From assembly GCA_964630285.1 (NCBI GenBank), contig CAZVRL010000002.1:1-50406 (forward strand): DNA of 50,406 nucleotides. The letters run 5' to 3'. Positions within the stretch are counted from its first letter, which is position 1, and each line of letters opens with the position of its first letter. The translations under genes and the position numbers were made by a program. Positions 1 to 50,406 of this stretch are shown here, piece by piece. The stretch comes from an uncultured Candidatus Peribacteria bacterium (GTDB lineage: Bacteria; Patescibacteriota; Gracilibacteria; BD1-5; JAGOOR01). Below the pieces are notes generated by a model. That model saw nothing but the letters and a program-made list of their open reading frames with translations. It was not told the DNA's origin and ran no database searches.

Positions 1-268
1 CGCCTCAAGCATGAGCCTCCTCTTGCGAGGGCCAACTCACTTGCACCGCCGAGGGTTTTCCACTTGCGTATGTTACCATGCACAATTGTGAGCTCTTACC
101 TCACTCTTTTCACCCTTACCTACCGAAGTAGGCGGTATAGTCTCTGTGGCACTTTCCCGTCCTGATTGCTCAGGAGGCAGCCGTTAGCTGTTCGGTTTTA
201 TGGGGATTACTCCCCTATAGTGTCCGGACTTTCCTCTGTAGATTGCTCTACAGCACATATCTCCTTGG
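1..268 (-). ncRNA. rnpB: RNase P RNA (bacterial type A), 5' portion; the 3' part runs off the window start
   Basis: The reverse complement carries the universal CR-I block GAGGAAAGTCCGG (224-236), preceded by a P3-like hairpin CTGTAGAGCAATCTACAG. It also carries GGGTGAAAAGAGTGAGGTAAGAGCTC (about 90-118), the conserved GGGTGAAA..GGTAAGAGC block. No plausible ORF. Confidence 0.8.
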
Positions 269-292
269 GTTTTTGTATTATGAGATGTTTTT

Positions 293-949
293 CTATTTTT
301 GCAAAACTTCCTGCACAATATCATATATTCTCTCGACCTGCTCATCGATAGTGATATATGTGGTATCTATCTCATAGGCTCATTCTGGTTTTCTGAGTGG
401 GCCATCAGCACGAGTCATATCACGATTATCTCGTTCACAAATCTGCTTCAAGACTTCTTCTTCGGTAATCGTATCTCATTTTTTCTGAAGTTCGAGCCAT
501 CGACGATGCGCTCGTATAGAGGCGTTGGCTATGAGATATATTTTTACTTGTGCATTTGGAGCCCAAACAGTACCAGTATCTCTCCCTTCGAGAACATAAT
601 TATCTTTTTGGAGAAGTTTCTTTCCTGACTCTATCACGACATTTCGTGCTGGTTTTTGAGATGATATGAGCGAAGCATACACTCCTGCCTCTGCTGTACG
701 AATACGAGATTCATAATCTATGCCATTTATTTGCACAGCACCGAAGTGAGAAAAAGAAAGCTCAATACCCTCCACATCAGCATCAGTGAGATGTTCGAGA
801 TCTTTTTTTCGTTCATCGAGGTAGACTCCTGTTGCTCGATACATGGAACCAGAATCGAGATATTTGAATCAGAGCTTTTCAGCGAGTTTTTTCGCAGTCG
901 TTCATTTACCACTTCCAGCAGGTCAATCTATGGTGATAGTTATTGGCAT
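293..949 (-). CDS. cmk: cytidylate kinase
   Basis: Track ORF 476..844 extended in frame through 5 TGA. N-terminus [39 protein letters not shown] (G* = TGA) is the Cmk P-loop and LDSG motif. Ends TAG 293-295. Confidence 0.9.
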
Positions 950-950
950 A

Positions 951-1748
951 TTATTCACAGATTCTAAATGGTTCGATGATGGTACACTTTCTATTTATGA
1001 TTTCTACGTACATACCAGAGAGCACTCCTGCCCCGTGGTCATCTGGAGACATGAGTCACTTTTGGAGATCATCTATAAATCTATGTTTCACCGCTTCCCA
1101 CTCGACACCGATGATACTTCTTCGTGCACCAGCGAAGCCAAGATCATTGATAAATCCGAGTCCTTTTGGCCATATATCGGCGTCCGCTGTCTGCACATGT
1201 GTATGAGTTCCCCAGAGAAGTGAGGCTCGACCATCGAGATGATTTGCCATAGCATAGCCTTCAGACGTTGTTTCTTTGTGAAAATCTACGAGTATTGCTT
1301 CATACTCAGAAATATCTTTCTCCTTGAGGATATGATCTACTCTCTGATATGGGTTGTCACACGGACATTTATCACCCATAAATACAGTACCGATGAGATT
1401 GATAACCAGTATTTTCTTATCACCAAAGACAAACTCTCGGTGTCCTGTACCTGGCACATCTTCCCCTATGATATTATCTGGTCGTAGTTGATTTGAATTC
1501 TCTTGATTAAGATAATCACGGATATCTTCGCGAGAATCCAGTGTATGATTTCCACCAGTAAAAATATCAACCTTCTGAGTATTGAGCCATTCAATCTGAT
1601 TCATCCGTGGGCCCTTTCCGTGAGAGATATTCTCGTTATTGGCGATGACGACATCTGGGATATATTTCGCACGTAAATCTGGCAAGTATTTTGCCAATAC
1701 TCGACGTCCTACTTTCCCATAAATGTCTCAGAAAATCAGAAACTTCAT
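951..1748 (-). CDS. YmdB-like calcineurin-type metallophosphoesterase (2',3'-cyclic-nucleotide phosphodiesterase family)
   Basis: Track ORF 1056..1697 extended both ways through 2 TGA. Motifs MKFLIF-G*-DIYGKVGRR, NNENISHGKG, GGNHTLD and WGTHTHVQTAD match the family. Ends TAA 951-953. Confidence 0.75.
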
Positions 1749-1778
1749 AGGCGAAGTATAAGAAAAAACAAAAAGTTA

Positions 1779-1808
1779 CAAAAAATCCATCAATTGCTTG
1801 ATGGATTC
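1779..1808 (-). terminator. intrinsic terminator after the tRNA-Gly pair
   Basis: On the minus strand, hairpin ATCCATCAA-GCAAT-TGATGGAT is followed by TTTTTTGT. Confidence 0.55.
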
Positions 1809-1819
1809 TAGATTATTAA

Positions 1820-1896
1820 TGGAGCAGACAATGGGACTCGAACCCACAACCTCCGCCATGGCAAGGCGGCGCTCTAGCCAATTGAGCTATGTCTGC
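1820..1896 (-). tRNA. tRNA-Gly (anticodon GCC)
   Basis: Hand-folded cloverleaf. Acceptor GCAGACA/TGTCTGC, D arm GCTC-AATTGGCTA-GAGC, anticodon arm CCGCC-TTGCCAT-GGCGG, T arm GTGGG-TTCGAGT-CCCAT. Discriminator U, encoded CCA. Confidence 0.85.
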
Positions 1897-1910
1897 GTAT
1901 CTGATAGGAT

Positions 1911-1989
1911 TGGAGCGGGGGGCCGGGTTCGAACCGGTACCTCCAAGGGTTGAAGCCTTAGTGCTCTCGCTCATTTAAGCTACCCCCGC
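1911..1989 (-). tRNA. tRNA with anticodon UCA (reads UGA) and glycine identity elements; tRNA-Gly(UCA) of translation table 25
   Basis: Hand-folded cloverleaf. Acceptor GCGGGGG/CCCCCGC, D arm GCTT-AAATGAGCGA-GAGC, anticodon arm TAAGG-CTTCAAC-CCTTG (positions 34-36 = TCA), T arm ACCGG-TTCGAAC-CCGGC. Has G1:C72, C2:G71, G3:C70 and discriminator U73, with encoded CCA. Confidence 0.8.
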
Positions 1990-2029
1990 ACTACTCCACC
2001 TAACAAGGGAGAGTATAGAAAATATTTTA

Positions 2030-3244
2030 TTATTTCAAATTTTTCTCCACGATATACCCAAATTTCTTCTTTCCGACCTGCACAAGCTTCTTTTCCGCGT
2101 TCACCTGAATCATCATCTTTGGATCAGTGACGACGACTTCATCAAGTTTTACACCATTGGAACTGAGAGCATTGCGTGCTTCGGTCGAATTTCCGACCAT
2201 GCCAATTTCGCGAATAAGGGTCACAATAGGATATTCTCCCGCTGGATGCTCGTAGATTTTGATATCCTTATCTTCTGGACGTGCTCCACCAGCGATAGTT
2301 GCTTCGAAATACTTCTCCGCAGAATCGACAGCGTCTGAATCATGGTAGAGTCCGACAATCTCGCGAGCGAGTTTTTTCTTCACATCTCGAGGATGAGCTG
2401 TTTTGAGCTCTTTCTCTATACCGACAATATCCTCCATATCGACAGTCGTACAGCTCTGAAAATAAGGAATGATTTGGTCATCAGGGATTTCCATCACTTT
2501 CACAAACATATCATTTGCTGACATATCGAGAGAGATATAGTTCCCTTTTGTTTTGCTCATTTTCTCACCATCGGTTCCCATAATAAGGTCAAACATCATG
2601 ATATCCTGTTTTTCCATACCATGAGCTTCCATGAGAGTACGACCAGCCAGGAGATTGAAATATTGATCATTTCCTCCGAGCTCCACATCGCATGAACCAT
2701 ATTTTTTCGCAATTGCGACACTATCGTACCCCTGCATCATCGGATAGAGAAATTCCTGGAGACTGATACGGATACCAGCTTTGTAGCGTTTTGAGAAGTT
2801 ATCACGATCGAGCATCTCAGCCACTGAGAAATGCTTCGCGAGTTCCCCTACTCCACAGAAATTCACAGCATCGAGTCATTCACTATTGTAGTAGACTTCG
2901 ACTTTTTTGAGATCGAGAATTTTACCAAAGTATGAGAGATATTTCTCTGCATTTTTGAGTGTTTCTTCACGTCTGAGCATCGGACGTTCTGCATCTTTAT
3001 CGCTACTATCCCCTACTTGCGCGGTCGCATCTCAGATAAGAACGATTATCTCATGGCCGAGTTTTTGAAATTCTCGAAGTTTCAAGATAGGTACAGCGTG
3101 TCCTATGTGCACAATTGGAGCTGTAGGGTCGATACCAAACTTGATTCGAAGTTTTTTGCCACTTTCGAGGCGTTTTGTGAGATTTTTTTCATCGATAATC
3201 CGAGAAACTCACTTGGTGAGGAGGTTTTGAAACTGTTTTATCAT
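2030..3244 (-). CDS. tyrS: tyrosine--tRNA ligase with C-terminal S4-like domain
   Basis: Track ORF 2030..2866 plus an N-terminal part recovered through 3 TGA (3209, 3032, 2876). HIGH motif (PIVHIGHAV), [16 protein letters not shown] (the KMSKS motif). Ends TAA. Confidence 0.9.
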
Positions 3245-3278
3245 ACAGGTATTATGAGAAATATAGCCACGAATCAAG

Positions 3279-3689
3279 TTACTTTTTCGACGCAGTTTGG
3301 ATGATTTTCTGTATTTTTTGTATTTCTGGACTCAGTTTGAGAGCATTCTGGAGGCGATGAATCTTTGCCAGATTGGTTGAAATAGTTTTTTTTTCAAAAG
3401 AAAATGACGTACCACATCCACAACGAGACTCTATACTCTCGGAAACAAGGTAATATTTCCCTTTTGCTTTTGCGATTTGTGCACCATCGAGCTTCTGTGC
3501 AAATTCTGGCAAAACCCAAAAATGCATCCCATTATGCTCATCTGATACTATGCGTGCATCCTGAGTGGTACGTGGAGTAATCGAAATCTTTGAGCCAGCA
3601 CAACCAGCTGTGATAATATCTACGTTTACATCGACTACTCATTGAGAGAGGAAATCGGCACAAGTATGTTTGTCGAGACGGATAAGCAT
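3279..3689 (-). CDS. HesB/IscA-family iron-sulfur cluster insertion protein with a roughly 40-aa C-terminal tail
   Basis: Track ORF 3279..3527 extended through TGA 3639. Motifs AGCAGSK and the C-terminal CGCGTSF signature of IscA/ErpA. A lysine/glutamine-rich extension follows the signature. Confidence 0.6.
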
Positions 3690-3805
3690 GAAATATTGAT
3701 AACACCATCATAGACAAATTTGGGAAGAGTAAAGTGCCGTATAACCTCTTGCTTATGGGCTTTTCCAGATAGCATATACATATTATTATTCCTTAACAAG
3801 TTTCT

Positions 3806-4420
3806 ATGGTAAAAAGAAAGCGTCTACCCGTACTGAGTTCACTCATCCCAACTGTTATAGACAAAACTCCTTCTGGAGAGCGTGTCTATGATATCTATTC
3901 TCGCCTCCTCGAAGATCGCGTGATTTTCCTCGGAGAAGCTATCGACTCTATGGTTGCAAATACAGTTATTGCACAACTTCTCTTCCTCGAAAAACAAGAT
4001 GCAAAAGCACCTATCACCATGTATATCAATAGTCCTGGTGGTCACGTCACTGCTGGTCTCGCTATCTACGACACCATGCAATACATCAAGCCAGATGTCA
4101 TCACCGTAGCCGTCGGTATGGCAGCGAGCATGGGATCTGTCATCCTCGCGGGTGGAGCAAAAGGAAAGCGCTATGCCCTCCCTCATACAGAAATCATGAT
4201 TCATCAGCCTCTCGGTGGTGCAGAAGGTCAGGCAACAGAGATCCGACTCGCAGCAGAACATATTTTGAAAACTGGTTCAATACTCTACAAGATACTCGCA
4301 AAACACACAGGACAACCAGTAGAACAAGTAGAAAAAGACTGCGATCGCGATAATTTCATGGATGCCAAGCAGGCACTCAAATACGGCCTCATTGATAAAA
4401 TCATCAACAACGAGGCATAA
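3806..4420 (+). CDS. clpP: ATP-dependent Clp protease proteolytic subunit
   Basis: Intact 204-aa ORF with no TGA. Motifs [30 protein letters not shown] (catalytic Ser) and IMIHQPLGG. Confidence 0.95.
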
Positions 4421-4441
4421 TTTATTTCTTTTATTCTCTAT

Positions 4442-5056
4442 ATGAAAAGATACTCTATTGAGTTTGTCGGTACATTCCTCTTTGTCGTCAGTATTATCGG
4501 CATCGTATACAACGCTTCAGCACTCGTCGCAATCCATATTGGTCTCGCTCTCACAGCTCTCGTCTATATGGGATGAGCTATTTCAGGAGCGCACTACAAT
4601 CCTGCTGTAACGTTTGGTGTATTTCTCAATAAAAAGATAGGTGCTCGAGATGCTGTTGGTTACATCGTGAGTCAGCTCCTCGGTGCCGTTATTGCTTTCC
4701 TCGTGATGACAAAAGGCCTGAACATCTCTCTCCCTCCAGTAGGATTATTCGGAGACACAAAAAGCTTCTTTATCGCAGAATTGATTTTCACTTTTGCTCT
4801 CGTAACAACAGTACTTCATACAGCCGTCAATCGACTCACAGCAGGCAATAGTTACTTTGGCCTCGCTATCGGTGCGATAGTCATCGTTGGTGGTGCTGCT
4901 GTCGGGAAAATCTCTGGAGGATTCTTCAATCCTGCAGTACTTCTCTGAGTTGGACTCTTTGGTATACCAACAAATGCCGTTATAGCCATCCTCGGTGGTC
5001 AGCTCGTTGGTACATTTAGTGCAGCATGGCTCTATCGCTACGTTATAGGCAAATAA
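4442..5056 (+). CDS. MIP/aquaporin-family channel
   Basis: Two NPA boxes: G-G*-AISGAHYNPAVT (TGA 4574-4576) and ISGGFFNPAVLL-G* (TGA 4946-4948). Six hydrophobic segments. Ends TAA 5054-5056. Confidence 0.85.
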
Positions 5057-5071
5057 GAGTTAAAAACTCAG

Positions 5072-5104
5072 AAAACCAGCTCAACTACAGAGCTGGTTTT
5101 TTTA
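5072..5104 (+). terminator. intrinsic terminator after the aquaporin gene
   Basis: Hairpin CCAGCT(C)-loop-(G)AGCTGG (5076-5096) followed by a run of T. Confidence 0.7.
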
Positions 5105-5150
5105 TGTTCAAATACTTGTAATCAAAGAGAGAATATGATAGATTAGTGGT

Positions 5151-6251
5151 ATGGATACTCCAAATCAAATCCCCTCTCTCACAGAAAAGCATAATGCGAT
5201 GATCAGTTACTGCTTTCTCGCACCTTTTATGCTCCTCTCTGGACAAGAACAATTTCGTAGCAATTTTGTCCGTAGTCATGCGCGCTACGGAAGTATTCTG
5301 CATATAGGCTTTCTCATTCTCATAGTTTCTTTTATTCGTTCGAGAAATTTCTCTTCTACCATCATCTACGATACAACATGGGTACACGGAATACTGTTTG
5401 TACTCTTTTTTATACTCTTATTTCTCCTCGGTAGCGGTATATACAGCGCGCTCAAAGGAGAAAGGCCACGAATAGCACTCAATGCTTTTTCAATTAAAAG
5501 CTTTGAAAAAGAGTTTTCAACTGAGATAACAGTCAGTATAGAAGAAAAAACACCTCTCATACTCTCCCATATACCATTTCTGGGCATATATCTCTCAGCA
5601 AAATATGGATGAAAGCTTGCAGAAGGAGAAAAGTTTGGTAACTGGTTATTTGTAGCACTTATCTCTGCTATCATGATTGATCCGAGTCTGACTCTCTTCA
5701 TTATCATGATTATTTTAGTCATATTTTGGCTCGTATATCAGTGAATCGGAACAGAAAAAGATACCACAGTACATCTCCTAGGTGATAAACTCTGGAATGG
5801 TGAAAAAATCCATATCTATACTCAGAGTATTATCAGCTATACCATTGCCCTCTTCCAGCATGAGAAAAATATGCCATCGTTTTCAAACATACACGAAGAA
5901 GTGGAAAAAAATTACAGAAAAAAATCGCAAGAAAAATGCTCGCCAATTGTTTATGTGCCTGTGATAAATCTCGTTCATCTGTTCAGATTCAGAAAAGAAG
6001 AATGAACAGAAAATACCAGGACACAATGATTGATACTAAGTATCATGGCTCTCTATGGTCTCTTATTCGGCAGCTTCTCTATTTTCTGGCTTGCTGTATT
6101 TGCATGATTCTGGTGATATAATCAGTGTCATTTTCAGAAAAATAGCTACATACCACTCATAGGTGAATGTGCTGATAATATCATACGTTTCATACAGTGG
6201 AAAAAGAAAAAAAGCACACCGGAAATAGTGCATCTCACTACTCACCAATAA
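5151..6251 (+). CDS. hypothetical polytopic membrane protein
   Basis: Track ORF 5151..5612 continues in frame through 6 TGA (5610, 5742, 6003, 6027, 6105, 6114) to TAA 6249-6251. Several hydrophobic helices. No family recognised. Confidence 0.55.
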
Positions 6252-6263
6252 TTATCCCATTCT

Positions 6264-6806
6264 ATGCAAAATCTCGCACGTATCATCCTCGAATCATTTC
6301 TTTTTGAGAAAAAAACACTCTCAGTAGCAGAACTCCAAAAAATACAACCACTCCAAAAGGAAAAGGGACCTGTATTTATCACTGTCAGGGATGGTGAAAC
6401 TATCGTAGGAAGCACGGGGAGGATTTATCCTGCTCATGATAGTATCGGAGAGGAATTAATAAATAATGTTATACTCCTCACGTCGGATCCACGTTTTCAG
6501 CCCTACATCGACAATCCAGAGAAAACAAGAAAACTCACTTACAGAGTCGACACATTTCATGATCAGGATAGACGCATACTTCATCACCCCGATGAATTAG
6601 AAAGCGAGCAAGAAGGTATGATTCTCCTCTGCCAAAAACAAGAAAAAGTAGGTATCATACTTCCCCACATGTTCAAATCAGCACTATCTGGAGAAGAAGT
6701 CTACCACCATCTCATCAAGAAAATAAATCTCGACATGGCACACCTCGGAAAAGGAGATGTCATCCTCTACGGAGTAAAAACACAAATATTTGAAGATAAT
6801 ATTTAA
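6264..6806 (+). CDS. AMMECR1-domain protein (tentative)
   Basis: Intact 180-aa ORF. GPVFITVRDGETIVGSTGRI resembles the AMMECR1 core (gaFVTl...LRGCIG). The call rests on motif memory only. Confidence 0.45.
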   Translation: MQNLARIILESFLFEKKTLSVAELQKIQPLQKEKGPVFITVRDGETIVGSTGRIYPAHDSIGEELINNVILLTSDPRFQPYIDNPEKTRKLTYRVDTFHDQDRRILHHPDELESEQEGMILLCQKQEKVGIILPHMFKSALSGEEVYHHLIKKINLDMAHLGKGDVILYGVKTQIFEDNI

Positions 6807-6825
6807 TTTATCTTCATAAATTCTG

Positions 6826-6852
6826 TTGCATTTTGTTTTTTGCTTTTATAAT
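6826..6852 (+). promoter_or_regulatory. candidate sigma-70-type promoter for the tRNA cluster
   Basis: TTGCAT (6826-6831), then a 15-nt spacer, then a perfect TATAAT (6847-6852) 18 nt upstream of tRNA-Ile. The spacer is shorter than optimal. Confidence 0.35.
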
Positions 6853-6869
6853 CACCGTACAATTAGTAT

Positions 6870-6946
<77 letters not shown>

Positions 6947-6962
6947 TTGTTTTAGTTAGTGT

Positions 6963-7039
6963 CGGGAAGTGGCGCAATTGGCTAGCGCACTGCGTTTGGG
7001 ACGCAGGGGTTGCAAGTTCGAGTCTTGTCTTCCCGACCA
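6963..7039 (+). tRNA. tRNA-Pro (anticodon UGG)
   Basis: Acceptor CGGGAAG/CTTCCCG. Anticodon arm CTGCG-TTTGGGA-CGCAG, T arm GCAAG-TTCGAGT-CTTGT, encoded CCA. Confidence 0.85.
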
Positions 7040-7087
7040 GATACTATTACATCCCAATTATTACTGAAAATGTAATTTTGGGAACAC

Positions 7088-7162
7088 GGCCCCATCGTCT
7101 AGCGGTTAGGACAGCTGGTTTTCATCCAGTAAATCGGAGTTCGACTCTCCGTGGGGTCACCA
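7088..7162 (+). tRNA. tRNA-Glu (anticodon UUC)
   Basis: Acceptor GGCCCCA/TGGGGTC. Anticodon arm GCTGG-TTTTCAT-CCAGT, encoded CCA. Confidence 0.85.
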
Positions 7163-7171
7163 TTCGCATAT

Positions 7172-7197
7172 AAAAAGAGCTCTCAGGGCTCTTTTTC
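7172..7197 (+). terminator. hairpin plus T-run between tRNA-Glu and tRNA-Ser
   Basis: AAAAGAGC-TCTCAGG-GCTCTTTT followed by T residues. Confidence 0.5.
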
Positions 7198-7205
7198 ATT
7201 AAGAA

Positions 7206-7293
7206 GGAGAGTTCGCATAGCGGTCTAGTGCGCACGCTTGGAAAGCGTGTAAGCTGAAAGGCTTCAGGGGTTCGAATCCCCTACTCTCCGCCA
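7206..7293 (+). tRNA. tRNA-Ser (anticodon GGA), long variable arm
   Basis: Acceptor GGAGAGT/ACTCTCC. Anticodon arm CACGC-TTGGAAA-GCGTG, variable arm AAGCTGAAAGGCTTC, T arm AGGGG-TTCGAAT-CCCCT, encoded CCA. Confidence 0.85.
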
Positions 7294-8114
7294 TGAACCA
7301 TACCAATTACTTATTCCCTGTGTTTTGATATCGGACATACATAACTATAGCCTCTCTTACTGTGTTTTTTTCAGTGTTTTTTAGTATTCCTACAAAATGA
7401 GAGACTGGGGATATAAGGAAGATAGCAAGCGAGTGCTATACATCAGAATTTCCTATACTCATGTATCATCACATACGCCCTTATGCAGATTTCACAAATG
7501 CCTCTGCACGAAATCTCTCCGTATCACCAGAAGAATTTGAAGAGCAAATGCAGTATTTCCAAGACAAGTGATGGCGTACTCTCAGCATGAGAGATATAAA
7601 AGGCAACACAGTACCTTGTAACAGTTTTCTCATAACATTTGATGACTGATATCATGACATATACAAATATGCAGCTCCTATTCTCAAAAAATACAGATAT
7701 ACAGGCATAATCAGTCTCATCCCAGCACATATTGATGAATCTGATTACATCTCTGGAGATCAAATAAGAGAATTGCTCCGAGATAATTGGACAATCGCGA
7801 GCCACACATGGAACCATCCGATTCTCACGAAAACGCCAATCGAAAAACTAGGAACAGAAATCGAGAAAAGCAAACACGATCTCGAAAAATGGTTCTGAGA
7901 ATCCATCAGCACATTTGTGTATCCCGGTGGATTTTATGATTCAGAAACACTCAAGAAGGTAGTGGAAGCAGACTACAAATATGGCTTCACAACGCATCAA
8001 GGCTATGCAAAGCTCGGAACAAGAAACCTCGAACTGAGCAGAATAAATATAGCACCAGGAACGAGTCCAGAGGTACTTGAAAAGATGCTAGAAAATCTGC
8101 AAATTAAGCAGTAA
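7293..8114 (+). CDS. polysaccharide deacetylase (carbohydrate esterase family 4, NodB domain) with N-terminal membrane anchor
   Basis: Frame open from ATG 7293 through 5 TGA. Hydrophobic [16 protein letters not shown], then PILMYHHI and LITFDD-G* (TGA 7647-7649 = the G of the TFDDG motif), then HTWNHP. Ends TAA 8112-8114. The start shares 1 nt with tRNA-Ser and is uncertain. Confidence 0.8.
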
Positions 8115-8709
8115 AATTTGCTTCTACCTGAGCCCAATTGATGACATTCCAAAATGATTTTATGTATTCAACTCTCTTATTCTGATGTTTGAGATAATAA
8201 GCATGTTCCCAGACATCGAGTCCTAAAATAGGAGTCAATCACTCACTCAGTGGTGAATTTTGACCAGGAGTAGAAGTTATAACGAGGGTATTATTTGCAT
8301 CTCGACAGAGCCATGCCCACCCAGATCCAAATACGCTGAGTGCTTTCGCAGAAAAAGTCTCTTGGAATGATTCAAAGCTACCAAAAGCAGCATCAATCGC
8401 AGGGGCGATAGTTCCTGTCGGTTTATCTCCATTATTGAGAGCGAGAATCGTCCAGAAGAAACTATGATTGATATGACCTCCGAGATTATTGATAACCCCT
8501 TGTTTTTTATCCGCTGGAACTTCATCCAAATGCTGGAGAATTTCGAGGGGTGAATATTTCTCTAGTAAGCCAGTATCTTTGAGTAAATTGGTATAATTAG
8601 TGATATATGTCTGATGATGCTTGCTGTGGTGAATCTCCATGGTAAGTGAGTCAATATGAGGCTCAAGCGCATCGTATGAATAGCCAAGTGTAGGGAGAGA
8701 ATGGTCCAT
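8104..8709 (-). CDS. Fe/Mn superoxide dismutase
   Basis: Track ORF 8239..8709 extended through TGA 8239. Motifs [27 protein letters not shown] and [11 protein letters not shown]. Ends TAA 8104-8106, an 11-nt convergent overlap with the deacetylase. Confidence 0.9.
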
Positions 8710-8711
8710 AA

Positions 8712-9020
8712 TTATTGAGTAAAGAAATAAAGGTTTTTTGAATCAACGAGTGTATTTTTTGTGTCGAAATAAACTCACTCTTCTGCAAGTATACGTTGTT
8801 TCTCTGAAACTCAAAAAGCATACCCCCCGATAGTGCCATCTGTTTTTATGACACGATGACACGGTACCTGTGGTGCATGAGGATTTCTGGTGAGGGCTTG
8901 TCCAATAGCCTGAGCACTTTTACAACCTATAAAGTCTCAGAGGATTTTATATGTTGTCACTTTCCCTTTTGGAATGAGAACAAGTGCTCCGTACACTTTT
9001 TGCTGAAAAGGAGTCACCAT
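8712..9020 (-). CDS. ogt: methylated-DNA--protein-cysteine methyltransferase, single-domain form
   Basis: 102 aa recovered through 3 TGA. Motifs VYGALVLIPKGKVTTY, active-site PCHRV, GGYAF-G* and AEE-G*. Ends TAA 8712-8714. Confidence 0.8.
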
Positions 9021-9026
9021 AGTAAA

Positions 9027-9368
9027 TTATTTACCTCTCGGCATACCATAAAAATCGAGGCCTTTCTGATCCACCATAGATTTGGTGTGAAAATTCTTCT
9101 TTTTTCCTTTTTTAAAAAACCCACGCTCATCAACTATGCCTATTTCCAGGAGAGACTGAAAACTCTTTGACGGGAGTTTTTTCTTTGGCCAATTTTGTTT
9201 ATTTTCGTAATAATGTTTACGCTTTTTGAAAGACTGATTACTTCGTGTCTGAGCATTTTCACTCCCCATGTACACCTGATAAACAGTTTTTTTTACATTC
9301 TTTGCTAAACGACGAGCCTTCGCTTGAGCTTTTACAACAGATCATTTGAGTCAGTGCTTATTTGCCAT
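9027..9368 (-). CDS. hypothetical lysine-rich basic protein
   Basis: Track ORF 9027..9275 extended through 2 TGA to ATG 9366-9368. About 30% K/R. No family recognised. Confidence 0.4.
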
Positions 9369-9410
9369 ACAAGAGTATGGTATAGAAACAGCAAAAAAAT
9401 CAATGAAAAA

Positions 9411-11522
9411 CTAAAAACTCGATTTCTGTAATTCAGATATTTTTCGGGCGATACTAAAAACCACTCCACGAGTAGCAGACCGGTCAGGTGAAAAATCAAA
9501 ATCTCGCTCTACAATACCGAGGTTAAAAGCAGTACCAATGATATTTATCTTCCAGGGCTCTATCTCACCACCACTATATTTTTGTATTTTTATATCACCA
9601 GCCCGGAGTAACATACCAACGGCCTCAACGAGACTAATTTTTGCCTCAGGCCCAAAATAATTACTATCCTTGGTGACTATTCATTCATCATACGCATTTT
9701 CTATGACACGGCATGCCCAAGAATTTGGTTTACTCGCAGAAACATCAGCAAAAATATTTCTACACTGGTAATAATCTGGAATCTCTACGTCTCCTATTCT
9801 CGTTGCTAGAGCGACGACTTCTTGTCGGAGGACGTATTCTTGGAGCTTATAAGCAGCAAGAGAAGGCTTCTTTGTTATGTAACCAAAAGCAGCTAAATAA
9901 TCACCGTCGGAGAGTTTTGTGAGCTGAGCTTCGGTCATACCTGATGGGAGTTTTTCATTGCTGACAGCAGAGTTTTTACCAGTGAGACGCATGAGGTTTT
10001 GCTCGAGCTGAATAATTTTTTGTTTCTGAGCCAAGACATCAAGGTAGAGAGCAGCATCGACAACAGAATTTCATTCGCTATTGAGACGCACACTTTCATT
10101 GAGACTTGCATAAACAGTATCTGGAGAGACGTAGCCATACTGGTTATATCCGAGAGCGATGATACCAGCTATCATAGGTGCAGAAAAGGATGTACCACTG
10201 TCAGTTCTGTAATCAACACCATTTTCCTTATTAAAAACAGAAACAGAGGTAGAAAAAATACTTTCTCCTGGTGCAGAAAAAGATATACATGCACCATAGT
10301 TTGACCACGGCGCTTTTGCTCATTTTTTATCAAGCGATTCGATACCGAGAGAGTAATGCTTACTTCAGCCATTATTACAAACAGGCGAGATAGGATTGAT
10401 GGTAGTATTTACTCCGGTATTTTTATACGAAAGAACATCTCCGTTACCTGCAGCGATAACAACAATGACTCATTTTTCATACGCATATTTCATGAGTTCA
10501 TCATACCGACGACTATAAGTAAATTGACTCTGACCAAGACTGAGATTGATGATATTTGCCTTATTATCTACAGCATACCGAATAGCCTTGATAATATTGT
10601 CTTCTCTTGCGTTTCCCTTGAAATCAAAAACTCTCAAAGGCATGATTTTTGCATTTTTCGCTATACCAGCAATCCCCTTTTTATTGTCTATCTCAGCCGC
10701 AATAATACCTGATATCATGGTACCATGTTCGCCTGTTGGGAAGTTATCAGGAATCTCATCTCCAGCAAAGTTTTTGATTTTATTAGCTCCATATTGTGCA
10801 TCTGGACTGACCCAAATGTTATTTGTGAGGTCGGGATGATTGATATTTATACCGTCATCTATGACCGCCACTATAACCTCGTTTGATTTTGTCACCTTTT
10901 TCCACGCTGCTGGGACATTGAGCATTTTGAGATAATACTGTAGATGAGAGAAAGTATCATCACTCGGTGCTTGTTCGATTTCACGCTGTTTGTTGATTTT
11001 AGATTGAAGCTTACTGATGACAGAACGGGATTCTTTGACCTGATACCTGCCTCGTGCATAGTGCTGAGCTTGTTCGTAGTACTCAAGAGCATTGCTGTAA
11101 TCCTTTTTATTGAGATAAGCAGAACCCGCATTGTAATACGCATGGTACGAGGCATTATCGAGTTCGATAATTTTTTTGTATTGTTCGATAGCCTGATCCC
11201 ATTGTCCTTCTGAAAAATAACCATTACCGATATCGAAATATCGTTTTATCGTCTGATTTATGTTAGCTATATTTTTGACACATTCGTTGTAAGAAGCTTC
11301 CAATTTGACTCATTTTGAGAGGAGCCCCGAGAGTGATTCTGAAAACTTGATTCTCTGAGGAGAATTTTCTGGGATAAGTTCCCATGTTTCCATAGAAGAA
11401 CGAACTTCATTCTTTACATCCTCATACTGAGCCTCCAAATCACTACAATCCTTGAGAGAGAAAACAAAACCCCCCTGATACAGGAGCAGTAAAGTAAGTA
11501 AGAGGGTTTTTCTCATACTCAT
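9411..11522 (-). CDS. secreted subtilisin-like (S8) serine protease with N-terminal TPR repeats and three C-terminal SLH-like repeats
   Basis: Track ORFs 11310..11522, 10470..11303, 9681..10034 and 9411..9614 are one frame joined by 6 TGA (11310, 10470, 10365, 10320, 10071, 9681). Signal peptide MSMRKTLLLTLLLLY. TPR-like AYYNAGSAYLNKKDYSNALEYYEQA. Catalytic motifs VAVIDDGIN, GEHGTMISG, AAGNG and GTSFSAPMIAG. SLH-like FADV..SWACRVIENAYDEGIV..FGPEAKIS and PWKINIIGTAFNLGIV..FSPDRSATRG. Confidence 0.8.
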
Positions 11523-11538
11523 GCATCTTACTCCTCTC

Positions 11539-12972
11539 TTATTTTGTTGTCAATTTTCTGGTCAATATTTCGGTAAATATTTTTGGATTACCTTGCCCTT
11601 TGCTTTCTTTCATACAGACGCCAACGAAAAACCCAAAAAGATTTACTTTCCCCGACTTATACTCCTCGACTTGTGAGGCATTGGCGGCAAGAACGGTGTC
11701 AACAATGACTTCCATAGCGCCAGAATCATTAACCTGACGGAGGCCTTTTTCATCGACGATTTTATCCGGATCTCAACCCTCATTCAAGAGAGTTTTTACA
11801 ACTTCCTGAGCGTTTGTAGAGGACAGTTCGTCATTTTTGAGCATATTCACCACACGAGCAAGGGCTTCTGGAGTGATTTTGAGGGTCGAGAAATCGATTT
11901 CTTCATCACCTTTTTTGAGAATTCACAAGATAACTGTGAGGATGAGTGAAGCGGATTTTTTTGGTTCATTCGTAAGAGAAACTGTTTTTTCAAAGAAATC
12001 AGACATAGCTCGCTCAGAACTGAGGATGCGAGCATCGTCTGGGAGGAGCTTCCATTCATTCAGATATTTCTGGCGACGATCCATCGGGAGTTCTGCGATT
12101 TTGCGCTCATCGATGTACTCTTGAGTGATGATAAGAGGTGGTAAATCAGGCTCTGGAAAATATCGGTAATCCATCGCGTCTTCTTTTGAACGAAGTGAAT
12201 GACTCTCCCCTGCATCATCATCCCAACCACGAGTTTCCTGGTCGACCGTACCATTTTCATCATAGATTTCGATTTGGCGCTTTACTTCAGTATCGATAGC
12301 GCGACCAATCTGCTGAAATGAGTTCAAATTCTTGAGTTCTACACGATTTCGGAGTTCATGACTCCCCTCTGGTCGAAGTGAGATATTTACATCACAACGA
12401 AGTTGCCCCTTTTCCATATCAGCATCACTCGCACCAGTAAATCGCATGATTTTTTGGAGTTCTTTGAGATAATCGAGGACGTCATCTTTGCCTCGGAAAT
12501 CAGGTTCTGTCACTATCTCCATGAGTGGACTTCCTGCACGATTAAAGTCTATGAGAGACTTCGTCACAGAGTGTTTGGATCCGCCTGCATCAGCCTCGAT
12601 ATGAATGCGTCGGATTTTGAAACGTTTCAATTCTTCTCCAACAAAAGCATCGAGATGGCCGTGCTCAGAAATCGGATGAAAGAGTTGCGTAATCTGATAT
12701 CCCATTGGGAGATCAGGATAGAAATAGCTCTTTCGATCGAACTGAGAAAAAGTATTCACCGTCATACGGAGACCGTGAGAAGCCCGAACTGCGAGGTCTA
12801 CCACACCCTCAGAGAGAATGGGGAGAGCCCCAGGAAGACCAAAAGAAACTGGTCAGATATTGATATTTGGATCACGTTCGAGAGCGACAGCATTTGGTTC
12901 GCCACCAAACATCTTGGTAATCGAACCAACACGGACATGGGTCTCAAGACCGATAACTATTTCGTATTTCAT
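11539..12972 (-). CDS. gatB: Asp-tRNA(Asn)/Glu-tRNA(Gln) amidotransferase subunit B
   Basis: Track ORF 11923..12804 extended through 3 TGA. N-terminus MKYEIVIGLETHVRV, then GLPGALP. The C-terminal GatB/YqeY-type domain (ITPEALARVVNML...KSGKVNLFGFFVGVCMKESKGQGNP) is recovered downstream of TGA 11923. Ends TAA 11539-11541. Confidence 0.9.
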
Positions 12973-13038
12973 ATGCGATGATTGTAGAGATTTTTCTAAT
13001 ATGACAAATAGAGTAATTTTCAGCTATCCTAAAAATAT

Positions 13039-13746
13039 CTAATAAGTTATTTTCTTAATACTTCAGACAGAAAGTACTAAATTTTCATGTTTTTTCGTAC
13101 CATCTGGAAACTCAATTATTATATTTTGATGATTTATCACTTCCACAACTTTACATATTTTAGTAACAACAGAGTTAGGTGACCCATCATATTGAGAAAA
13201 ATCATAATATTCAACTCTATCGCCAATTGAATAAACTTCATTCAACCATGGCATTTCTTGTTCTATTATCTCATTTAATATTTTTTGTCATTCTGATTCA
13301 GGATTTTTTGCTGTTTTATATCAAGTAGGATTTATAATTATACTTTCTATTTTTTTAATAGGAAGTTTTTTGCTGTTTAAAAAAGTTCTCTCTATTCAAT
13401 TGGGAAATTCGATTACAACAGTATTTCTGTCTATATATTTAATAATTCATTTTCAAAATAATGTATGTTCTATTGAATCTCATATTTTTACTGAAATACC
13501 AATAGGCTCTATCTGTGATTTATTAAAATCAAACTCATTTTCCCGGTATACATTATTTATTCACCTTCAGCTATCATCTGTTTTTTCCATTAAATAAAGA
13601 ATTCATTGAAAAACATTCCAAATAATCCCTAAAATAAAAAAAATCGCAAAAAATACACCAGGAAGTCAGGATTCATTACCTCTTGTTACTGCAAGCGTAA
13701 AAAATCATGAAATCAACAACAGAACTATGAATTGAGTTCATTTCAT
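13039..13746 (-). CDS. hypothetical membrane-anchored protein with two Tudor/SH3-like (DUF3553-like) repeats; extremely UGA-rich
   Basis: The frame of track ORF 13063..13254 stays free of TAA/TAG for 235 codons in about 28% GC sequence, but contains 13 TGA. N-terminal hydrophobic segments are followed by two copies of IGD(S/R)(I/V)E...(V/I)IEFP(N/D)G. An alternative ATG lies at 13768-13770. Ends TAG 13039-13041. Confidence 0.6.
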
Positions 13747-13793
13747 ATTCACCAAAGGCATGTGGACCATATGAAAATTATACAAATAATAAA

Positions 13794-15986
13794 CTAATTC
13801 TTCATTCCCTCAATCATCTGCGGAATAAAGTCTTCGAGACTGATTCAGAGAAGCGTCTCGCAACGTCTGCAGTGTTCACGGCTTACACCAGCTGCAAAGC
13901 CTTTGTCTTTGAGTTTTTTGAGTACTGAAGTAACCTTAACCTCGTCGAGGGATTTATTTGGTGTCATTCTAGAGCATGCCCAGATAAATCCTGAAAGCTC
14001 ATCAGCAGAGGCGAGGTATTTACGTAAATCCGTATCCAGCCCATGCTCTGGGAATTTTTCCTCATAGTGCGAACGAATATCCTCAAGCATTCACTTTGGA
14101 GCATTCATTTCTTCGAGAATTTGGGTAAGTGACTCACCACAATGACGCTCAGCATCTTTTTCGACAACATCCCAATCGACATCATGGAGCACACCGACAG
14201 CATACCAATAATCAGCATTTTTGCCGAGTTTCTGACCAAAATAACGCATACATCGACCCACTGTGAGATTATGATCTTTTGTCGTCGTAGAATATTTTGC
14301 AAGCGTGGCTTCTACTATTGGCAAATCAATATTGATATGAGAGTGTAGGTCATTTTCTTCAGATGATACAGCCTTTTTTCCTGGAGTCTTAACACTGACT
14401 GAAGGTTCAATTTTTGGATTCTTATCTTTCACGAGTGGAAACAAGACAACATCTCGGAGGTTTGGCTGTGCTGTGAGGAGCGCGACGATACGATCGATAC
14501 CCATACCAAAACCAGACTGAGGTGGCATGCCATGCTCCATGGCAGCGACGAAATCATCATCTGGCATAGCTATTTCATCATCTCCCGCCTTCTTTGCATC
14601 GAGTTGTTTTGAAAAACGTTCTTCTTGATCAACAGGGTCTACAAGCTCAGAGTAAGCATTGGTCACTTCCCAACCATTGATGCAGAGCTGAAATCGGTCT
14701 ACTATGCTCGGATTTGTGTCATTGAGACGGGCGAGTGGTGAGAGGACCAGGGGCTGATGGATAACGAAAGTCGGATTGATGATATGCGGTCGAGCTATTT
14801 TCTTATAGAGCTTATCGATAAGCGTTCCGTGCGAGAGTTTCATCATACCATCTATCTGAATACCAGCTTTTTGGATAGCTTTCTGGAGTTTTTCAAGCGT
14901 ATTTTCCTCGTAGATATTGATATCAGAATGTTCTTGAATTAAATCACAAATAGAGCGTCGTGGCCATTTCCCTGAAAAATCCACCGTATGCTTCTCCCCT
15001 TTTGAATTAATGATTTCGACTTTCTTGTTTCCGTCCATGAGTTCATCTATAATGTAACCAAACATGCGCTCCGTGAAATCCATATTATCCTCATAGTTCC
15101 AGTACACAGCATAGTGCTCAACGGAGGTAAACTCTGGAAGATGAGATGGGTCGAGGCCTTCATTGCGGAAAGACTTCCCTATTTCAAAGACTTTTTCCAT
15201 ACCACCAACTGTACACTTTTTGAGTGATGTTTCAGGTGCGATACGGAGGTACAGATCTGAATCAGTTGCCTCATGGTGTGTTGTAAATGGATGAGCGAGG
15301 GCCCCAGAAGCACTATTTCCAAGAGTAGGAGTCTCTACTTCGATAAATCCCTCGCGGTAATAAAATTCACGAAGTTTCTGGACAAATCGAGAACGGAATA
15401 CCATGCGATCATATGAAGTTTTCTCAGTAATCATGTCGAGATACCGTTTTCGGTAGATAGTTTCCTCATCAGCGAGTCCGTGAAATTTTTCTGGAAGTGG
15501 GAGAAATGCTTTTGAGAGAAGCTGAAACGAGCGAACAAAGACAGTCAATTCACCTTTATGCGTCATAAATAACTCACCATGAATACCGATAATATCTCCT
15601 CGGTCGATATATTTTTCAAAAATTTTAAATGGTTCCGCGGCTTCCTTTCCTATTTCACGCAATTCCCCACCATCTTGTGATAGAAGACAAAAATCCTTCG
15701 AAAGAGCAAACTGAATCTGCCCAGAAAAGTCCTGAAGTGTACCAAATATGAGCTTCCCGAAGCTACGAACGAGCATGATACGTCCAGCAGTATGTATTTC
15801 GTTTCCCGGCTCGGGAATAATCTCATCAATAGATCGAAATGTCTGTTTTTCTGATTTTTTGCGAATAACGCCTATATCCTGTTTTTTATGAAATCTATCA
15901 GGATACAGCTTGACTCCGAGGGCTCGAAGTGCATGGAGTTTTTGAAGACGAACTGAACGCTCGTCGTGTGGGTCTGGAGAAGTCAT
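13794..15986 (-). CDS. lysS: lysine--tRNA ligase (class II) fused to a C-terminal HD-superfamily hydrolase domain
   Basis: Track ORF 14091..15986 (631 aa, no stop of any kind) already runs from the LysRS core (OB fold, FRNEG, GxGIDR = GMGIDRIV, VLFPLVK) into the first half of an HD domain (VGVLHDVDW). The domain continues through TGA 14091 and 13845 (ELSGFIWACSRMTPNKSLDEVKVTSVLKKLKDKGFAAGVSRE). Ends TAG 13794-13796. Confidence 0.85.
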
Positions 15987-16088
15987 AAAAGTTATAGATT
16001 ATGGCTATTGTATGAAGTTTTTTAATTTTTTGAAAGGAATAGTTATTTGAAGAATTGACAAAGTACGAAATAAATTAAAATACTATTT

Positions 16089-16598
16089 ATGCATACGTAT
16101 AAACCATGAAATGGCTTCACTGCAGAGCAGGCTGATGTACTGAATAGAACCGAGGCCTTCATTTCTCATAATAGCGATAGTGTAGATAGAATCATATTGG
16201 AATCCGTGCAGGCAGAATATCCTGATGATGGTATTCGTATTTTAGAAAGAAAACATTTTTGGGACGTAGAGTATATATTGGAGAGCGATCGTGATTGATA
16301 TAAATTCCATTCTCGTTTAGGCATTTCAACTTCAGAAAAAGGTCAAAAAAATGAAGCAAGGGTTTATCCAATTTGGGCATCTTATCCAGAATGCTTTGAT
16401 GCACCTAGACAAAGTTGGCATTGGCGCATGGATGAATTGGCTCAACACTTGTATCGATCAAAAGATATTAATCAGAATACAATCCCAAAACAAAAAATTG
16501 ATTCGTTATTATTAATTCAGTGAAGAGTTCGTTTGATACACGATGAAATGATCTCCCAAATTCAGGAAAAAGTTAGAGTACTAAAGGTTATTAATTAA
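16089..16598 (+). CDS. hypothetical protein
   Basis: A 169-codon frame open from ATG 16089 through 3 TGA (16107, 16296, 16521) to TAA 16596-16598. It is invisible in the standard-code track. No family recognised. Its 3' end overlaps the clpC stop by 8 nt. Confidence 0.45.
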
Positions 16599-19143
16599 TT
16601 ACAAACTCAAATCCCTCCTTTTTCGCATTAGTGACTTTCACAGAAGTGACTTTTGCGCCAATCATACGGTCGGCAATTTCATCTTCGATCTTTGTCTGGA
16701 TATAGCGGCGAACTGGCCTGGCACCAAATTCTGGATTGTAGGTATCTTTGAGTATTCGCTCAACGACTGGAGCTGCCCATTCGAGTTTTACATTGAGACC
16801 GGCGAGTCGTTTCTGAAGTTCAGTGAGTTGGAGAGTGATAATTTTCTTGATGACTTTGGTATCGAGAGGTCGGAAAACGACGACTTTATCAATACGATTG
16901 ATAAACTCGGGCGAGAAGTATTCATCGAGACTTTTGACGACTTTCCCTTCGATTTGTTCGAAGTCATCAATAATTCTATCTTTTGTTGCTTCAGCGACAT
17001 CAAAACCGATTTTCGTCGCACTCGTTGTAAACTCTTCAGATCAGATATTAGATGTCATCACAATAATGGTGTTTTTGAAGTTCACCTTTCTCCCCTTTCC
17101 GTCACTAATAACGCCGTCTTCCATGATTTGAAGGAGGAGATTAAAAATCTCCGTATTTCCTTTCTCAATCTCATCGAATAGTACGACTGAATAGGGCTTT
17201 CTTCGGACTTTTTCAGTGAGCATACCACCTTCTTCATACCCGACGAATCCTGCTGTCGTACCAATGAGTTTTGAACCAGAGTGTCGCTCAGAAAATTCTG
17301 ACATATCGATTTTGACGAGAGCCTTTTCATCTCCGTAGTATTCACGAGCGAGGACTTTCACCAGTTCCGTTTTACCGACACCCGTTGGTCACAAGAAGAG
17401 AAAACTCCCGAGAGGACGACGCTGATCGGAGATACCAGCCTGAGATCGTTTAATAGTGGAAACAATGGCCTTTATCGCGTCATCCTGACCTATTATTTTT
17501 GTCCCCATGTGTTTTTCCAGATCTTGAAGTTTTTTGATATCTTCAGCCGAGAGTGTCTTCATTGGTACGCCTGTGATATCGTGAACTACTTTTTGAATAT
17601 CGGCTGAGTGGATATGATGACGTTTTTCTCGAGGAATGGTGATTTTCCGACGTTTTTCTCGAATAGTACTCTCGATTTCAGAGAGTTGATCCTTCGCTCG
17701 AGAAGCTTTGTGATATTGTTGTGACGTGACAAAATCTGTGATATTTTTCTGGAGTTTTTCTGCTTCGAGTTTGAGAGTTTTTATCTCATCCTCACCATGG
17801 ACATAGGTCATACTCTTCGCACTACAGGCTTCGTCGATGAGGTCGATAGCTTTATCTGGGAGGAAGCGCTCTGTCATATAACGGACAGAGAGTTCAACTG
17901 CTTCATCGATGGCATCGTCCTCGATGACGAGATTATGATAATCTTCAAATGTTCCACGGAGACCTCGAATAATTTCTGCTGCGACAGCTTTTGATGGTTC
18001 ATCGACTTCTATTTTTTGGAATCGTCGCTCAAGAGCGGCATCCTTTTCGATATATTTCTGGTATTCAGAGAGCGTTGTTGCGCCAATAATACGTATCTTT
18101 CCTCGGCCCATCGCAGGTTTGAGAATATTGGCAGCATCGAGCATACCTTCTGATCCGCCTGCCCCTATAATAGTATGTATTTCATCTATGAAGAGGATAA
18201 CTTCGTTTTCGAGTTTTGTCGCCTCCTCGATAACCTGTTTCATACGAATCTCAAACTCACCACGGTATTTCGTACCAGCGACGAGAGAAGTCATATCGAG
18301 AACGAGTAGTCTCTTATGCTGCATCGCAAAAGGCACTTCACCAGCAGAAATACGGCGAGCAAGTCCTTCCACGACGGCAGTTTTACCAACACCTGGATCA
18401 CCAGTCAAAACAGGATTATTCTTTGTTTTACGATTGAGGATAGATATGAGTCGGTCGATTTCTTTTTCGCGTCCGATAATAGGGTCTATCTTTCCTTCTG
18501 ATGCCTCTTTTGTGATATCAGTACAGAAAAAATCAAGGGCCGGAGTCTGACTATCCTGACGTTTTTGATTTTGATCGTTATTTTGACTCATTTGAGAAAA
18601 CACAGGATTTTGTTCCACGTCTTCCATAGCTACACCACTGAGAAGTCCTTGTTCGAGAACATTCATGATTTTCCCGAGATCAGGTGTACCACCTGTCGTT
18701 CCCGTCTGAGAACGGTTAAAATCAACCAAAGCTCCTTCAAAATCACGGACATTGATACGTATGAAGTCGAGGAAATCGAGAAACCACGAATTACTCTGCT
18801 TGATGAGAGCAAGAAGGAAATCTTCGATACCTATAGACTTCTTTTCAAAGCTGGCAGCAACTTTGACACTCGCTACTATGACGTTTCGGAGGAGCTCGGA
18901 AATACCAGTGTATTCACCACTGCGATTGACGAGAGGGGCAAATTTTGGATGTGTCATGACATCGAGAAATACTTTTTCATTGATGCCAAAATCATTGAAG
19001 ATGGCATACATGTGTCATTTTTTGGAACGAAGTATTTCCATGATAATGTCAACAGATTCCAATGTTGAGAATCATTGTTGTTTTGCTGTGTTTTCCGCAG
19101 TGAGAAGATAACCTTTGTACTCTGGTGTGAAGTTCTTGAACAT
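16591..19143 (-). CDS. clpC: Clp/Hsp100 AAA+ chaperone (ClpC-type, two nucleotide-binding domains)
   Basis: Track ORFs 17389..19011 and 17041..17361 plus flanks form one frame with 3 TGA. NBD1 has GDPGVGKT and Walker [13 protein letters not shown]-like coiled segment follows. NBD2 Walker A is FLFL-G*-PTGVGKT (TGA 17389-17391). Also VVLFDEIEK and the ClpB_D2-small tail. Ends TAA 16591-16593. Confidence 0.9.
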
Positions 19144-19183
19144 AGTAAAAAATGGAAGAAAAAGTTGCTAAAAATATAACAAT

Positions 19184-21169
19184 ATGATAATCTGGTTCTA
19201 TATGAAGTACAAATATTTTTCGATTCTTTTCCTTGCGCTTTCCGCTTGTTTAGGTCATATCACATTTTCAGACGTAGAAACCACCACAGGAGATAAAACT
19301 CAATCATGGTGGATGAAAAACATGCCAGAGGCCTCAATCATCACTGATATAAATGCCGTGCAGCAAGATCTCTATGAGCTCGCCTATTCAGAAAAAAGAT
19401 TTGCCGATATGGAAGAAACATTCCTCGAATCAAAGACTCTTCTCTCACAGACGCGTCAAGATCTCGAAGAATATGTAGCTCGCATAGAGCAAATGCAGAT
19501 GGATGTGGAGAACAACATATCTACAAGCAACGATCAAAAGAAAGAGCTCGAAGAAGAGATAGCACTACTCGACAGAGAAATACAGCAGATAAAAAAACGA
19601 CAAGAGGAAACAAAATCCTATATTAGAAAAATGTTGGTCGACGAATATAAGATGCAAATGGAAGAAACAGCAAATATATCATTTTATGGAGTTATTTTTG
19701 AAAAAACATTTGGAACACAAATGTCACAAAAAGACACGCTTAATTCTCTCCAGGACAGTGCTTCTCAGCTACTCGAAAGGCAGAAATCAATAGAAGAACA
19801 ACTAGGGAAACTCAGTGCTTCAAAAAACCAGAAAATACAGGCAAAGACACGCATACTCTCACGTCTTGAAAATTATCAAGAAGAGCTCAGAGATACAGAG
19901 GAAATGAAAAAAGAAGTTCTTTCTCAAACAATTGCAGAACAGAGTCTTCAGAGAAAAATAGAAAAAGTCACAATAAAGAAAAAATCCATAGCGACAAAAA
20001 TTGAAACAAAATTTGCTGAATATGAAAAAAACCTCCAGACAAAAATAGCGCAATATAACTGTGATTCACAAAAAAGTGCAGTGTGTATCTGGATTCGTGG
20101 ATATATAAAAGCTGAAAAAGAGCTCATATCAAACGGAACAATCATAGATACTTGGGCATGGCCGGTACAGCCTCAAAAAGGTTTCTGATACCACTTCCGT
20201 GATCAAAAATACTATCATGCAACCAATACTCATCATGAGGGTCTTGATATCCTCGTCGAGGCTGGCATGCCTGTAAAATCAATAGCAAACGGGTACGTAC
20301 TCATGAAGCAGCATCCCGCGAGCAATTTTCCAGGTATCGTCATTGTGAAACATCCTGCAGGCTTTATGTCTATGTATATCTGAGTTGTGCCAACCGATAC
20401 GGCTCTTTTTTCTCCAGTAAAAGCCGGTGATATCATCGCAACATCTCGAGAATATATGGAACATAGTGGAAAAAATAACGTCCATATAGAACTCTACGAA
20501 AACGGAACCCTCACTGATCCGCTAGAAAAAATAGATATGAGTGAGCTCAATGCTGAAATAGTTCCTGCTCGTTATGGTTGGAAATACGTCGATGACAGTA
20601 AAAAAGCAAAAAAGAATATAGATATTCCAGCATTACAAAAAATTATTGGTTTCTTTTATCTCTCAGGAGAATCAGAACCAGAAAGACAGGAAAAACTCCT
20701 CCAAACATATGCAAGTAATGACTTTCAGGAACGTGCGCTATGGGTAGAGGAAAGTATAGCCGAAAGTATCGACCCAACTTTTGTTCTCTGTGTGGGACTC
20801 GCAGAAAGTACTCTCGGTAAAAATCTCACCACAGATGGTAACATAGGAAATGTCTGAAATACTGACAGTGGTGCACGAAGAGACTATTCAGATGCTCGAA
20901 GTGGCGTACGGGCAATCAGCTCTGTCGTCAATAATACATGGCTCGGATGATATACAACCGTTGACCAGCTCTCAGGCTGGGGAAATCCTATCGGCCCCAT
21001 CTATGCCTCATCTCAAACAAACTGGCATGAAAATATCATCAAATGTATGTCGGCCATCAAAGGAAAATACGTAGGGAATAAGACAGGTTTTAGACTCTCT
21101 CGCGCTGCTCTCCTGATGTATGAAAAACAGTGATTCACACGAAATGCAGGAACTGAAAAAGATGTATAA
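19184..21169 (+). CDS. secreted peptidoglycan hydrolase: coiled-coil region, M23/LytM peptidase domain, then a lysozyme/glucosaminidase-like C-terminal domain
   Basis: One frame through 5 TGA (20186, 20381, 20855, about 20948, 21131). The signal peptide MKYKYFSILFLALSAC starts at the second ATG (19202), which is the likelier start. Long E/K/Q coiled coil. M23 motifs HHEGLDI, KHPAGFMSMY and NVHIELY. C-terminal GLAESTLGKN..GNIGNV-G*-NTDSG. Ends TAA 21167-21169. Confidence 0.7.
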
Positions 21170-21237
21170 GAAATAAATATACATCGAGAGCAATAGACGA
21201 CCTCTTCCCTCTCTCAAAAAGACATTAGAGTAGAGGC

Positions 21238-22464
21238 ATGGAACATAAAGACATAGACTATCCTCTTCTTTTTCTGGTACTCTTTCTCGTGCTCTTCTGA
21301 TCTGTCATGATTAGTTCAGTGAGTGTCTACGATTCATACAGGATCACAAAACGACTGGTCGAGACTGGAAGCATCGCAGAGCCAAACAATTGGCGTTTTA
21401 TCCTCAGAAATATTCTCCAAGCAGGAATAGGACTTTTTGCTATGGTAGCAGCCATAAAAATGCCCTATCTCTGGTGGAAAAAGAACGTCAAAGTCATCAG
21501 CGTCATAGTTATAGCTCTCCTACTATTGGTGTTAATTTTCTGAATCAAAATCAATGGGGCTCGATGATGGTTTGATATACCATGAATACCGTTTTCTCTC
21601 CAGCCAACAGAATTTCTCAAGCTATCAATCATACTCTCCGCAGCAGCATTTTGTACCAAATATAAAAACTTTCTCTGAAGCACGACCGAAGGATTCATAC
21701 CATTTCTGGGGATTATAGGACTCCCTTGTTTTCTCGTTCTCTTGCAGCCAGACCTCTGAGCATTGCTCATCATAGTACCCATAGCACTGAGTATATATTT
21801 TATAGCAGGCGGAAATATTCGTGTCATACTCATACTCTGAGCTGTCGCCCTTGTATGAGCATCACTCCTCTACGCACTCGGAAAATATGATAACCCTGCA
21901 GATAGGGGTCAATTTTCCTATATTTATGACCGCGTAAATACATTTTTTCAGTCTAACAGAACAGCTATAGAGGATAACACTATGCACCACCAGAATAAAC
22001 AGGCATTGATAGCCATAGGGAGTGGATGATTTTTTGGTCTAGGGTTTTGAGATTCAGTACAAAAATATGGGTATCTCCCCGAGCCACAAGGGGACTTTAT
22101 CTTCTCTGTGATAACAGAAGAACTCTGATTCGTAGGAGCCTTTATCATTATCAGTATCTACCTGGCAATTATCTATCGTGGATTTATCATAGCATCATTT
22201 TGTGAAGAAAATTTCGGAAAATTTGTTGCTTTTGGTATTACCGTTTGGATATTTTGGCAGATGATTGTAAATATTAGCGTAAACCTCAGCATATTCCCAA
22301 ACACAGGGCTTACCCTGCCATTTGTGAGTTACGGAGGCTCTTCCCTACTCATGATGCTTCTGGCCGCAGGGATACTTTTATCAATCTCCCGAACGGTACC
22401 TGCAGACAAAAAAAATATACGTAGCATGATACAGCACTACCTCTTACGAAAGCCCCGCAGATAA
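21238..22464 (+). CDS. ftsW: SEDS-family peptidoglycan glycosyltransferase (FtsW/RodA)
   Basis: One frame with 11 TGA. Diagnostic block [43 protein letters not shown], then LPFVSYGGSS. About 10 TM segments. Ends TAA. Confidence 0.85.
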
Positions 22465-22501
22465 TAAGATGATATAATCATTTTTTGTCTAGAGGGAAAA
22501 T

Positions 22502-22530
22502 TTGCATCAAATGGCTCTTTAGTCTATACT
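22502..22530 (+). promoter_or_regulatory. candidate sigma-70-type promoter upstream of the pilin gene
   Basis: TTGCAT (22502-22507), then a 17-nt spacer, then TATACT (22525-22530), 31 nt upstream of ATG 22561. Confidence 0.45.
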
Positions 22531-22560
22531 GAGAATGTATTTAATTACTAATCGCATCCT

Positions 22561-22929
22561 ATGAATGCACTCAAACGGTATATGTATGTCGGTATCGGTA
22601 CTCTTGCCACTGCTCGCATGACACTTGCTGAAATAGAACCAGGTCTTGATCGTATCGATGACGGCCTCAAAGGTCCAAATACAGGCGATCCAATTGCTAC
22701 TATTCAGACATTTGTAAAAGGACTCTTGACACTCCTCGGTCTCGTTATGGTCGCTATGGCTCTCTGGGGCGGATGGAAAATCCTCACTTCTGGTGCTGAA
22801 GACGAAGGGAAAGAAGCAGGAAAGAAAATCATCATCAATGCCATTATCGGTATCGTTGTTATCTTCTTTGCTTGGACTATCACCAACCTCGTATTCAATA
22901 TCCTCAGCGGAGACACTATTTCAAACTAG
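22561..22929 (+). CDS. TrbC/VirB2-like type IV secretion pilin (CPR-type T4SS pilin), tentative
   Basis: 122 aa with no TGA. Leader with hydrophobic core, then two long hydrophobic helices (LLTLLGLVMVAMALWGGWKIL; AIIGIVVIFFAWTITNLVF) flanking a charged loop EDEGKEAGKK. That is the typical VirB2/TrbC pilin architecture. Confidence 0.5.
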   Translation: MNALKRYMYVGIGTLATARMTLAEIEPGLDRIDDGLKGPNTGDPIATIQTFVKGLLTLLGLVMVAMALWGGWKILTSGAEDEGKEAGKKIIINAIIGIVVIFFAWTITNLVFNILSGDTISN

Positions 22930-22942
22930 TTTTACTCTTCCT

Positions 22943-22972
22943 AAAAACCTCCATGAAAATGGAGGTTTTTTT
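22943..22972 (+). terminator. intrinsic terminator after the pilin gene
   Basis: CCTCCA-TGAAAA-TGGAGG (22948-22965) followed by TTTTTTT. Confidence 0.75.
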
Positions 22973-23048
22973 GATGTGGAAGAAGAAAGGCTATGTATTT
23001 AAATATTTGACATATACATATTTTTATTATTATATGTAATATAAGATT

Positions 23049-24593
23049 GTGAATAAGCAAATATCCAACATACACCGTTTTTTCACTCTTCTCTTCACAG
23101 ATAAGGATCTCTGAGGTGAATTGTCTCATGAAGAAGGGAAAGACATACTTGAGAATACACCAATTGTAACAAAAGAAGTGCCCGTTTCTATACAGCCAGA
23201 AGATATATGACCAAAGGCAGAAATAGTAAAAACTCTCGTCATAGAAGAGAAAAAAATAGTAAACGAAGTGATTCCCGAGTCTGTTAAGTCTGTAAAAAAA
23301 GCACCAAAAGAAATCGAGCAGACTTCATGAGACGCGCTAATACTCGGGCTCACCCCCAATCAAGACGAAGTAGTTTCTGTCAATACAGAAGCACTGAAAC
23401 GCCATATGCTCGTTGTCGGAATGACTGGGAGCGGTAAAACAACAATGCTTGAGAGAATGATACTCCAGGATATAGATGCAGGACGAGGCGTAGGACTCAT
23501 AGACCCTCATGGAGATCTCTACGACAAAATCATTCACCAGATACCGAAATCACGTAGCAATGACGTAGTTTTATTTGATCTCACCGATGTAGAATACCCT
23601 ATTGGATTCAATATTCTCGAAAATACACACCACCAATTCCCTTCCCTGATAGCCAGCTCTATCGTTGGTGTGTTTAAGAAGATATTTGGGTACAGCTGGG
23701 GGCCACGACTCGAATATGTACTCAGAAACGCCACTTTGACACTTCTTGAGCGAGATGGCAGCACTCTTCTCGACCTCACCCTCCTCCTCTCAGATGAAGA
23801 ATTTCGTCGCAACTATATAGCAAAGGTCACTAATCCATTTCTCCGACGTTTTTGGGCTGATGAATTCAATACTCTCAGTAATACAAAACAAACAGAAGTT
23901 GTGAGTCCTATTTTGAATAAAGTAGGCCAATTTCTCTCTGTTCCTCTTATCAGAAACATCGTGAGCCAACCACAATCAGGTTTTTCTCCACGATGGATCA
24001 TGGATAATAAGAAGATTTTTCTCGCAAATCTCTCAAAAGGAAAAATCGGAGAAGATGTGAGTGAGATGCTCGGATCTCTCTTGGTCAGCAAATTCCAACT
24101 CGATGTCATGAGTCGAGCATCCATCTCGCCAGAACAACGAGAACCTTTTCGTCTCTATGTCGATGAATTTCAAAACTTCGCAACGGATAGTTTTTCAGAT
24201 ATCTTTTCTGAAGCTCGTAAATATGGACTCGGGCTTGTCATAGCGCACCAATACATCAATCAGGTTTCGACACAACTCATGGACGCTATTATGGGGAATG
24301 TGGGTAATATGGCAGTATTTCATATCGGATCTACGGATGCCAAGATGCTTGCACCAAATATCGATACCAACCTCCTACCTCAAAGTCTCGTAGAACAACC
24401 TCTCTATAATTTCACTCTCAAGACAACAGAAAACGGAAAGAAAAAAGTAACTCACGGAGAGCTACTTCATCCTAGCCTCCTTGGTGAGAGAAGTGGTATC
24501 CAAAATCCAGAGAAACTCCAAACACTCGTTCGTGAAAAGTTTGCGAAAGAAAGAAGTTTCGTGGAACAGAAACTCAATACAAAAATGAGTTAA
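23049..24593 (+). CDS. VirD4/TraG/TrwB-like P-loop ATPase (type IV coupling-protein-like), no obvious TM anchor
   Basis: Track ORF 23406..24593 has Walker A VVGMTGSGKT, Walker B FRLYVDEFQNF and GLGLVIAHQYINQ. The frame is open upstream to 23040 through 3 TGA, with no ATG. The ALILGLTP...EALKRH context before the P-loop argues for an upstream non-ATG start (GTG 23049 or TTG 23121). The start is uncertain. Confidence 0.6.
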
Positions 24594-27500
24594 TTACTGC
24601 ACATTTATCGTGTGAACTTGAGTAGTGACATTTTTTTGAAAGTCTGTCACCTGAATCGTGACAATATGTTTTCCTGTTGCTAAATCTCCTGGGGTTTTCA
24701 ATGTGAAATTATATTTCTTCACCCCCTGAAGAGTTCCGTAGATAACATCGTTCACAAATATCTGGATTTTTGAAACATCGCTTTCATCACTGATAGTACC
24801 CGATAGGGTTACCTGTTGACCAGATTTGATATTCATGATTGTCGGATTATCTGTCTTGATTGTAGGATTTACAGCATCCTTATCGAGAATTTTTATTTGA
24901 TAGTTTCGTGAGGTACTGTATCCAAAAGTATCCACAACTCGGAGAGTAATGATTTGATCTACCCCATCAGCAAGACTGACACTAAATTCAGCTTTTGCCT
25001 TCCCCTGTGTTTGATTATTGAGATTGATGGTACGGTATGCTTTGTCATTGATGAGAATCTGAGCTTCTTTCATAGGATTCGTTGACTGGTAATCAATCTC
25101 TACTGGATAAATACCAGAGAAGAGTTGCATATTATCAGTCAGTGTAGAAGTGAATTGTGGCACGCTTTCAGCTGGACGTTCACAGATGTTTTCTGGCTTC
25201 GCGACAACCATCATCATATCTTCTGTGAGACCCAATTTTTCTATGAGATAAAGTCGCCCCTTCTCACTTCCGAGCCATGCATCGACTGGTTCTCGCCAGC
25301 TCGGGTAACTATCTTCAATAGGGAATGCCTTGTCGAGGATGACAGCATCTTTGATAGCCTCTTTTGGAGTTGTGTCACTGACACGTCCTCCACACAGAGC
25401 ATCTACTTGTATTTTTTCAGGAGAGAATCATCTGAGGACTTCAGGTTTTTTACCGTTGATGTAGAGAAATTGCCCACTTCCTACAACGTCATTTGGCCGA
25501 ACAAAATCCTGTTTTGGGAGAGTCTCATGAGCGAAATCCATGAATTTTTTCCAGATAAGCGCACTCGATTCCATACCACTCGCACGACCACTGGCTGGCT
25601 TACCGTCAGTGTTACCTGTCCAGACAGCAGTAGTATATTGAGGAGTGTAACCGATAGTCCAGAGATCACGAGGGAGAGTATTTTCACCAACTTTTTTACT
25701 TGAAGTACCAGTTTTGACAGCAGCCTTACGTCCACCAGCAAGGGCGAGGAAATAATTCCATCCACTTGGTCTCGCATCATTATCAGAGAGAATGTGGGTA
25801 ATCATGTATGCTGCAGCGGGGAGAATAACTTGTTTAGGTGTTGCAGGTTCTATTTTTATCTCGTTCCCTTGAGGATCAAAAATCTTTAAAATAGGATTTG
25901 GGGGGAGGAGTTGACCATTGTTAGCAAAAGCAGCATATGCAGACGCAAAATCGATACCACGAACTTCCGCTGACCCGAGCGCAATAGGAGGCCCGTAGAG
26001 ATTATTTCTTTCTCGCTTATCAATCGTTGAGAGTCCCATACCTTGGAGGTATTCAACAAGGTTATGTTCTTGTTGAACTCCATCATCTCCAGATCCCTGA
26101 AGAGCCATATAATACATCTTGATAGCTGGAATATTACGTGAAGCATCGAGAGCAGTACGGATAGTCATCGGTCAGAGGAATTCCCCATCAAAGTTTTTTG
26201 GTTTATAGGTGCCAAAATTCATCTCCACATCAAATATAGGAGTATCTGTACTGAGTGCATTTTTTTCAAATGCACGAGCATAGATAAGTGGTTTCATGCT
26301 TGACCCCGGTTGTTTCAGAGATGTCATAATATTTACTTCACCATCGATATCTTTGTTAAAATAATCCTGTGATCCTACCATCGCTACAACATCACGGTTA
26401 ACTGTATCGAGAGCGACCATAGAACCGTTGTTGATACCGTAACTCTTAAATGTTGTTTGTGCATAGGAATCAATCAGCTCTTCTGCCTTATCTTGAAGTT
26501 TTGGATCAATAGTAGTGTAGATCTTCCAACCTCCTTGTTGAAAGAAATCTTCCCCGTAGAGACTCACGAGATAATCCTTCACATAAAATACAAAATGAGG
26601 ATATTTGATAGATTCTTTTGGATCTTGGAACTTATAATCCAGACCTTGAATAAGTGCTTCTCTATATTCAGCATCGTTGATATATCCATCTTCATACATG
26701 CGCATAAGCACACGATCTTTTCGCCCCGCTTCATATTCGACAAAGACAGACGACGTATTTCCCTCTTGGGTAACACTTGATGCCAACTGAAGACTATTGA
26801 GAAATTCCATCAGGTCTTTCTTAGCCACTGTGAGACAATCAATACCAATCTTTTTTTCAAAAGGATCCTTCCCTTGAAAACTTGATAAACCACATACTCG
26901 AGTGAATCATCGCTCAGTGGTAAATTGTATTTTTGAAAATGCTTGTTTAAAGGCATCAAATGTTTGAGGATTACTCAGCGGATCAACTTTTACAATTGCC
27001 TCTTCTGTACCCTTGGCATCATGATAATATATATGTCCCATGAGGCGATCACGACGGGAATACGGATTATAGCCTGTTGGCGTCTTTGGGAGCGAAGCGA
27101 TAATAGCAGATTCAAGTATAGTGACATCTTTTGATGGCTTCCCGAAGAATCGACGAGAGGCCTGTTCTACACCATATGAATTTGATCCAAAGGATATTTT
27201 ATTGAGGTAGAGTTCCAGGATTTTTTCTTTTGAAAAACGTATATTGAGCTGGAGAGAGAGGATGATTTCTTGGACTTTACGACGGTAGAGGCTCTCATTC
27301 ATGAGGAGAGTATTTTTGATAAGCTGTTGACTAAGAGAAGATCAACCAGAACATCGTCCACCCATAGCACACGTAATAGCAGAGCGGGTAATACCGAAAA
27401 TATCAAAACCAATATTTGTAAAAAATCGCTGATCCTCCATGGCGACGAGAGCATTGACGACATTTGGCGATATCTCTTCATAGGGAACGTATTGGCGATT

Positions 27501-27758
27501 TTCATCACCACCATAAATGGTATAGAGTTGATTCCCCTCCCTGTCATAGATGATACTACTTTCTTTGAACGATGTCTCAATATCAGAGATAGATGGCATC
27601 CCAAAAAGAAAAATGGCGTAAAAAAGAAGGAAACCGACTCATACAACAATACCCGACCAGAGTCGAGTGTGCGGATCCTGCATGATATGCTTGAGACGAT
27701 ACCAACGAGAAGTACCAGCAAGAAGTTGTCTACGAAGATGACTGCGACGAGAATGCAT
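24594..27758 (-). CDS. class A penicillin-binding protein (PBP1A: GT51 glycosyltransferase plus transpeptidase) with C-terminal Ig-like repeats
   Basis: Five track ORFs (27342..27599, 26907..27302, 26172..26828, 25428..26168, 24594..25235) share one frame and are joined by 5 TGA. TM anchor present. GT51 motifs EDQRFF, G-G*-SSLSQQLIKN and RKVQE. Transpeptidase motifs SSMKP (SxxK), a probable SxN (SRN), and KTGTS. The last 210 aa or so are beta-rich Ig-like repeats. Ends TAA 24594-24596. Confidence 0.85.
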
Positions 27759-27760
27759 AA

Positions 27761-29254
27761 TTATTGAAAATAAGTAGAAGCATCACTACCCAACACTAAT
27801 TCATAAGGACTAATCATTTCTGTTTTTTCCACATCAGTTGCAGGGCGTTTTTCCCCCGAAAATCAAAGCGTGAGAGCGCTGAGAACAATATTGTCAGGCT
27901 TTATTATAGAGGAATTAAATCGAATAAAAGTCTTTTCTACCTTTTCTTTCTGGTTTTTTATTTGTGTTTCATCAACAGGAATCCCTATTGATTTGAGCTT
28001 CAATGCCATAGAAAGAGCGAGATTAGTTCTACCAGAAGCATTCACCACGGCAATACCTGGATTTTTTGAAAGAGCAGGATATTGAGTTATAACAGCAACG
28101 AAGAGCCTAATCGTATCATATGTATGAATAACAGTGGGGCTTGCTTTCTTGGGCAAGAGAACTGATAGTCCTCAGAATAATTCTCGTCCTGGACTATATA
28201 TGAGACCCCCTGGATTACAGAGTCTAAGAGCGTCAAAACATGAAACATCGAGCGCATAGCTATGAATATTTTCTTTCTCTATTTTTCAAGCAAGTTTTGC
28301 CATTTTAAATATATCCTTGAGAGACATATTTGTCTGAACGGAATCACTGACAGCGCTATATATACCTTCGAGCTTGCTCGGAGAAGAAAGCACATCCAGG
28401 GATGTCATTTTCTCTTTAAGAGCCTGAATAACGAGTTGTTGGCGGCGAGATCGGTCAAAGTCACTCGTTGTATGACGACTTCGAGAATATTTGAGAGCCT
28501 TGTCGCCATCAAAATGCTGAAGACCGACAGGGATATCAACAATAGTATATCCCCAATTTTTCGTAGGATATTCTGGATCATACAATCGTTCAGGGACTTC
28601 GATGTCGACACCACCTACCGCATCAACAAGTTTACGGAAGCCATTGAAATCTATCATACCGTAGAGACGTATTTCCTTGCCAGTTATCTGACTTACTGTC
28701 TCGAGAAGATGATTCATGGCAGCTTCTTCTCCAAGCGCTTTTTTTGCACCAGGATAGAGTTCGTTGATTTTTACGCGTCAGAGAATTTTTGATTGCACAA
28801 GTAAATCTCGTGGGATAGAAACGGTAACAAAACTATTTTCTGCCTTATTGTAGTGACCGAGAATAATAGAGTCAGTTAAATCAGGTGCATCATTCTCTCT
28901 TCCACCTCGTCCAAGAATCAAAATATTCACATCTCCCGCCTCCTCTTCAGTTTCTTCAGAAGGAGAAGATTGGCTAAAAATACTGAGAATGCTATTTGCA
29001 TCGAATTGAAAAGAAAAAACTCTCGGTAATGCCCATGAGATAGTCAAAAGAACAGAGAATAAGACTAGGGCGAGCAGGACGGTATCACGAATAACATGAT
29101 GTTTTCGTATTTTTTTATAAGAATCTAGGAAGTACCGAACAAACGCAGAAGAGTCCTCGTGATCTTTTTTTGGAGAATCAGCGTGCTTATGTACAGGTGT
29201 TTTTTTATGTGAAGATTGCGAGAGGTTTTGCTCACGTCGGAAACGATTGTCCAT
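27761..29254 (-). CDS. LytR-CpsA-Psr (LCP) family cell-wall polymer ligase with LytR_C-like tail
   Basis: Track ORFs 28778..29254, 28286..28717 and 27863..28156 share one frame through 4 TGA. TM anchor present. Motifs NILILGRGGRENDAPDLTDSIIL, SIPRDL and YSRSRHTTSDFDRSRRQQ. Ends TAA 27761-27763, 2 nt before the PBP1A start. Confidence 0.8.
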
Positions 29255-29257
29255 AGA

Positions 29258-30214
29258 TTATATATTTTTTTTGTTGATATCGTAGAGAAGAGGGGCTGCT
29301 ATACAGATAGATGAGTATGTACCGATAATAGCACCGAGGAGCATCAAAGTCGTAAAACCAAGAAGTGCATTTGGGCCAAAGAAAAGCATCGATACGAGAA
29401 CCATGACGAGCGTCATAGAAGTATAGAGAGATCGTCTCAGGCTCACCTGAATAGAGTCTTCAAATATTTGTTTCATCGGTCTTTTGTCACTTGATTTTTT
29501 ATCTTTATAGCTCGCACGAATACGATCAAGAATAACAATAGTATCATTGATGCTATACCCTAGCGTTGTGAGAATAGCAGTCACAAAAAATGTATCTACC
29601 TTGAGCTCAGGGAAAAATAAACCAAGAATAATAAATATACCCGGAGCTATGATTATGTCGTGGAGGAGGGTAACAAGAGTGATCGCACCGAAAGTAAAGC
29701 TTGAAGTACCTTCGATAGACTGACGGAAAGCATACATGAGATAGAGCGCGATAGCAATCAGACACATCGTGAGGGTCAAATAGGCTCTATCTATGACAAA
29801 TTTACCAAATGACTGACCAACAGAGATAAACGAAGATTCCGCAACAGTGATATCATGTTTCTGGAAAAATTTTGGTAATGCAGCACGGATATCCTCTGTT
29901 CGGTTTTGAGCTTTTTTAACATCTGATTCTGCTATAAGGCCGACATCCATACGGAGTGAGGTATTATCAACAGTGTAGATGAGTAAATCTGAAACAACAG
30001 ATTGTGATTCAAATAAATAATTTTTTAAAATATCCTCTCGTATTTCATCGAGTTTACCCGATTCAACTGGTGCGGAAACGCTATATTCTATTTGTAGGCC
30101 TCCTGTCATATCAATACCGTAGTTTTTTGGAACAAAAAAGAAAACCAAAAAAGAAATCAAAAACCCAATTCCAGAAATAAGATAAAACTTTTTTCTATTA
30201 GCTATGAAACGCAT
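29258..30214 (-). CDS. secF: protein translocase subunit SecF
   Basis: Intact ORF. Start taken at MRFIANRKKFY (the upstream ATG 30271 is also possible). Motifs GIDMTGG and GYSINDTIVILDRIR, with six TM segments. No secD lies adjacent. Confidence 0.8.
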   Translation of the reverse strand: MRFIANRKKFYLISGIGFLISFLVFFFVPKNYGIDMTGGLQIEYSVSAPVESGKLDEIREDILKNYLFESQSVVSDLLIYTVDNTSLRMDVGLIAESDVKKAQNRTEDIRAALPKFFQKHDITVAESSFISVGQSFGKFVIDRAYLTLTMCLIAIALYLMYAFRQSIEGTSSFTFGAITLVTLLHDIIIAPGIFIILGLFFPELKVDTFFVTAILTTLGYSINDTIVILDRIRASYKDKKSSDKRPMKQIFEDSIQVSLRRSLYTSMTLVMVLVSMLFFGPNALLGFTTLMLLGAIIGTYSSICIAAPLLYDINKKNI

Positions 30215-30312
30215 ATAAAAATAATATAAAAATAACTTGGTGCCAGTGTACGTTTTTTCACGAATTCGCAACCCGAGTTTATTGACTCAGTAGCTTTTTT
30301 CTGGTACTCCTG

Positions 30313-30915
30313 TTAGAAGAGGCGCATGACAGTATTTTCTTGCACTTGGATTACATCCATTTGGAGGAGTTTTTGGAGAGCTCTGACAGTTGCTTCTACA
30401 TCATAGATAGCACTATGTGCTCCTTCGAAATATTCACCAAATAGTTTTTTATAGAGTTCGTTGAGTTTTGGGAACTTGAAACCAATGCCACGGCCAGGAA
30501 TAGCACAAAAATCAACAGTAGACTTCATGGTACAGAGTGTCTTTTGTGGATGGTAATCCCCTCTTCGTCCGAGACGTTGAAGCTCATAGTTGATTACAGA
30601 TTCATCGTATTCTATATTGTGCCCTACAACCATATCAGCACGATTGAGATAGGAAAGAAAAGTATCCATTTGTTCTGCTACTGCTTGTTTATCTGCAACA
30701 TCTTTGTCATAAATGCCATGTACCTGACTCGCTCCAAAAGGAATAGAGATAGGAGGTTTTACAAATGCATCGATACGATCGATTTCTTTGAGAGTTTTAT
30801 CGGGTTGTAATTCGAGGAGAATGCCAGAAAATTGAACAATATATGGCTGAACTTCAATAGGCCCTTCTCGCTCCACAAATCCAGTCGTTTCGGTATCAAA
30901 AACAAAGAGTTTCAT
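30313..30915 (-). CDS. DEDDh 3'-5' exonuclease (DnaQ/epsilon-like)
   Basis: MKLFVFDTETTG (ExoI), VVGHNIEYDESV (ExoII) and GAHSAIYDV (ExoIII, H-x4-D). The upstream ATG 30963 is possible but adds a non-conserved leader. Confidence 0.8.
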   Translation of the reverse strand: MKLFVFDTETTGFVEREGPIEVQPYIVQFSGILLELQPDKTLKEIDRIDAFVKPPISIPFGASQVHGIYDKDVADKQAVAEQMDTFLSYLNRADMVVGHNIEYDESVINYELQRLGRRGDYHPQKTLCTMKSTVDFCAIPGRGIGFKFPKLNELYKKLFGEYFEGAHSAIYDVEATVRALQKLLQMDVIQVQENTVMRLF

Positions 30916-30993
30916 ATAAGCGGCATTGTACAAAAAAACTGAGAGACGCAAAAAATTTTGCAATTATAGTGCATACAATATAATCAGCCCCAT

Positions 30994-31069
30994 GCCGCGA
31001 TAGCTCAGATGGTAGAGCGCATCCATGGTAAGGATGAGGTCACGGGTTCAATTCCCGTTCGTGGCTCCA
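30994..31069 (+). tRNA. tRNA-Thr (anticodon GGU)
   Basis: Acceptor GCCGCGA/TCGTGGC. D arm GCTC-AGATGGTA-GAGC, anticodon arm CATCC-ATGGTAA-GGATG, T arm ACGGG-TTCAATT-CCCGT, encoded CCA. Confidence 0.85.
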
Positions 31070-31088
31070 GATAACCCCTTGACCACTG

Positions 31089-31208
31089 CCACTCGTCATG
31101 CCATTAAAGGCATGTCTCCGGTCACGGGTTCAATTAAAAATACTGAACCCATTACCACTCGAAGTGAGTTTTGCTCACTTCTCCGGTTCAATTTCCGTTC
31201 GTGGCTCA
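31089..31208 (+). repeat. two tandem diverged modules, each ending in a partial copy of the tRNA-Thr T-arm/3' acceptor
   Basis: Module 1: CCACTCG (31089-31095), hairpin CATGCC-ATTAAA-GGCATG (31097-31114), TCTCCGG, then GGTCACGGGTTCAATT (31120-31135), identical to tRNA positions 31038-31053. Module 2: CCACTCG (31155-31161), hairpin GAAGTGAG-TTTTG-CTCACTTC (31161-31181), TCTCCGG, then CCGGTTCAATTTCCGTTCGTGGCTCA (31183-31208), matching tRNA 31043-31069 with 2-3 mismatches. GGTTCAATT occurs three times. Confidence 0.7.
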
Positions 31209-31244
31209 ATTTGAATATTTAGAAAAGGAGTTATAATTTAAATA

Positions 31245-32030
31245 ATGACATCAAGAATTCCCGACATACACGAGGTAAGCCGAGCGCTCTGATATGAACC
31301 AGAAGAGACGGGTTTTCGCGATTTAGGCGAATGATTTGCGTCTTATAGAACAGAAGAAGCAAAAGATTTACACAAGATAGATGTATGAGAAGAGTGGTCG
31401 ATTGCAACAGTGCGGGAATTAGTACAGTTCAGAATAGCAGCACTAGAGAAATCCCTTGAAGTAAACCAAATTGAACTAAGAGATTTATGAAGTGGTGAAA
31501 AATTAAAAGAAAGAGTACGAGAAAAATCTAGCTCCATAGTAAGTAAGCTGTGACCAGTGTGGACAAAGCGATTCAATACAAGAACTGCAACAGTAAAAAA
31601 ATGAGAAGAAGTTGTAGTGGTAGATGTAGACGAGAAAAAATTTAAAGACCCTTCTTCTCTTGATTATTCAAAACTTGTTGATGGGGGTGCTCAATTTAGA
31701 GATGTGGAAAAAATGGGTAATATATATAGTAGGATACCTTTATCAGTATATATGGCTGCCAAGTGAGGAAACCGCTCTATATTAGAACTCTACGCACATC
31801 CAGTAGTCATCGCACTTATACCAGATGAAGCAGAAAGAAATAAATACCTGTCAGCATTAGGAGTACTTGATTTACAAGACAATTTTGAACTCTGATCTCA
31901 ATCGATTTGGGTACCTGCATGATTCGCAAATAACTGAGGAAGATTTTATGCACTCGGTAGAAAAGCAGATTCATACTATCCGCCAAACAACTCAACAAAA
32001 TACATGGAGCTATTGCTCCATAAAAAGTAG
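31245..32030 (+). CDS. hypothetical protein, UGA-rich
   Basis: A 261-codon frame verified codon by codon from ATG 31245 (AAAAGGAG 31223-31230 upstream) through 10 TGA to TAG 32028-32030. It is invisible in the standard-code track. No family recognised. Confidence 0.55.
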
Positions 32031-32498
32031 TTAACGAACTTGACTTAATTCAACCGCGACAGCTCTCTGAGTGTCGCGTTTTTTTATCACTTCTCGTTTA
32101 TCATATTCTTTGCGACCTTTAGCTAGGGCCACAGATACTTTGACGAGATTTCATTTAAAATACACACGAGTAGCGATGAGCGCCATACCTTTCTCCCCTA
32201 CTTTTTGTTCTAGTCGGAGCATGACGTTCTTTCGAAGAAAGAGTTTTCTCGCACGTTTTACGCCTACATCAGCATCTTCTGCGAATTTATAAGGACTCAC
32301 GTGCATACCGAGAATCTGAGCAACGCCTCCGCGTATAGTTACATGACTTCCCTTCAGTTGAGCTCACATCTCACGCATACTTCTGACTTCCCAACCAAAA
32401 AGCTCAATTCCAGCCTCATGCTCCTCAATTATCTCATAATCAAAGAGTGCTTTTTTATTATTCGCGATTTCGGAGGATTTTTTAGTTTTATTTACCAT
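32031..32498 (-). CDS. smpB: SsrA-binding protein
   Basis: 155 aa through 2 TGA. Motifs [29 protein letters not shown] and [25 protein letters not shown]. Ends TAA 32031-32033, directly abutting the stop of the convergent gene. Confidence 0.85.
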
Positions 32499-33222
32499 TA
32501 TTGATTTCCTCCATTATAGCAGAATGAAGTGCAAAATCTATATGTTTTGTGGTAATTGTTGGCCAATGAGCACGGAAAAAATGAAGAGCTGTATTTGGTC
32601 ACATAAAGCCACCGCTTGTACGATGTCTCCCGTTAGAACCAGCACGAATCATAACATCTGGTTCTCGTAATCAGTTATGTGCCTTTTCAAACGCTTCCCT
32701 ACGAAGAGCAATTTGATTCCCTTCAAAACCGCCTCAAACAAGTAAATCCGCTTGCCTACTAGTCTCTCATTCCTGATCATATCAAAGGGCTAGTGCGCAA
32801 CGGAAAATAGAATTAAATCATTGAGTTTTTTCAGAAATATCTGCCATCAATTCACCAATATCCGGAGGCATCAACGAAGCATCCCCTATCATAAAAACAT
32901 GCGTCTGATTTTGATTTGCTATATCCAAAAGTCGAGGTTTGAATTGACGGAGAAGTTCGTAGAGACCTTTTAGTTCATCTTCTGGTCTTTTTTTGTTCTC
33001 ACGAGAGAGTCACCAAAATGTTACTTCATCAACAACATTAGAGCGTTTTTCTCTTAAATGAAGAAGTGTATCTTCAATTCTTGCAACTCATTCTTTGTGT
33101 CACTCAACAACATGATGCATTTTCACATTTCGGGAAAAACGCCTGTTGCCATCTGGAGTGATAGACATAGATAAAAGTTTTCCGCTATATTCATTGAGTG
33201 CACTTTGAACACCAGGGGACAT
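32488..33222 (-). CDS. uppS: isoprenyl transferase (undecaprenyl-diphosphate synthase family)
   Basis: Frame verified free of TAA/TAG, with 9 TGA. Motifs [29 protein letters not shown] and [15 protein letters not shown]. Overlaps the smpB start by 11 nt. Confidence 0.75.
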
Positions 33223-33287
33223 TCATTTAAGATATACTCATAAATCATCTTTTGCTCATGCAATGTGGTATTTTAGTTTCACAAAAA

Positions 33288-33662
33288 CTATTGCTTATCA
33301 ATAAACCGCTGGAGTATAATACTTGCAGCGATATCGTCAAGGTGTTCATCAGAGTCGAGCTTACCGAGAGACTCCTGTGCTTCAAATGTCGTCAAATCCT
33401 CATCCTGTATTTCTATTTGAATATCTGGCACAGTTTTTTTGATTCTCTCAATCGCTTTTTGAAAAGTTTTTTTTTGTTTTCCGTAGGCATCATATCCTAT
33501 AGCTTCTCCTATCACGATAGTCTTTATTTTTCTTTTTTTTACAAGGTCTGGAAGCTCGAAGAAAAAATCTTCATGGTCATACACTGCATGAGGAATAGCG
33601 ATGCCTATCTCAGCGATAGCGACACCAATATTTCGAGTTCAGTAATCTATACCGAGGTACAT
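33288..33662 (-). CDS. ruvX: Holliday junction resolvase-like protein RuvX/YqgF
   Basis: MYLGIDY-G*-TRNIGVAIAE (the GIDYG motif) plus track ORF 33288..33584. Ends TAG. Confidence 0.75.
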
Positions 33663-33663
33663 A

Positions 33664-34095
33664 CTAGCGAATATCAAGAGTTAATTGTGCATACGCATCA
33701 GCCGAGAGGTCGATATGCACTGTGTGCTTCCCTGCTTTTTTGATGTGTTTTTCATCGAGACGAATCATTTCAGAAAGAAGTGTAACATGAAATTTGCTCC
33801 GTATTTTTTCAACGAGCCAATCCTGGTCTATAGTCTCTGAAAGGTGACCTGATGTATGAGGCATTTCCATTTGCAAAACTTTTTCATGGAGACGTTTGAT
33901 AATATCAAAACGGTTGGTATAAATTTTTGCTCGTCTTTCATCTTTTGACGGCTGTGCTTTGTATTCACGAGCAATTCCCTCTGGAAAGAGTTTGTTTTGG
34001 GCGAAAGTCAGCGAGACTTCTTTTGTTTCCCCCTGTTTGCCTACATTGGCTGTGGTACGAAGAATTTCGACCATGATTTTATCTTTCCCAGCCAT
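33664..34095 (-). CDS. rplI: 50S ribosomal protein L9
   Basis: Intact 143-aa ORF. The N-domain VEILRTTANVGKQGETKEV..FAQNKLFPEGIA resembles L9 (V.LL.dv..lGk.Gd...V..GYarNfL.P.g.A). The C-domain ends KKAGKHTVHIDLSADAYAQLTLDI. Confidence 0.65.
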   Translation of the reverse strand: MAGKDKIMVEILRTTANVGKQGETKEVSLTFAQNKLFPEGIAREYKAQPSKDERRAKIYTNRFDIIKRLHEKVLQMEMPHTSGHLSETIDQDWLVEKIRSKFHVTLLSEMIRLDEKHIKKAGKHTVHIDLSADAYAQLTLDIR

Positions 34096-34101
34096 AAAAA
34101 A

Positions 34102-35865
34102 TTAATTAAGAATTGCCTTGATTCGTCGAACACCTGCTGATGAAGCTTCTTCTTTCTGGATCTTAAATGTTCCCATTTTCGAAGACTCTTCGACGTGAGG
34201 TCCTCCACAGAGTTCCTCAGAATACGTCACTCCATCATCCCCTACCATCTTGTACACTTTCACTGTTTCAGGATATTTTTCCCAGAAAGCACCGAGAACA
34301 CCACGAGCTTTTGCGTTATCTTTTGGCTCTTCTGCCATGGTGACAGTGAGGTGAGCTTTGAGTGCTCCGTTTACATAGTTTTCAACTGCTACGATTTGCT
34401 CTGGTGTCATCTTTTCCGGATGCGTGAAGTCAAAACGGAGTCGCTCAGGAGTAATATTTGAACCTGCTTGCATCACATGTTCTCCAAGTACTTTTCGAAG
34501 ACCAGCAAGCATCAGGTGACATGCTGTATGAAGAGAAATCGTGACATCGCTATGATCTGCAAGTCCACCCTTGAACATACCTGCCGAAGCCGTACGAGAG
34601 AGGTCTGCGTGGGCTTTCATGGCTTCATCAAAATCAGTCTGGAAATTTGATGGTAAATTTCATCCATTGATAACTATTTCTTCTCGAATCATCTCCACAG
34701 GGAGACCGTATGTTTCAAAAAGACGAAAAGCTTCTTTGCCATCAATAGTTTGAATTTTTGAGAGTTCTCGAAGTCCATTCTTAATAGTCTTCTGAAACTT
34801 ACTCTCTTCCATCGTGATTTCATCGATAATCACTGTTTCATTATTTTTTACAGACTCATACACATCTTGATAGATATGAATAAAGTCACGCGCCACTTGT
34901 GCGAGACAAGCGTCTTCATGCCCCATCTTGTGTGCTTCACGAATAGCTCGGCGGATGAGTCGACGGAGGACATAGCCGCGATCAGTATTACTTGGTTTCA
35001 CTCCATCAGCAATCATATGGACCGCTGTGCGGAGATGATCGGCAATTATACGAGCGCCTCTTTCATTGTAATTATTTTCTCCGACTATACGCTTGATATG
35101 TTCAAGTGTATTTATGAAAAAATCTGTATCGTAGGTTGTTTTTTTACCATTGATAACGGCGAGTGTTCGCTCAAGACCCATCCCTGTATCGACATTTTGT
35201 GCTGGGAGGGATTCAAGTGTCCCATCAGCTTTTTTATTAAACTGCATGAAGACATTATTCCAGATTTCCATCCATTGTTTTGAGTGTGTTCCTTTGTTTC
35301 CTTGTGGCTGCCCTTCCCCTACCCAATAAAATATCTCGGTATCAGGACCACATGGACCTGTGGGACCAGCAGCCCACCAATTATCCTCTGCTGGGAGATA
35401 AGCAATTCGTTCACGAGGCATGCCGAGACTGACCCAAATATCAGCACTTTCTTCATCACGTGGAGCATTTGCGTCACCTTCAAAAACTGTGACTGAAATC
35501 ATCTTTGGATCAAGCCCGAGCCAATCAAGTGATGTGAGAAATTCCCAACTCATCTCAATCGAACCGCGTTTGAAATAATCACCGAGAGACCAGTTACCGA
35601 GCATCTCAAAAAATGTATGGTGTGTGTCATCCCCTACATCATCAATATCTCCTGTTCGTACGCATTTTTGTACATCAGCAAGACGTGTTCCCATAGGGTG
35701 TCTTTCGCCCAATAAATATGGAACAAGTGGTTGCATGCCAGCTGTGTTGAAAAGAACAGAAGCGTCGTTTTCAGGAACGAGCGGAGCTGATGGAATGATG
35801 GCGTGATTTTTTGAACGGAAAAAATCGAGGTACTTCTGACGAAGTTGAGAAGATGAGATTTGCAT
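34102..35865 (-). CDS. alaS: alanine--tRNA ligase, short form (catalytic, tRNA-binding and editing domains; no C-Ala domain)
   Basis: Track ORFs 34660..35865 and 34102..34620 share one frame, joined by TGA 34660. Motifs FFRSKNH, FNTAGM, FEMLGNWS and DTGMGLER. Editing-domain motifs HTACHL and CGGPHV. 587 aa. Confidence 0.9.
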
Positions 35866-35953
35866 GGTTGTACTGTATGATTTTTCGTGATGTTTTCAAG
35901 GTTTTTTATAAAGCAGAGATTGCAATTCGAAGAAAAAACGAGAAACTCTGGCC

Positions 35954-36394
35954 ATGCTCTACACCGTGCACACAGATGGATGATCACGAGGAAACCCCGG
36001 CCCAAGCGGGTGCGCTTTTGTGGTGAGCCAATGAAGTAAGGTCATTGAAACTGGTAAATTTTTCCTCGGTACTACGACCAACAATCAAGCAGAATATATG
36101 GGGGCCATTCTCGGTCTCACAGCCGTGAAAAAACTCTGAGGCACAGAAGTTCATCTTGTGATGGATAGCGAACTCGTTATCAAACAACTTCAGTGAATCT
36201 ACAAGGTCAAAGATGCAGGACTGAAAATACTGAACCAAAAAGCAAAAAATATCATAGCAGATTTCAAAAAGGTGACATTTACGTCTGTCCTGCGAGAGAG
36301 AAATAAACACGCAGATGAACTCGCAAATGAAGCTATGGATGCACAATTTCCGATTCATAAAATGGACGAATCTCTCCAAGTCTCTCTCTGGTAA
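35954..36394 (+). CDS. rnhA: ribonuclease HI
   Basis: 146 aa through 4 TGA. Motifs HTDG-G*-SRGNPGPSG, NNQAEYMGAILGL, MDSELV and NKHADELA (the DEDD set). The track shows only a spurious 209-aa antisense ORF here. Confidence 0.8.
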
Positions 36395-36397
36395 ATT

Positions 36398-36778
36398 ATG
36401 CCAAAACGCTATATATTCATCTTCATGGTTTTCTTCTTGGCCTTCCTCGTCATACAGTTTATCATAACCGGTTATCGAAACTCTCAACGTGCAGAGACAC
36501 TCCGAATCCGTGAAAATGAAATCATCCGTGATGAAATAGAAATAGCACGACTCACAGCTCGTGCAAAATGGGGTGATACTGCCGCAGCACGAGTCTACCT
36601 GAAGAAACTTCACAACGATGTAAAACTTCCTGGTGAGCGAGTTATCGTTCTCGTGCCGAAAATCATGTCAGGAGAATATTCAGTGAATAGTGCCATCAAT
36701 GATGCAAAGAAAGAAGAGCGAGTTAATCAAGAACTCACTATTCCGGAAAAATGGAATAAGCTCCTTTTTGGAAACTAA
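36398..36778 (+). CDS. small bitopic membrane protein, FtsB/DivIC-like septum formation initiator (tentative)
   Basis: N-terminal TM helix, a coiled segment, then ARAKWG...KLPGERVIVL, which resembles the family's AR..lg...pgE.v tail. Confidence 0.4.
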   Translation: MPKRYIFIFMVFFLAFLVIQFIITGYRNSQRAETLRIRENEIIRDEIEIARLTARAKWGDTAAARVYLKKLHNDVKLPGERVIVLVPKIMSGEYSVNSAINDAKKEERVNQELTIPEKWNKLLFGN

Positions 36779-38305
36779 TTATTTTGTTTTTTCTCGATAC
36801 CCAAGAGCTTCTGTGATATGTTCAGAAGCGATATCGTCACTTCCTGCGAGATCAGCAATAGTGCGAGCGAGCTTGAGTGTTCGATAATAGGCACGAGTTG
36901 ATAAATCTAATCTCTGAACTGCTTTTTGGAGAAGCTCATTTGTTGTGGCATCGAGGACACAAAATGTATCGATATCTTTATTGGTCATCTCAGCGTTGGA
37001 AGTCTTCCCTGTTTCACGCAGACGAAGAAGTTGTTTTTCTCGAGCGCGCATAACCTGCTCACGAAATTCTGCTGAGGTGGTTGTAGGAGCTGATTTGGTG
37101 GCGATTTCATCGACATTGACTCGTGGTACATGAATAAATATATCCATACGATCGAGAAGAGGACCCGAAAGTCTGGAACGATAGCGCTCTATCTGAAATG
37201 GCTGACAGGTACACTTCTTCACGGGGTCACCCATAAATCCACACGGGCACGGATTCATAGCTCAGACGAGCATAAATCTCGCAGGATAGATACAGCTACT
37301 TTGTACCCGATTCACGCTAATCACTCCGTCTTCCAGTGGCTGACGAAGTGTTTCGAGGACAGTTTGAGGGAATTCGAGCATCTCATCGAGAAAGAGAACA
37401 CCCTTATGAGCGAGTGATATCTCTCCAGGTTTTGAATCACGACCGCCACCAATAATGGAAATCGCTGAAGCCGTGTGATGTATTCGACGAAATGGTCTTT
37501 CCGTGATAAGTGGATGTTCTTTTGAGAGCTTACCTGCAACAGAATAGATTTTACTTACTTCGACTATTTCTTCATACACCATCGGAGGAAGAATAGTTCA
37601 GAGGGCTTTTGAGAGCATCGTCTTTCCTGATCATGGTGGTCATTCCATGAGTATATTGTGCCCACCAGCCGCAGCGATGAGGATGGCACGTTTTGCATAC
37701 TGTTGTCCAACTATCTGAGAAAAATCAACCAGCTCATGTGGATTATGTGATTCGATATCAGCGATAGAAGAAGCTGGCTGTACGACAATAGGAAGTGAAC
37801 CAGAAAGCATACGAACAATCTCTGCGATATTTTTCGCAGGAACAATTTCAACTCAAGGGATAAGGGCTGCCTCAATAGCATTCTCTTCTGGAACTATCAC
37901 ACGCTTATATCATTTTTCTTTTGCAAAAATCACCGTCGGAAGAACAGCCTGAACTTCACGAACAGCACCATCGAGAGCGAGTTCACCAACAACAAGTGTT
38001 TCATCCAGAATAGTTTGTTCTATTTTACACTCTTCTTGGAGTATTCAGAGGGCAATGGGGAGGTCAAAACTTGGACCAGTTTTTTTGATATCAGCAGGAG
38101 CGAGATTGACCGTAATTTTTGTACGTGGAAATGGGAGATCGGAATTTTTGATAGCACTTCGGACACGTTCCCGACTTTCCTGAATAGCGGTATCAGGAAG
38201 TCAGACGATGATAAAAGCTGGCATGCCGTTGTGGATGTCGACTTCGACCTCTACGAGCTGTCCGTCGAGTCATGAGACCACGACAGAATATACTTTTGCA
38301 ATCAT
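36779..38305 (-). CDS. comM: YifB/ComM-family Mg-chelatase-like AAA+ ATPase
   Basis: One frame verified through 9 TGA. Motifs [35 protein letters not shown] and Walker A ME-G*-PP-G*-SGKTML (TGA 37640, 37631). Also LFLDEMLEF and the cysteine cluster NPCPCGF. Ends TAA 36779-36781. Confidence 0.9.
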
Positions 38306-38347
38306 AGAAACATTTTAAGAGTTTCCATTGATTGTAAAATCTAAAAA

Positions 38348-39205
38348 TTAAGAAAGAAGAGCAATCAATTCTTCATCTGATTCTCCGCTCAATTCATTTT
38401 GCGATCCAGTCGCTTCCAAATAAGAATCAACAAATTTCTGAGCATGATTCATGTCTCGGATGACAAAATCTTTTTTCTGTAATTCCACAATACGACTCAT
38501 CTCTCGTGCTACTTTTTCTGATTGAAATACTCTTCCAGAAAGTGCCCTCTCAAACATCATAATATTTGTTCCAATTCTCATTCATTCAGCAAATTCCTGT
38601 TTACCTCCAGTGCTTCCATGCAGTGCCATATTGAGAAATCCGCCAACAGTAGAACGTCCAGATTTATCACCGAGAGTCTCAAAGAGACGAATCCCCTGGG
38701 GTACGATTTTCGCATCATAACCACTCTTTGTTTCTCCTATTTTTTGTTGAGTCGCAAATTGGGTCAAAGCCTCAATACCAGATATCTCTCAGAAAGAATT
38801 ATCAATTCCTAGTTGTCCAAAAACTACTTCTCTTCTCTCATCTGTCATAGTGCCCCAACCTGGAATATCTATTCTATTCCACCGACTTTCATGAGCATTA
38901 TGGAGACCTTCATGCACTATAACCTCGCGTTGGAAGTCCTCTCAAAGAGTATTTACATTAACGTACGAAACTCATGTTACTCCTGGTTTCTTAAATCACC
39001 CTACCCCTGGTTTCGTCAGTATATAGACTACTTTATCTGGAGTCTGTGCAGCGCCCCGAATAGCCGCTTCGGCTTTTTCTGGTTGCCCTATTTTTCTGAA
39101 AAATTCAGCCGTCTCATGAGGACTTGCCCCATCTTCAAATCGTGGAACTTCGAGCTTCTCTATCCAGTTCATTCATTCAGTCATGTCTTTCAATCCAGGA
39201 TGCAT
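38348..39205 (-). CDS. hypothetical protein with HExxH zinc-metallopeptidase-like motif
   Basis: Track ORFs 38582..38767 and 38348..38581 plus upstream form one 285-codon frame, verified through 6 TGA. IVHEGLHNAHE lies at 38888-38914. No signal peptide. Acidic C-terminus. Confidence 0.5.
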
Positions 39206-39282
39206 AAAGTAAGAAATAGTATTCTTACCTTTTAATTGTAGTAAATTTTATTTTTTGACAAGTAAATATTATATTTTATTTA

Positions 39283-39483
39283 CTATATCCAACCGAGTGA
39301 GTACAAAGCACCAAAAACAATAAAGACTATACCGAGAAGTTTCAATGCTGTAACTGTTCCACCGATTCCAAAAAATTTCTCAGCCCATACCCAAGAACCG
39401 ACAAATTCATAGGTAGGACGGATATATTTCAAAATCACGACACCGAGACCGATAACCAAGAGACCAATAAAAAATTCTGCCAT
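39283..39483 (-). CDS. 66-aa two-helix membrane protein, hypothetical
   Basis: Intact ORF with two hydrophobic helices (FFIGLLVIGLGVVIL; LKLLGIVFIVFGALYSLGW). Ends TAG. Confidence 0.45.
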   Translation of the reverse strand: MAEFFIGLLVIGLGVVILKYIRPTYEFVGSWVWAEKFFGIGGTVTALKLLGIVFIVFGALYSLGWI

Positions 39484-39497
39484 AAAAAGAAATTAAA

Positions 39498-40166
39498 TTA
39501 AAAAGATTTATATCCAATACCTCGAACCGTGAGAATAACATCATCTCCTACTTTGTGACGAATATTTTTGATATGTGTATCAATCGTTCTGTCATAGAGA
39601 AAGTTAGCGTAGCCCATAATCTCTCGCATGAGATCTTCACGAGACACTACTTTTCATTCACGAGCGATGATATATTTGAGGAGCTGAAACTCAGATTTTG
39701 TCAGAAGAGACTCTTTACTTCCGCGAACCACAGTCAGCTCTGATTCTATTAACCTTAAATCACGGTAGATGAGCCCCTCTTTACTCGGTTGTGAAGTTCC
39801 TCGACGGAGAACGGCCTTGATACGCATGACGACTTCTTTTGGACTAAAAGGCTTACCGATATAATCGTCTGCTTCAAACTCAAATGAAGTGCTAATATTG
39901 CTCTGATCATCTCGCGCAGAAAGCATCAGAACTGGCACACTCGATTCCGCACGGAGCTCTCGGAGGATACTGAGTCCGTCCTGACCAGGGAGATTTATAT
40001 CGAGGATGACGGCATCTGGCTGAATCTGACGAAAAGAAGCAAGTGCCTCGTCGCCACGCATGCACGTGTGGACATCAAACTCCGATTCTCGGAGATAGAG
40101 AACCAGTGAATCAACGATTCACTGGTCATCGTCGATGAGAAGAATAGATATTTTTTTCGGAGACAT
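39498..40166 (-). CDS. OmpR-family response regulator (receiver plus winged-helix output)
   Basis: MSPKKISILLIDDDQ-G*-IV, VILDINLPGQDG, DDYIGKPF. Output domain LTKSEFQLLKYIIARE-G*-KVVSREDL...TIDTHIKNIRHK...RGIGYK. No histidine kinase in the window. Confidence 0.8.
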
Positions 40167-40274
40167 AGGTGCAAGTATATAAAAACACTTCTGAAGTACA
40201 AGATTCTCACTTTTTGAAAATGCCCTAGAATTTCCGAAATCGATCATATAATGGCCGAGTAATAACTAAAAACT

Positions 40275-42086
40275 ATGTGCTGAATCGTCGCCACTATTGG
40301 CAAGAATAACCCAGAACCTCTCCTCTACCAAGGACTCAAAAATCTCGAATATCGAGGTTATGACTCTGCCGGTTTTGTGACCGTAGAAGAAAATAAAACC
40401 ACTCGTCTCATCCGTGAAATCGGTGAGGTGAGTCATCTCCTACCGCACATCAATCAAGACTCTACAGCTTGTGTTGGGATAGGTCATACTCGTTGGGCAA
40501 CTCATGGAGGTGTAACCAAGGAAAATACCCACCCACATCACTCGATGAATAAAGAAGTTTATTTGGTCCACAATGGCATCATCGAAAACTACAAAATCCT
40601 CGCAGAAAAACTCGCAAAAGCTGGATATACTTTCTACGGACAGACAGACAGTGAAGTCCTCGCCAATCTCATCGAATACTGTCTCAAAAGCACACACGAT
40701 ATCAAAAAAGCTATTCTCCTCGCTCTCTCTCAAGTCACAGGAACCTATGGTCTCGCTATAGTAGCCCCTTCTGACCCAACTCGTCTCTACGCTGTCCGTC
40801 GTGGTTCCCCTCTTATGATGAGTACAATCGAGGATGGCATCATGGTCGCCAGTGATCCTCATGCATTTCCTGAATGAGATCCGACGGTCATACCAATGGA
40901 AGATGGTGAATTTGCAACGCTCAATCTCGATGGCTCTTATTCCCTCGAGTCAGTCAGTGGTGAGCTCATCTCTCGTGAAGCATTGAAGCTCGAGATTTTT
41001 CAAGATACGAGCGACTCAAGTCAATACGCTCACTCGATGCTCGGAGAAATCATGGAGCAATGAGAAGTCATCGAAAATACGATTCGAGGAAGGATAAATT
41101 TTGAAACTGAACAAGTCACTCTCGGTGGTATCAGAAACGTCATGCCCGAACTTTTGAAGAAGAAAGAAATCATCATCGTTGCGTGTGGGACGAGTTATTA
41201 TGCTGGCCTTGTCGGGAAAAATTTTCTCCAAGAAATCGGTGGTATCGCATGCCGTGTAGAAATCGCCAGCGAATTCCGTTATAGCAAACAATTCTGGGAC
41301 AAAGACACAGCGCTCCTCGTCATCTCTCAATCAGGTGAAACAGCTGATACTCTCGCGGCACTTCGTGAAGCGAAGCATCGTGGCATCATGACTCTCGGTA
41401 TTGTAAATGTCCCTGGTTCAACCATTGCTCAAGAAACTGATGCAGGAATATTTACTCATGCTGGCAAAGAAGTCGGTGTTGCATCGACAAAAGCATTTAC
41501 AGCTCAAATCACGGTGCTCCTCATGATGGCGATAGCTCTCGGCGAAAGAAAAGAACTCGACGTCCTCACAAAATCAAGAATTTTGAAAGCGTTCCGACTG
41601 ATACCAGATCAGATCAGAACTATCATCGCTGATACAACAAAAATAAAAGAACTCGCAGACAAACTCTCAACCTACGATCATTGTTTCTTCCTCGGTCGAT
41701 ACTATCAGGCACCGATTGCTTGTGAAGGATCTATCAAGCTCAAAGAAATCACTTATATACATTCTGAAGCGTATCCAGCAGGAGAGCTCAAGCATGGCCC
41801 CCTCGCTCTCATCAGTGAAAAGTTTCCAAGCATAGTCCTCAATCCTACGGATGCTCTCTATGACAAAACTGCTTCAGCAATCCACGAAGTCGAGGCCCGA
41901 AAATGACTCGTATTTACTATCGGAGATGGAGCAGACTCGACGATTCGTATTCCACAAACTATCGACATTCTCTACCCTTTCTTAACCGTCATTCCATGCC
42001 AGCTCATCGCTTACTATACAGCCCTCAAACTCGGTAGAAATATTGATAAACCTCGGAATCTCGCAAAAAGCGTGACAGTAGAATAA
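40275..42086 (+). CDS. glmS: glutamine--fructose-6-phosphate aminotransferase
   Basis: MC-G*-IVA (TGA 40281-40283 at the invariant Gly after the catalytic Cys). Motifs [11 protein letters not shown] and HNGIIEN, two SIS domains ([18 protein letters not shown]), and the C-terminal [13 protein letters not shown]. 4 TGA. Ends TAA 42084-42086. Confidence 0.95.
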
Positions 42087-42112
42087 TCGAAAAAAACTCT
42101 TATAGTGCATCT

Positions 42113-42718
42113 ATGATTTCTCTCCTTATTGGCACACTCGAACTCATCGATGGTAGTGATATAACACTTCTCACTGGTGGCGTAGGCTATACAGTCACAG
42201 TACAATGAAAAACTATCGGTACAAAAAGCCTCGGTGATACGATGAAGCTCTGGATCTACCACCACCAAACAGAAGCAGGTTCACGCCTCATCGGTTTTGA
42301 TACGATGGAGGACAAGAAGATTTTTAGCAAACTCCTCTCTGTGAATGGCCTCGGTCCAAAATGAGCCCTCTCACTCCTCGAACTCGGGCAGAATGAAGTG
42401 ATGCAGGCGATCGCAAGTGGAGATTCAAAGCGTCTAACAAAAGCCAGTGGTATCGGTCCGAAACTCGCGAGCAAAATCATCGTCGAACTCCGTGGTTCTC
42501 TCGATACTGAAACACTCCAGAATATCACAGAAGTACAAAAGAAAAATCAAAAAAACGGTAAAATTTACTCAGAGATAGATCAGTCTATCATAACATCTCT
42601 CGTCGGTATGGGGTATGATAAAAAAGCTGTAGAAGGCCTCATCGAACAAATACCAGAAAATCTCACAGGCGTTGGCGACAGAACTGTTTGGTGCATACGA
42701 AACCTCCATCACAGATAG
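42113..42718 (+). CDS. ruvA: Holliday junction branch migration complex subunit RuvA
   Basis: MISLLIGTL...GGVGYTV, then helix-hairpin-helix motifs VNGLGPK-G*-AL and ASGIGPKLASKII. 2 TGA. Ends TAG. Confidence 0.8.
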
Positions 42719-42719
42719 T

Positions 42720-43781
42720 ATGATAGTTCTCTTTACGGCAACAGGAGCTGAGAATCTCGGCGATGAGCTTATTACACTCTGTGAAATCAGATATTTTCAA
42801 AGTATGGGTGAAGAGTTAACACTTTTTTCACACGATACAGAGAGGACACGGCGTTTTCTCTTGTCTCAGAAAATCTCTCTTGTAGATATTGTTATCAAAG
42901 AATATTTCCCAAATGCCGTCAGAAAACATCCATTCAAGAACATACAACTCTTCTGGGAAACAGCAAAAATCATCAGAAATGCAGATCATGTTTATGTTGG
43001 TGGTGGTGGACTTCTCTACAGCAAAAATGAAGAAGGACATTCCCCTCTCCGTCTCTGGTGGATGCGCGCTGTGATAGTACATTTTTTTAGAAAACCGCTC
43101 ACTTACCTCTCTCTCGGTATCAGCACCAGTGAGCAAGAATTAAAACCTTACGCAGAGTGAATATTTGAAAAATCGACGATAACTGTGCGTGATAAAAAAA
43201 GCCAGGAAACTCTGAAAAACTTATCAATCGCATCAACAATACTCCCTGATCCAGTACTGATCTACGAGGGGCAGAAAATAGAAAATTCAAAAATTATTGG
43301 AATAGCTCTTAGAAAATGATTTCTGGGCGATGAGACAACAAAAGAACTTATAAAAAAACTCCTCGCTCGTGGATATGAGGTACTCCTCCTCCCCCATTCT
43401 CTGCATCCGACAGATGAGACATCACACGACGGATACTATCTCCAGGATTTTCTTCTTCCAGGAGTGATGACCACACAGAGCGTAGAACAAACGCTCGAAG
43501 CCTACAAAAAATGTCACATTATTATCTCTATGCGACTTCATAGCATGATTCTCGCACTGACACACCATATCCCCTTCGTTGGTATCAGCTACAGCCAGAA
43601 AACAAACATGTTGCTCAAGGAAATAAACTGGAAATATACTCACACTGGTAATGAAAAAGCAGATGATATTCTAGGAAGCATCGATACAATAGAATCAAAT
43701 TACTCAGAACTTGAGAGCACACTCAAGAAACATCACTCACAATATCAAACAACCTACAAAAATTCTTTTCCATGAAAATAA
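42720..43781 (+). CDS. polysaccharide pyruvyl transferase (CsaB-like)
   Basis: Motifs GAENLGDELI, VYVGGGGLL and ISMRLHSMILALTHHIPFVGISYSQK (PS_pyruv_trans signature region). 3 TGA. The last TGA (43773-43775) sits 2 codons before TAA 43779-43781. Confidence 0.65.
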
Positions 43782-44188
43782 CTCTTGAGACACTACCAGA
43801 AATCCTCTTTGATCTCGTACCAGGAGATAGAATTTTTCTTATAGGACAGCTCTGAGCTGGGAAAACCACATTCGCTCAAGCGCTCATCCGACGTTTTCTC
43901 AAAAACCCCGAAGCAACTATCACGTCTCCAACATATACCTATTACCAATCGTATCCAAATAATCTCTACCATTTTGATCTCTATCGTGTGGAACATCCTG
44001 ACGATCTCGTACGTATCGGTGCAGAAGAAATTTTTGATAATCCAGAAAGTATTTGTGTTATAGAATGGCCAGAAAAAGCATTTGGAACAGTAACTCCAAC
44101 AAAAATCATAGAACTCCAGGAAATAGAAGAATGAAGAGAGATTTCTATCACAAACTGTCAAGTAGGTGACGTTGACAAGGAGGACTAG
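43772..44188 (+). CDS. tsaE: tRNA threonylcarbamoyladenosine biosynthesis ATPase TsaE
   Basis: IFLIGQL-G*-AGKTTFAQAL (TGA 43853-43855 in the P-loop), SPTYTY, HFDLYRV and IEWPE. The ATG overlaps the upstream gene in an ATGA motif. Confidence 0.8.
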
Positions 44189-44220
44189 TTCGGTAGCATC
44201 TCTCCACTAATCAATTTTTT

Positions 44221-44610
44221 ATGAAAAAGAAAACAATTATTGCTCTCTGTGCTGCAGGACTCATGCTTACTGCTTGTGGAAAATCAAGTACTGTTGATGT
44301 AAATGCTCCTATTACTGCAGAAACATCTATAGAAAACAAGGCTCAAGCTGCAAAGGTTTGTGCTCCATTTATCAAATACCTCGAATGTTCTCTTGATAAA
44401 GCTGCTCCAGCTCGAAAAGAAGTGCACGAGAAAATCCTCGAAGAAACAAAACGAAAAATCGAGAATGATGCTCCTGATCGTATCGCTCAACAGTGTGATA
44501 CATACATCAAGATCCTCAAGGAAAATCCAGAAATTGCATTCAAAAATGGATGTAACCTCGAAACAGTTGCTCCTGCTCCTACTCCTGCACCTACTGAAGT
44601 AAAAAAATAA
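44221..44610 (+). CDS. hypothetical lipoprotein
   Basis: Signal peptide with lipobox MKKKTIIALCAAGLMLTAC. Cys-containing helical body and a PAPTPAPT tail. Confidence 0.55.
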   Translation: MKKKTIIALCAAGLMLTACGKSSTVDVNAPITAETSIENKAQAAKVCAPFIKYLECSLDKAAPARKEVHEKILEETKRKIENDAPDRIAQQCDTYIKILKENPEIAFKNGCNLETVAPAPTPAPTEVKK

Positions 44611-45542
44611 TGTCCCCGATTCCAGAAAAACATATACCTGTTTTATACGGAGAGCTCATTGAGTCTCTCCATTTTTTTGAAAAATGACAGAACATCATCG
44701 TCGATGGTACACTCGGACTCTGAGGTCATGCGAGTGGCGTCATAGAAAAGCTCTGAAAATGAGATATTTTTATTGGCCTCGACTGCGATGAGAATAATCT
44801 CGCATCAGCACGAGAACGAATAGAGAAAAATATTTCCAAAAAAGAAGGTCCAACACTGCACTTTATTCATAGAAACTTTAGTGAGCTAGGTGAAGTCTTG
44901 AAGGATTTAAACTTATCTCACATTACAGCACTGTATGCTGATCTCGGAGTCAGTAGTGTGCATTTTGATACCGCAGAGCGTGGTTTTTCTTTCCGTTTCG
45001 ATGGCCCACTCGATATGCGTCTCGATACGAGCAAAGGCATTACAGCAGCAGAACTCATAAATACTCTCCCTTACGATAAAATGGCAGAGATGTTCCGAGT
45101 CTACGGTGACGAATCTCGAGCTGGCTTTATCGCAAAGAAAATCATAGAAGCACGAGAAATAAAACCTATCACAACAACAAAAGAACTCGCAGATATAGTC
45201 ACCAAGGCCTGGAAAGATTCTACGACACGAATATTCCAAGCACTTCGTATAGCCGTCAATGATGAATATAGTTCACTCAAAAAAATGCTCCATGTCGCGC
45301 ACGATCGACTTGCGAGCGGGGGCAGTATTTCTATAATTGCATTTCATTCAGGGGAAGACAGGATTGTGAAACATTTTTTCCGAGAAAAATCCGAAGCAAT
45401 CATTAATCCCATCACTGGACAAGATGTCACACCAGGAACGCTCGAAACTATCACAAAAAAACCTATCACTCCGAGTGATGAAGAAATCAGCAATAATCCT
45501 CGCTCCAGAAGTGCCCTGCTCCGAGTAGCCACAAAACGCTAG
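44610..45542 (+). CDS. rsmH: 16S rRNA (cytosine1402-N4)-methyltransferase
   Basis: Motifs HIPVL, VDGTLGL-G*-GHASGV (TGA 44721-44723), DLGVSS, RGFSFRFDGPLDMR, FHSGEDR and NPRSRSA. 4 TGA. The ATG overlaps the upstream TAA (ATAATG). Confidence 0.9.
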
Positions 45543-45544
45543 AT

Positions 45545-45886
45545 ATGAACAAATACCTCCTCTACTCACATCTCCAAAAAACGTTTCAATCACTCCGAAA
45601 GGAAACACGAGAACACCTCTATCTCTCATTTCACCGTGCGTATATACTCTCCATGGCGCTCATCGTCATACTCGGTATTCTCTACGTATGGATGCTCAAC
45701 TCCAGCGCCAACAGTGGATATCAGATGACTCGTATCGAGAGTGTCCGTCGTGAAAAACAACAAGAAAAACACTTTCTCCGTGCACAGATAGCAAAACAAG
45801 AATCAAAAAATGAACTCGACGAACACGATGATAGGACAGTAAATATACGACCAGAAAATACCAGCTACGTATCCATAGAACAATAA
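45545..45886 (+). CDS. small bitopic membrane protein, FtsL-like by position (immediately after rsmH)
   Basis: Single TM helix (ILSMALIVILGILYVWML) followed by a charged coiled segment. The call rests on conserved rsmH-ftsL gene order only. Confidence 0.4.
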   Translation: MNKYLLYSHLQKTFQSLRKETREHLYLSFHRAYILSMALIVILGILYVWMLNSSANSGYQMTRIESVRREKQQEKHFLRAQIAKQESKNELDEHDDRTVNIRPENTSYVSIEQ

Positions 45887-45887
45887 C

Positions 45888-46478
45888 ATGCCAGAAACAC
45901 TCAAATATCTCATCGATGCTTTTGCAAAGCTCCCTGGAGTCGGAGAAAAAACAGCGATGAAGCTGGCATTTCACATCCTCACAAAGAAAAAAGAACTCAC
46001 TCTCGAACTCTCAGAAAAGCTCATCAATGTCTACAAAAATATCGACGTCTGCCCTACTTGCTGAGCACTCAAGGACGTATCAGAGTCAGTCTGCAATTAT
46101 TGTAGCAACGACAAACGAGATAAGAATATTATCTGTGTTATAGAAGAATATGCTGACCTCCTAGCGATAGAACAAACTGGAGCCTACAAATGACTCTACC
46201 ATATTCTCTGAGGCTCTCTCTCACCTCTTCACGGACGTGGGCCGAGAGACCTCTCTTTTGATGTCTTGTTCACGAGAATCCGTGATGTTTCAGAAGTTAT
46301 CATCGCGACAAATCCAAACTTTGAAGGAGAAGCAACAGCGCTCTATCTCCGTGAGCATCTCCCCACAAATATTCGTATGACACGCCTCTCTCGTGGCCTC
46401 CCAAATGCAGGTTATATCGACTATGTAGATAGTCTGACTCTCATGAATGCTCTCAAGGGAAGACAAGATTATACATAA
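45888..46478 (+). CDS. recR: recombination protein RecR
   Basis: Motifs LPGVGEKTAMKLAFH (HhH), CPTC-G*...CNYC zinc finger, GAYK-G*-LYHIL-G*-GSLSPL and Toprim IIATNPNFEGEATALY. 3 TGA. Confidence 0.9.
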
Positions 46479-46528
46479 TTCGCTTTCCGAAAATAATATT
46501 TTCTCTATACTAGCCACAAATTACTCCT

Positions 46529-47131
46529 GTGTCTCTCGCTCTCGAAAAACTCTTCTGATCAAATTGTCGAAAAAAACTCCTCGAAAAATTCTTCCTGGAG
46601 CATACATTCAACCCTAAAAAAGACTTCTTTATCAGAGAGCTTTGTCGTGATATAGATGAGCAAATCAATGCTGTCCGTCGTGAACTCGAAAACCTCGAAA
46701 ACCTCTGAATTTTGAAATCTCGTTGGGAAGATAATACCAAACATTATTCTCTCAATCTCTCCTGTGATATCCTCCCCGACCTCCAGATGATTTTCGGAAA
46801 ATGCTTCAATGCTCTCGAAAAACTCAATGAATATTTCCGCGGGAAACACAATCTCTCACTGCTCGTCGTCGGTGGCGGTCTCGAAGACATGACTCGTGAA
46901 TCGACAAATAATCTCATCGATATCCTCGTCATCGGCGATATAGATAAGGATAATTTCAATCTCTTTCTGACGAAGCACTTCTTTGGTCGCAAGATAAAAT
47001 ATGCTGTTATCTCAGAAAAAGAATTCCAGGAACGCCTCAAATTCGGTGATAAACTCATCGGAAGAATTCTGAACCAACCAGGAAACGTCATCCTCAAAGA
47101 CTCTATGGGGCTAAAGGAACTGAAGAAATAA
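46529..47131 (+). CDS. winged-helix transcriptional regulator-like protein with nucleotidyltransferase-like C-terminal half (tentative)
   Basis: Frame open from GTG 46529 through 2 TGA into track ORF 46712..47131. LF-G*-SNCRKKLLEKFF...FFIRELCRDIDEQINAVRRELENLENL-G*-ILKS fits an ArsR/PadR-like wHTH pattern common in CPR and archaea. Confidence 0.4.
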
Positions 47132-47142
47132 TTTTGCACAGT

Positions 47143-47290
47143 TGTCCGTCATCCTCGTGCAAGTGAATTCATTTGCGAAGCAAGGAATGAACGCGACACG
47201 GGGATCCAGGTGAATAAACTACCACGAAGTGCTCAGTAAATTCTTCGGGCCTAGATTCCCGCCTTCGCGGGAATGACAAACAAGGGCACA
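47143..47290. repeat. GC-rich cluster of imperfect palindromes (REP/MITE-like) in a 300-nt intergenic region
   Basis: A perfect 8-bp stem ATTCCCGC-CTTC-GCGGGAAT (47255-47274), flanked by GTCAT/ATGAC-type arms. A second imperfect palindrome is centred on GAATTC (about 47146-47192). Local GC is clearly above the window average. No ORF. Confidence 0.5.
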
Positions 47291-47296
47291 ATTCCA

Positions 47297-47324
47297 TTTG
47301 TACTCTGAAAAAAAGTATTATAAT
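47297..47324 (+). promoter_or_regulatory. candidate promoter for a short non-coding transcript
   Basis: TTTGTA (47297-47302), then a 16-nt spacer, then a perfect TATAAT (47319-47324). A terminator lies about 75 nt downstream. Confidence 0.35.
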
Positions 47325-47396
47325 ATCTCCATCACTTCCCAACCTATGACATGACTGTGAACTACATGCTAATCGTTTAGAGAACTTCCTATAAAG

Positions 47397-47423
47397 CTCT
47401 CACCTTTCGGTGAGATTTTTTTT
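47397..47423 (+). terminator. intrinsic terminator
   Basis: CTCACC-TTTC-GGTGAG (47399-47414) followed by A plus eight T. It ends 12 nt before the next ATG. Confidence 0.7.
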
Positions 47424-47435
47424 ACCCCAACACCT

Positions 47436-47825
47436 ATGAAAAAATATATCCCTCTTCTCATTATCACTTCCCTACTCCTCAGTGGTTGTAGTATTGGTTT
47501 TAATAATGAAGAAAATAACTCATTTAAAAAAAAGCAAGAATGTAATAATATGTTCGTTAAAATCGAAAACTATCTCAAAGATACCGGGTACACTTCTTGG
47601 AAATTAAATTCTATATTTTATAGCCCCAAAATGGATAGTTGTTTATATATTTCTGAGACAGAATCAACAATCAACACAAATTGAAAACACATTTTGATAT
47701 CAGATGCGTTTACAAAAGAACCCATAATAACAAGTCAATGTGAAGATCCAAAAAATAATCCATTTGAATGTATTTTAGATCTAGAAAAATTAGATACAAA
47801 AATCAAAGAACTCAAATGAGAATAA
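47436..47825 (+). CDS. hypothetical lipoprotein
   Basis: Lipobox MKKYIPLLIITSLLLSGC. Track ORF 47436..47684 continues through TGA 47682 and TGA 47817 to TAA 47823-47825. Confidence 0.5.
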
Positions 47826-47848
47826 TCTAACCCTATAACCAATTTTTT

Positions 47849-49621
47849 ATGTCAGAACTCTCTACAAAGCGCCACTCGCTTTCCCACATTATGTCCCAGG
47901 CAATTGCCGCGACATTTCCAGACCTCACTATCCTCCGTGGTGTCGGTCCTGCTATCGATAATGGTTTTTATCAGGACTACGATTTCGGTGATTTCCAACT
48001 CACGGAAGCACATCTCAAGGACATCGAGAAAAAGATGAAGCATATTTTGAAACAAAATCAGCTCTTTGTTCAGAGCTTCCTGACACTTGAAGAAGCTCGT
48101 ACGAAATTCGCTGGCGATAAATACAAACTCGAACTGATAGCAGATTTAGCAGCTGAAGGAGAAACACAATTCGGTGTCTACACAAATACACTTCAAAATG
48201 GTACTGTCACATACGATGACCTCTGTGCTGGTCCCCACGTAGAGAAGACAGCAGAGCTTGATGAAAATGCATTTCAACTCGACAGAATCGCTGGTGCCTA
48301 CTGGAGAGGTGATGAAAAAAATAAAATGCTCACACGAATCTATGGTGTCGCATTTGAATCTCGCGAAGAGCTCGACGCGTACAACAAACAAATGGCAGAA
48401 GCAAAAAAGCGAGATCACCGTATCCTCGGTGCGAAACTCAATCTCTTTACACTCTCACCCCTTGTAGGTTCTGGACTACCCCTCCTCAAGCCAAATGGTA
48501 TGATTATCCGTAAGGAAATAGAAGACTATCTCTGGTCACTCCACAAGGATCACGGCTATCAGAGAGTCTGGACTCCACATATCGCAAAAATCGAACTCTA
48601 TGAAACTTCTGGCCATGCTGCGAAATTTGGACATGAACTTTTCCGTGTGAAGGGTGGTCATGGAGAGGATTTCTGTATGAAACCGATGAACTGTCCTCAC
48701 CACATGCAAATCTTTGCAGATAATCAGTGGAGCTATCGTGATATGCCGATTCGTTACTTTGAGCCAGCAACAGTCTACCGTGACGAGAAACCAGGACAAC
48801 TCTCAGGACTCACTCGTGTCCGAGCTATTACTCAAGACGATGGACATCTCTTCCTCCGTGTCTCACAGATCAAACAAGAAGTAGGAACAATTGTTTCTAT
48901 CATAAAGGAATTTTATACGACACTTGGAATGGTTGAAGATTATTGGGTTTCACTCTCAGTCAGCGATCCAGCAACACCAGATAAATATCTTGGCGGCAAA
49001 GAAGTATGGGATACAGCAGAATCATCACTCGAAGAAGCAGCGAAACAATTTAATCTCCCATACAAGAGAATCGAAGGTGAAGCAGCGTTTTATGGTCCTA
49101 AACTCGATTTCATGTTCAAGGATGCGATTGGTCGTCAATGGCAGCTCGCTACTATCCAGCTCGACTTCAATCTCCCAAATAGATTTGATTTGAGTTATGT
49201 GAATGAGCAAGGTGAAAAAGAACGTCCAGTTGTTATCCATCGTGCTATTTCTGGGTCACTTGAGCGTTTTATGGGCGTTATGATCGAACACTTTGCAGGT
49301 ATCTTCCCTCTCTGGCTCGCACCTCGTCAGGCTATCGTCGTACCAGTCGGTGAAAAATTCAACGACTACGCTGAGAAAGTCCTCAAATCACTCAAAGACG
49401 CTGGCATCCGTGCTGAAGGAGATTTCTCATCTGATGGTCTCAATAAAAAGGTTCGAAATGCTGAGCAAGCACACATTAACTACATCCTCGTCGTCGGTGA
49501 AAAAGAAGAAGCAAATAACGGTGTCGCTGTACGAAATTACAAGACAAAGGAACAGACAGAAGAATTAGCAGCAGATTTTGTTGCGAGGGCAAAGAAGGAA
49601 ATAGAAGAAAAAAGTCTTTAA
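47849..49621 (+). CDS. thrS: threonine--tRNA ligase lacking the N-terminal TGS domain
   Basis: Intact 590-aa ORF with no TGA at all. Editing-domain HSLSH and CAGPH. Class II motifs (KRDHRILG, FRVKGG..MKPMNCPHH, YRDE, TQDDGH, GEAAFYGPK). The anticodon-binding domain is present. Confidence 0.95.
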   Translation: MSELSTKRHSLSHIMSQAIAATFPDLTILRGVGPAIDNGFYQDYDFGDFQLTEAHLKDIEKKMKHILKQNQLFVQSFLTLEEARTKFAGDKYKLELIADLAAEGETQFGVYTNTLQNGTVTYDDLCAGPHVEKTAELDENAFQLDRIAGAYWRGDEKNKMLTRIYGVAFESREELDAYNKQMAEAKKRDHRILGAKLNLFTLSPLVGSGLPLLKPNGMIIRKEIEDYLWSLHKDHGYQRVWTPHIAKIELYETSGHAAKFGHELFRVKGGHGEDFCMKPMNCPHHMQIFADNQWSYRDMPIRYFEPATVYRDEKPGQLSGLTRVRAITQDDGHLFLRVSQIKQEVGTIVSIIKEFYTTLGMVEDYWVSLSVSDPATPDKYLGGKEVWDTAESSLEEAAKQFNLPYKRIEGEAAFYGPKLDFMFKDAIGRQWQLATIQLDFNLPNRFDLSYVNEQGEKERPVVIHRAISGSLERFMGVMIEHFAGIFPLWLAPRQAIVVPVGEKFNDYAEKVLKSLKDAGIRAEGDFSSDGLNKKVRNAEQAHINYILVVGEKEEANNGVAVRNYKTKEQTEELAADFVARAKKEIEEKSL

Positions 49622-49628
49622 AAATTTT

Positions 49629-50048
49629 ATGCTCGCTAATACCATCCTCGCTGCTGACAATATCATCACCCGATGAAGCTGAGCAAATCAAGAAATATTG
49701 CTCATAAAACGATGACATGATCCATTTCGAGACATGTGGGCTTTTCCTGCAGGCAAAGTCGACACAGATGAAACTATCAAACATGGTGCCCTCCGAGAAT
49801 TGCGAGAAGAGACAGGTATTGTCTTGGAGAATGTAGAATTCTTCTGAATCTACGACAACCCTACTCGTGATCCACGGGGCCGAACAGTCTCTGTCATGTA
49901 CTCTGCTCAAGTACCTGATGATATATCATTTCAGGCAGCAGACGATGCAAAAGAATGTGCATGGTTTCCTATTCACGATTTGCCACCAATGGCTTTTGAT
50001 CATGAACAGGTGATTAAAGATTTTATTGAGAAGAATTGACAAAAATAA
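49629..50048 (+). CDS. NUDIX hydrolase
   Basis: Frame verified through 5 TGA. Nudix box FPAGKVDTDETIKHGALRELREETGI. The last TGA (50037-50039) sits 2 codons before TAA 50046-50048. Confidence 0.8.
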
Positions 50049-50069
50049 AATATAGAAATAATTAGTTAC

Positions 50070-50318
50070 ATGGAACAATCACAAATAGAAGTAGCTGCCG
50101 ATGTGGCTCAAGGTCAATTAGAAACTTTAGTTCGCGAGAAACAACTCCAGGCTGGAGCAGTTTTCAAGGTAATAAATGGTGGTGGATGAGATAATTTTAT
50201 AGTGTATGATCCTTTTAATAGTAGCCTACCTTTCCGTAGAACAGAAGGCGATCGCTTGATATGAATTTTGCACGAAGTATGAACAAAAAAGGCACGTTGG
50301 GGACATAAAGCTGCATAA
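50070..50318 (+). CDS. hypothetical protein (82 aa)
   Basis: Frame verified from ATG 50070 through 3 TGA to TAA 50316-50318. A terminator follows immediately. No family recognised. Confidence 0.4.
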
Positions 50319-50320
50319 TA

Positions 50321-50343
50321 AAATCCCCGAAAGGGGATTTTTT
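50321..50343. terminator. bidirectional intrinsic terminator between the convergent 50070 gene and tRNA-Leu
   Basis: AATCCCC-GAAA-GGGGATT with a T-run on the plus strand and an A-run (T-run on the minus strand) on the other side. Confidence 0.7.
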
Positions 50344-50351
50344 GATTTTTC

Positions 50352-50406
50352 TGGTGCCCAGGAGAGGACTTGAACCTCCATGCCTTGCGGCGACGGCTTC
50401 TAAGGC
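50352..50406 (-). tRNA. tRNA-Leu (anticodon UAG), 3' part only; the 5' part runs off the window end
   Basis: The reverse complement ends ...CTTAGAA (anticodon loop), long variable arm, GGAGG-TTCAAGT-CCTCT (T arm), CCTGGGC-A-CCA. Confidence 0.6.

Follow-up and report, generated by a model that had tools for sequence, protein, structure and literature searches.

The window, by which we mean the whole stretch of 50,406 nt analyzed here, carries a series of protein-coding genes, most of them with in-frame TGA codons, and two neighboring tRNA genes, one of which has the anticodon UCA (Table 1). The initial annotation, made from the sequence alone, had cited twelve such codons; all twelve are TGA and lie in frame with the genes to which they were assigned. 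The 11 internal TGAs of ftsW, the AEE-TGA motif of the Ogt-like protein, and the SOD motif DVWEHAYY with its TGG were likewise recovered. Fragment counts for two genes had been too low: five TGAs cut the putative PBP1A gene into six pieces rather than five, and six TGAs cut the S8 subtilase gene into seven rather than four.

Table 1. Genes and features of the window discussed in the text, with their in-frame TGA codons.
Feature	Position	Strand	TGA codons and remarks
Cytidylate kinase (Cmk)	293..949	-	5 TGA; P-loop sites 9 (923-925) and 16 (902-904)
tRNA-Gly(GCC)	1820..1896	-	15 nt downstream of tRNA(UCA)
tRNA with anticodon UCA, predicted UGA decoder	1911..1989	-	ARAGORN label "SeC"
Class I aaRS, Tyr/Trp family ("TyrRS")	2030..3346	-	4 TGA; codon 157 at 2876-2878
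CE4 polysaccharide deacetylase	7293..8114	+	5 TGA; TFDD-TGA at 7647-7649
Ogt/MGMT-like protein	8712..9020	-	3 TGA, including AEE-TGA; named from its PCHRV motif only
S8 subtilase with TPR repeats	9411..11522	-	6 TGA
Low-GC (27%) hypervariable slot between LysRS and GatB	12973..13793	-	contains orphan ORF g14
Orphan ORF g14	13039-13770	-	13 TGA in 243 codons
LysRS	13794..15986	-	2 TGA among 48 Gly codons; marker for lineage placement
ClpC	16591..19143	-	4 TGA; NBD2 Walker A TGA at 17389-17391
FtsW	21238..22464	+	11 TGA
Putative PBP1A (name from the initial annotation), large ORF	24594..27758	-	5 TGA
cis-Prenyltransferase, UppS-like, divergent	32488..33222	-	9 TGA
RNase HI	35954..36394	+	4 TGA; DG-TGA-SRGNPGP at 35981-35983
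ComM/Mg-chelatase-like AAA+ protein	36779..38305	-	9 TGA; Walker A TGAs at 37640-37642 and 37631-37633
GlmS	40275..42086	+	4 TGA; MC-TGA-IV at 40281-40283
TsaE	43772..44188	+	2 TGA; P-loop TGA at 43853-43855
RsmH	44610..45542	+	4 TGA; GL-TGA-GH at 44721-44723
ThrRS	47849..49621	+	no TGA; 590 codons, 42 GGN

A greedy map of non-overlapping ORFs under table 11 covered 66% of the window with 60 ORFs of 188 aa on average. With TAA and TAG as the only stops, the same procedure returned 48–50 ORFs with ~93% coverage and a mean length of 328 aa, and ORFs of at least 300 aa numbered 31 instead of 8. Controls in which TAG or TAA was read as sense reached a coverage of 78% and 77%, respectively, at a mean length of 177 aa, so that in this comparison of stop sets only TGA-as-sense restored coverage and length. 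The resulting map (50 ORFs, 92.8% coverage) holds 162 in-frame TGAs in 15,535 codons, close to the manual tally of the initial annotation (about 51 genes and about 160 TGAs in about 15,800 codons). Nine antisense or overlapping ORFs were judged spurious and discarded; the remaining 41 credible genes hold 149 in-frame TGAs in 14,267 codons, and 34 of these genes contain at least one TGA. All 41 end in TAA (n = 32) or TAG (n = 9), as had been claimed for the genes traced previously, and none needs TGA as a stop. Furthermore, Pfam domains run continuously across the TGAs and finish near the TAA or TAG, which applies to Cmk (profile positions 1–210 of 211), RsmH (3–308 of 309), and the C-terminal domain of ComM (2–94 of 94). 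TGA is therefore a sense codon, since coverage and ORF length recover only on TGA read-through and Pfam matches are full-length; UAA and UAG are still stop codons. Nearly every gene is broken under table 11, which would also be expected if the window held pseudogenes or if the TGAs were sequencing or assembly errors. This explanation is refuted by three observations: the frames are interrupted by TGA only and never by TAA or TAG; the TGA pattern, often at the same sites, recurs in over a dozen relatives that were assembled independently; and the protein sequences are highly conserved across the interruptions.

The same long ORFs are obtained with table 4, in which UGA encodes Trp, and public catalogues store the FtsW of this very contig with Trp in place of each of its 11 TGAs. 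These residues result from gene calling with table 4 rather than from observation, and they would bias a naive tally of homologue columns towards Trp. A concatenated query of FtsW, RsmH, UppS, and Cmk, with candidates ranked by shared words, retrieved almost solely FtsW-family proteins and was used for FtsW. In the comparison set of 120 standard-code homologues, Gly was the top residue at 8 of the 11 FtsW sites, including two sites with Gly in 119 of 119 homologues. Among the 1223 residues aligned to the 11 sites, 592 were Gly and none was Trp; as a control, the GGN-encoded glycines of FtsW itself aligned with Gly 58% of the time. Solved structures gave a similar picture for Cmk, with Gly in three of three at sites 9 and 157 and in two of three at site 16, and they place Gly at GlmS site 3, TsaE site 28, RNase HI sites 10, 62, and 81, and ComM sites 222 and 225. 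ClpC of B. subtilis has Gly at both tested sites (585 and 701). For RsmH, site 49 is Gly in both alignments shown; at site 38, E. coli has Gly and Thermus has Ala. In all 10 proteins scored, the top Pfam family gained more bits when TGA was read as Gly instead of Trp (~+121 bits summed), e.g., 87.1 versus 78.6 bits for the CE4 deacetylase. E. coli UppS carries a conserved Trp in its FLLWQ motif, which we take to be a possible counterpart of TGA site 209 of the UppS-like protein; the HMMER alignment did not match site 209 to this Trp. The TGA columns thus point to Gly and not to Trp, both in the FtsW homologues and by Pfam score.

We complemented these data by a codon-level comparison with relatives of at least 60% identity. 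The TGAs of the window aligned to TGA (133), GGN (160), TGG (6), or other codons (23). Of the 189 codons other than TGA, 160 were thus GGN, compared with a background share of 6.1% (p = 2e-161). Conversely, 242 of 413 TGAs of the relatives stood opposite GGN in the window, and TGG of the window was matched by TGG 94–96% of the time. UGA thus behaves as a synonym of GGN among these relatives, and the two exchange freely. At the CE4 TFDD-TGA site, for example, the relatives have GGA or GGG, and at ClpC site 585 they have GGG (eight times) or TGA (three times). A reading as Trp could draw on the TGG alignments. These were missing from the first relative set (0 of 294 aligned codons), and all later ones fall on one of 65 sites, codon 157 of TyrRS, which is TGG in 32 distant relatives and GGA, GGG, GGC, or GGT in closer ones. 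Relatives covered 65 TGA sites. Leaving TGA itself aside, the prevailing residue was Gly at 50 of these sites, Ala at 5, and Trp at 1; at 4 sites, TGA was the only codon seen. The claim that TGA falls on invariant glycines consequently holds for many sites and not for all: at about one quarter of the TGA sites, homologues have Ala, Ser, Asp, or variable residues, as expected of any Gly codon, which weakens arguments built on single sites.

The tRNA with the anticodon UCA does not appear among the observations of the initial annotation. It is 79 nt long and fits the general tRNA model, with stems of 7 bp (acceptor) and, by prediction, 6 bp (anticodon), loops of 10 nt (D) and 5 nt (variable), and an encoded CCA. 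Its locus is conserved directly after TyrRS in four relatives (L081, L082, L083, and L143), with one compensatory change in the T-stem. The ARAGORN label "tRNA-SeC" could suggest that the TGAs are selenocysteine codons; however, this label derives from the anticodon alone. tRNA-Sec has a long extra arm and an extended acceptor stem, both lacking here, and selenocysteine recoding, which is sparse and site-specific, has only the reading of UGA by a UCA-anticodon tRNA in common with the window. The TGAs are widespread, amounting to ~1% of all codons and occurring in nearly every gene, P-loops included, and they align with Gly, not with Cys or Sec. The selenocysteine reading is refuted by these column and codon statistics. 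Canonical tRNA-Gly has C36, whereas tRNA(UCA) has A36, a change that GlyRS must tolerate; reading of UGG by its U34 is also conceivable in principle.

The acceptor end of tRNA(UCA) carries G1:C72, C2:G71, G3:C70, and the discriminator U73. It shares G1:C72, C2:G71, and U73 with the adjacent tRNA-Gly(GCC), and in the same alignment tRNA-Trp(CCA) of SR1 has A as its first base and G as discriminator. Shulgina and Eddy (PMC8629427) list G1:C72, C2:G71, G3:C70, and U73 as marks of Gly identity for a tRNA(UCA), and G73 and A/G1:U72 as marks of Trp identity; the tRNA of the window has all four of the former and, with U73 and G1:C72, departs from the latter. Together with the homologue columns, the relatives' codons, and the Pfam scores, this leaves the reading of UGA as Trp effectively refuted: UGA encodes Gly. 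Mechanistically, the window encodes a dedicated tRNA that would pair with UGA, and glycyl-tRNA synthetase would accept this tRNA by virtue of its acceptor stem and U73, leading to the insertion of Gly at UGA. RF2, the competitor at UGA, has probably been lost, as recoded genomes of the Gracilibacteria/Absconditabacteria clade are published as lacking it (PMC8629427). No release-factor gene was recognised in the window by profile searches from which PBP1A, LysRS, full-length ClpC, g18, g23, g30, and g36 were omitted. Proteomic support for UGA as Gly exists for a BD1-5 bacterium, a different organism from that of the window (PMC4032931).

A residual RF2 or context-dependent termination might still make UGA a stop in some contexts while it is mostly read as Gly. 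Three genes, g47, g49, and the pyruvyl-transferase gene upstream of TsaE, have a TGA two to three codons ahead of their TAA or TAG stop. In the pyruvyl-transferase gene, the TGA overlaps the TsaE start codon in a classic stop-start overlap (ATGA, 43772-43775) and is followed by a single codon (AAA) and TAA; on read-through, the protein would end in FPGK. Moreover, some genes strongly avoid TGA, and the same genes do so in relatives. We nevertheless regard such a dual role as very improbable, given that no gene requires TGA as a stop and that the published recoded genomes of the clade are without RF2. As proof of residual stop function, the near-terminal TGAs were set aside: three occur in the last three codons of the 41 genes versus ~1.3 expected by chance on a rough estimate, and a simpler explanation is that they are remnants of ancestral TGA stops.

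Among known codes, table 4 is used by Mycoplasmatales, Entomoplasmatales, and several insect endosymbionts. The window resembles it in the capture of a stop codon by a UCA-anticodon tRNA and in the ORF boundaries, and differs from it in the amino acid, Gly, and in a tRNA with Gly instead of Trp identity elements. No essential difference was found to table 25, the code of SR1 and Gracilibacteria with tRNA-Gly(UCA) (Campbell et al. 2013; Rinke et al. 2013; both cited in PMC8629427), whose clade corresponds to GTDB class JAEDAM01 (PMC13092985). Common to both are UGA as a sense codon at Gly positions, UAA and UAG as the sole stops, the acceptor-end elements of tRNA(UCA), and a CPR-type genome with Gracilibacteria-labelled relatives; the GC content of 40.8% falls inside the published range of 0.21–0.53 for these clades (PMC8629427). 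This code variant has been known since 2013, and no new code is reported here. Absconditabacteria (SR1) use an extended code, in which UGA→Gly is accompanied by CGA/CGG→Trp (Shulgina and Eddy 2021, PMC8629427). The window has the former and lacks the latter: its CGA (175 uses) and CGG (23 uses) are Arg codons and stand opposite Arg codons in 63% and 64% of cases, respectively. CGA at conserved Trp positions of the window is found in some distant relatives only (L080, L015, L017, L019, L045, and others).

The origin in an SR1/Gracilibacteria lineage of the CPR, proposed from the code at the outset, is borne out by the nearest genomes. LysRS is up to 96% identical to that of MAGs labelled Candidatus Gracilibacteria, and the nearest relatives of FtsW bear the same label. 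The analysis covered 22 kb of a closed relative (OZ246415.1). In a rough neighbor-joining tree of the single protein LysRS, the window groups with all other TGA-recoded loci in one clade, where it lies outside the SR1/Absconditabacterales subclade as a separate deep branch. Several closely related MAGs are labelled 'Candidatus Peribacteria' although they are recoded. Overall, we put the probability at about 97% that the window comes from the chromosome of an uncultured Patescibacteria (CPR) bacterium of the Gracilibacteria/Absconditabacteria group with code 25, in which UGA serves as a fifth Gly codon decoded by tRNA(UCA) and RF2 has presumably been lost. The initial assignment of UGA to Gly (table 25) agrees with homologue residues, relatives' codons, Pfam scores, and tRNA(UCA) alike.

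For downstream work on the window, table 25 is required. The warning that annotation with table 11 would be badly wrong was justified, as with table 11 coverage is 66% instead of 93% and the average ORF has 188 instead of 328 aa; what public catalogues in fact contain, however, is the table 4 error. It leaves gene boundaries right and puts Trp at ~1% of residues, often at P-loop or catalytic glycines. NCBI-annotated Candidatus Gracilibacteria relatives have Gly at all 11 FtsW sites. The value of the result is practical, the code variant itself having been described in 2013.

The use of UGA is uneven between genes. TGA accounts for 14.7% of all Gly codons in the 41 credible genes, and its share ranges from 0% (ThrRS, a pilin, and a coupling protein) to 50–65% (orphan genes). 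ThrRS, with its 42 GGN and no TGA, marks the extreme of this heterogeneity. The gene-specific shares are mirrored in the orthologues of relatives. AT-richness was considered as a driver of TGA use and rejected (Spearman rho = -0.18, p = 0.28), the island around g14 being the sole clear low-GC outlier. For g14, whose 13 TGAs might stand for Trp or which may not be a gene, no homologue was found in relatives and no Pfam family by profile search, and codon comparison is impossible here because the slot is hypervariable. A tentative and rather unlikely explanation of the uneven use is that UGA is an incompletely equivalent Gly codon under gene-specific negative selection, possibly because tRNA-Gly(UCA) decodes it slowly or with errors. 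If so, the decoding faults could consist of U34 wobble onto UGG or of residual termination, and the additional base pair that unusually lengthens the anticodon stem of tRNA(UCA) might be an adaptation that tunes decoding.

The initial annotation had proposed that UGA encodes glycine across the window, i.e., NCBI translation table 25. A greedy, non-overlapping ORF map with only TAA and TAG as stops comprised 50 ORFs covering 92.8% of the 50,406 nt (40.8% GC). It held 162 in-frame TGA in 15,535 codons, very close to the earlier hand tally of about 160 in about 15,800, and no in-frame TAA or TAG within genes (0 each). All 12 codons cited in the annotation were TGA, in frame with the named genes; its fragment counts required small corrections, as five TGA split PBP1A into six pieces instead of five, and six TGA split the S8 protease into seven instead of four. 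Genes were re-called with different stop sets, and TGA as a sense codon gave 93% coverage and a mean length of 328 aa (48 ORFs), compared to 66% and 188 aa (60 ORFs) under table 11, with TAA, TAG, and TGA as stops. Longer ORFs were not obtained in the controls with TAG (75 ORFs, 78%, 178 aa) or TAA (74 ORFs, 77%, 177 aa) as sense codon. Removal of nine spurious antisense or overlapping ORFs left 41 credible genes with 14,267 codons, including 149 TGA, that end in TAA (32 genes) or TAG (9 genes). Pfam matches were full-length across the TGAs, with domain ends near TAA/TAG stops. Three genes, encoding a pyruvyl-transferase and the ORFs g47 and g49, carry a TGA two to three codons ahead of their TAA/TAG stop. 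These appear to be remnants of ancestral TGA stops; the one in the pyruvyl-transferase gene overlaps the TsaE start as ATGA.

Features of the window referred to in the text
Feature	Position	Strand	Remark
RNase P RNA, bacterial class A	1-272	-	truncated by window edge
tRNA(UCA)	1911-1989	-	
TyrRS	2030-3346	-	
TyrRS codon 157	2876-2878	-	TGA
Variable slot	12973-13793		between LysRS and GatB
g14	13039-13770		orphan ORF
LysRS	13794-15986	-	
FtsW	21238-22464	+	
Pilin and coupling-protein fragment	22561-24593		
RNase HI	35954-36394	+	
ATGA overlap	43772-43775		pyruvyl-transferase/TsaE
g47	47436-47825		
g49	49629-50048		

The amino acid at TGA was assessed along four lines. Of these, homologues, structures, and codons in relatives were chosen to be independent of any prior translation of the lineage. 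A database search provided 120 FtsW-family proteins from standard-code organisms (Rothia, Anaerolineales, Chloroflexi, and others) with about 30% identity. Gly was the commonest residue at 8 of the 11 FtsW TGA sites, two of which showed Gly in 119/119 homologues. Among the 1223 residues aligned with these sites, 592 were Gly and none was Trp; ordinary GGN glycines of the query, serving as control, matched Gly in 58% of alignments. Solved structures from standard-code organisms likewise had Gly at TGA sites 9 and 157 of Cmk (3/3 structure alignments shown), 3 of GlmS (MCGIVG), 585 and 701 of ClpC, 28 of TsaE, 10, 62, and 81 of RNase HI (best structure match), 49 of RsmH (2/2 alignments), and both Walker A sites of ComM. 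At RsmH site 38, E. coli has Gly and Thermus has Ala. The remaining sites fell on variable positions or on Ala, Ser, or Asp, as would be the case for any Gly codon.

For the third line, we masked TGA in a six-frame translation of the relatives. At identities of 60% or more, codons of relatives aligned with window TGA were TGA (133), GGN (160), TGG (6), or other (23), so that GGN made up 160/189 of the non-TGA codons versus a background of 6.1% (p = 2e-161). In the reverse direction, TGA of relatives lay opposite GGN of the window in 242/413 cases, and TGG was opposite TGG in 94–96%. Every TGG alignment stemmed from a single TGA, TyrRS codon 157, which is TGG in distant relatives and TGA, GGA, GGG, GGC, or GGT in closer ones, an apparent Trp-to-Gly replacement via TGG to TGA judging from these alignments. 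Finally, Pfam scores favored Gly over Trp in 10/10 recognizable proteins (57 TGAs, about +121 bits in total; FtsW +32 bits, Cmk +18). All four lines thus agree with the glycine reading of the initial annotation, and UGA was the sole deviation found in a codon-by-codon scan of all 64 codons of the window. Conserved Trp codons of the window (e.g., LysRS W341, W439, W594, and W605) lie opposite CGA in more distant SR1/Absconditabacterales-type loci (L080, L015, L017, L019, L035, L045, L060, and L067; more weakly L022, L026-L028, L038-L041, L049, and L057). This fits the published CGA/CGG-to-Trp reassignment in Absconditabacteria, whereas the window keeps both CGA and CGG as Arg.

The initial annotation had overlooked the predicted decoder of UGA, a window-encoded tRNA with anticodon UCA whose gene lies 15 nt upstream of that for tRNA-Gly(GCC). 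Its SeC label by ARAGORN derives from the anticodon alone and was rejected; the acceptor stem of the tRNA comprises 7 bp and its variable loop 5 nt. Shulgina and Eddy classed tRNA(UCA) of these clades as glycine acceptors by four criteria (PMC8629427), with all of which the window tRNA agrees exactly; it carries discriminator U73 and acceptor pairs G1:C72, C2:G71, and G3:C70. In the same alignment, SR1 tRNA-Trp(CCA) begins with A and has discriminator G. In four metagenomic relatives, the same tRNA is encoded after TyrRS, with a compensatory exchange in the T stem (G-C to A-U) as the only difference. Based on the literature, GlyRS would charge tRNA(UCA), and RF2 would have been lost. tRNA(UCA) carries one additional nucleotide between its D and anticodon stems, and its predicted fold accordingly has 6 bp in the anticodon stem, 10 nt in the D loop, and an A·C mismatch in the uppermost position of the T stem. 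In one related locus, an insert of about 1.1 kb (L081:6953-8063) separates the two tRNAs, which are spaced by 15–18 nt in the window and other relatives.

TGA use varied strongly from gene to gene (chi-square 157.7, 39 df, p = 3e-16). Its share of Gly codons ranged from 0/42 in ThrRS, 0/15 in the type IV secretion pilin, 2/48 in LysRS, and 4/59 in ClpC to 11/36 in FtsW, 9/23 in a UppS-like gene, and 10/20 and 13/20 in the orphans g26 and g14. Gene GC content does not account for these differences. The gene-specific share is mirrored in orthologues of relatives (Spearman 0.72, p = 0.004), which may be due to common descent or to selection that disfavors UGA in certain genes. The pilin gene (PF18895) is followed, after about 480 nt, by a TraD/TrwB-like coupling-protein fragment, and neither contains TGA. 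The orphan g14 (243 codons, 13 TGA), for which no known family was found, lies in a hypervariable low-GC slot (27%). Close relatives each fill this slot with an ORF of their own, TGA-rich, unrelated, and in one or the other orientation, including L001, whose flanking proteins are 96–98% identical; in L011 the slot lacks an insert.

The nearest LysRS relatives (83–96% identity) are MAGs labeled Candidatus Gracilibacteria or "uncultured Candidatus Peribacteria", the latter probably from automated labeling; LysRS of SR1/Absconditabacterales genomes shows about 50% identity. In related loci, in-frame TGA in LysRS accompanies a collapse of long-ORF coverage under table 11, which was absent in the Peregrinibacteria, Spirochaetota, and Planctomycetota loci compared. 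A rough neighbor-joining tree of LysRS placed all recoded loci in one clade, consistent with the single recoded class (GTDB JAEDAM01) described in the literature (PMC13092985). Within this clade, the group of the window formed a deep branch of its own, apart from the SR1 subclade. The earlier assignment to one of the SR1/Gracilibacteria lineages is thereby borne out. The Peribacteria label is an unreliable guide to the genetic code: clearly TGA-recoded close relatives (L001-L003, L006-L009, and others) bear the title "uncultured Candidatus Peribacteria bacterium", as does a high-GC, standard-code genome (L018, UBA11694).

That Absconditabacteria and Gracilibacteria read UGA as Gly was established in 2013 (Campbell et al. 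and Rinke et al., cited via PMC8629427), and proteomic data support it for a BD1-5 bacterium (PMC4032931). The window is a typical representative of this code-25 group, and the finding is therefore already known. The FtsW relatives MBP7773551.1 and MBP7806129.1, annotated by NCBI as Candidatus Gracilibacteria bacterium, have Gly at 11/11 sites. In public catalogues, FtsW of this contig (408 aa) carries Trp at 11/11 TGA sites, as is characteristic of gene calling with table 4. At these sites, the 42 catalogue homologues of 60% identity or more have Trp in 176/470 and Gly in 223/470 residues; many relatives among the catalogue proteins P0122-P0162 are Trp/Gly mosaics through table-4 calling. The practical consequence is real, as table-4 Trp is already present in public catalogue proteins.

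What the first reader, a model, noticed from the sequence alone, without database searches (positions are those of the whole stretch)
1779..1989. Dedicated UGA-decoding tRNA (anticodon UCA) with glycine identity, in tandem with tRNA-Gly(GCC)
On the minus strand, a 79-nt tRNA (1911-1989) has the anticodon loop CTTCAAC, so positions 34-36 are UCA and it pairs with UGA. Its acceptor stem begins G1:C72, C2:G71, G3:C70 and its discriminator is U73. That is the bacterial GlyRS identity set apart from C35/C36. It sits 14 nt upstream of a canonical tRNA-Gly(GCC) (1820-1896), and one intrinsic terminator (1779-1808) follows both, so the two are probably co-transcribed. They may also be co-transcribed with tyrS, which ends 40 nt upstream. 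The two tRNAs are not close paralogues. The GCGGGGG acceptor looks more like the usual tRNA-Gly(UCC/CCC) type, suggesting origin by a C36-to-A change (inference). As I fold it, the D-loop (AAATGAGCGA) lacks the adjacent G18-G19 pair and the T stem has an A49-C65 mismatch. If real, these are unusual for an elongator tRNA.
Basis: partly seen in the sequence, partly recalled or inferred. Interest (0 to 1): 0.85.

Follow-up and report, generated by a model that had tools for sequence, protein, structure and literature searches.

The report
Known glycine tRNA that reads UGA
This is a real tRNA that reads the UGA "stop" codon as glycine in a Gracilibacteria-type bacterium, a genetic-code change already described in 2013, so the finding is correct but not new; the only mildly fresh detail is an unusually long anticodon helix.

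Summary
ARAGORN and Rfam both call a 79-nt tRNA at 1911-1989(-) with anticodon UCA. It lies 14 nt upstream of tRNA-Gly(GCC), a hairpin terminator follows both, and tyrS ends 40 nt upstream.

The window only tiles into genes if TGA is a sense codon: 123 in-frame TGAs in 31 genes, and none used as a stop. Of 23 TGA positions alignable to solved homologues, 14 sit opposite Gly, including Walker A loops, and none opposite Trp or Cys. Close relatives are Gracilibacteria MAGs with the same gene order.

This is NCBI code 25, published in 2013 and confirmed by proteomics, and the same acceptor-stem rule has been used to call these tRNAs. It is therefore already known.

- The tRNA is not a recent C36A copy of tRNA-Gly(UCC). 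It is 49-66% identical to the clade's Gly tRNAs, which are 80-88% identical to each other.
- The neighbouring tRNA-Gly(GCC) has A3:U70, so it is not fully canonical.
Covariation supports it, and the second (probably SR1-type) tRNA-Gly(UCA) class has an equivalent one.

The parts
1911..1989 (-). tRNA-Gly(UCA), 76 nt plus encoded CCA. Layout: acceptor 7 bp, D-stem 4 bp, 10-nt D-loop, one junction A, 6-bp anticodon helix, 7-nt loop CUUCAAC, 4 unpaired variable nucleotides, T-stem 5 bp (first pair A:C), U73.
   Evidence: ARAGORN; Rfam RF00005 at 45 bits; covariation across 18 homologues; identical in relatives.
1951..1953 (-). Anticodon UCA (tRNA positions 37-39 of the gene), complementary to UGA.
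1943..1961 (-). Anticodon arm with six contiguous pairs, one more than canonical. It can equally be described as a Watson-Crick 26:44 pair plus one extra junction nucleotide.
   Evidence: The outermost pair is C:G in 16 sequences and U:A in 2; the third pair is A:U in 15 and G:C in 3. The MFE and centroid folds both give the continuous helix. The bulge alternative was tested.
1897..1910 (-). 14-nt spacer between the two tRNAs.
   Evidence: Coordinates. The spacer varies in sequence and is 14-16 nt in most relatives.
1820..1896 (-). tRNA-Gly(GCC) with encoded CCA. Its acceptor is GCAGACA/UGUCUGC, so it has A3:U70 instead of G3:C70.
   Evidence: ARAGORN; Rfam 69.6 bits; sequence comparison with L005, L127 and L141.
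1776..1809 (-). Intrinsic-terminator-like hairpin (12 bp, GCAA loop) followed by a T-tract.
   Evidence: -13.8 kcal/mol, z = -4.7. The stem sequence differs but the hairpin and T-tract are kept in L004, L008, L010 and L103. Not flagged by the consensus scan.
2012..2038 (-). Conserved TTGAAA (2033-2038) - 15 nt - TATACT (2012-2017), a possible promoter for the tRNA pair. It overlaps the last two tyrS codons and the stop codon.
   Evidence: Conserved in 9 aligned loci; L087 has TTGAAA-N15-TATAAT in a different upstream sequence. The scan tool only allows 16-18 nt spacers. Function is inferred, not shown.
2030..3244 (-). tyrS (404 aa from MIKQFQ..., with in-frame TGA codons, TAA stop).
   Evidence: Pfam tRNA-synt_1b, 1.2e-67; 84-96% identical orthologues with the same downstream tRNAs.

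Best explanation
The gene at 1911-1989(-) encodes the tRNA-Gly(UCA) of a bacterium that uses genetic code 25, a Gracilibacteria-type member of the Patescibacteria/CPR. The tRNA is charged with glycine by GlyRS through its acceptor-stem identity set (G1:C72, C2:G71, G3:C70, U73, with C35 retained). It pairs with UGA through anticodon U34-C35-A36, so UGA is a fifth glycine codon and not a stop. It is made together with tRNA-Gly(GCC) from one short transcription unit that ends at a shared hairpin terminator, and RNase P (its RNA is in the same window) and 3' processing release the two tRNAs. What is shown: the gene, its fold, its conservation, UGA used as a sense codon at glycine positions, and the absence of UGA stops. 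What is inferred from published work on the clade: glycylation by GlyRS, loss of RF2, and the processing route.
For: The tRNA is called by two independent methods. Allowing TGA as a sense codon raises long-ORF content 2.5-fold and gives a 91% coding tiling in which almost every gene has in-frame TGAs and all stops are TAA or TAG. In 31 credible genes TGA occurs 123 times, which is 13.7% of Gly codons, and 0 of 31 stops are TGA. Against solved structures from standard-code organisms, 14 of 23 alignable TGA positions are Gly. These include both ComM Walker A glycines, the ClpC Walker A glycine, GlmS Gly-3 and the FtsW GxGG/GxG motif; none is Trp or Cys (P about 2e-10). Orthologous tyrS loci are labelled Gracilibacteria MAGs and carry the same tyrS - tRNA(UCA) - tRNA-Gly(GCC) order. 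Covariation supports all four helices. The terminator hairpin is stable and covaries. The literature establishes UGA=Gly with a tRNA-Gly(UCA) in SR1 and Gracilibacteria, including proteomic evidence, and uses the same identity rule.
Against: No aminoacylation or expression data exist for this particular tRNA. C36, a GlyRS identity element in E. coli and Thermus (from my own knowledge), is replaced by A36. The tRNA scores lowest of the window's tRNAs against the general tRNA model because of its non-canonical D-loop, the A:C pair and the extra anticodon-stem nucleotide. Nine of the 23 TGA positions align to non-Gly residues (D, H, S, A, V, P, R, R, L), all in variable regions. RF2 loss, GlyRS type and the Trp tRNA set could not be checked, because only this window and short related loci were available.
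Confidence: 0.92

Rival explanations
1. It is a tRNA-Trp(UCA) and the genome uses code 4 (UGA=Trp), as in Mycoplasma and several insect endosymbionts.
For: It has the same anticodon. Gene callers often choose code 4 for such genomes, and Kantor et al. first recovered their SR1 scaffolds that way.
Against: None of the 23 aligned TGA positions is Trp and 14 are Gly, in invariant glycine motifs. The discriminator is U73 and the first pair is G1:C72, whereas Trp identity is G73 with A/G1:U72 (rule as quoted). UGG is used separately, at a similar frequency.
Confidence: 0.01
2. It is a selenocysteine tRNA, as ARAGORN labels it.
For: ARAGORN labels it 'tRNA-SeC'. It reads UGA and has a six-pair anticodon helix, a feature tRNA-Sec also has (from my own knowledge).
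Against: It has a 7/5 acceptor/T arrangement, a 4-bp D-stem with a 10-nt loop, only 4 unpaired variable nucleotides and U73. tRNA-Sec has 8/5, a 6-bp D-stem, a long extra arm and G73. There are 123 in-frame UGAs in 31 ordinary genes, at glycine positions. The ARAGORN label derives from the anticodon only.
Confidence: 0.005
3. It is a low-efficiency opal suppressor (or a mobile or phage-derived suppressor) in a genome that otherwise uses the standard code.
For: Sporadic canonical-looking tRNAs with a Gly acceptor and a UCA anticodon do occur on contigs of ordinary composition (L137, L163, L167) and on viral contigs (L200, L201).
Against: No gene in the window stops at TGA, nearly all contain it, and it lies in catalytic motifs of essential proteins. 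The tRNA sits in a conserved chromosomal position next to tyrS in 8 genomes.
Confidence: 0.02
4. The unusual architecture means the gene is a decaying pseudogene, and another, unseen tRNA does the UGA decoding.
For: It has the lowest covariance-model score in the window, an A:C mismatch in the T stem and no G18-G19 doublet.
Against: The sequence is invariant across genomes whose TyrS differs by 4-16%. Compensatory changes occur in all four helices across 18 homologues. The A:C pair occupies a position that is G.U in most homologues. GAG in the D-loop is invariant. No other UCA tRNA type was found in TGA-sense contexts apart from the distinct class B.
Confidence: 0.02

Closest known systems
tRNA-Gly(UCA) of Gracilibacteria (GN02/BD1-5), genetic code 25 (Rinke et al. 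2013; Hanke et al. 2014; Shulgina & Eddy 2021)
   Same: Same anticodon, same Gly acceptor identity set with U73, same codon meaning (UGA=Gly, demonstrated here), and the same lineage according to the titles of the closest genome records.
   Different: Nothing that I can show. I could not read Rinke 2013, so I cannot say whether its cloverleaf already shows the six-pair anticodon helix. This window's sub-lineage has A:C where most homologues have G.U at the first T-stem pair, and GCUU/GAGC where they have ACAU/GUGU in the D-stem.
tRNA-Gly(UCA) of SR1/Absconditabacteria (Campbell et al. 2013), probably my 'class B'
   Same: UCA anticodon, G1:C72/C2:G71/G3:C70/G4:C69, U73, a 10-nt D-loop, a U13.G22 pair closing the D-stem, C32 and C38, and six contiguous pairs in the anticodon arm. 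The review records that the D and anticodon arms diverge from canonical tRNA-Gly.
   Different: Only 60-63% identical to the window's type. Class B has GG in the D-loop, G37 where the window has A37, no inserted nucleotide (its sixth pair is 26:44), no encoded CCA, and a different genomic neighbourhood, a Tyr/Ala/Arg/Glu tRNA cluster. Assigning class B to SR1 is an inference from sample origin and; I did not test it.
tRNA-Trp(UCA) of Mycoplasma and code-4 endosymbionts
   Same: A dedicated UCA tRNA turns UGA into a sense codon, accompanied by loss of RF2.
   Different: The amino acid is Trp; the identity elements differ (G73); and that tRNA is a close paralogue of tRNA-Trp(CCA) whose reading of both UGA and UGG is harmless. 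Here, wobble reading of UGG would put Gly at Trp codons (noted).
tRNA-Sec and tRNA-Pyl (natural stop-codon decoders)
   Same: Both read a stop codon and have a six-pair anticodon stem. tRNA-Pyl also lacks the G18-G19 doublet and has a short variable loop (my own knowledge; extended stems in tRNA-Pyl and mt-tRNA-Ser appear among the hits).
   Different: This tRNA is an ordinary elongator charged by a standard synthetase. It has a 7/5 acceptor/T arrangement, no long extra arm, a normal two-nucleotide 8-9 connector and a large rather than small D-loop. The resemblance is a lead, not evidence of relatedness.

Membership tests
Code-25 tRNA-Gly(UCA) | Anticodon UCA in a valid cloverleaf | tested here: met
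   ARAGORN; Rfam 45 bits against a gathering score of 29; covariation.
Code-25 tRNA-Gly(UCA) | G1:C72, C2:G71, G3:C70 and U73 (the rule used by Shulgina & Eddy 2021) | tested here: met
   Sequence; these positions are invariant in 18 homologues; rule quoted.
Code-25 tRNA-Gly(UCA) | In-frame UGA codons of the same genome fall at conserved glycine positions | tested here: met
   14 of 23 are Gly, 0 Trp, 0 Cys against PDB homologues.
Code-25 tRNA-Gly(UCA) | UGA is not used as a stop codon | tested here: met
   Of 31 credible genes, 25 stop at TAA and 6 at TAG. This covers the window only.
Code-25 tRNA-Gly(UCA) | Host belongs to Gracilibacteria/Absconditabacteria (GTDB class JAEDAM01) | tested here: met
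   The closest tyrS loci (84-96% aa identity) are titled Candidatus Gracilibacteria MAGs, or auto-labelled 'Peribacteria'. No phylogeny was built.
Code-25 tRNA-Gly(UCA) | Release factor 2 (prfB) absent from the genome | not testable with these tools
   Only 50 kb was available. I saw no RF gene when reading the translated ORFs of the window, and only 10 proteins were scanned with Pfam. The closed relative OZ246415.1 could not be fetched whole.
Code-25 tRNA-Gly(UCA) | Glycylation by the cognate GlyRS | not testable with these tools
   This needs biochemistry. It was reported for SR1 by Campbell 2013, as summarised.
tRNA-Sec | 13-bp acceptor/T domain (8/5 in bacteria), 6-bp D-stem, long variable arm, G73 | tested here: not met
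   7/5 arrangement, 4-bp D-stem, 4 unpaired variable nucleotides, U73.
tRNA-Trp(UCA), code 4 | G73 discriminator and UGA at conserved Trp positions | tested here: not met
   U73; 0 of 23 TGA positions align to Trp.
Recent C36A derivative of resident tRNA-Gly(UCC) | Higher similarity to the clade's tRNA-Gly(UCC) than to other tRNAs | tested here: not met
   61-64% identity to Gly(UCC) of L120, against 47-64% to non-Gly tRNAs. Gly(UCC) and Gly(GCC) are 80-88% identical to each other.

The most novel reading that the evidence does not exclude
Both tRNA types that decode UGA as glycine have extended the anticodon helix to six contiguous pairs, while the GGN-reading glycine tRNAs of the same genomes keep the ordinary five pairs plus a non-Watson-Crick 26.44. 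The Gracilibacteria type (class A, this window) does it with an inserted pair. Class B, probably SR1, does it with a Watson-Crick 26:44. Both also carry C32/C38. The novel reading is that this is a functional adaptation of a sense-recoded UGA decoder. For example, it could stiffen the anticodon arm so that U34 does not wobble onto UGG (Trp). That would mirror the 4-bp-stem tRNA-Trp(CCA) that gains UGA reading, and it would parallel tRNA-Sec and tRNA-Pyl. Because the two classes are only about 60% identical, it could also mean that the UGA=Gly tRNA arose twice or was replaced.
Probability: 0.2. Interest if true: 0.55.

Novelty: already known. Interest (0 to 1): 0.22.

Why it matters
As it stands, the finding matters mainly for annotation. 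The window must be translated with table 25; under table 11 nearly every gene is broken, and ARAGORN's 'tRNA-SeC' label is wrong. The biology (UGA=Gly via a dedicated tRNA-Gly(UCA) in Gracilibacteria and SR1) has been established since 2013. What could matter, if confirmed, is the structural point. Anticodon-stem length is now known to tune UGA reading: a 4-bp stem lets tRNA-Trp(CCA) read UGA. Here a cognate UGA decoder that must avoid UGG carries a conserved longer helix. That gives a concrete mutational test of how code-25 organisms keep UGA (Gly) and UGG (Trp) apart.

Tried and rejected
(1) The consensus terminator/promoter scan found neither the hairpin nor a minus-strand promoter. Direct folding and comparative alignment showed the hairpin is real, and the candidate promoter has a 15-nt spacer, outside the scanner's range.

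(2) Campbell 2013 (PMC3619370) and Rinke 2013 are not in the held library. I could not compare with the published cloverleaves and relied on secondary descriptions.

(3) Rfam's reading of the anticodon arm (five pairs plus a bulged U) was tested against the six-pair model. Both keep pairing. The six-pair model explains the joint C29U/G47A change and is the thermodynamic optimum. However, that covariation is probably a single event in two close sequences, so I treat it as favoured, not proven.

(4) Canonical-looking UCA tRNAs with Gly acceptors (L137, L163, L167) were checked as possible evidence that code 25 works without the long helix. Their contigs are short, of ordinary GC content and compatible with code 11, so they are uninformative.

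(5) A viral-collection scan anchored only on the class A anticodon arm and T-loop, meant to remove the circularity of forcing a GCGGR acceptor, found nothing. The link between this arm and the Gly acceptor therefore rests on a pattern that required the acceptor.

(6) CGG-to-Trp reassignment, reported for some Gracilibacteria, was checked and not seen here.

Full report
**Observation.** ARAGORN reports seven tRNAs in the window. Two are on the minus strand: one at 1911-1989 with anticodon tca, and tRNA-Gly(gcc) at 1820-1896. ARAGORN calls the first 'tRNA-SeC', but that label follows from the anticodon alone. Rfam's general tRNA model matches both. It scores the UCA tRNA at 45.0 bits (gathering score 29), the lowest of the seven, and Gly(GCC) at 69.6 bits.
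- acceptor GCGGGGG/CCCCCGC
- U73 discriminator and encoded CCA
- anticodon loop CUUCAAC
- a 10-nt D-loop, AAAUGAGCGA, without adjacent GG
- an A:C first pair in the T stem
- a 14-nt spacer to the next tRNA
- 40 nt between the tyrS stop codon and the tRNA

Rfam has to insert a nucleotide in the 5' strand of the anticodon stem. Read without that constraint, the arm forms six contiguous pairs (C:G, U.G, A:U, A:U, G:C, G:C).

**Which amino acid does UGA encode here?** This decides the interpretation, so I tested it directly.
- Treating TGA as a sense codon raises stop-to-stop ORF content 2.5-fold. Freeing TAG or TAA has a much smaller effect.
- Under that code the window tiles at 91% coding. Nearly every gene has in-frame TGAs, and every stop is TAA or TAG.
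- In 31 credible genes TGA occurs 123 times. That is 13.7% of glycine codons, about as frequent as UGG. None of the 31 stops is TGA.
- I aligned four proteins, with TGA written as X, to solved structures from standard-code organisms: ComM 8rxd, GlmS 4amv, FtsW 25hr and ClpC 6em9. Of 23 alignable X positions, 14 are Gly and none is Trp or Cys.
- The Gly positions include both ComM Walker A glycines, the ClpC Walker A glycine, the Gly after the catalytic Cys of GlmS, and the FtsW GxGG/GxG motif.
- The other nine positions (D, H, S, A, V, P, R, R, L) lie in variable segments.
- With a Gly background of 8%, 14 or more of 23 has a probability of about 2e-10.

UGA is therefore glycine, and the window uses genetic code 25.

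**Whose genome is it?** A tyrS-based scan of one genome per species found twelve loci whose TyrS is 84-96% identical. They are titled Candidatus Gracilibacteria MAGs, or auto-labelled 'Peribacteria'. One is a closed 1.05-Mb chromosome, OZ246415.1. The next tier drops to about 45% identity. Eight of these loci hold the same tyrS - tRNA(UCA) - tRNA-Gly(GCC) order. Their UCA tRNAs are identical to the window's, except for one double change that keeps a T-stem pair intact.

**What is known.**
- UGA=Gly with a dedicated tRNA-Gly(UCA) was described for SR1 (Campbell 2013) and Gracilibacteria (Rinke 2013).
- Proteomics confirmed it in a BD1-5 bacterium, and Kantor 2013 found it again in closed SR1 genomes.
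- A 2015 review records that RF2 is lost and that the SR1 tRNA's D and anticodon arms diverge from canonical tRNA-Gly.

The finding is therefore a correct re-identification of a known system.

**Wider comparison.** In contexts where TGA is a sense codon, it returned two classes of UCA tRNA.
- Class A: 76 nt, 17 distinct sequences, the window's type. CCA is always encoded and the genomic neighbours vary.
- Class B: 74 nt, 10 distinct sequences. CCA is never encoded, and the gene lies in a conserved Tyr/Ala/Arg/Glu tRNA cluster. I infer that class B is the SR1 type, but I did not test that.

*Class A.* With the window added, class A supports the whole cloverleaf: 99.5% of cells are paired, and eight pairs change on both sides, against 0-1 in the slid controls.
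- The D-stem differs from the window's by two double changes: GCUU/GAGC in the window, ACAU/GUGU elsewhere.
- The 10-nt D-loop keeps an invariant GAG.
- The first T-stem pair is G.U in most members, A:U in one, and A:C only in the window's sub-lineage. The 'mismatch' therefore sits at a position that is usually a wobble pair.
- The outermost pair of the six-pair helix is C:G in 16 sequences and U:A in 2. The bulge alternative must treat the 3' change as a coincidence.
- RNAfold gives the continuous helix in both the MFE and centroid structures.
- The two U:A sequences are close relatives, so this is probably one evolutionary event. The six-pair model is favoured, not proven.
- The same structure can be described as a Watson-Crick 26:44 pair, a standard five-nucleotide variable region and one extra junction A.

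*Class B.* Class B also has six contiguous pairs, achieved through a Watson-Crick 26:44 (A:U in nine sequences, G:C in one; 100% of cells paired). The GGN-reading Gly tRNAs of these genomes have the ordinary G26.A44 or A26.G44 (sequences). Both UCA classes have C32 and C38. Gly(GCC) has U32/U38, and Gly(UCC) has C32/A38.

**Origin.** Similarity gives this no support.
- The clade's Gly(GCC) and Gly(UCC) tRNAs are 80-88% identical to each other.
- The UCA tRNA is 49-66% identical to them, hardly above its identity to non-Gly tRNAs (47-64%).
- Class A and class B share only 60-63%.

An ancient Gly origin cannot be excluded, but this is not a recent anticodon mutant of the resident tRNA-Gly(UCC).

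**Transcription unit.** The hairpin after tRNA-Gly(GCC) folds at -13.8 kcal/mol (z = -4.7). In relatives its stem sequence changes while the hairpin and T-tract persist. That is good comparative evidence for a terminator, although the simple scan missed it. Upstream, TTGAAA-N15-TATAC(T) is conserved, and L087 has TATAAT. The element overlaps the end of tyrS and may be a dedicated promoter. Whether tyrS read-through also contributes is unknown.

**Mechanism.**
- Shown: a conserved, structurally constrained tRNA with anticodon UCA and the Gly acceptor set; UGA used as glycine at a substantial frequency; no UGA stops.
- Inferred from the published work: GlyRS charges this tRNA despite A36, RF2 is absent, and the two tRNAs are released by RNase P (its RNA is at 1-272) and 3' trimming.
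- Open: how U34 is kept from reading UGG. The extended anticodon helix and C32/C38, shared by both UCA classes and absent from the GGN isoacceptors, are candidates. This is a hypothesis only.

**Verdict.** The phenomenon is already known. I score interest low (0.22), with a modest residual novel reading about the extended anticodon helix.

Noticed in passing
window 1820-1896 (-): The tRNA-Gly(GCC) of this lineage has acceptor GCAGACA/UGUCUGC, so it has A3:U70 instead of the canonical Gly identity pair G3:C70. Counterparts in L005, L127 and L141 have GCGGR. This suggests the third pair is not a strict GlyRS determinant here.
   Followed up: partly
window 1-272 (-): Bacterial RNase P RNA class A (116 bits), cut off at its 3' end by the window edge.
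   Followed up: no
window 13794-15986 (-): LysRS of 730 aa. The class II core ends near residue 518, and a C-terminal extension of about 210 aa has no Pfam match.
   Followed up: no
window 34102-35865 (-): Short AlaRS (587 aa from MQISSS): catalytic domain plus tRNA_SAD, but none of the C-terminal region of typical ~870-aa bacterial enzymes. Kantor 2013 noted unusual or fragmented AlaRS/ValRS in SR1.
   Followed up: no
window, 31 genes: UGA's share of glycine codons varies from 0% to 56% between genes. It is 0 of 42 in ThrRS (47849-49621) and 4% in LysRS and AlaRS. It is 46-56% in UppS (32488-33282), the unannotated ORF 31245-32030 and the NUDIX-like ORF 49629-50048. This could reflect expression level or gene age.
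   Followed up: partly
window, CGG codons (e.g. GlmS codon 594, ComM codons 45 and 333): CGG (22 codons) and CGA (142) are in use, and CGG aligns to Arg/Lys in solved homologues. The CGG-to-Trp change reported for some Gracilibacteria is not seen here.
   Followed up: partly
L088, L090, L093, L099, L105, L116, L124, L131, L136, L144, L148, L150, L156, L157, L170 and others: Many tRNA-Gly(UCC)-like genes have a 6-nt anticodon loop, CTTCAA, where CTTCCAA is expected (ARAGORN reports a two-base 'anticodon'). They occur mostly in BNJS/BNJT/VOF* assemblies with megabase contigs. These are probably homopolymer deletions in long-read assemblies rather than biology.
   Followed up: no
L200 480-552 (+); L201 7794-7867 (-): Two IMG/VR viral contigs encode canonical-shaped tRNAs with a Gly-type acceptor, U73 and a UCA anticodon. 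L201 (GC 0.29) doubles its long-ORF content when TGA is a sense codon. These may be phages of code-25 or code-4 hosts, or phage opal suppressors.
   Followed up: partly
L120 (tRNA(UCA) followed at +93 by tRNA-Gly(UCC)); L087, L103, L127, L141 (followed by Gly(GCC)): In class A genomes the UCA tRNA is often followed directly by another Gly isoacceptor: GCC in the higher-GC members, and UCC in an 18%-GC member. Tandem linkage with a Gly tRNA therefore recurs, but the partner varies.
   Followed up: partly
window 6870-7293 (+): A tight tRNA cluster, Ile(GAU)-Pro(UGG)-Glu(UUC)-Ser(GGA), with a separate tRNA-Thr(GGU) at 30994-31069.
   Followed up: no

What the first reader, a model, noticed from the sequence alone, without database searches (positions are those of the whole stretch)
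13039..13770. AT-rich orphan gene in which UGA is the majority glycine codon (13 in-frame TGA in 235 codons)
I checked this region codon by codon on the minus strand. The frame of track ORF 13063..13254 contains no TAA or TAG for 236 codons although the region is only about 28% GC. That is very unlikely for non-coding sequence. It does contain 13 TGA, with first bases on the plus strand at 13738, 13705, 13666, 13603, 13567, 13561, 13480, 13453, 13447, 13396, 13321, 13288 and 13063. Only 7 GGN codons are present, so about two thirds of the glycines are UGA. The product has N-terminal hydrophobic segments (FIVLLLIS-G*-FFTLAV; LPGVFFAIFFILGIIWNVF). These are followed by two copies of a module, I-G*-DSIEHTLF-G*-K-G*-IIKYIDRNTVVIEFPN-G*-IERTFL and IGDRVEYYDF...QNIIIEFPDGTKKHENL. 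The module resembles the small Tudor/SH3-like G-D-x-V-x-H-x-x-F-G-x-G...V-x-F domain found at the end of PcrA/UvrD helicases and in DUF3553 proteins. A membrane-anchored tandem of this fold is not an arrangement I recognise. Its codon content means it can only function inside a table-25 host, so it is lineage-locked.
Basis: partly seen in the sequence, partly recalled or inferred. Interest (0 to 1): 0.7.

Follow-up and report, generated by a model that had tools for sequence, protein, structure and literature searches.

The report
Laterally spread AT-rich Gracilibacteria accessory gene
This is a real but narrowly distributed gene of a Gracilibacteria bacterium that reads UGA as glycine; its many UGA codons follow from its AT-rich composition, and its more unusual feature is that it is a small inserted cassette far less diverged between strains than the housekeeping genes on either side.

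Summary
The minus-strand frame 13770..13039 has 243 sense codons, 13 in-frame TGA at the listed positions, 7 GGN, and no TAA/TAG until the TAG stop.

The window is Candidatus Gracilibacteria (code 25). It carries a tRNA(UCA) with glycine identity elements, and TGA sits at Walker-A glycines in ClpB and a ComM-like ATPase.

The ORF is a real gene. There are five alleles in 25 contigs, with no indel or stop. pN/pS is 0.21 in this frame only.

A UGA majority among glycine codons is not special. gatB of AT-rich Gracilibacteria uses TGA for 69-85% of glycines, so 65% at 27% GC is expected. The "lineage-locked" property applies to most genes in this window.

The protein has an N-terminal two-helix hydrophobic hairpin and two related modules. 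The C-terminal module models as a small SH3/Tudor-like barrel, but only weakly. No test supports membership of the PcrA/UvrD or DUF3553 families.

New result: the gene is a roughly 0.78 kb cassette between lysS and gatB. It is absent from the empty site of a sibling lineage (L016). Its synonymous divergence is 5-20 times lower than that of its flanks. This points to recent lateral spread by recombination.

The function is unknown. My inference is a membrane-tethered binding protein with an accessory or conflict role. Interest is modest.

The parts
13039..13770 (-). Coding sequence of the accessory gene: 243 codons plus a TAG stop, with 13 TGA read as Gly and 7 GGN, at 27% GC.
   Evidence: Searches give the translation and codon counts. 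One search shows frame-specific pN/pS of 0.21, with 31 of 49 differences at codon position 3. One search shows five alleles, no indel and no TAA/TAG.
13684..13737 (-). Hydrophobic helix 1 (aa 12-29, TQFIVLLLISGFFTLAVT).
   Evidence: A Kyte-Doolittle 19-residue window exceeds 1.6 at aa 19-23. The AlphaFold2 model of P0001 has a helix at 9-31 with pLDDT about 75.
13588..13665 (-). Hydrophobic helix 2 (aa 36-61, LPGVFFAIFFILGIIWNVFQGILYLM). With helix 1 it forms a helical hairpin with a 6-residue loop.
   Evidence: The Kyte-Doolittle score exceeds 1.6 at aa 41-52. The AlphaFold2 model has a helix at 36-77 with pLDDT 72-83.
13348..13491 (-). Module 1 (aa 94-141, VKIGDSIEHTLFGKGIIKYIDRNTVVIEFPNGIERTF...). 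Four of its glycines are TGA codons.
   Evidence: It aligns with module 2 at BLASTP E = 1e-4. Two of its TGA codons (IGD, FPNG) align with GGC and GGT glycine codons in module 2. There is a weak Pfam hit to Tudor_1_RapA at E 0.24.
13237..13347 (-). Linker between the modules (aa 142-178), polar and partly helical in the models.
   Evidence: low confidence; one search gives the coordinates.
13048..13236 (-). Module 2 (aa 179-241, VYSIGDRVEYYDF...NIIIEFPDGTKKHENL...). It is modelled as a four-stranded small beta-barrel.
   Evidence: AlphaFold2 on aa 164-237 gives mean pLDDT 68.8, about 80 in the core, with strands at 24-29, 41-51, 55-59 and 65-69 of the model. Foldseek top hits are PWWP, Tudor, Agenet and SH3-like barrels at TM 0.45-0.55 and E 0.03-0.5.
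13771..13793 (-). 23-nt leader between the lysS stop codon and the gene's ATG (TTTATTATTTGTATAATTTTCAT). It contains a TATAAT-like hexamer 6 nt before the ATG and no Shine-Dalgarno sequence. It forms the left edge of the inserted block.
   Evidence: Direct reading. It is conserved in all carriers and absent from L016.
13010..13793 (-). The inserted block as a whole, about 0.77-0.79 kb. It is present in the window, L001-L014 and L095-L105 and is missing from the empty lysS|gatB junction of L016. The right edge is approximate (13010-13022).
   Evidence: No target-site duplication or terminal inverted repeat was found.
12973..13009 (-). Spacer directly upstream of gatB that is shared with genomes lacking the gene. 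It has promoter-like hexamers TTGTCA ... TACAAT (TTGCTG ... TATAAT in L016).
   Evidence: Direct comparison of the window, L015 and L016. The consensus scan gave only chance-level promoter counts, so promoter function is inferred.
13794..15986 (-). Upstream flank: lysS (class II Lys-tRNA synthetase, 730 aa).
   Evidence: Pfam tRNA-synt_2 at 3e-74 and tRNA_anti-codon. dS against L011 is 1.13.
11539..12972 (-). Downstream flank: gatB (477 aa).
   Evidence: Pfam GatB_N at 4e-102 and GatB_Yqey at 8e-43. dS against L011 is 1.20.
1911..1989 (-). tRNA with anticodon UCA, the decoder of the gene's 13 TGA codons. It lies beside tRNA-Gly(GCC) at 1820-1896.
   Evidence: ARAGORN (labelled SeC because of the anticodon) and Rfam tRNA at 45 bits. 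The sequence shows acceptor G1-C72, C2-G71, G3-C70 and U73, which is the bacterial glycine identity set according to established knowledge.

Best explanation
The region is a genuine accessory (ORFan) gene of a Candidatus Gracilibacteria lineage that translates UGA as glycine.

Shown:
- The 243-codon frame is under frame-specific purifying selection and is intact in five alleles.
- Its TGA codons are decoded by a tRNA-Gly(UCA) encoded in the same window.
- The gene sits in a block of about 0.78 kb at 27% GC, wedged between lysS and gatB. A sibling lineage has the same junction empty.
- Synonymous divergence of the block between carriers is 5-20 times lower than that of the flanking genes.

Inferred:
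- The block arrived, or was last exchanged, long after the carrier lineages split. It probably moved by homologous recombination through the conserved 3' end of lysS and the conserved 5' end of gatB.
- Its source was probably an AT-rich donor that also uses code 25. This would explain both the composition and the 65% share of TGA among glycine codons, which is the share seen in gatB of AT-rich Gracilibacteria.

Product (partly shown, partly inferred): a small membrane protein. Two N-terminal hydrophobic helices form a hairpin that anchors two tandem small SH3/Tudor-like beta-barrel modules. By charge distribution these most likely face the cytoplasm.

Mechanism (inferred, low confidence): it acts as a membrane-tethered binding module that holds a protein or nucleic-acid ligand at the membrane. 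Its patchy distribution and spread suggest a strain-level accessory role, such as phage exclusion or symbiont-host interaction, rather than a housekeeping role.
For: Genetic code:
- tRNA(UCA) with G1-C72, C2-G71, G3-C70 and U73.
- TGA falls at the Walker-A glycine of ClpB (FLFLxPTGVGKT), at both glycines of xPPxSGKT in a ComM/YifB-like ATPase, and in MCxIV of GlmS.
- The nearest gatB relatives are all titled Gracilibacteria.

Real gene:
- pN/pS is 0.21 in the annotated frame against 0.83-2.7 in four other frames. The remaining frame, antisense with shared third positions, gives 0.27, as expected for that frame.
- 31 of 49 differences fall at codon position 3.
- The antisense ORF carries a stop in the other alleles.
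- Five alleles across 25 contigs have no indel and no stop, and 12-13 TGA codons are kept.
- TGA codons in module 1 align with GGC and GGT codons in module 2.

Composition explains the TGA share:
- Across 24 Gracilibacteria gatB orthologues, gene GC against TGA share gives rho -0.84, p 3e-7.
- Genes with GC below 0.30 have a TGA share of 69-85%.

Insertion:
- L016 has the lysS stop followed by 36 nt and then gatB.
- The window, the L001 clade, L015 and L016 are roughly equidistant in gatB, at p 0.16-0.19.
- No homologue was found in six-frame code-25 ORFs of 80 gatB-anchored loci.

Low divergence:
- Window against L011: dS is 0.20 for the gene, against 1.07-1.98 for seven neighbouring genes.
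- Among closer strains: pS is 0.02-0.06 for the gene, against 0.26-0.46 for the flanks.
- The orphan, lysS 3' and gatB 5' trees disagree with one another.

Protein:
- Hydropathy analysis and AlphaFold2 helices at 9-31 and 36-77.
- The module-2 model and its Foldseek neighbours.
- Weak Pfam hints to Tudor_1_RapA and SH3_15.
Against: - No donor was found. The gene has no relative in 5.8 billion clustered proteins, 1.84 billion representatives, IMG/VR, JGI metagenome contigs or GenBank phages.
- No mobility gene, target-site duplication or inverted repeat marks the block.
- The orphan's divergence ranks the window allele as the outlier, as the flanks do. A vertical history with an unexplained low synonymous rate, plus loss in L016, is therefore not excluded.
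- The fold assignment rests on a single-sequence model of one module (pLDDT 68.8), and no Foldseek hit reaches E 1e-3.
- Topology rests on a weak positive-inside count.
- There is no expression, peptide or functional evidence, and no PADLOC or PHROG hit.
Confidence: 0.7

Rival explanations
1. The gene is vertically inherited. The cassette was present in the common ancestor of the window, L001-clade, L015 and L016 lineages and was lost from L016 (and replaced in L015). Its low synonymous divergence reflects constraint on the nucleotide sequence itself or a locally low mutation rate, not recent transfer.
For: The window allele is the outlier both for the gene and for the flanks. All carriers hold the gene at the same junction. 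No mobility signature is present.
Against: - Synonymous divergence is 5-20 times lower than in seven neighbouring genes, even for strain pairs far from saturation.
- A simple mutation-selection calculation gives roughly equal synonymous rates for GC3 0.18 and 0.37 (my own inference, not a tool result).
- A gene resident over dS greater than 1 should have drifted towards the host GC3 of 0.30-0.43, but it sits at 0.14-0.18.
- Within the L001 clade the gene tree conflicts with the lysS 3' tree. L001-L013 are closest for the gene (9 differences) and most distant for lysS (40 of 300).
Confidence: 0.2
2. One reading: a membrane-anchored tandem of the PcrA/UvrD C-terminal Tudor or DUF3553 domain. This would imply RNA-polymerase or nucleic-acid binding homologous to those families.
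For: Module 1 reads I-G-D-S-I-E-H-T-L-F-G-K-G ... V-V-I-E-F, which matches the recalled G-D-x-V-x-H-x-x-F-G-x-G ... V-x-F pattern (direct reading). The weak Pfam hit Tudor_1_RapA (E 0.24) is to another bacterial RNAP-associated Tudor-like domain. The Foldseek neighbours are Tudor or SH3-like barrels.
Against: - No Pfam hit to PcrA_UvrD_tudor or DUF3553 at E up to 10, and none in NCBIfam.
- No PcrA or UvrD chain appears in PDB sequence or profile searches at E up to 10, nor among the top 50 Foldseek PDB hits.
- Module 2 lacks the H-x-x-F-G-x-G part of the motif.
- The protein is not attached to a helicase.
Confidence: 0.12
3. The frame is a fortuitously open stretch of AT-rich non-coding spacer, or it hosts a non-coding RNA or an antisense gene instead.
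For: No homologue outside one cluster, no family hit, and very low GC. A 121-codon stop-free antisense ORF lies at 13235-13597.
Against: - Shuffles never reach the observed open length.
- Purifying selection is frame-specific, with an excess of third-position changes.
- There are no indels across 732 nt in five alleles.
- TGA is enriched about threefold over the compositional expectation, and TGA codons align with GGN codons of the paralogous module (the expectation is my own calculation).
- The antisense ORF is interrupted in the other alleles.
- No Rfam match beyond a chance-level hit at E 0.14.
Confidence: 0.03
4. The two barrels face outward and act as SH3b-like envelope or host-surface binding modules. 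They would then serve as a surface adhesin or a superinfection-exclusion factor, rather than as cytoplasmic binders.
For: Membrane-anchored tandem small domains on the outer face are the architecture of known exclusion proteins (from my own knowledge, e.g. Ltp-type; not tested here). Gracilibacteria are thought to live attached to other cells (PMC8080830 and PMC6851277 abstracts). The gene shows strain-level presence/absence.
Against: A two-helix hairpin places the N- and C-termini on the same side of the membrane. The K+R count favours N-in/C-in, with 3 on the termini side and 1 in the loop. There is no cleavable signal peptide or lipobox, and no match to SH3b families in Pfam.
Confidence: 0.2

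Closest known systems
TGA-dense genes of code-25 bacteria (Gracilibacteria / Absconditabacteria) and their prophages
   Same: In-frame TGA is read as glycine by tRNA-Gly(UCA). The TGA share of glycine codons rises as GC falls: 69-85% in gatB of AT-rich Gracilibacteria against 65% here. [quoted passage not shown] UGA=Gly has been validated by proteomics (Hanke et al. 2014, as cited in PMC6851277).
   Different: This gene is an outlier within its own genome, which has about 41% GC. Most host genes of 200 aa or more use TGA for 0-31% of their glycines, and two reach 46-50%. No prophage genes accompany it.
Small SH3-like / Tudor-like beta-barrel domains (PWWP, Tudor, Agenet, integrase C-terminal domain, ribosomal L2/L14e KOW-type barrels, B. 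subtilis YorP)
   Same: The module-2 model is a four-stranded small barrel whose best structural neighbours all belong to this class. The hydrophobic strand-F-P-[DN]-G-turn-strand hairpin recurs in such domains. The weak Pfam hits are to Tudor_1_RapA and SH3_15.
   Different: No hit is statistically significant (Foldseek E at least 0.03, HMMER E at least 0.1). No aromatic-cage or other functional site can be assigned. The combination with an N-terminal two-helix membrane hairpin has no counterpart among the hits.
PcrA/UvrD C-terminal Tudor domain and DUF3553
   Same: Module 1 carries a G-D-x-[VI]-x-H-x-x-F-G-x-G ... V-x-F-like string (direct reading).
   Different: No sequence, profile or structural search retrieved these families. 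Module 2 lacks the motif. The protein has no helicase context and is membrane-anchored.
P0010, an unannotated 477-aa repeat protein (seven copies of HIGExxKAxNGQTMTIVEYINxNxIIVEFDDGT..., C-terminal Cys-rich tail)
   Same: It is the only plausible non-self hit in 1.84 billion representatives (E 6.7e-4 over five stretches). hhalign of the two module sets gives 91% probability.
   Different: The match covers only about 20 columns, a single beta-hairpin. P0010 has no membrane anchor and uses the standard reading of glycine. Its own family assignments are only summed weak repeat hits (BAHCC1 Tudor, DUF2442). Homology is therefore possible but not established.
Strain-specific genes in variable slots (integration hotspots) exchanged by homologous recombination through conserved flanks
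   Same: The gene is present or absent at one junction between conserved core genes. A different gene occupies the same junction in L015. The neighbouring clpB|lysS junction is also variable. The gene is less diverged than its flanks.
   Different: The cargo is a single gene with no mobility functions. The donor is unknown and must itself use code 25.

Membership tests
Genetic code 25 organism (Gracilibacteria/Absconditabacteria) | In-frame TGA at positions that are invariant glycine in universally conserved motifs | tested here: met
   ClpB FLFL-TGA-PTGVGKT, ComM-like TGA-PP-TGA-SGKT, GlmS MC-TGA-IV and FtsW SG-TGA-FFGLGF-TGA. The motif identities come from established knowledge.
Genetic code 25 organism (Gracilibacteria/Absconditabacteria) | tRNA with anticodon UCA carrying glycine identity elements (G1-C72, C2-G71, G3-C70, U73) | tested here: met
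   tRNA at 1911-1989(-), read directly. It lies next to tRNA-Gly(GCC).
Genetic code 25 organism (Gracilibacteria/Absconditabacteria) | Absence of release factor 2 | not testable with these tools
   Only 50 kb of the genome is in hand.
Genetic code 25 organism (Gracilibacteria/Absconditabacteria) | Phylogenetic placement within the recoded clade | tested here: met
   The closest gatB loci (50-93% amino-acid identity) are nearly all titled Candidatus Gracilibacteria. Three are titled Peribacteria and several carry only generic Patescibacteria or bacterium titles, but these use TGA in frame as well.
Functional protein-coding gene | Frame-specific purifying selection and preservation of the frame among relatives | tested here: met
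   pN/pS is 0.21 in frame against 0.83-2.7 in four other frames, and 0.27 in the antisense frame that shares third positions. dN/dS is 0.18-0.20 against the window allele. Five alleles have no indel or stop.
Functional protein-coding gene | Evidence of transcription or translation | not testable with these tools
   No transcriptome or proteome data are available.
PcrA/UvrD C-terminal Tudor (Pfam PcrA_UvrD_tudor) / DUF3553 | Significant match to the family profile | tested here: not met
   No such hit in Pfam at E up to 10 for the whole protein or for the isolated modules. No PcrA or UvrD chain in PDB searches.
PcrA/UvrD C-terminal Tudor (Pfam PcrA_UvrD_tudor) / DUF3553 | G-D-x-V-x-H-x-x-F-G-x-G motif followed by a V-x-F strand | tested here: inconclusive
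   Module 1 has IGDSIEHTLFGKG...VVIEF. Module 2 has only IGDRVEYYDF...IIIEF. The motif definition is recalled from memory, not taken from a profile.
PcrA/UvrD C-terminal Tudor (Pfam PcrA_UvrD_tudor) / DUF3553 | Location at the C-terminus of an SF1 helicase (PcrA/UvrD) or as a stand-alone soluble protein of about 60 aa (DUF3553) | tested here: not met
   The modules are tandem and follow a two-helix membrane hairpin.
SH3-like / Tudor-like small beta-barrel fold class | Five-stranded, strongly bent antiparallel barrel of about 50-60 residues | tested here: inconclusive
   The single-sequence AlphaFold2 model of module 2 has four strands and core pLDDT about 80. The top Foldseek PDB hits are PWWP, Tudor, Agenet, integrase-CTD, L2 and chromo-barrel domains at TM 0.45-0.55, but with E 0.03-0.5. 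Module 1 was not modelled with glycines.
Tcp10_C / CPAP G-box repeat | Score above the Pfam gathering threshold (36 bits) over repeated units | tested here: not met
   20.7 bits over 10 residues (EFPDGTKKHE) only.
Mobile element (IS/transposon/prophage remnant) | Transposase or integrase gene, terminal inverted repeats, target-site duplication | tested here: not met
   The block holds one ORF only. No bracketing repeats were found. There is no PHROG hit and no match in IMG/VR or GenBank phages.
Known anti-phage defence systems (PADLOC) | Match to a defence-protein model | tested here: not met
   No PADLOC hit at E up to 1.
Laterally exchanged accessory gene in a variable slot | Presence/absence at an otherwise conserved junction in sibling lineages | tested here: met
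   L016 has an empty lysS|gatB junction. L015 has a different ORF at that position.
Laterally exchanged accessory gene in a variable slot | Divergence and/or tree discordant with flanking core genes | tested here: met
   dS is 0.20 against 1.07-1.98. pS is 0.02-0.06 against 0.26-0.46. The nearest-neighbour relations are discordant.
Laterally exchanged accessory gene in a variable slot | Identified donor or the same gene in another genomic context | tested here: not met
   All 25 carrier contigs share the same context. The one exception is a low-coverage contig end in L010. No other relatives were found anywhere.

The most novel reading that the evidence does not exclude
The cassette would be a code-25-restricted accessory gene that has swept laterally through related Gracilibacteria populations because it confers a conflict-related advantage, for example phage exclusion or abortive infection, or modulation of attachment to the host cell. 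It would act through a previously undescribed architecture, a membrane-tethered tandem Tudor/SH3-like binder. This would give a first example of a gene-specific sweep by recombination in recoded CPR bacteria. It would also define a new protein family confined behind the UGA=Gly 'firewall'.
Probability: 0.15. Interest if true: 0.55.

Novelty: new member of a known kind. Interest (0 to 1): 0.3.

Why it matters
The headline feature, UGA as the majority glycine codon, does not need a special explanation. It is what AT-rich genes look like in code-25 bacteria, and that is worth knowing so similar flags can be discounted.

Three things remain of interest:

1. The locus is a clean, well-delimited example of gene-level presence/absence in an uncultured recoded lineage, with synonymous divergence far lower than in the surrounding core genes. 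It could be used to study recombination and gene flow among Gracilibacteria, where any donor must share the altered code.

2. The gene defines an uncharacterised membrane-anchored tandem small-barrel protein family with no detectable relatives.

3. It has a practical annotation lesson. Public gene calls for this gene are either code-4 mistranslations (Trp at 13 glycine sites) or 63-aa fragments. Such genes are therefore effectively invisible to homology searches.

Tried and rejected
**Searches that found no family or relative**
- Pfam, NCBIfam, PHROGs and PADLOC scans of the code-25 translation gave no family. Only sub-threshold Tcp10_C, Tudor_1_RapA and SH3_15 hits appeared.
- PDB sequence and profile searches found nothing significant.
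- The word-indexed search of 5.8 billion proteins returned only the gene's own 90% cluster.
- The full HMMER scan of 1.84 billion representatives, run with the Trp-translated P0001, returned two other hits. P0009 has DUF7507 repeats; I judged it an artefact of summing 11 identical repeats. P0010 shares a hairpin motif only.
- Six-frame code-25 ORFs of 80 gatB-anchored loci gave no relative.
- IMG/VR, JGI metagenome contigs and GenBank phages gave nothing, by protein or by degenerate DNA pattern.
- Rfam gave nothing in the region.

**Structure and motif attempts**
The full-length model had to use the Trp version and is uninformative beyond the N-terminal helices.
- A regex hunt for PcrA-type Tudor motifs in the fetched loci, meant to build a comparison profile, found none.

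**Other checks**
- The GatB TGA positions fall in variable columns and did not help to prove the code. Walker-A motifs did.
- The apparent 'different downstream gene' in L005, L009 and L010 was a gene-caller artefact antisense to gatB.
- Within the window, GC3 does not significantly predict TGA share (rho -0.18). The relation holds across genomes, not across genes of this genome.
- Promoter-like and terminator-like sites are at chance level.
- No bracketing repeats were found.
Full report
**Observation**

On the minus strand, 13770..13039 translates to 243 sense codons ending in TAG. The stop-to-stop frame under a two-stop code runs 298 codons (13039..13935). GC is 27% against about 41% for the window. 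GC1, GC2 and GC3 are 0.35, 0.28 and 0.18. In 5000 shuffles of 13001-13800, the longest TAA/TAG-free run averaged 72 codons and never exceeded 179, against 253 observed.

**Genetic code and organism**

- ARAGORN and Rfam find a tRNA with anticodon UCA at 1911-1989(-), next to tRNA-Gly(GCC).
- Its sequence shows G1-C72, C2-G71, G3-C70 and discriminator U73. By established knowledge, this is the bacterial glycine identity set.
- Marking TGA as X in conserved proteins of the window puts it at the Walker-A glycine of ClpB (FLFLxPTGVGKT). It also falls at both glycines of xPPxSGKT in a ComM/YifB-like ATPase, in MCxIV of GlmS, and in SGxFFGLGFx of FtsW.
- The closest gatB loci in GTDB species representatives are nearly all titled Candidatus Gracilibacteria.
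- UGA=Gly in this group has been validated by proteomics (Hanke et al. 2014, cited in PMC6851277).
- 27 of the 31 ORFs of 200 aa or more in the window carry at least one TGA. Dependence on a code-25 host is thus a property of the genome, not of this gene.

**Is it a gene?**

The word-indexed protein search found one 90%-identity cluster. Its members are either 243-aa code-4 translations, with Trp at the TGA sites, or 63-aa table-11 fragments. One member is the window's own contig.

Fetching the contigs gave 25 loci with five distinct DNA alleles. All are 732 nt, with no indel and no TAA/TAG, and 12-13 TGA codons are retained. One TGA has become TCA in two alleles.

Between the window allele and the L001 allele, 31 of 49 differences fall at codon position 3. 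pN/pS is 0.21 in the annotated frame and 0.83-2.7 in four other frames. The antisense frame that shares third positions gives 0.27, as expected. The 121-codon stop-free antisense ORF (13235-13597) is interrupted in the other alleles. No Rfam family matches the region.

Within the protein, the TGA codons of module 1 in I-G-D and F-P-N-G align with GGC and GGT glycine codons in module 2. This is internal evidence that TGA means glycine here. The 'fortuitously open spacer' alternative is rejected.

**Is a UGA majority among glycine codons unusual?**

Within this genome, yes. Bona fide genes of 200 aa or more mostly use TGA for 0-31% of their glycines, and two genes reach 46-50%. Across Gracilibacteria, no:

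- The TGA share in gatB rises as GC falls (rho -0.84, p 3e-7, n=24).
- The four orthologues with gene GC below 0.30 use TGA for 69-85% of glycines.
- One genome at 36% GC uses 71%.

The orphan, at 27% GC and 65% TGA, has the codon usage of an AT-rich code-25 genome. [quoted passage not shown]

**Genomic anatomy**

The gene lies between lysS (13794-15986) and gatB (11539-12972), all on the minus strand. A 23-nt leader precedes the ATG and contains a TATAAT-like hexamer but no Shine-Dalgarno sequence. A 66-nt spacer separates the gene from gatB.

In L016, gatB is 93% identical at the protein level. Its gatB DNA is as distant from the window as the L001 clade is, about 0.16. There, the lysS stop is followed by 36 nt and then gatB, with nothing in between.

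L015 (92% GatB identity) shares only the last roughly 49 nt before gatB, and a different minus-strand ORF sits upstream. The gene is therefore part of a block of about 0.77-0.79 kb (about 13010-13793) that is present or absent at a variable junction.

No target-site duplication, terminal inverted repeat, terminator or mobility gene accompanies the block. The neighbouring clpB|lysS junction is variable as well. It holds a 169-aa ORF in the window, a non-homologous ORF in L011, and nothing in L095 or L016.

**Divergence anomaly**

Sliding-window identity between the window and L011 or L001 is 0.80-0.87 in the flanks. It rises to 0.91-0.96 exactly over the block. Nei-Gojobori estimates under code 25 for the window against L011:

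| Gene | dS |
|---|---|
| orphan | 0.20 |
| clpB | 1.07 |
| lysS | 1.13 |
| gatB | 1.20 |
| hyp113 | 1.53 |
| S8 protease | 1.77 |
| ftsW | 1.78 |
| M23 peptidase | 1.98 |

dN is similar for the orphan (0.040) and the flanks (0.024-0.090). The orphan's omega of 0.20 is thus higher than the 0.02-0.05 of the housekeeping genes.

For strain pairs far from saturation, pS is 0.02-0.06 in the orphan. It is 0.26-0.46 in gatB and 0.31-0.36 in lysS. Nearest-neighbour relations also differ between the orphan, the lysS 3' end and the gatB 5' end.

By my own calculation, a mutation-selection argument predicts nearly equal synonymous rates at GC3 0.18 and 0.37. Composition alone therefore does not explain the gap. 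The best reading is that the block coalesces much more recently than its flanks. That means it was acquired, or exchanged between lineages, by recombination through two conserved flanks. One is the last roughly 40 nt of lysS. The other is the promoter region with the first roughly 70 nt of gatB. The unameliorated AT-richness fits this reading. A vertical history with loss in L016 and an unexplained low synonymous rate is not excluded. I give it about 0.2.

**The protein**

Hydropathy gives two segments above 1.6, at aa 19-23 and 41-52. The AlphaFold2 model of the Trp-translated relative P0001 is confident only for helices 9-31 and 36-77 (pLDDT 72-83). A two-helix hairpin places both termini on the same side of the membrane. 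K+R counts are 3 on the termini side and 1 in the loop, which weakly favours a cytoplasmic C-terminal part.

The two modules (aa 94-141 and 179-241) align at E 1e-4. The TGA-free stretch aa 164-237 was modelled alone. Mean pLDDT is 68.8, about 80 in the core, with four strands.

- Foldseek against the PDB found nothing at E of 1e-3 or below. Its top hits are almost all small SH3-like barrels: PWWP, Tudor, Agenet, retroviral integrase C-terminal domain, ribosomal L2, chromo-barrel and YorP. They score TM 0.45-0.55 at E 0.03-0.5.
- The viral structure library returned small uncharacterised phage barrels, none significant.
- The weak Pfam hits are Tudor_1_RapA (E 0.24), SH3_15 (E 0.1) and Tcp10_C (20.7 bits against a cut-off of 36).
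- The PDB profile search gave only eL14, not significant.
- Nothing retrieved PcrA/UvrD Tudor or DUF3553.

The fold-class guess is therefore plausible, and family membership is unsupported.

The full HMMER scan of 1.84 billion representatives added two hits. P0009 is a DUF7507 repeat protein whose score I judge to be inflated by 11 identical repeats. P0010 has seven repeats sharing a roughly 20-residue hairpin with the modules (hhalign 91%).

**Function**

No test gives a function. There are no PADLOC or PHROG hits, no paralogue in the window, and no informative neighbours.

I commit to the following at low confidence (about 0.2 for the functional part). The protein is a membrane-tethered binder whose two barrels hold a protein or nucleic-acid partner at the cytoplasmic face. 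It would serve a strain-level accessory role such as phage exclusion or host interaction. The grounds are its patchy distribution, its recent spread and its moderate purifying selection. An outward-facing envelope-binding role is the main alternative.

**Verdict**

The UGA-majority feature is ordinary for AT-rich code-25 DNA. The family is new but of a known general kind, an ORFan membrane protein with small beta-barrels. The most unusual result is that the block is a low-divergence island at an indel-polymorphic junction, which points to recent lateral exchange among recoded bacteria.

Noticed in passing
window 1911-1989 (-) and 1820-1896 (-): A tRNA with anticodon UCA lies directly beside tRNA-Gly(GCC). 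ARAGORN labels it tRNA-SeC. Its acceptor stem is GCG.../...CGC and its discriminator is U73, which are glycine identity elements, so it is the UGA=Gly decoder.
   Followed up: yes
window 16089-16598 (+); L011 7187-7684 (-); L095 and L016 clpB|lysS junction: This is a second variable slot one gene away. The window has a 169-aa ORF with no family hit and GC3 0.27 between clpB and lysS. L011 has a non-homologous 165-aa ORF there (24% identity). L095 and L016 have nothing.
   Followed up: partly
L015 3-941 (-) and 941-985: In a sibling lineage, a different 313-aa minus-strand ORF sits directly upstream of the shared gatB promoter-like spacer. The junction upstream of gatB therefore appears to be a recurrent insertion slot.
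   Followed up: partly
window 47436-47825 (+); L017 2478-2951 (-): Another AT-rich (27% GC) small ORF has a lipoprotein-type start (MKKYIPLLIITSLLLSGC). A similar ORF (MKKLLPLLLATSLLLSAC...KFLKGE) lies in the more distant locus L017.
   Followed up: no
window 13794-15986 (-): The Lys-tRNA synthetase is 730 aa. The Pfam catalytic domain ends near aa 518. A C-terminal extension of about 210 aa has no Pfam hit and is conserved in L011, L012 and L016.
   Followed up: no
window 31245-32030 (+) and 32488-33282 (-): These two genes have the next-highest TGA shares of glycine codons (10/20 and 12/26) and the lowest GC3 among long genes (0.27 and 0.23). They were not characterised.
   Followed up: no
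proteins P0001-P0008 (public gene calls for this gene): Public collections hold this gene only as code-4 translations, with Trp at 13 glycine sites, or as 63-aa table-11 fragments. This hampers homology and structure searches for recoded lineages.
   Followed up: yes
L010 1-57: One low-coverage contig (coverage 1.5) has a different 35 nt upstream of the shared leader TTATTATTTGTATAAATTTTCAT. It is probably a chimeric contig end, but it could be a second genomic context.
   Followed up: no
whole window: With only TAA/TAG as stops, the window has 223 ORFs of 100 codons or more, covering 136 kb of reading frame in 50 kb of DNA. Many are long antisense overlaps. Naive ORF lists and some public gene calls (e.g. 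antisense to gatB in L005, L009 and L010) pick wrong-strand ORFs.
   Followed up: partly
window 1-272 (-): Bacterial RNase P RNA class A (116 bits), cut off by the window end.
   Followed up: no
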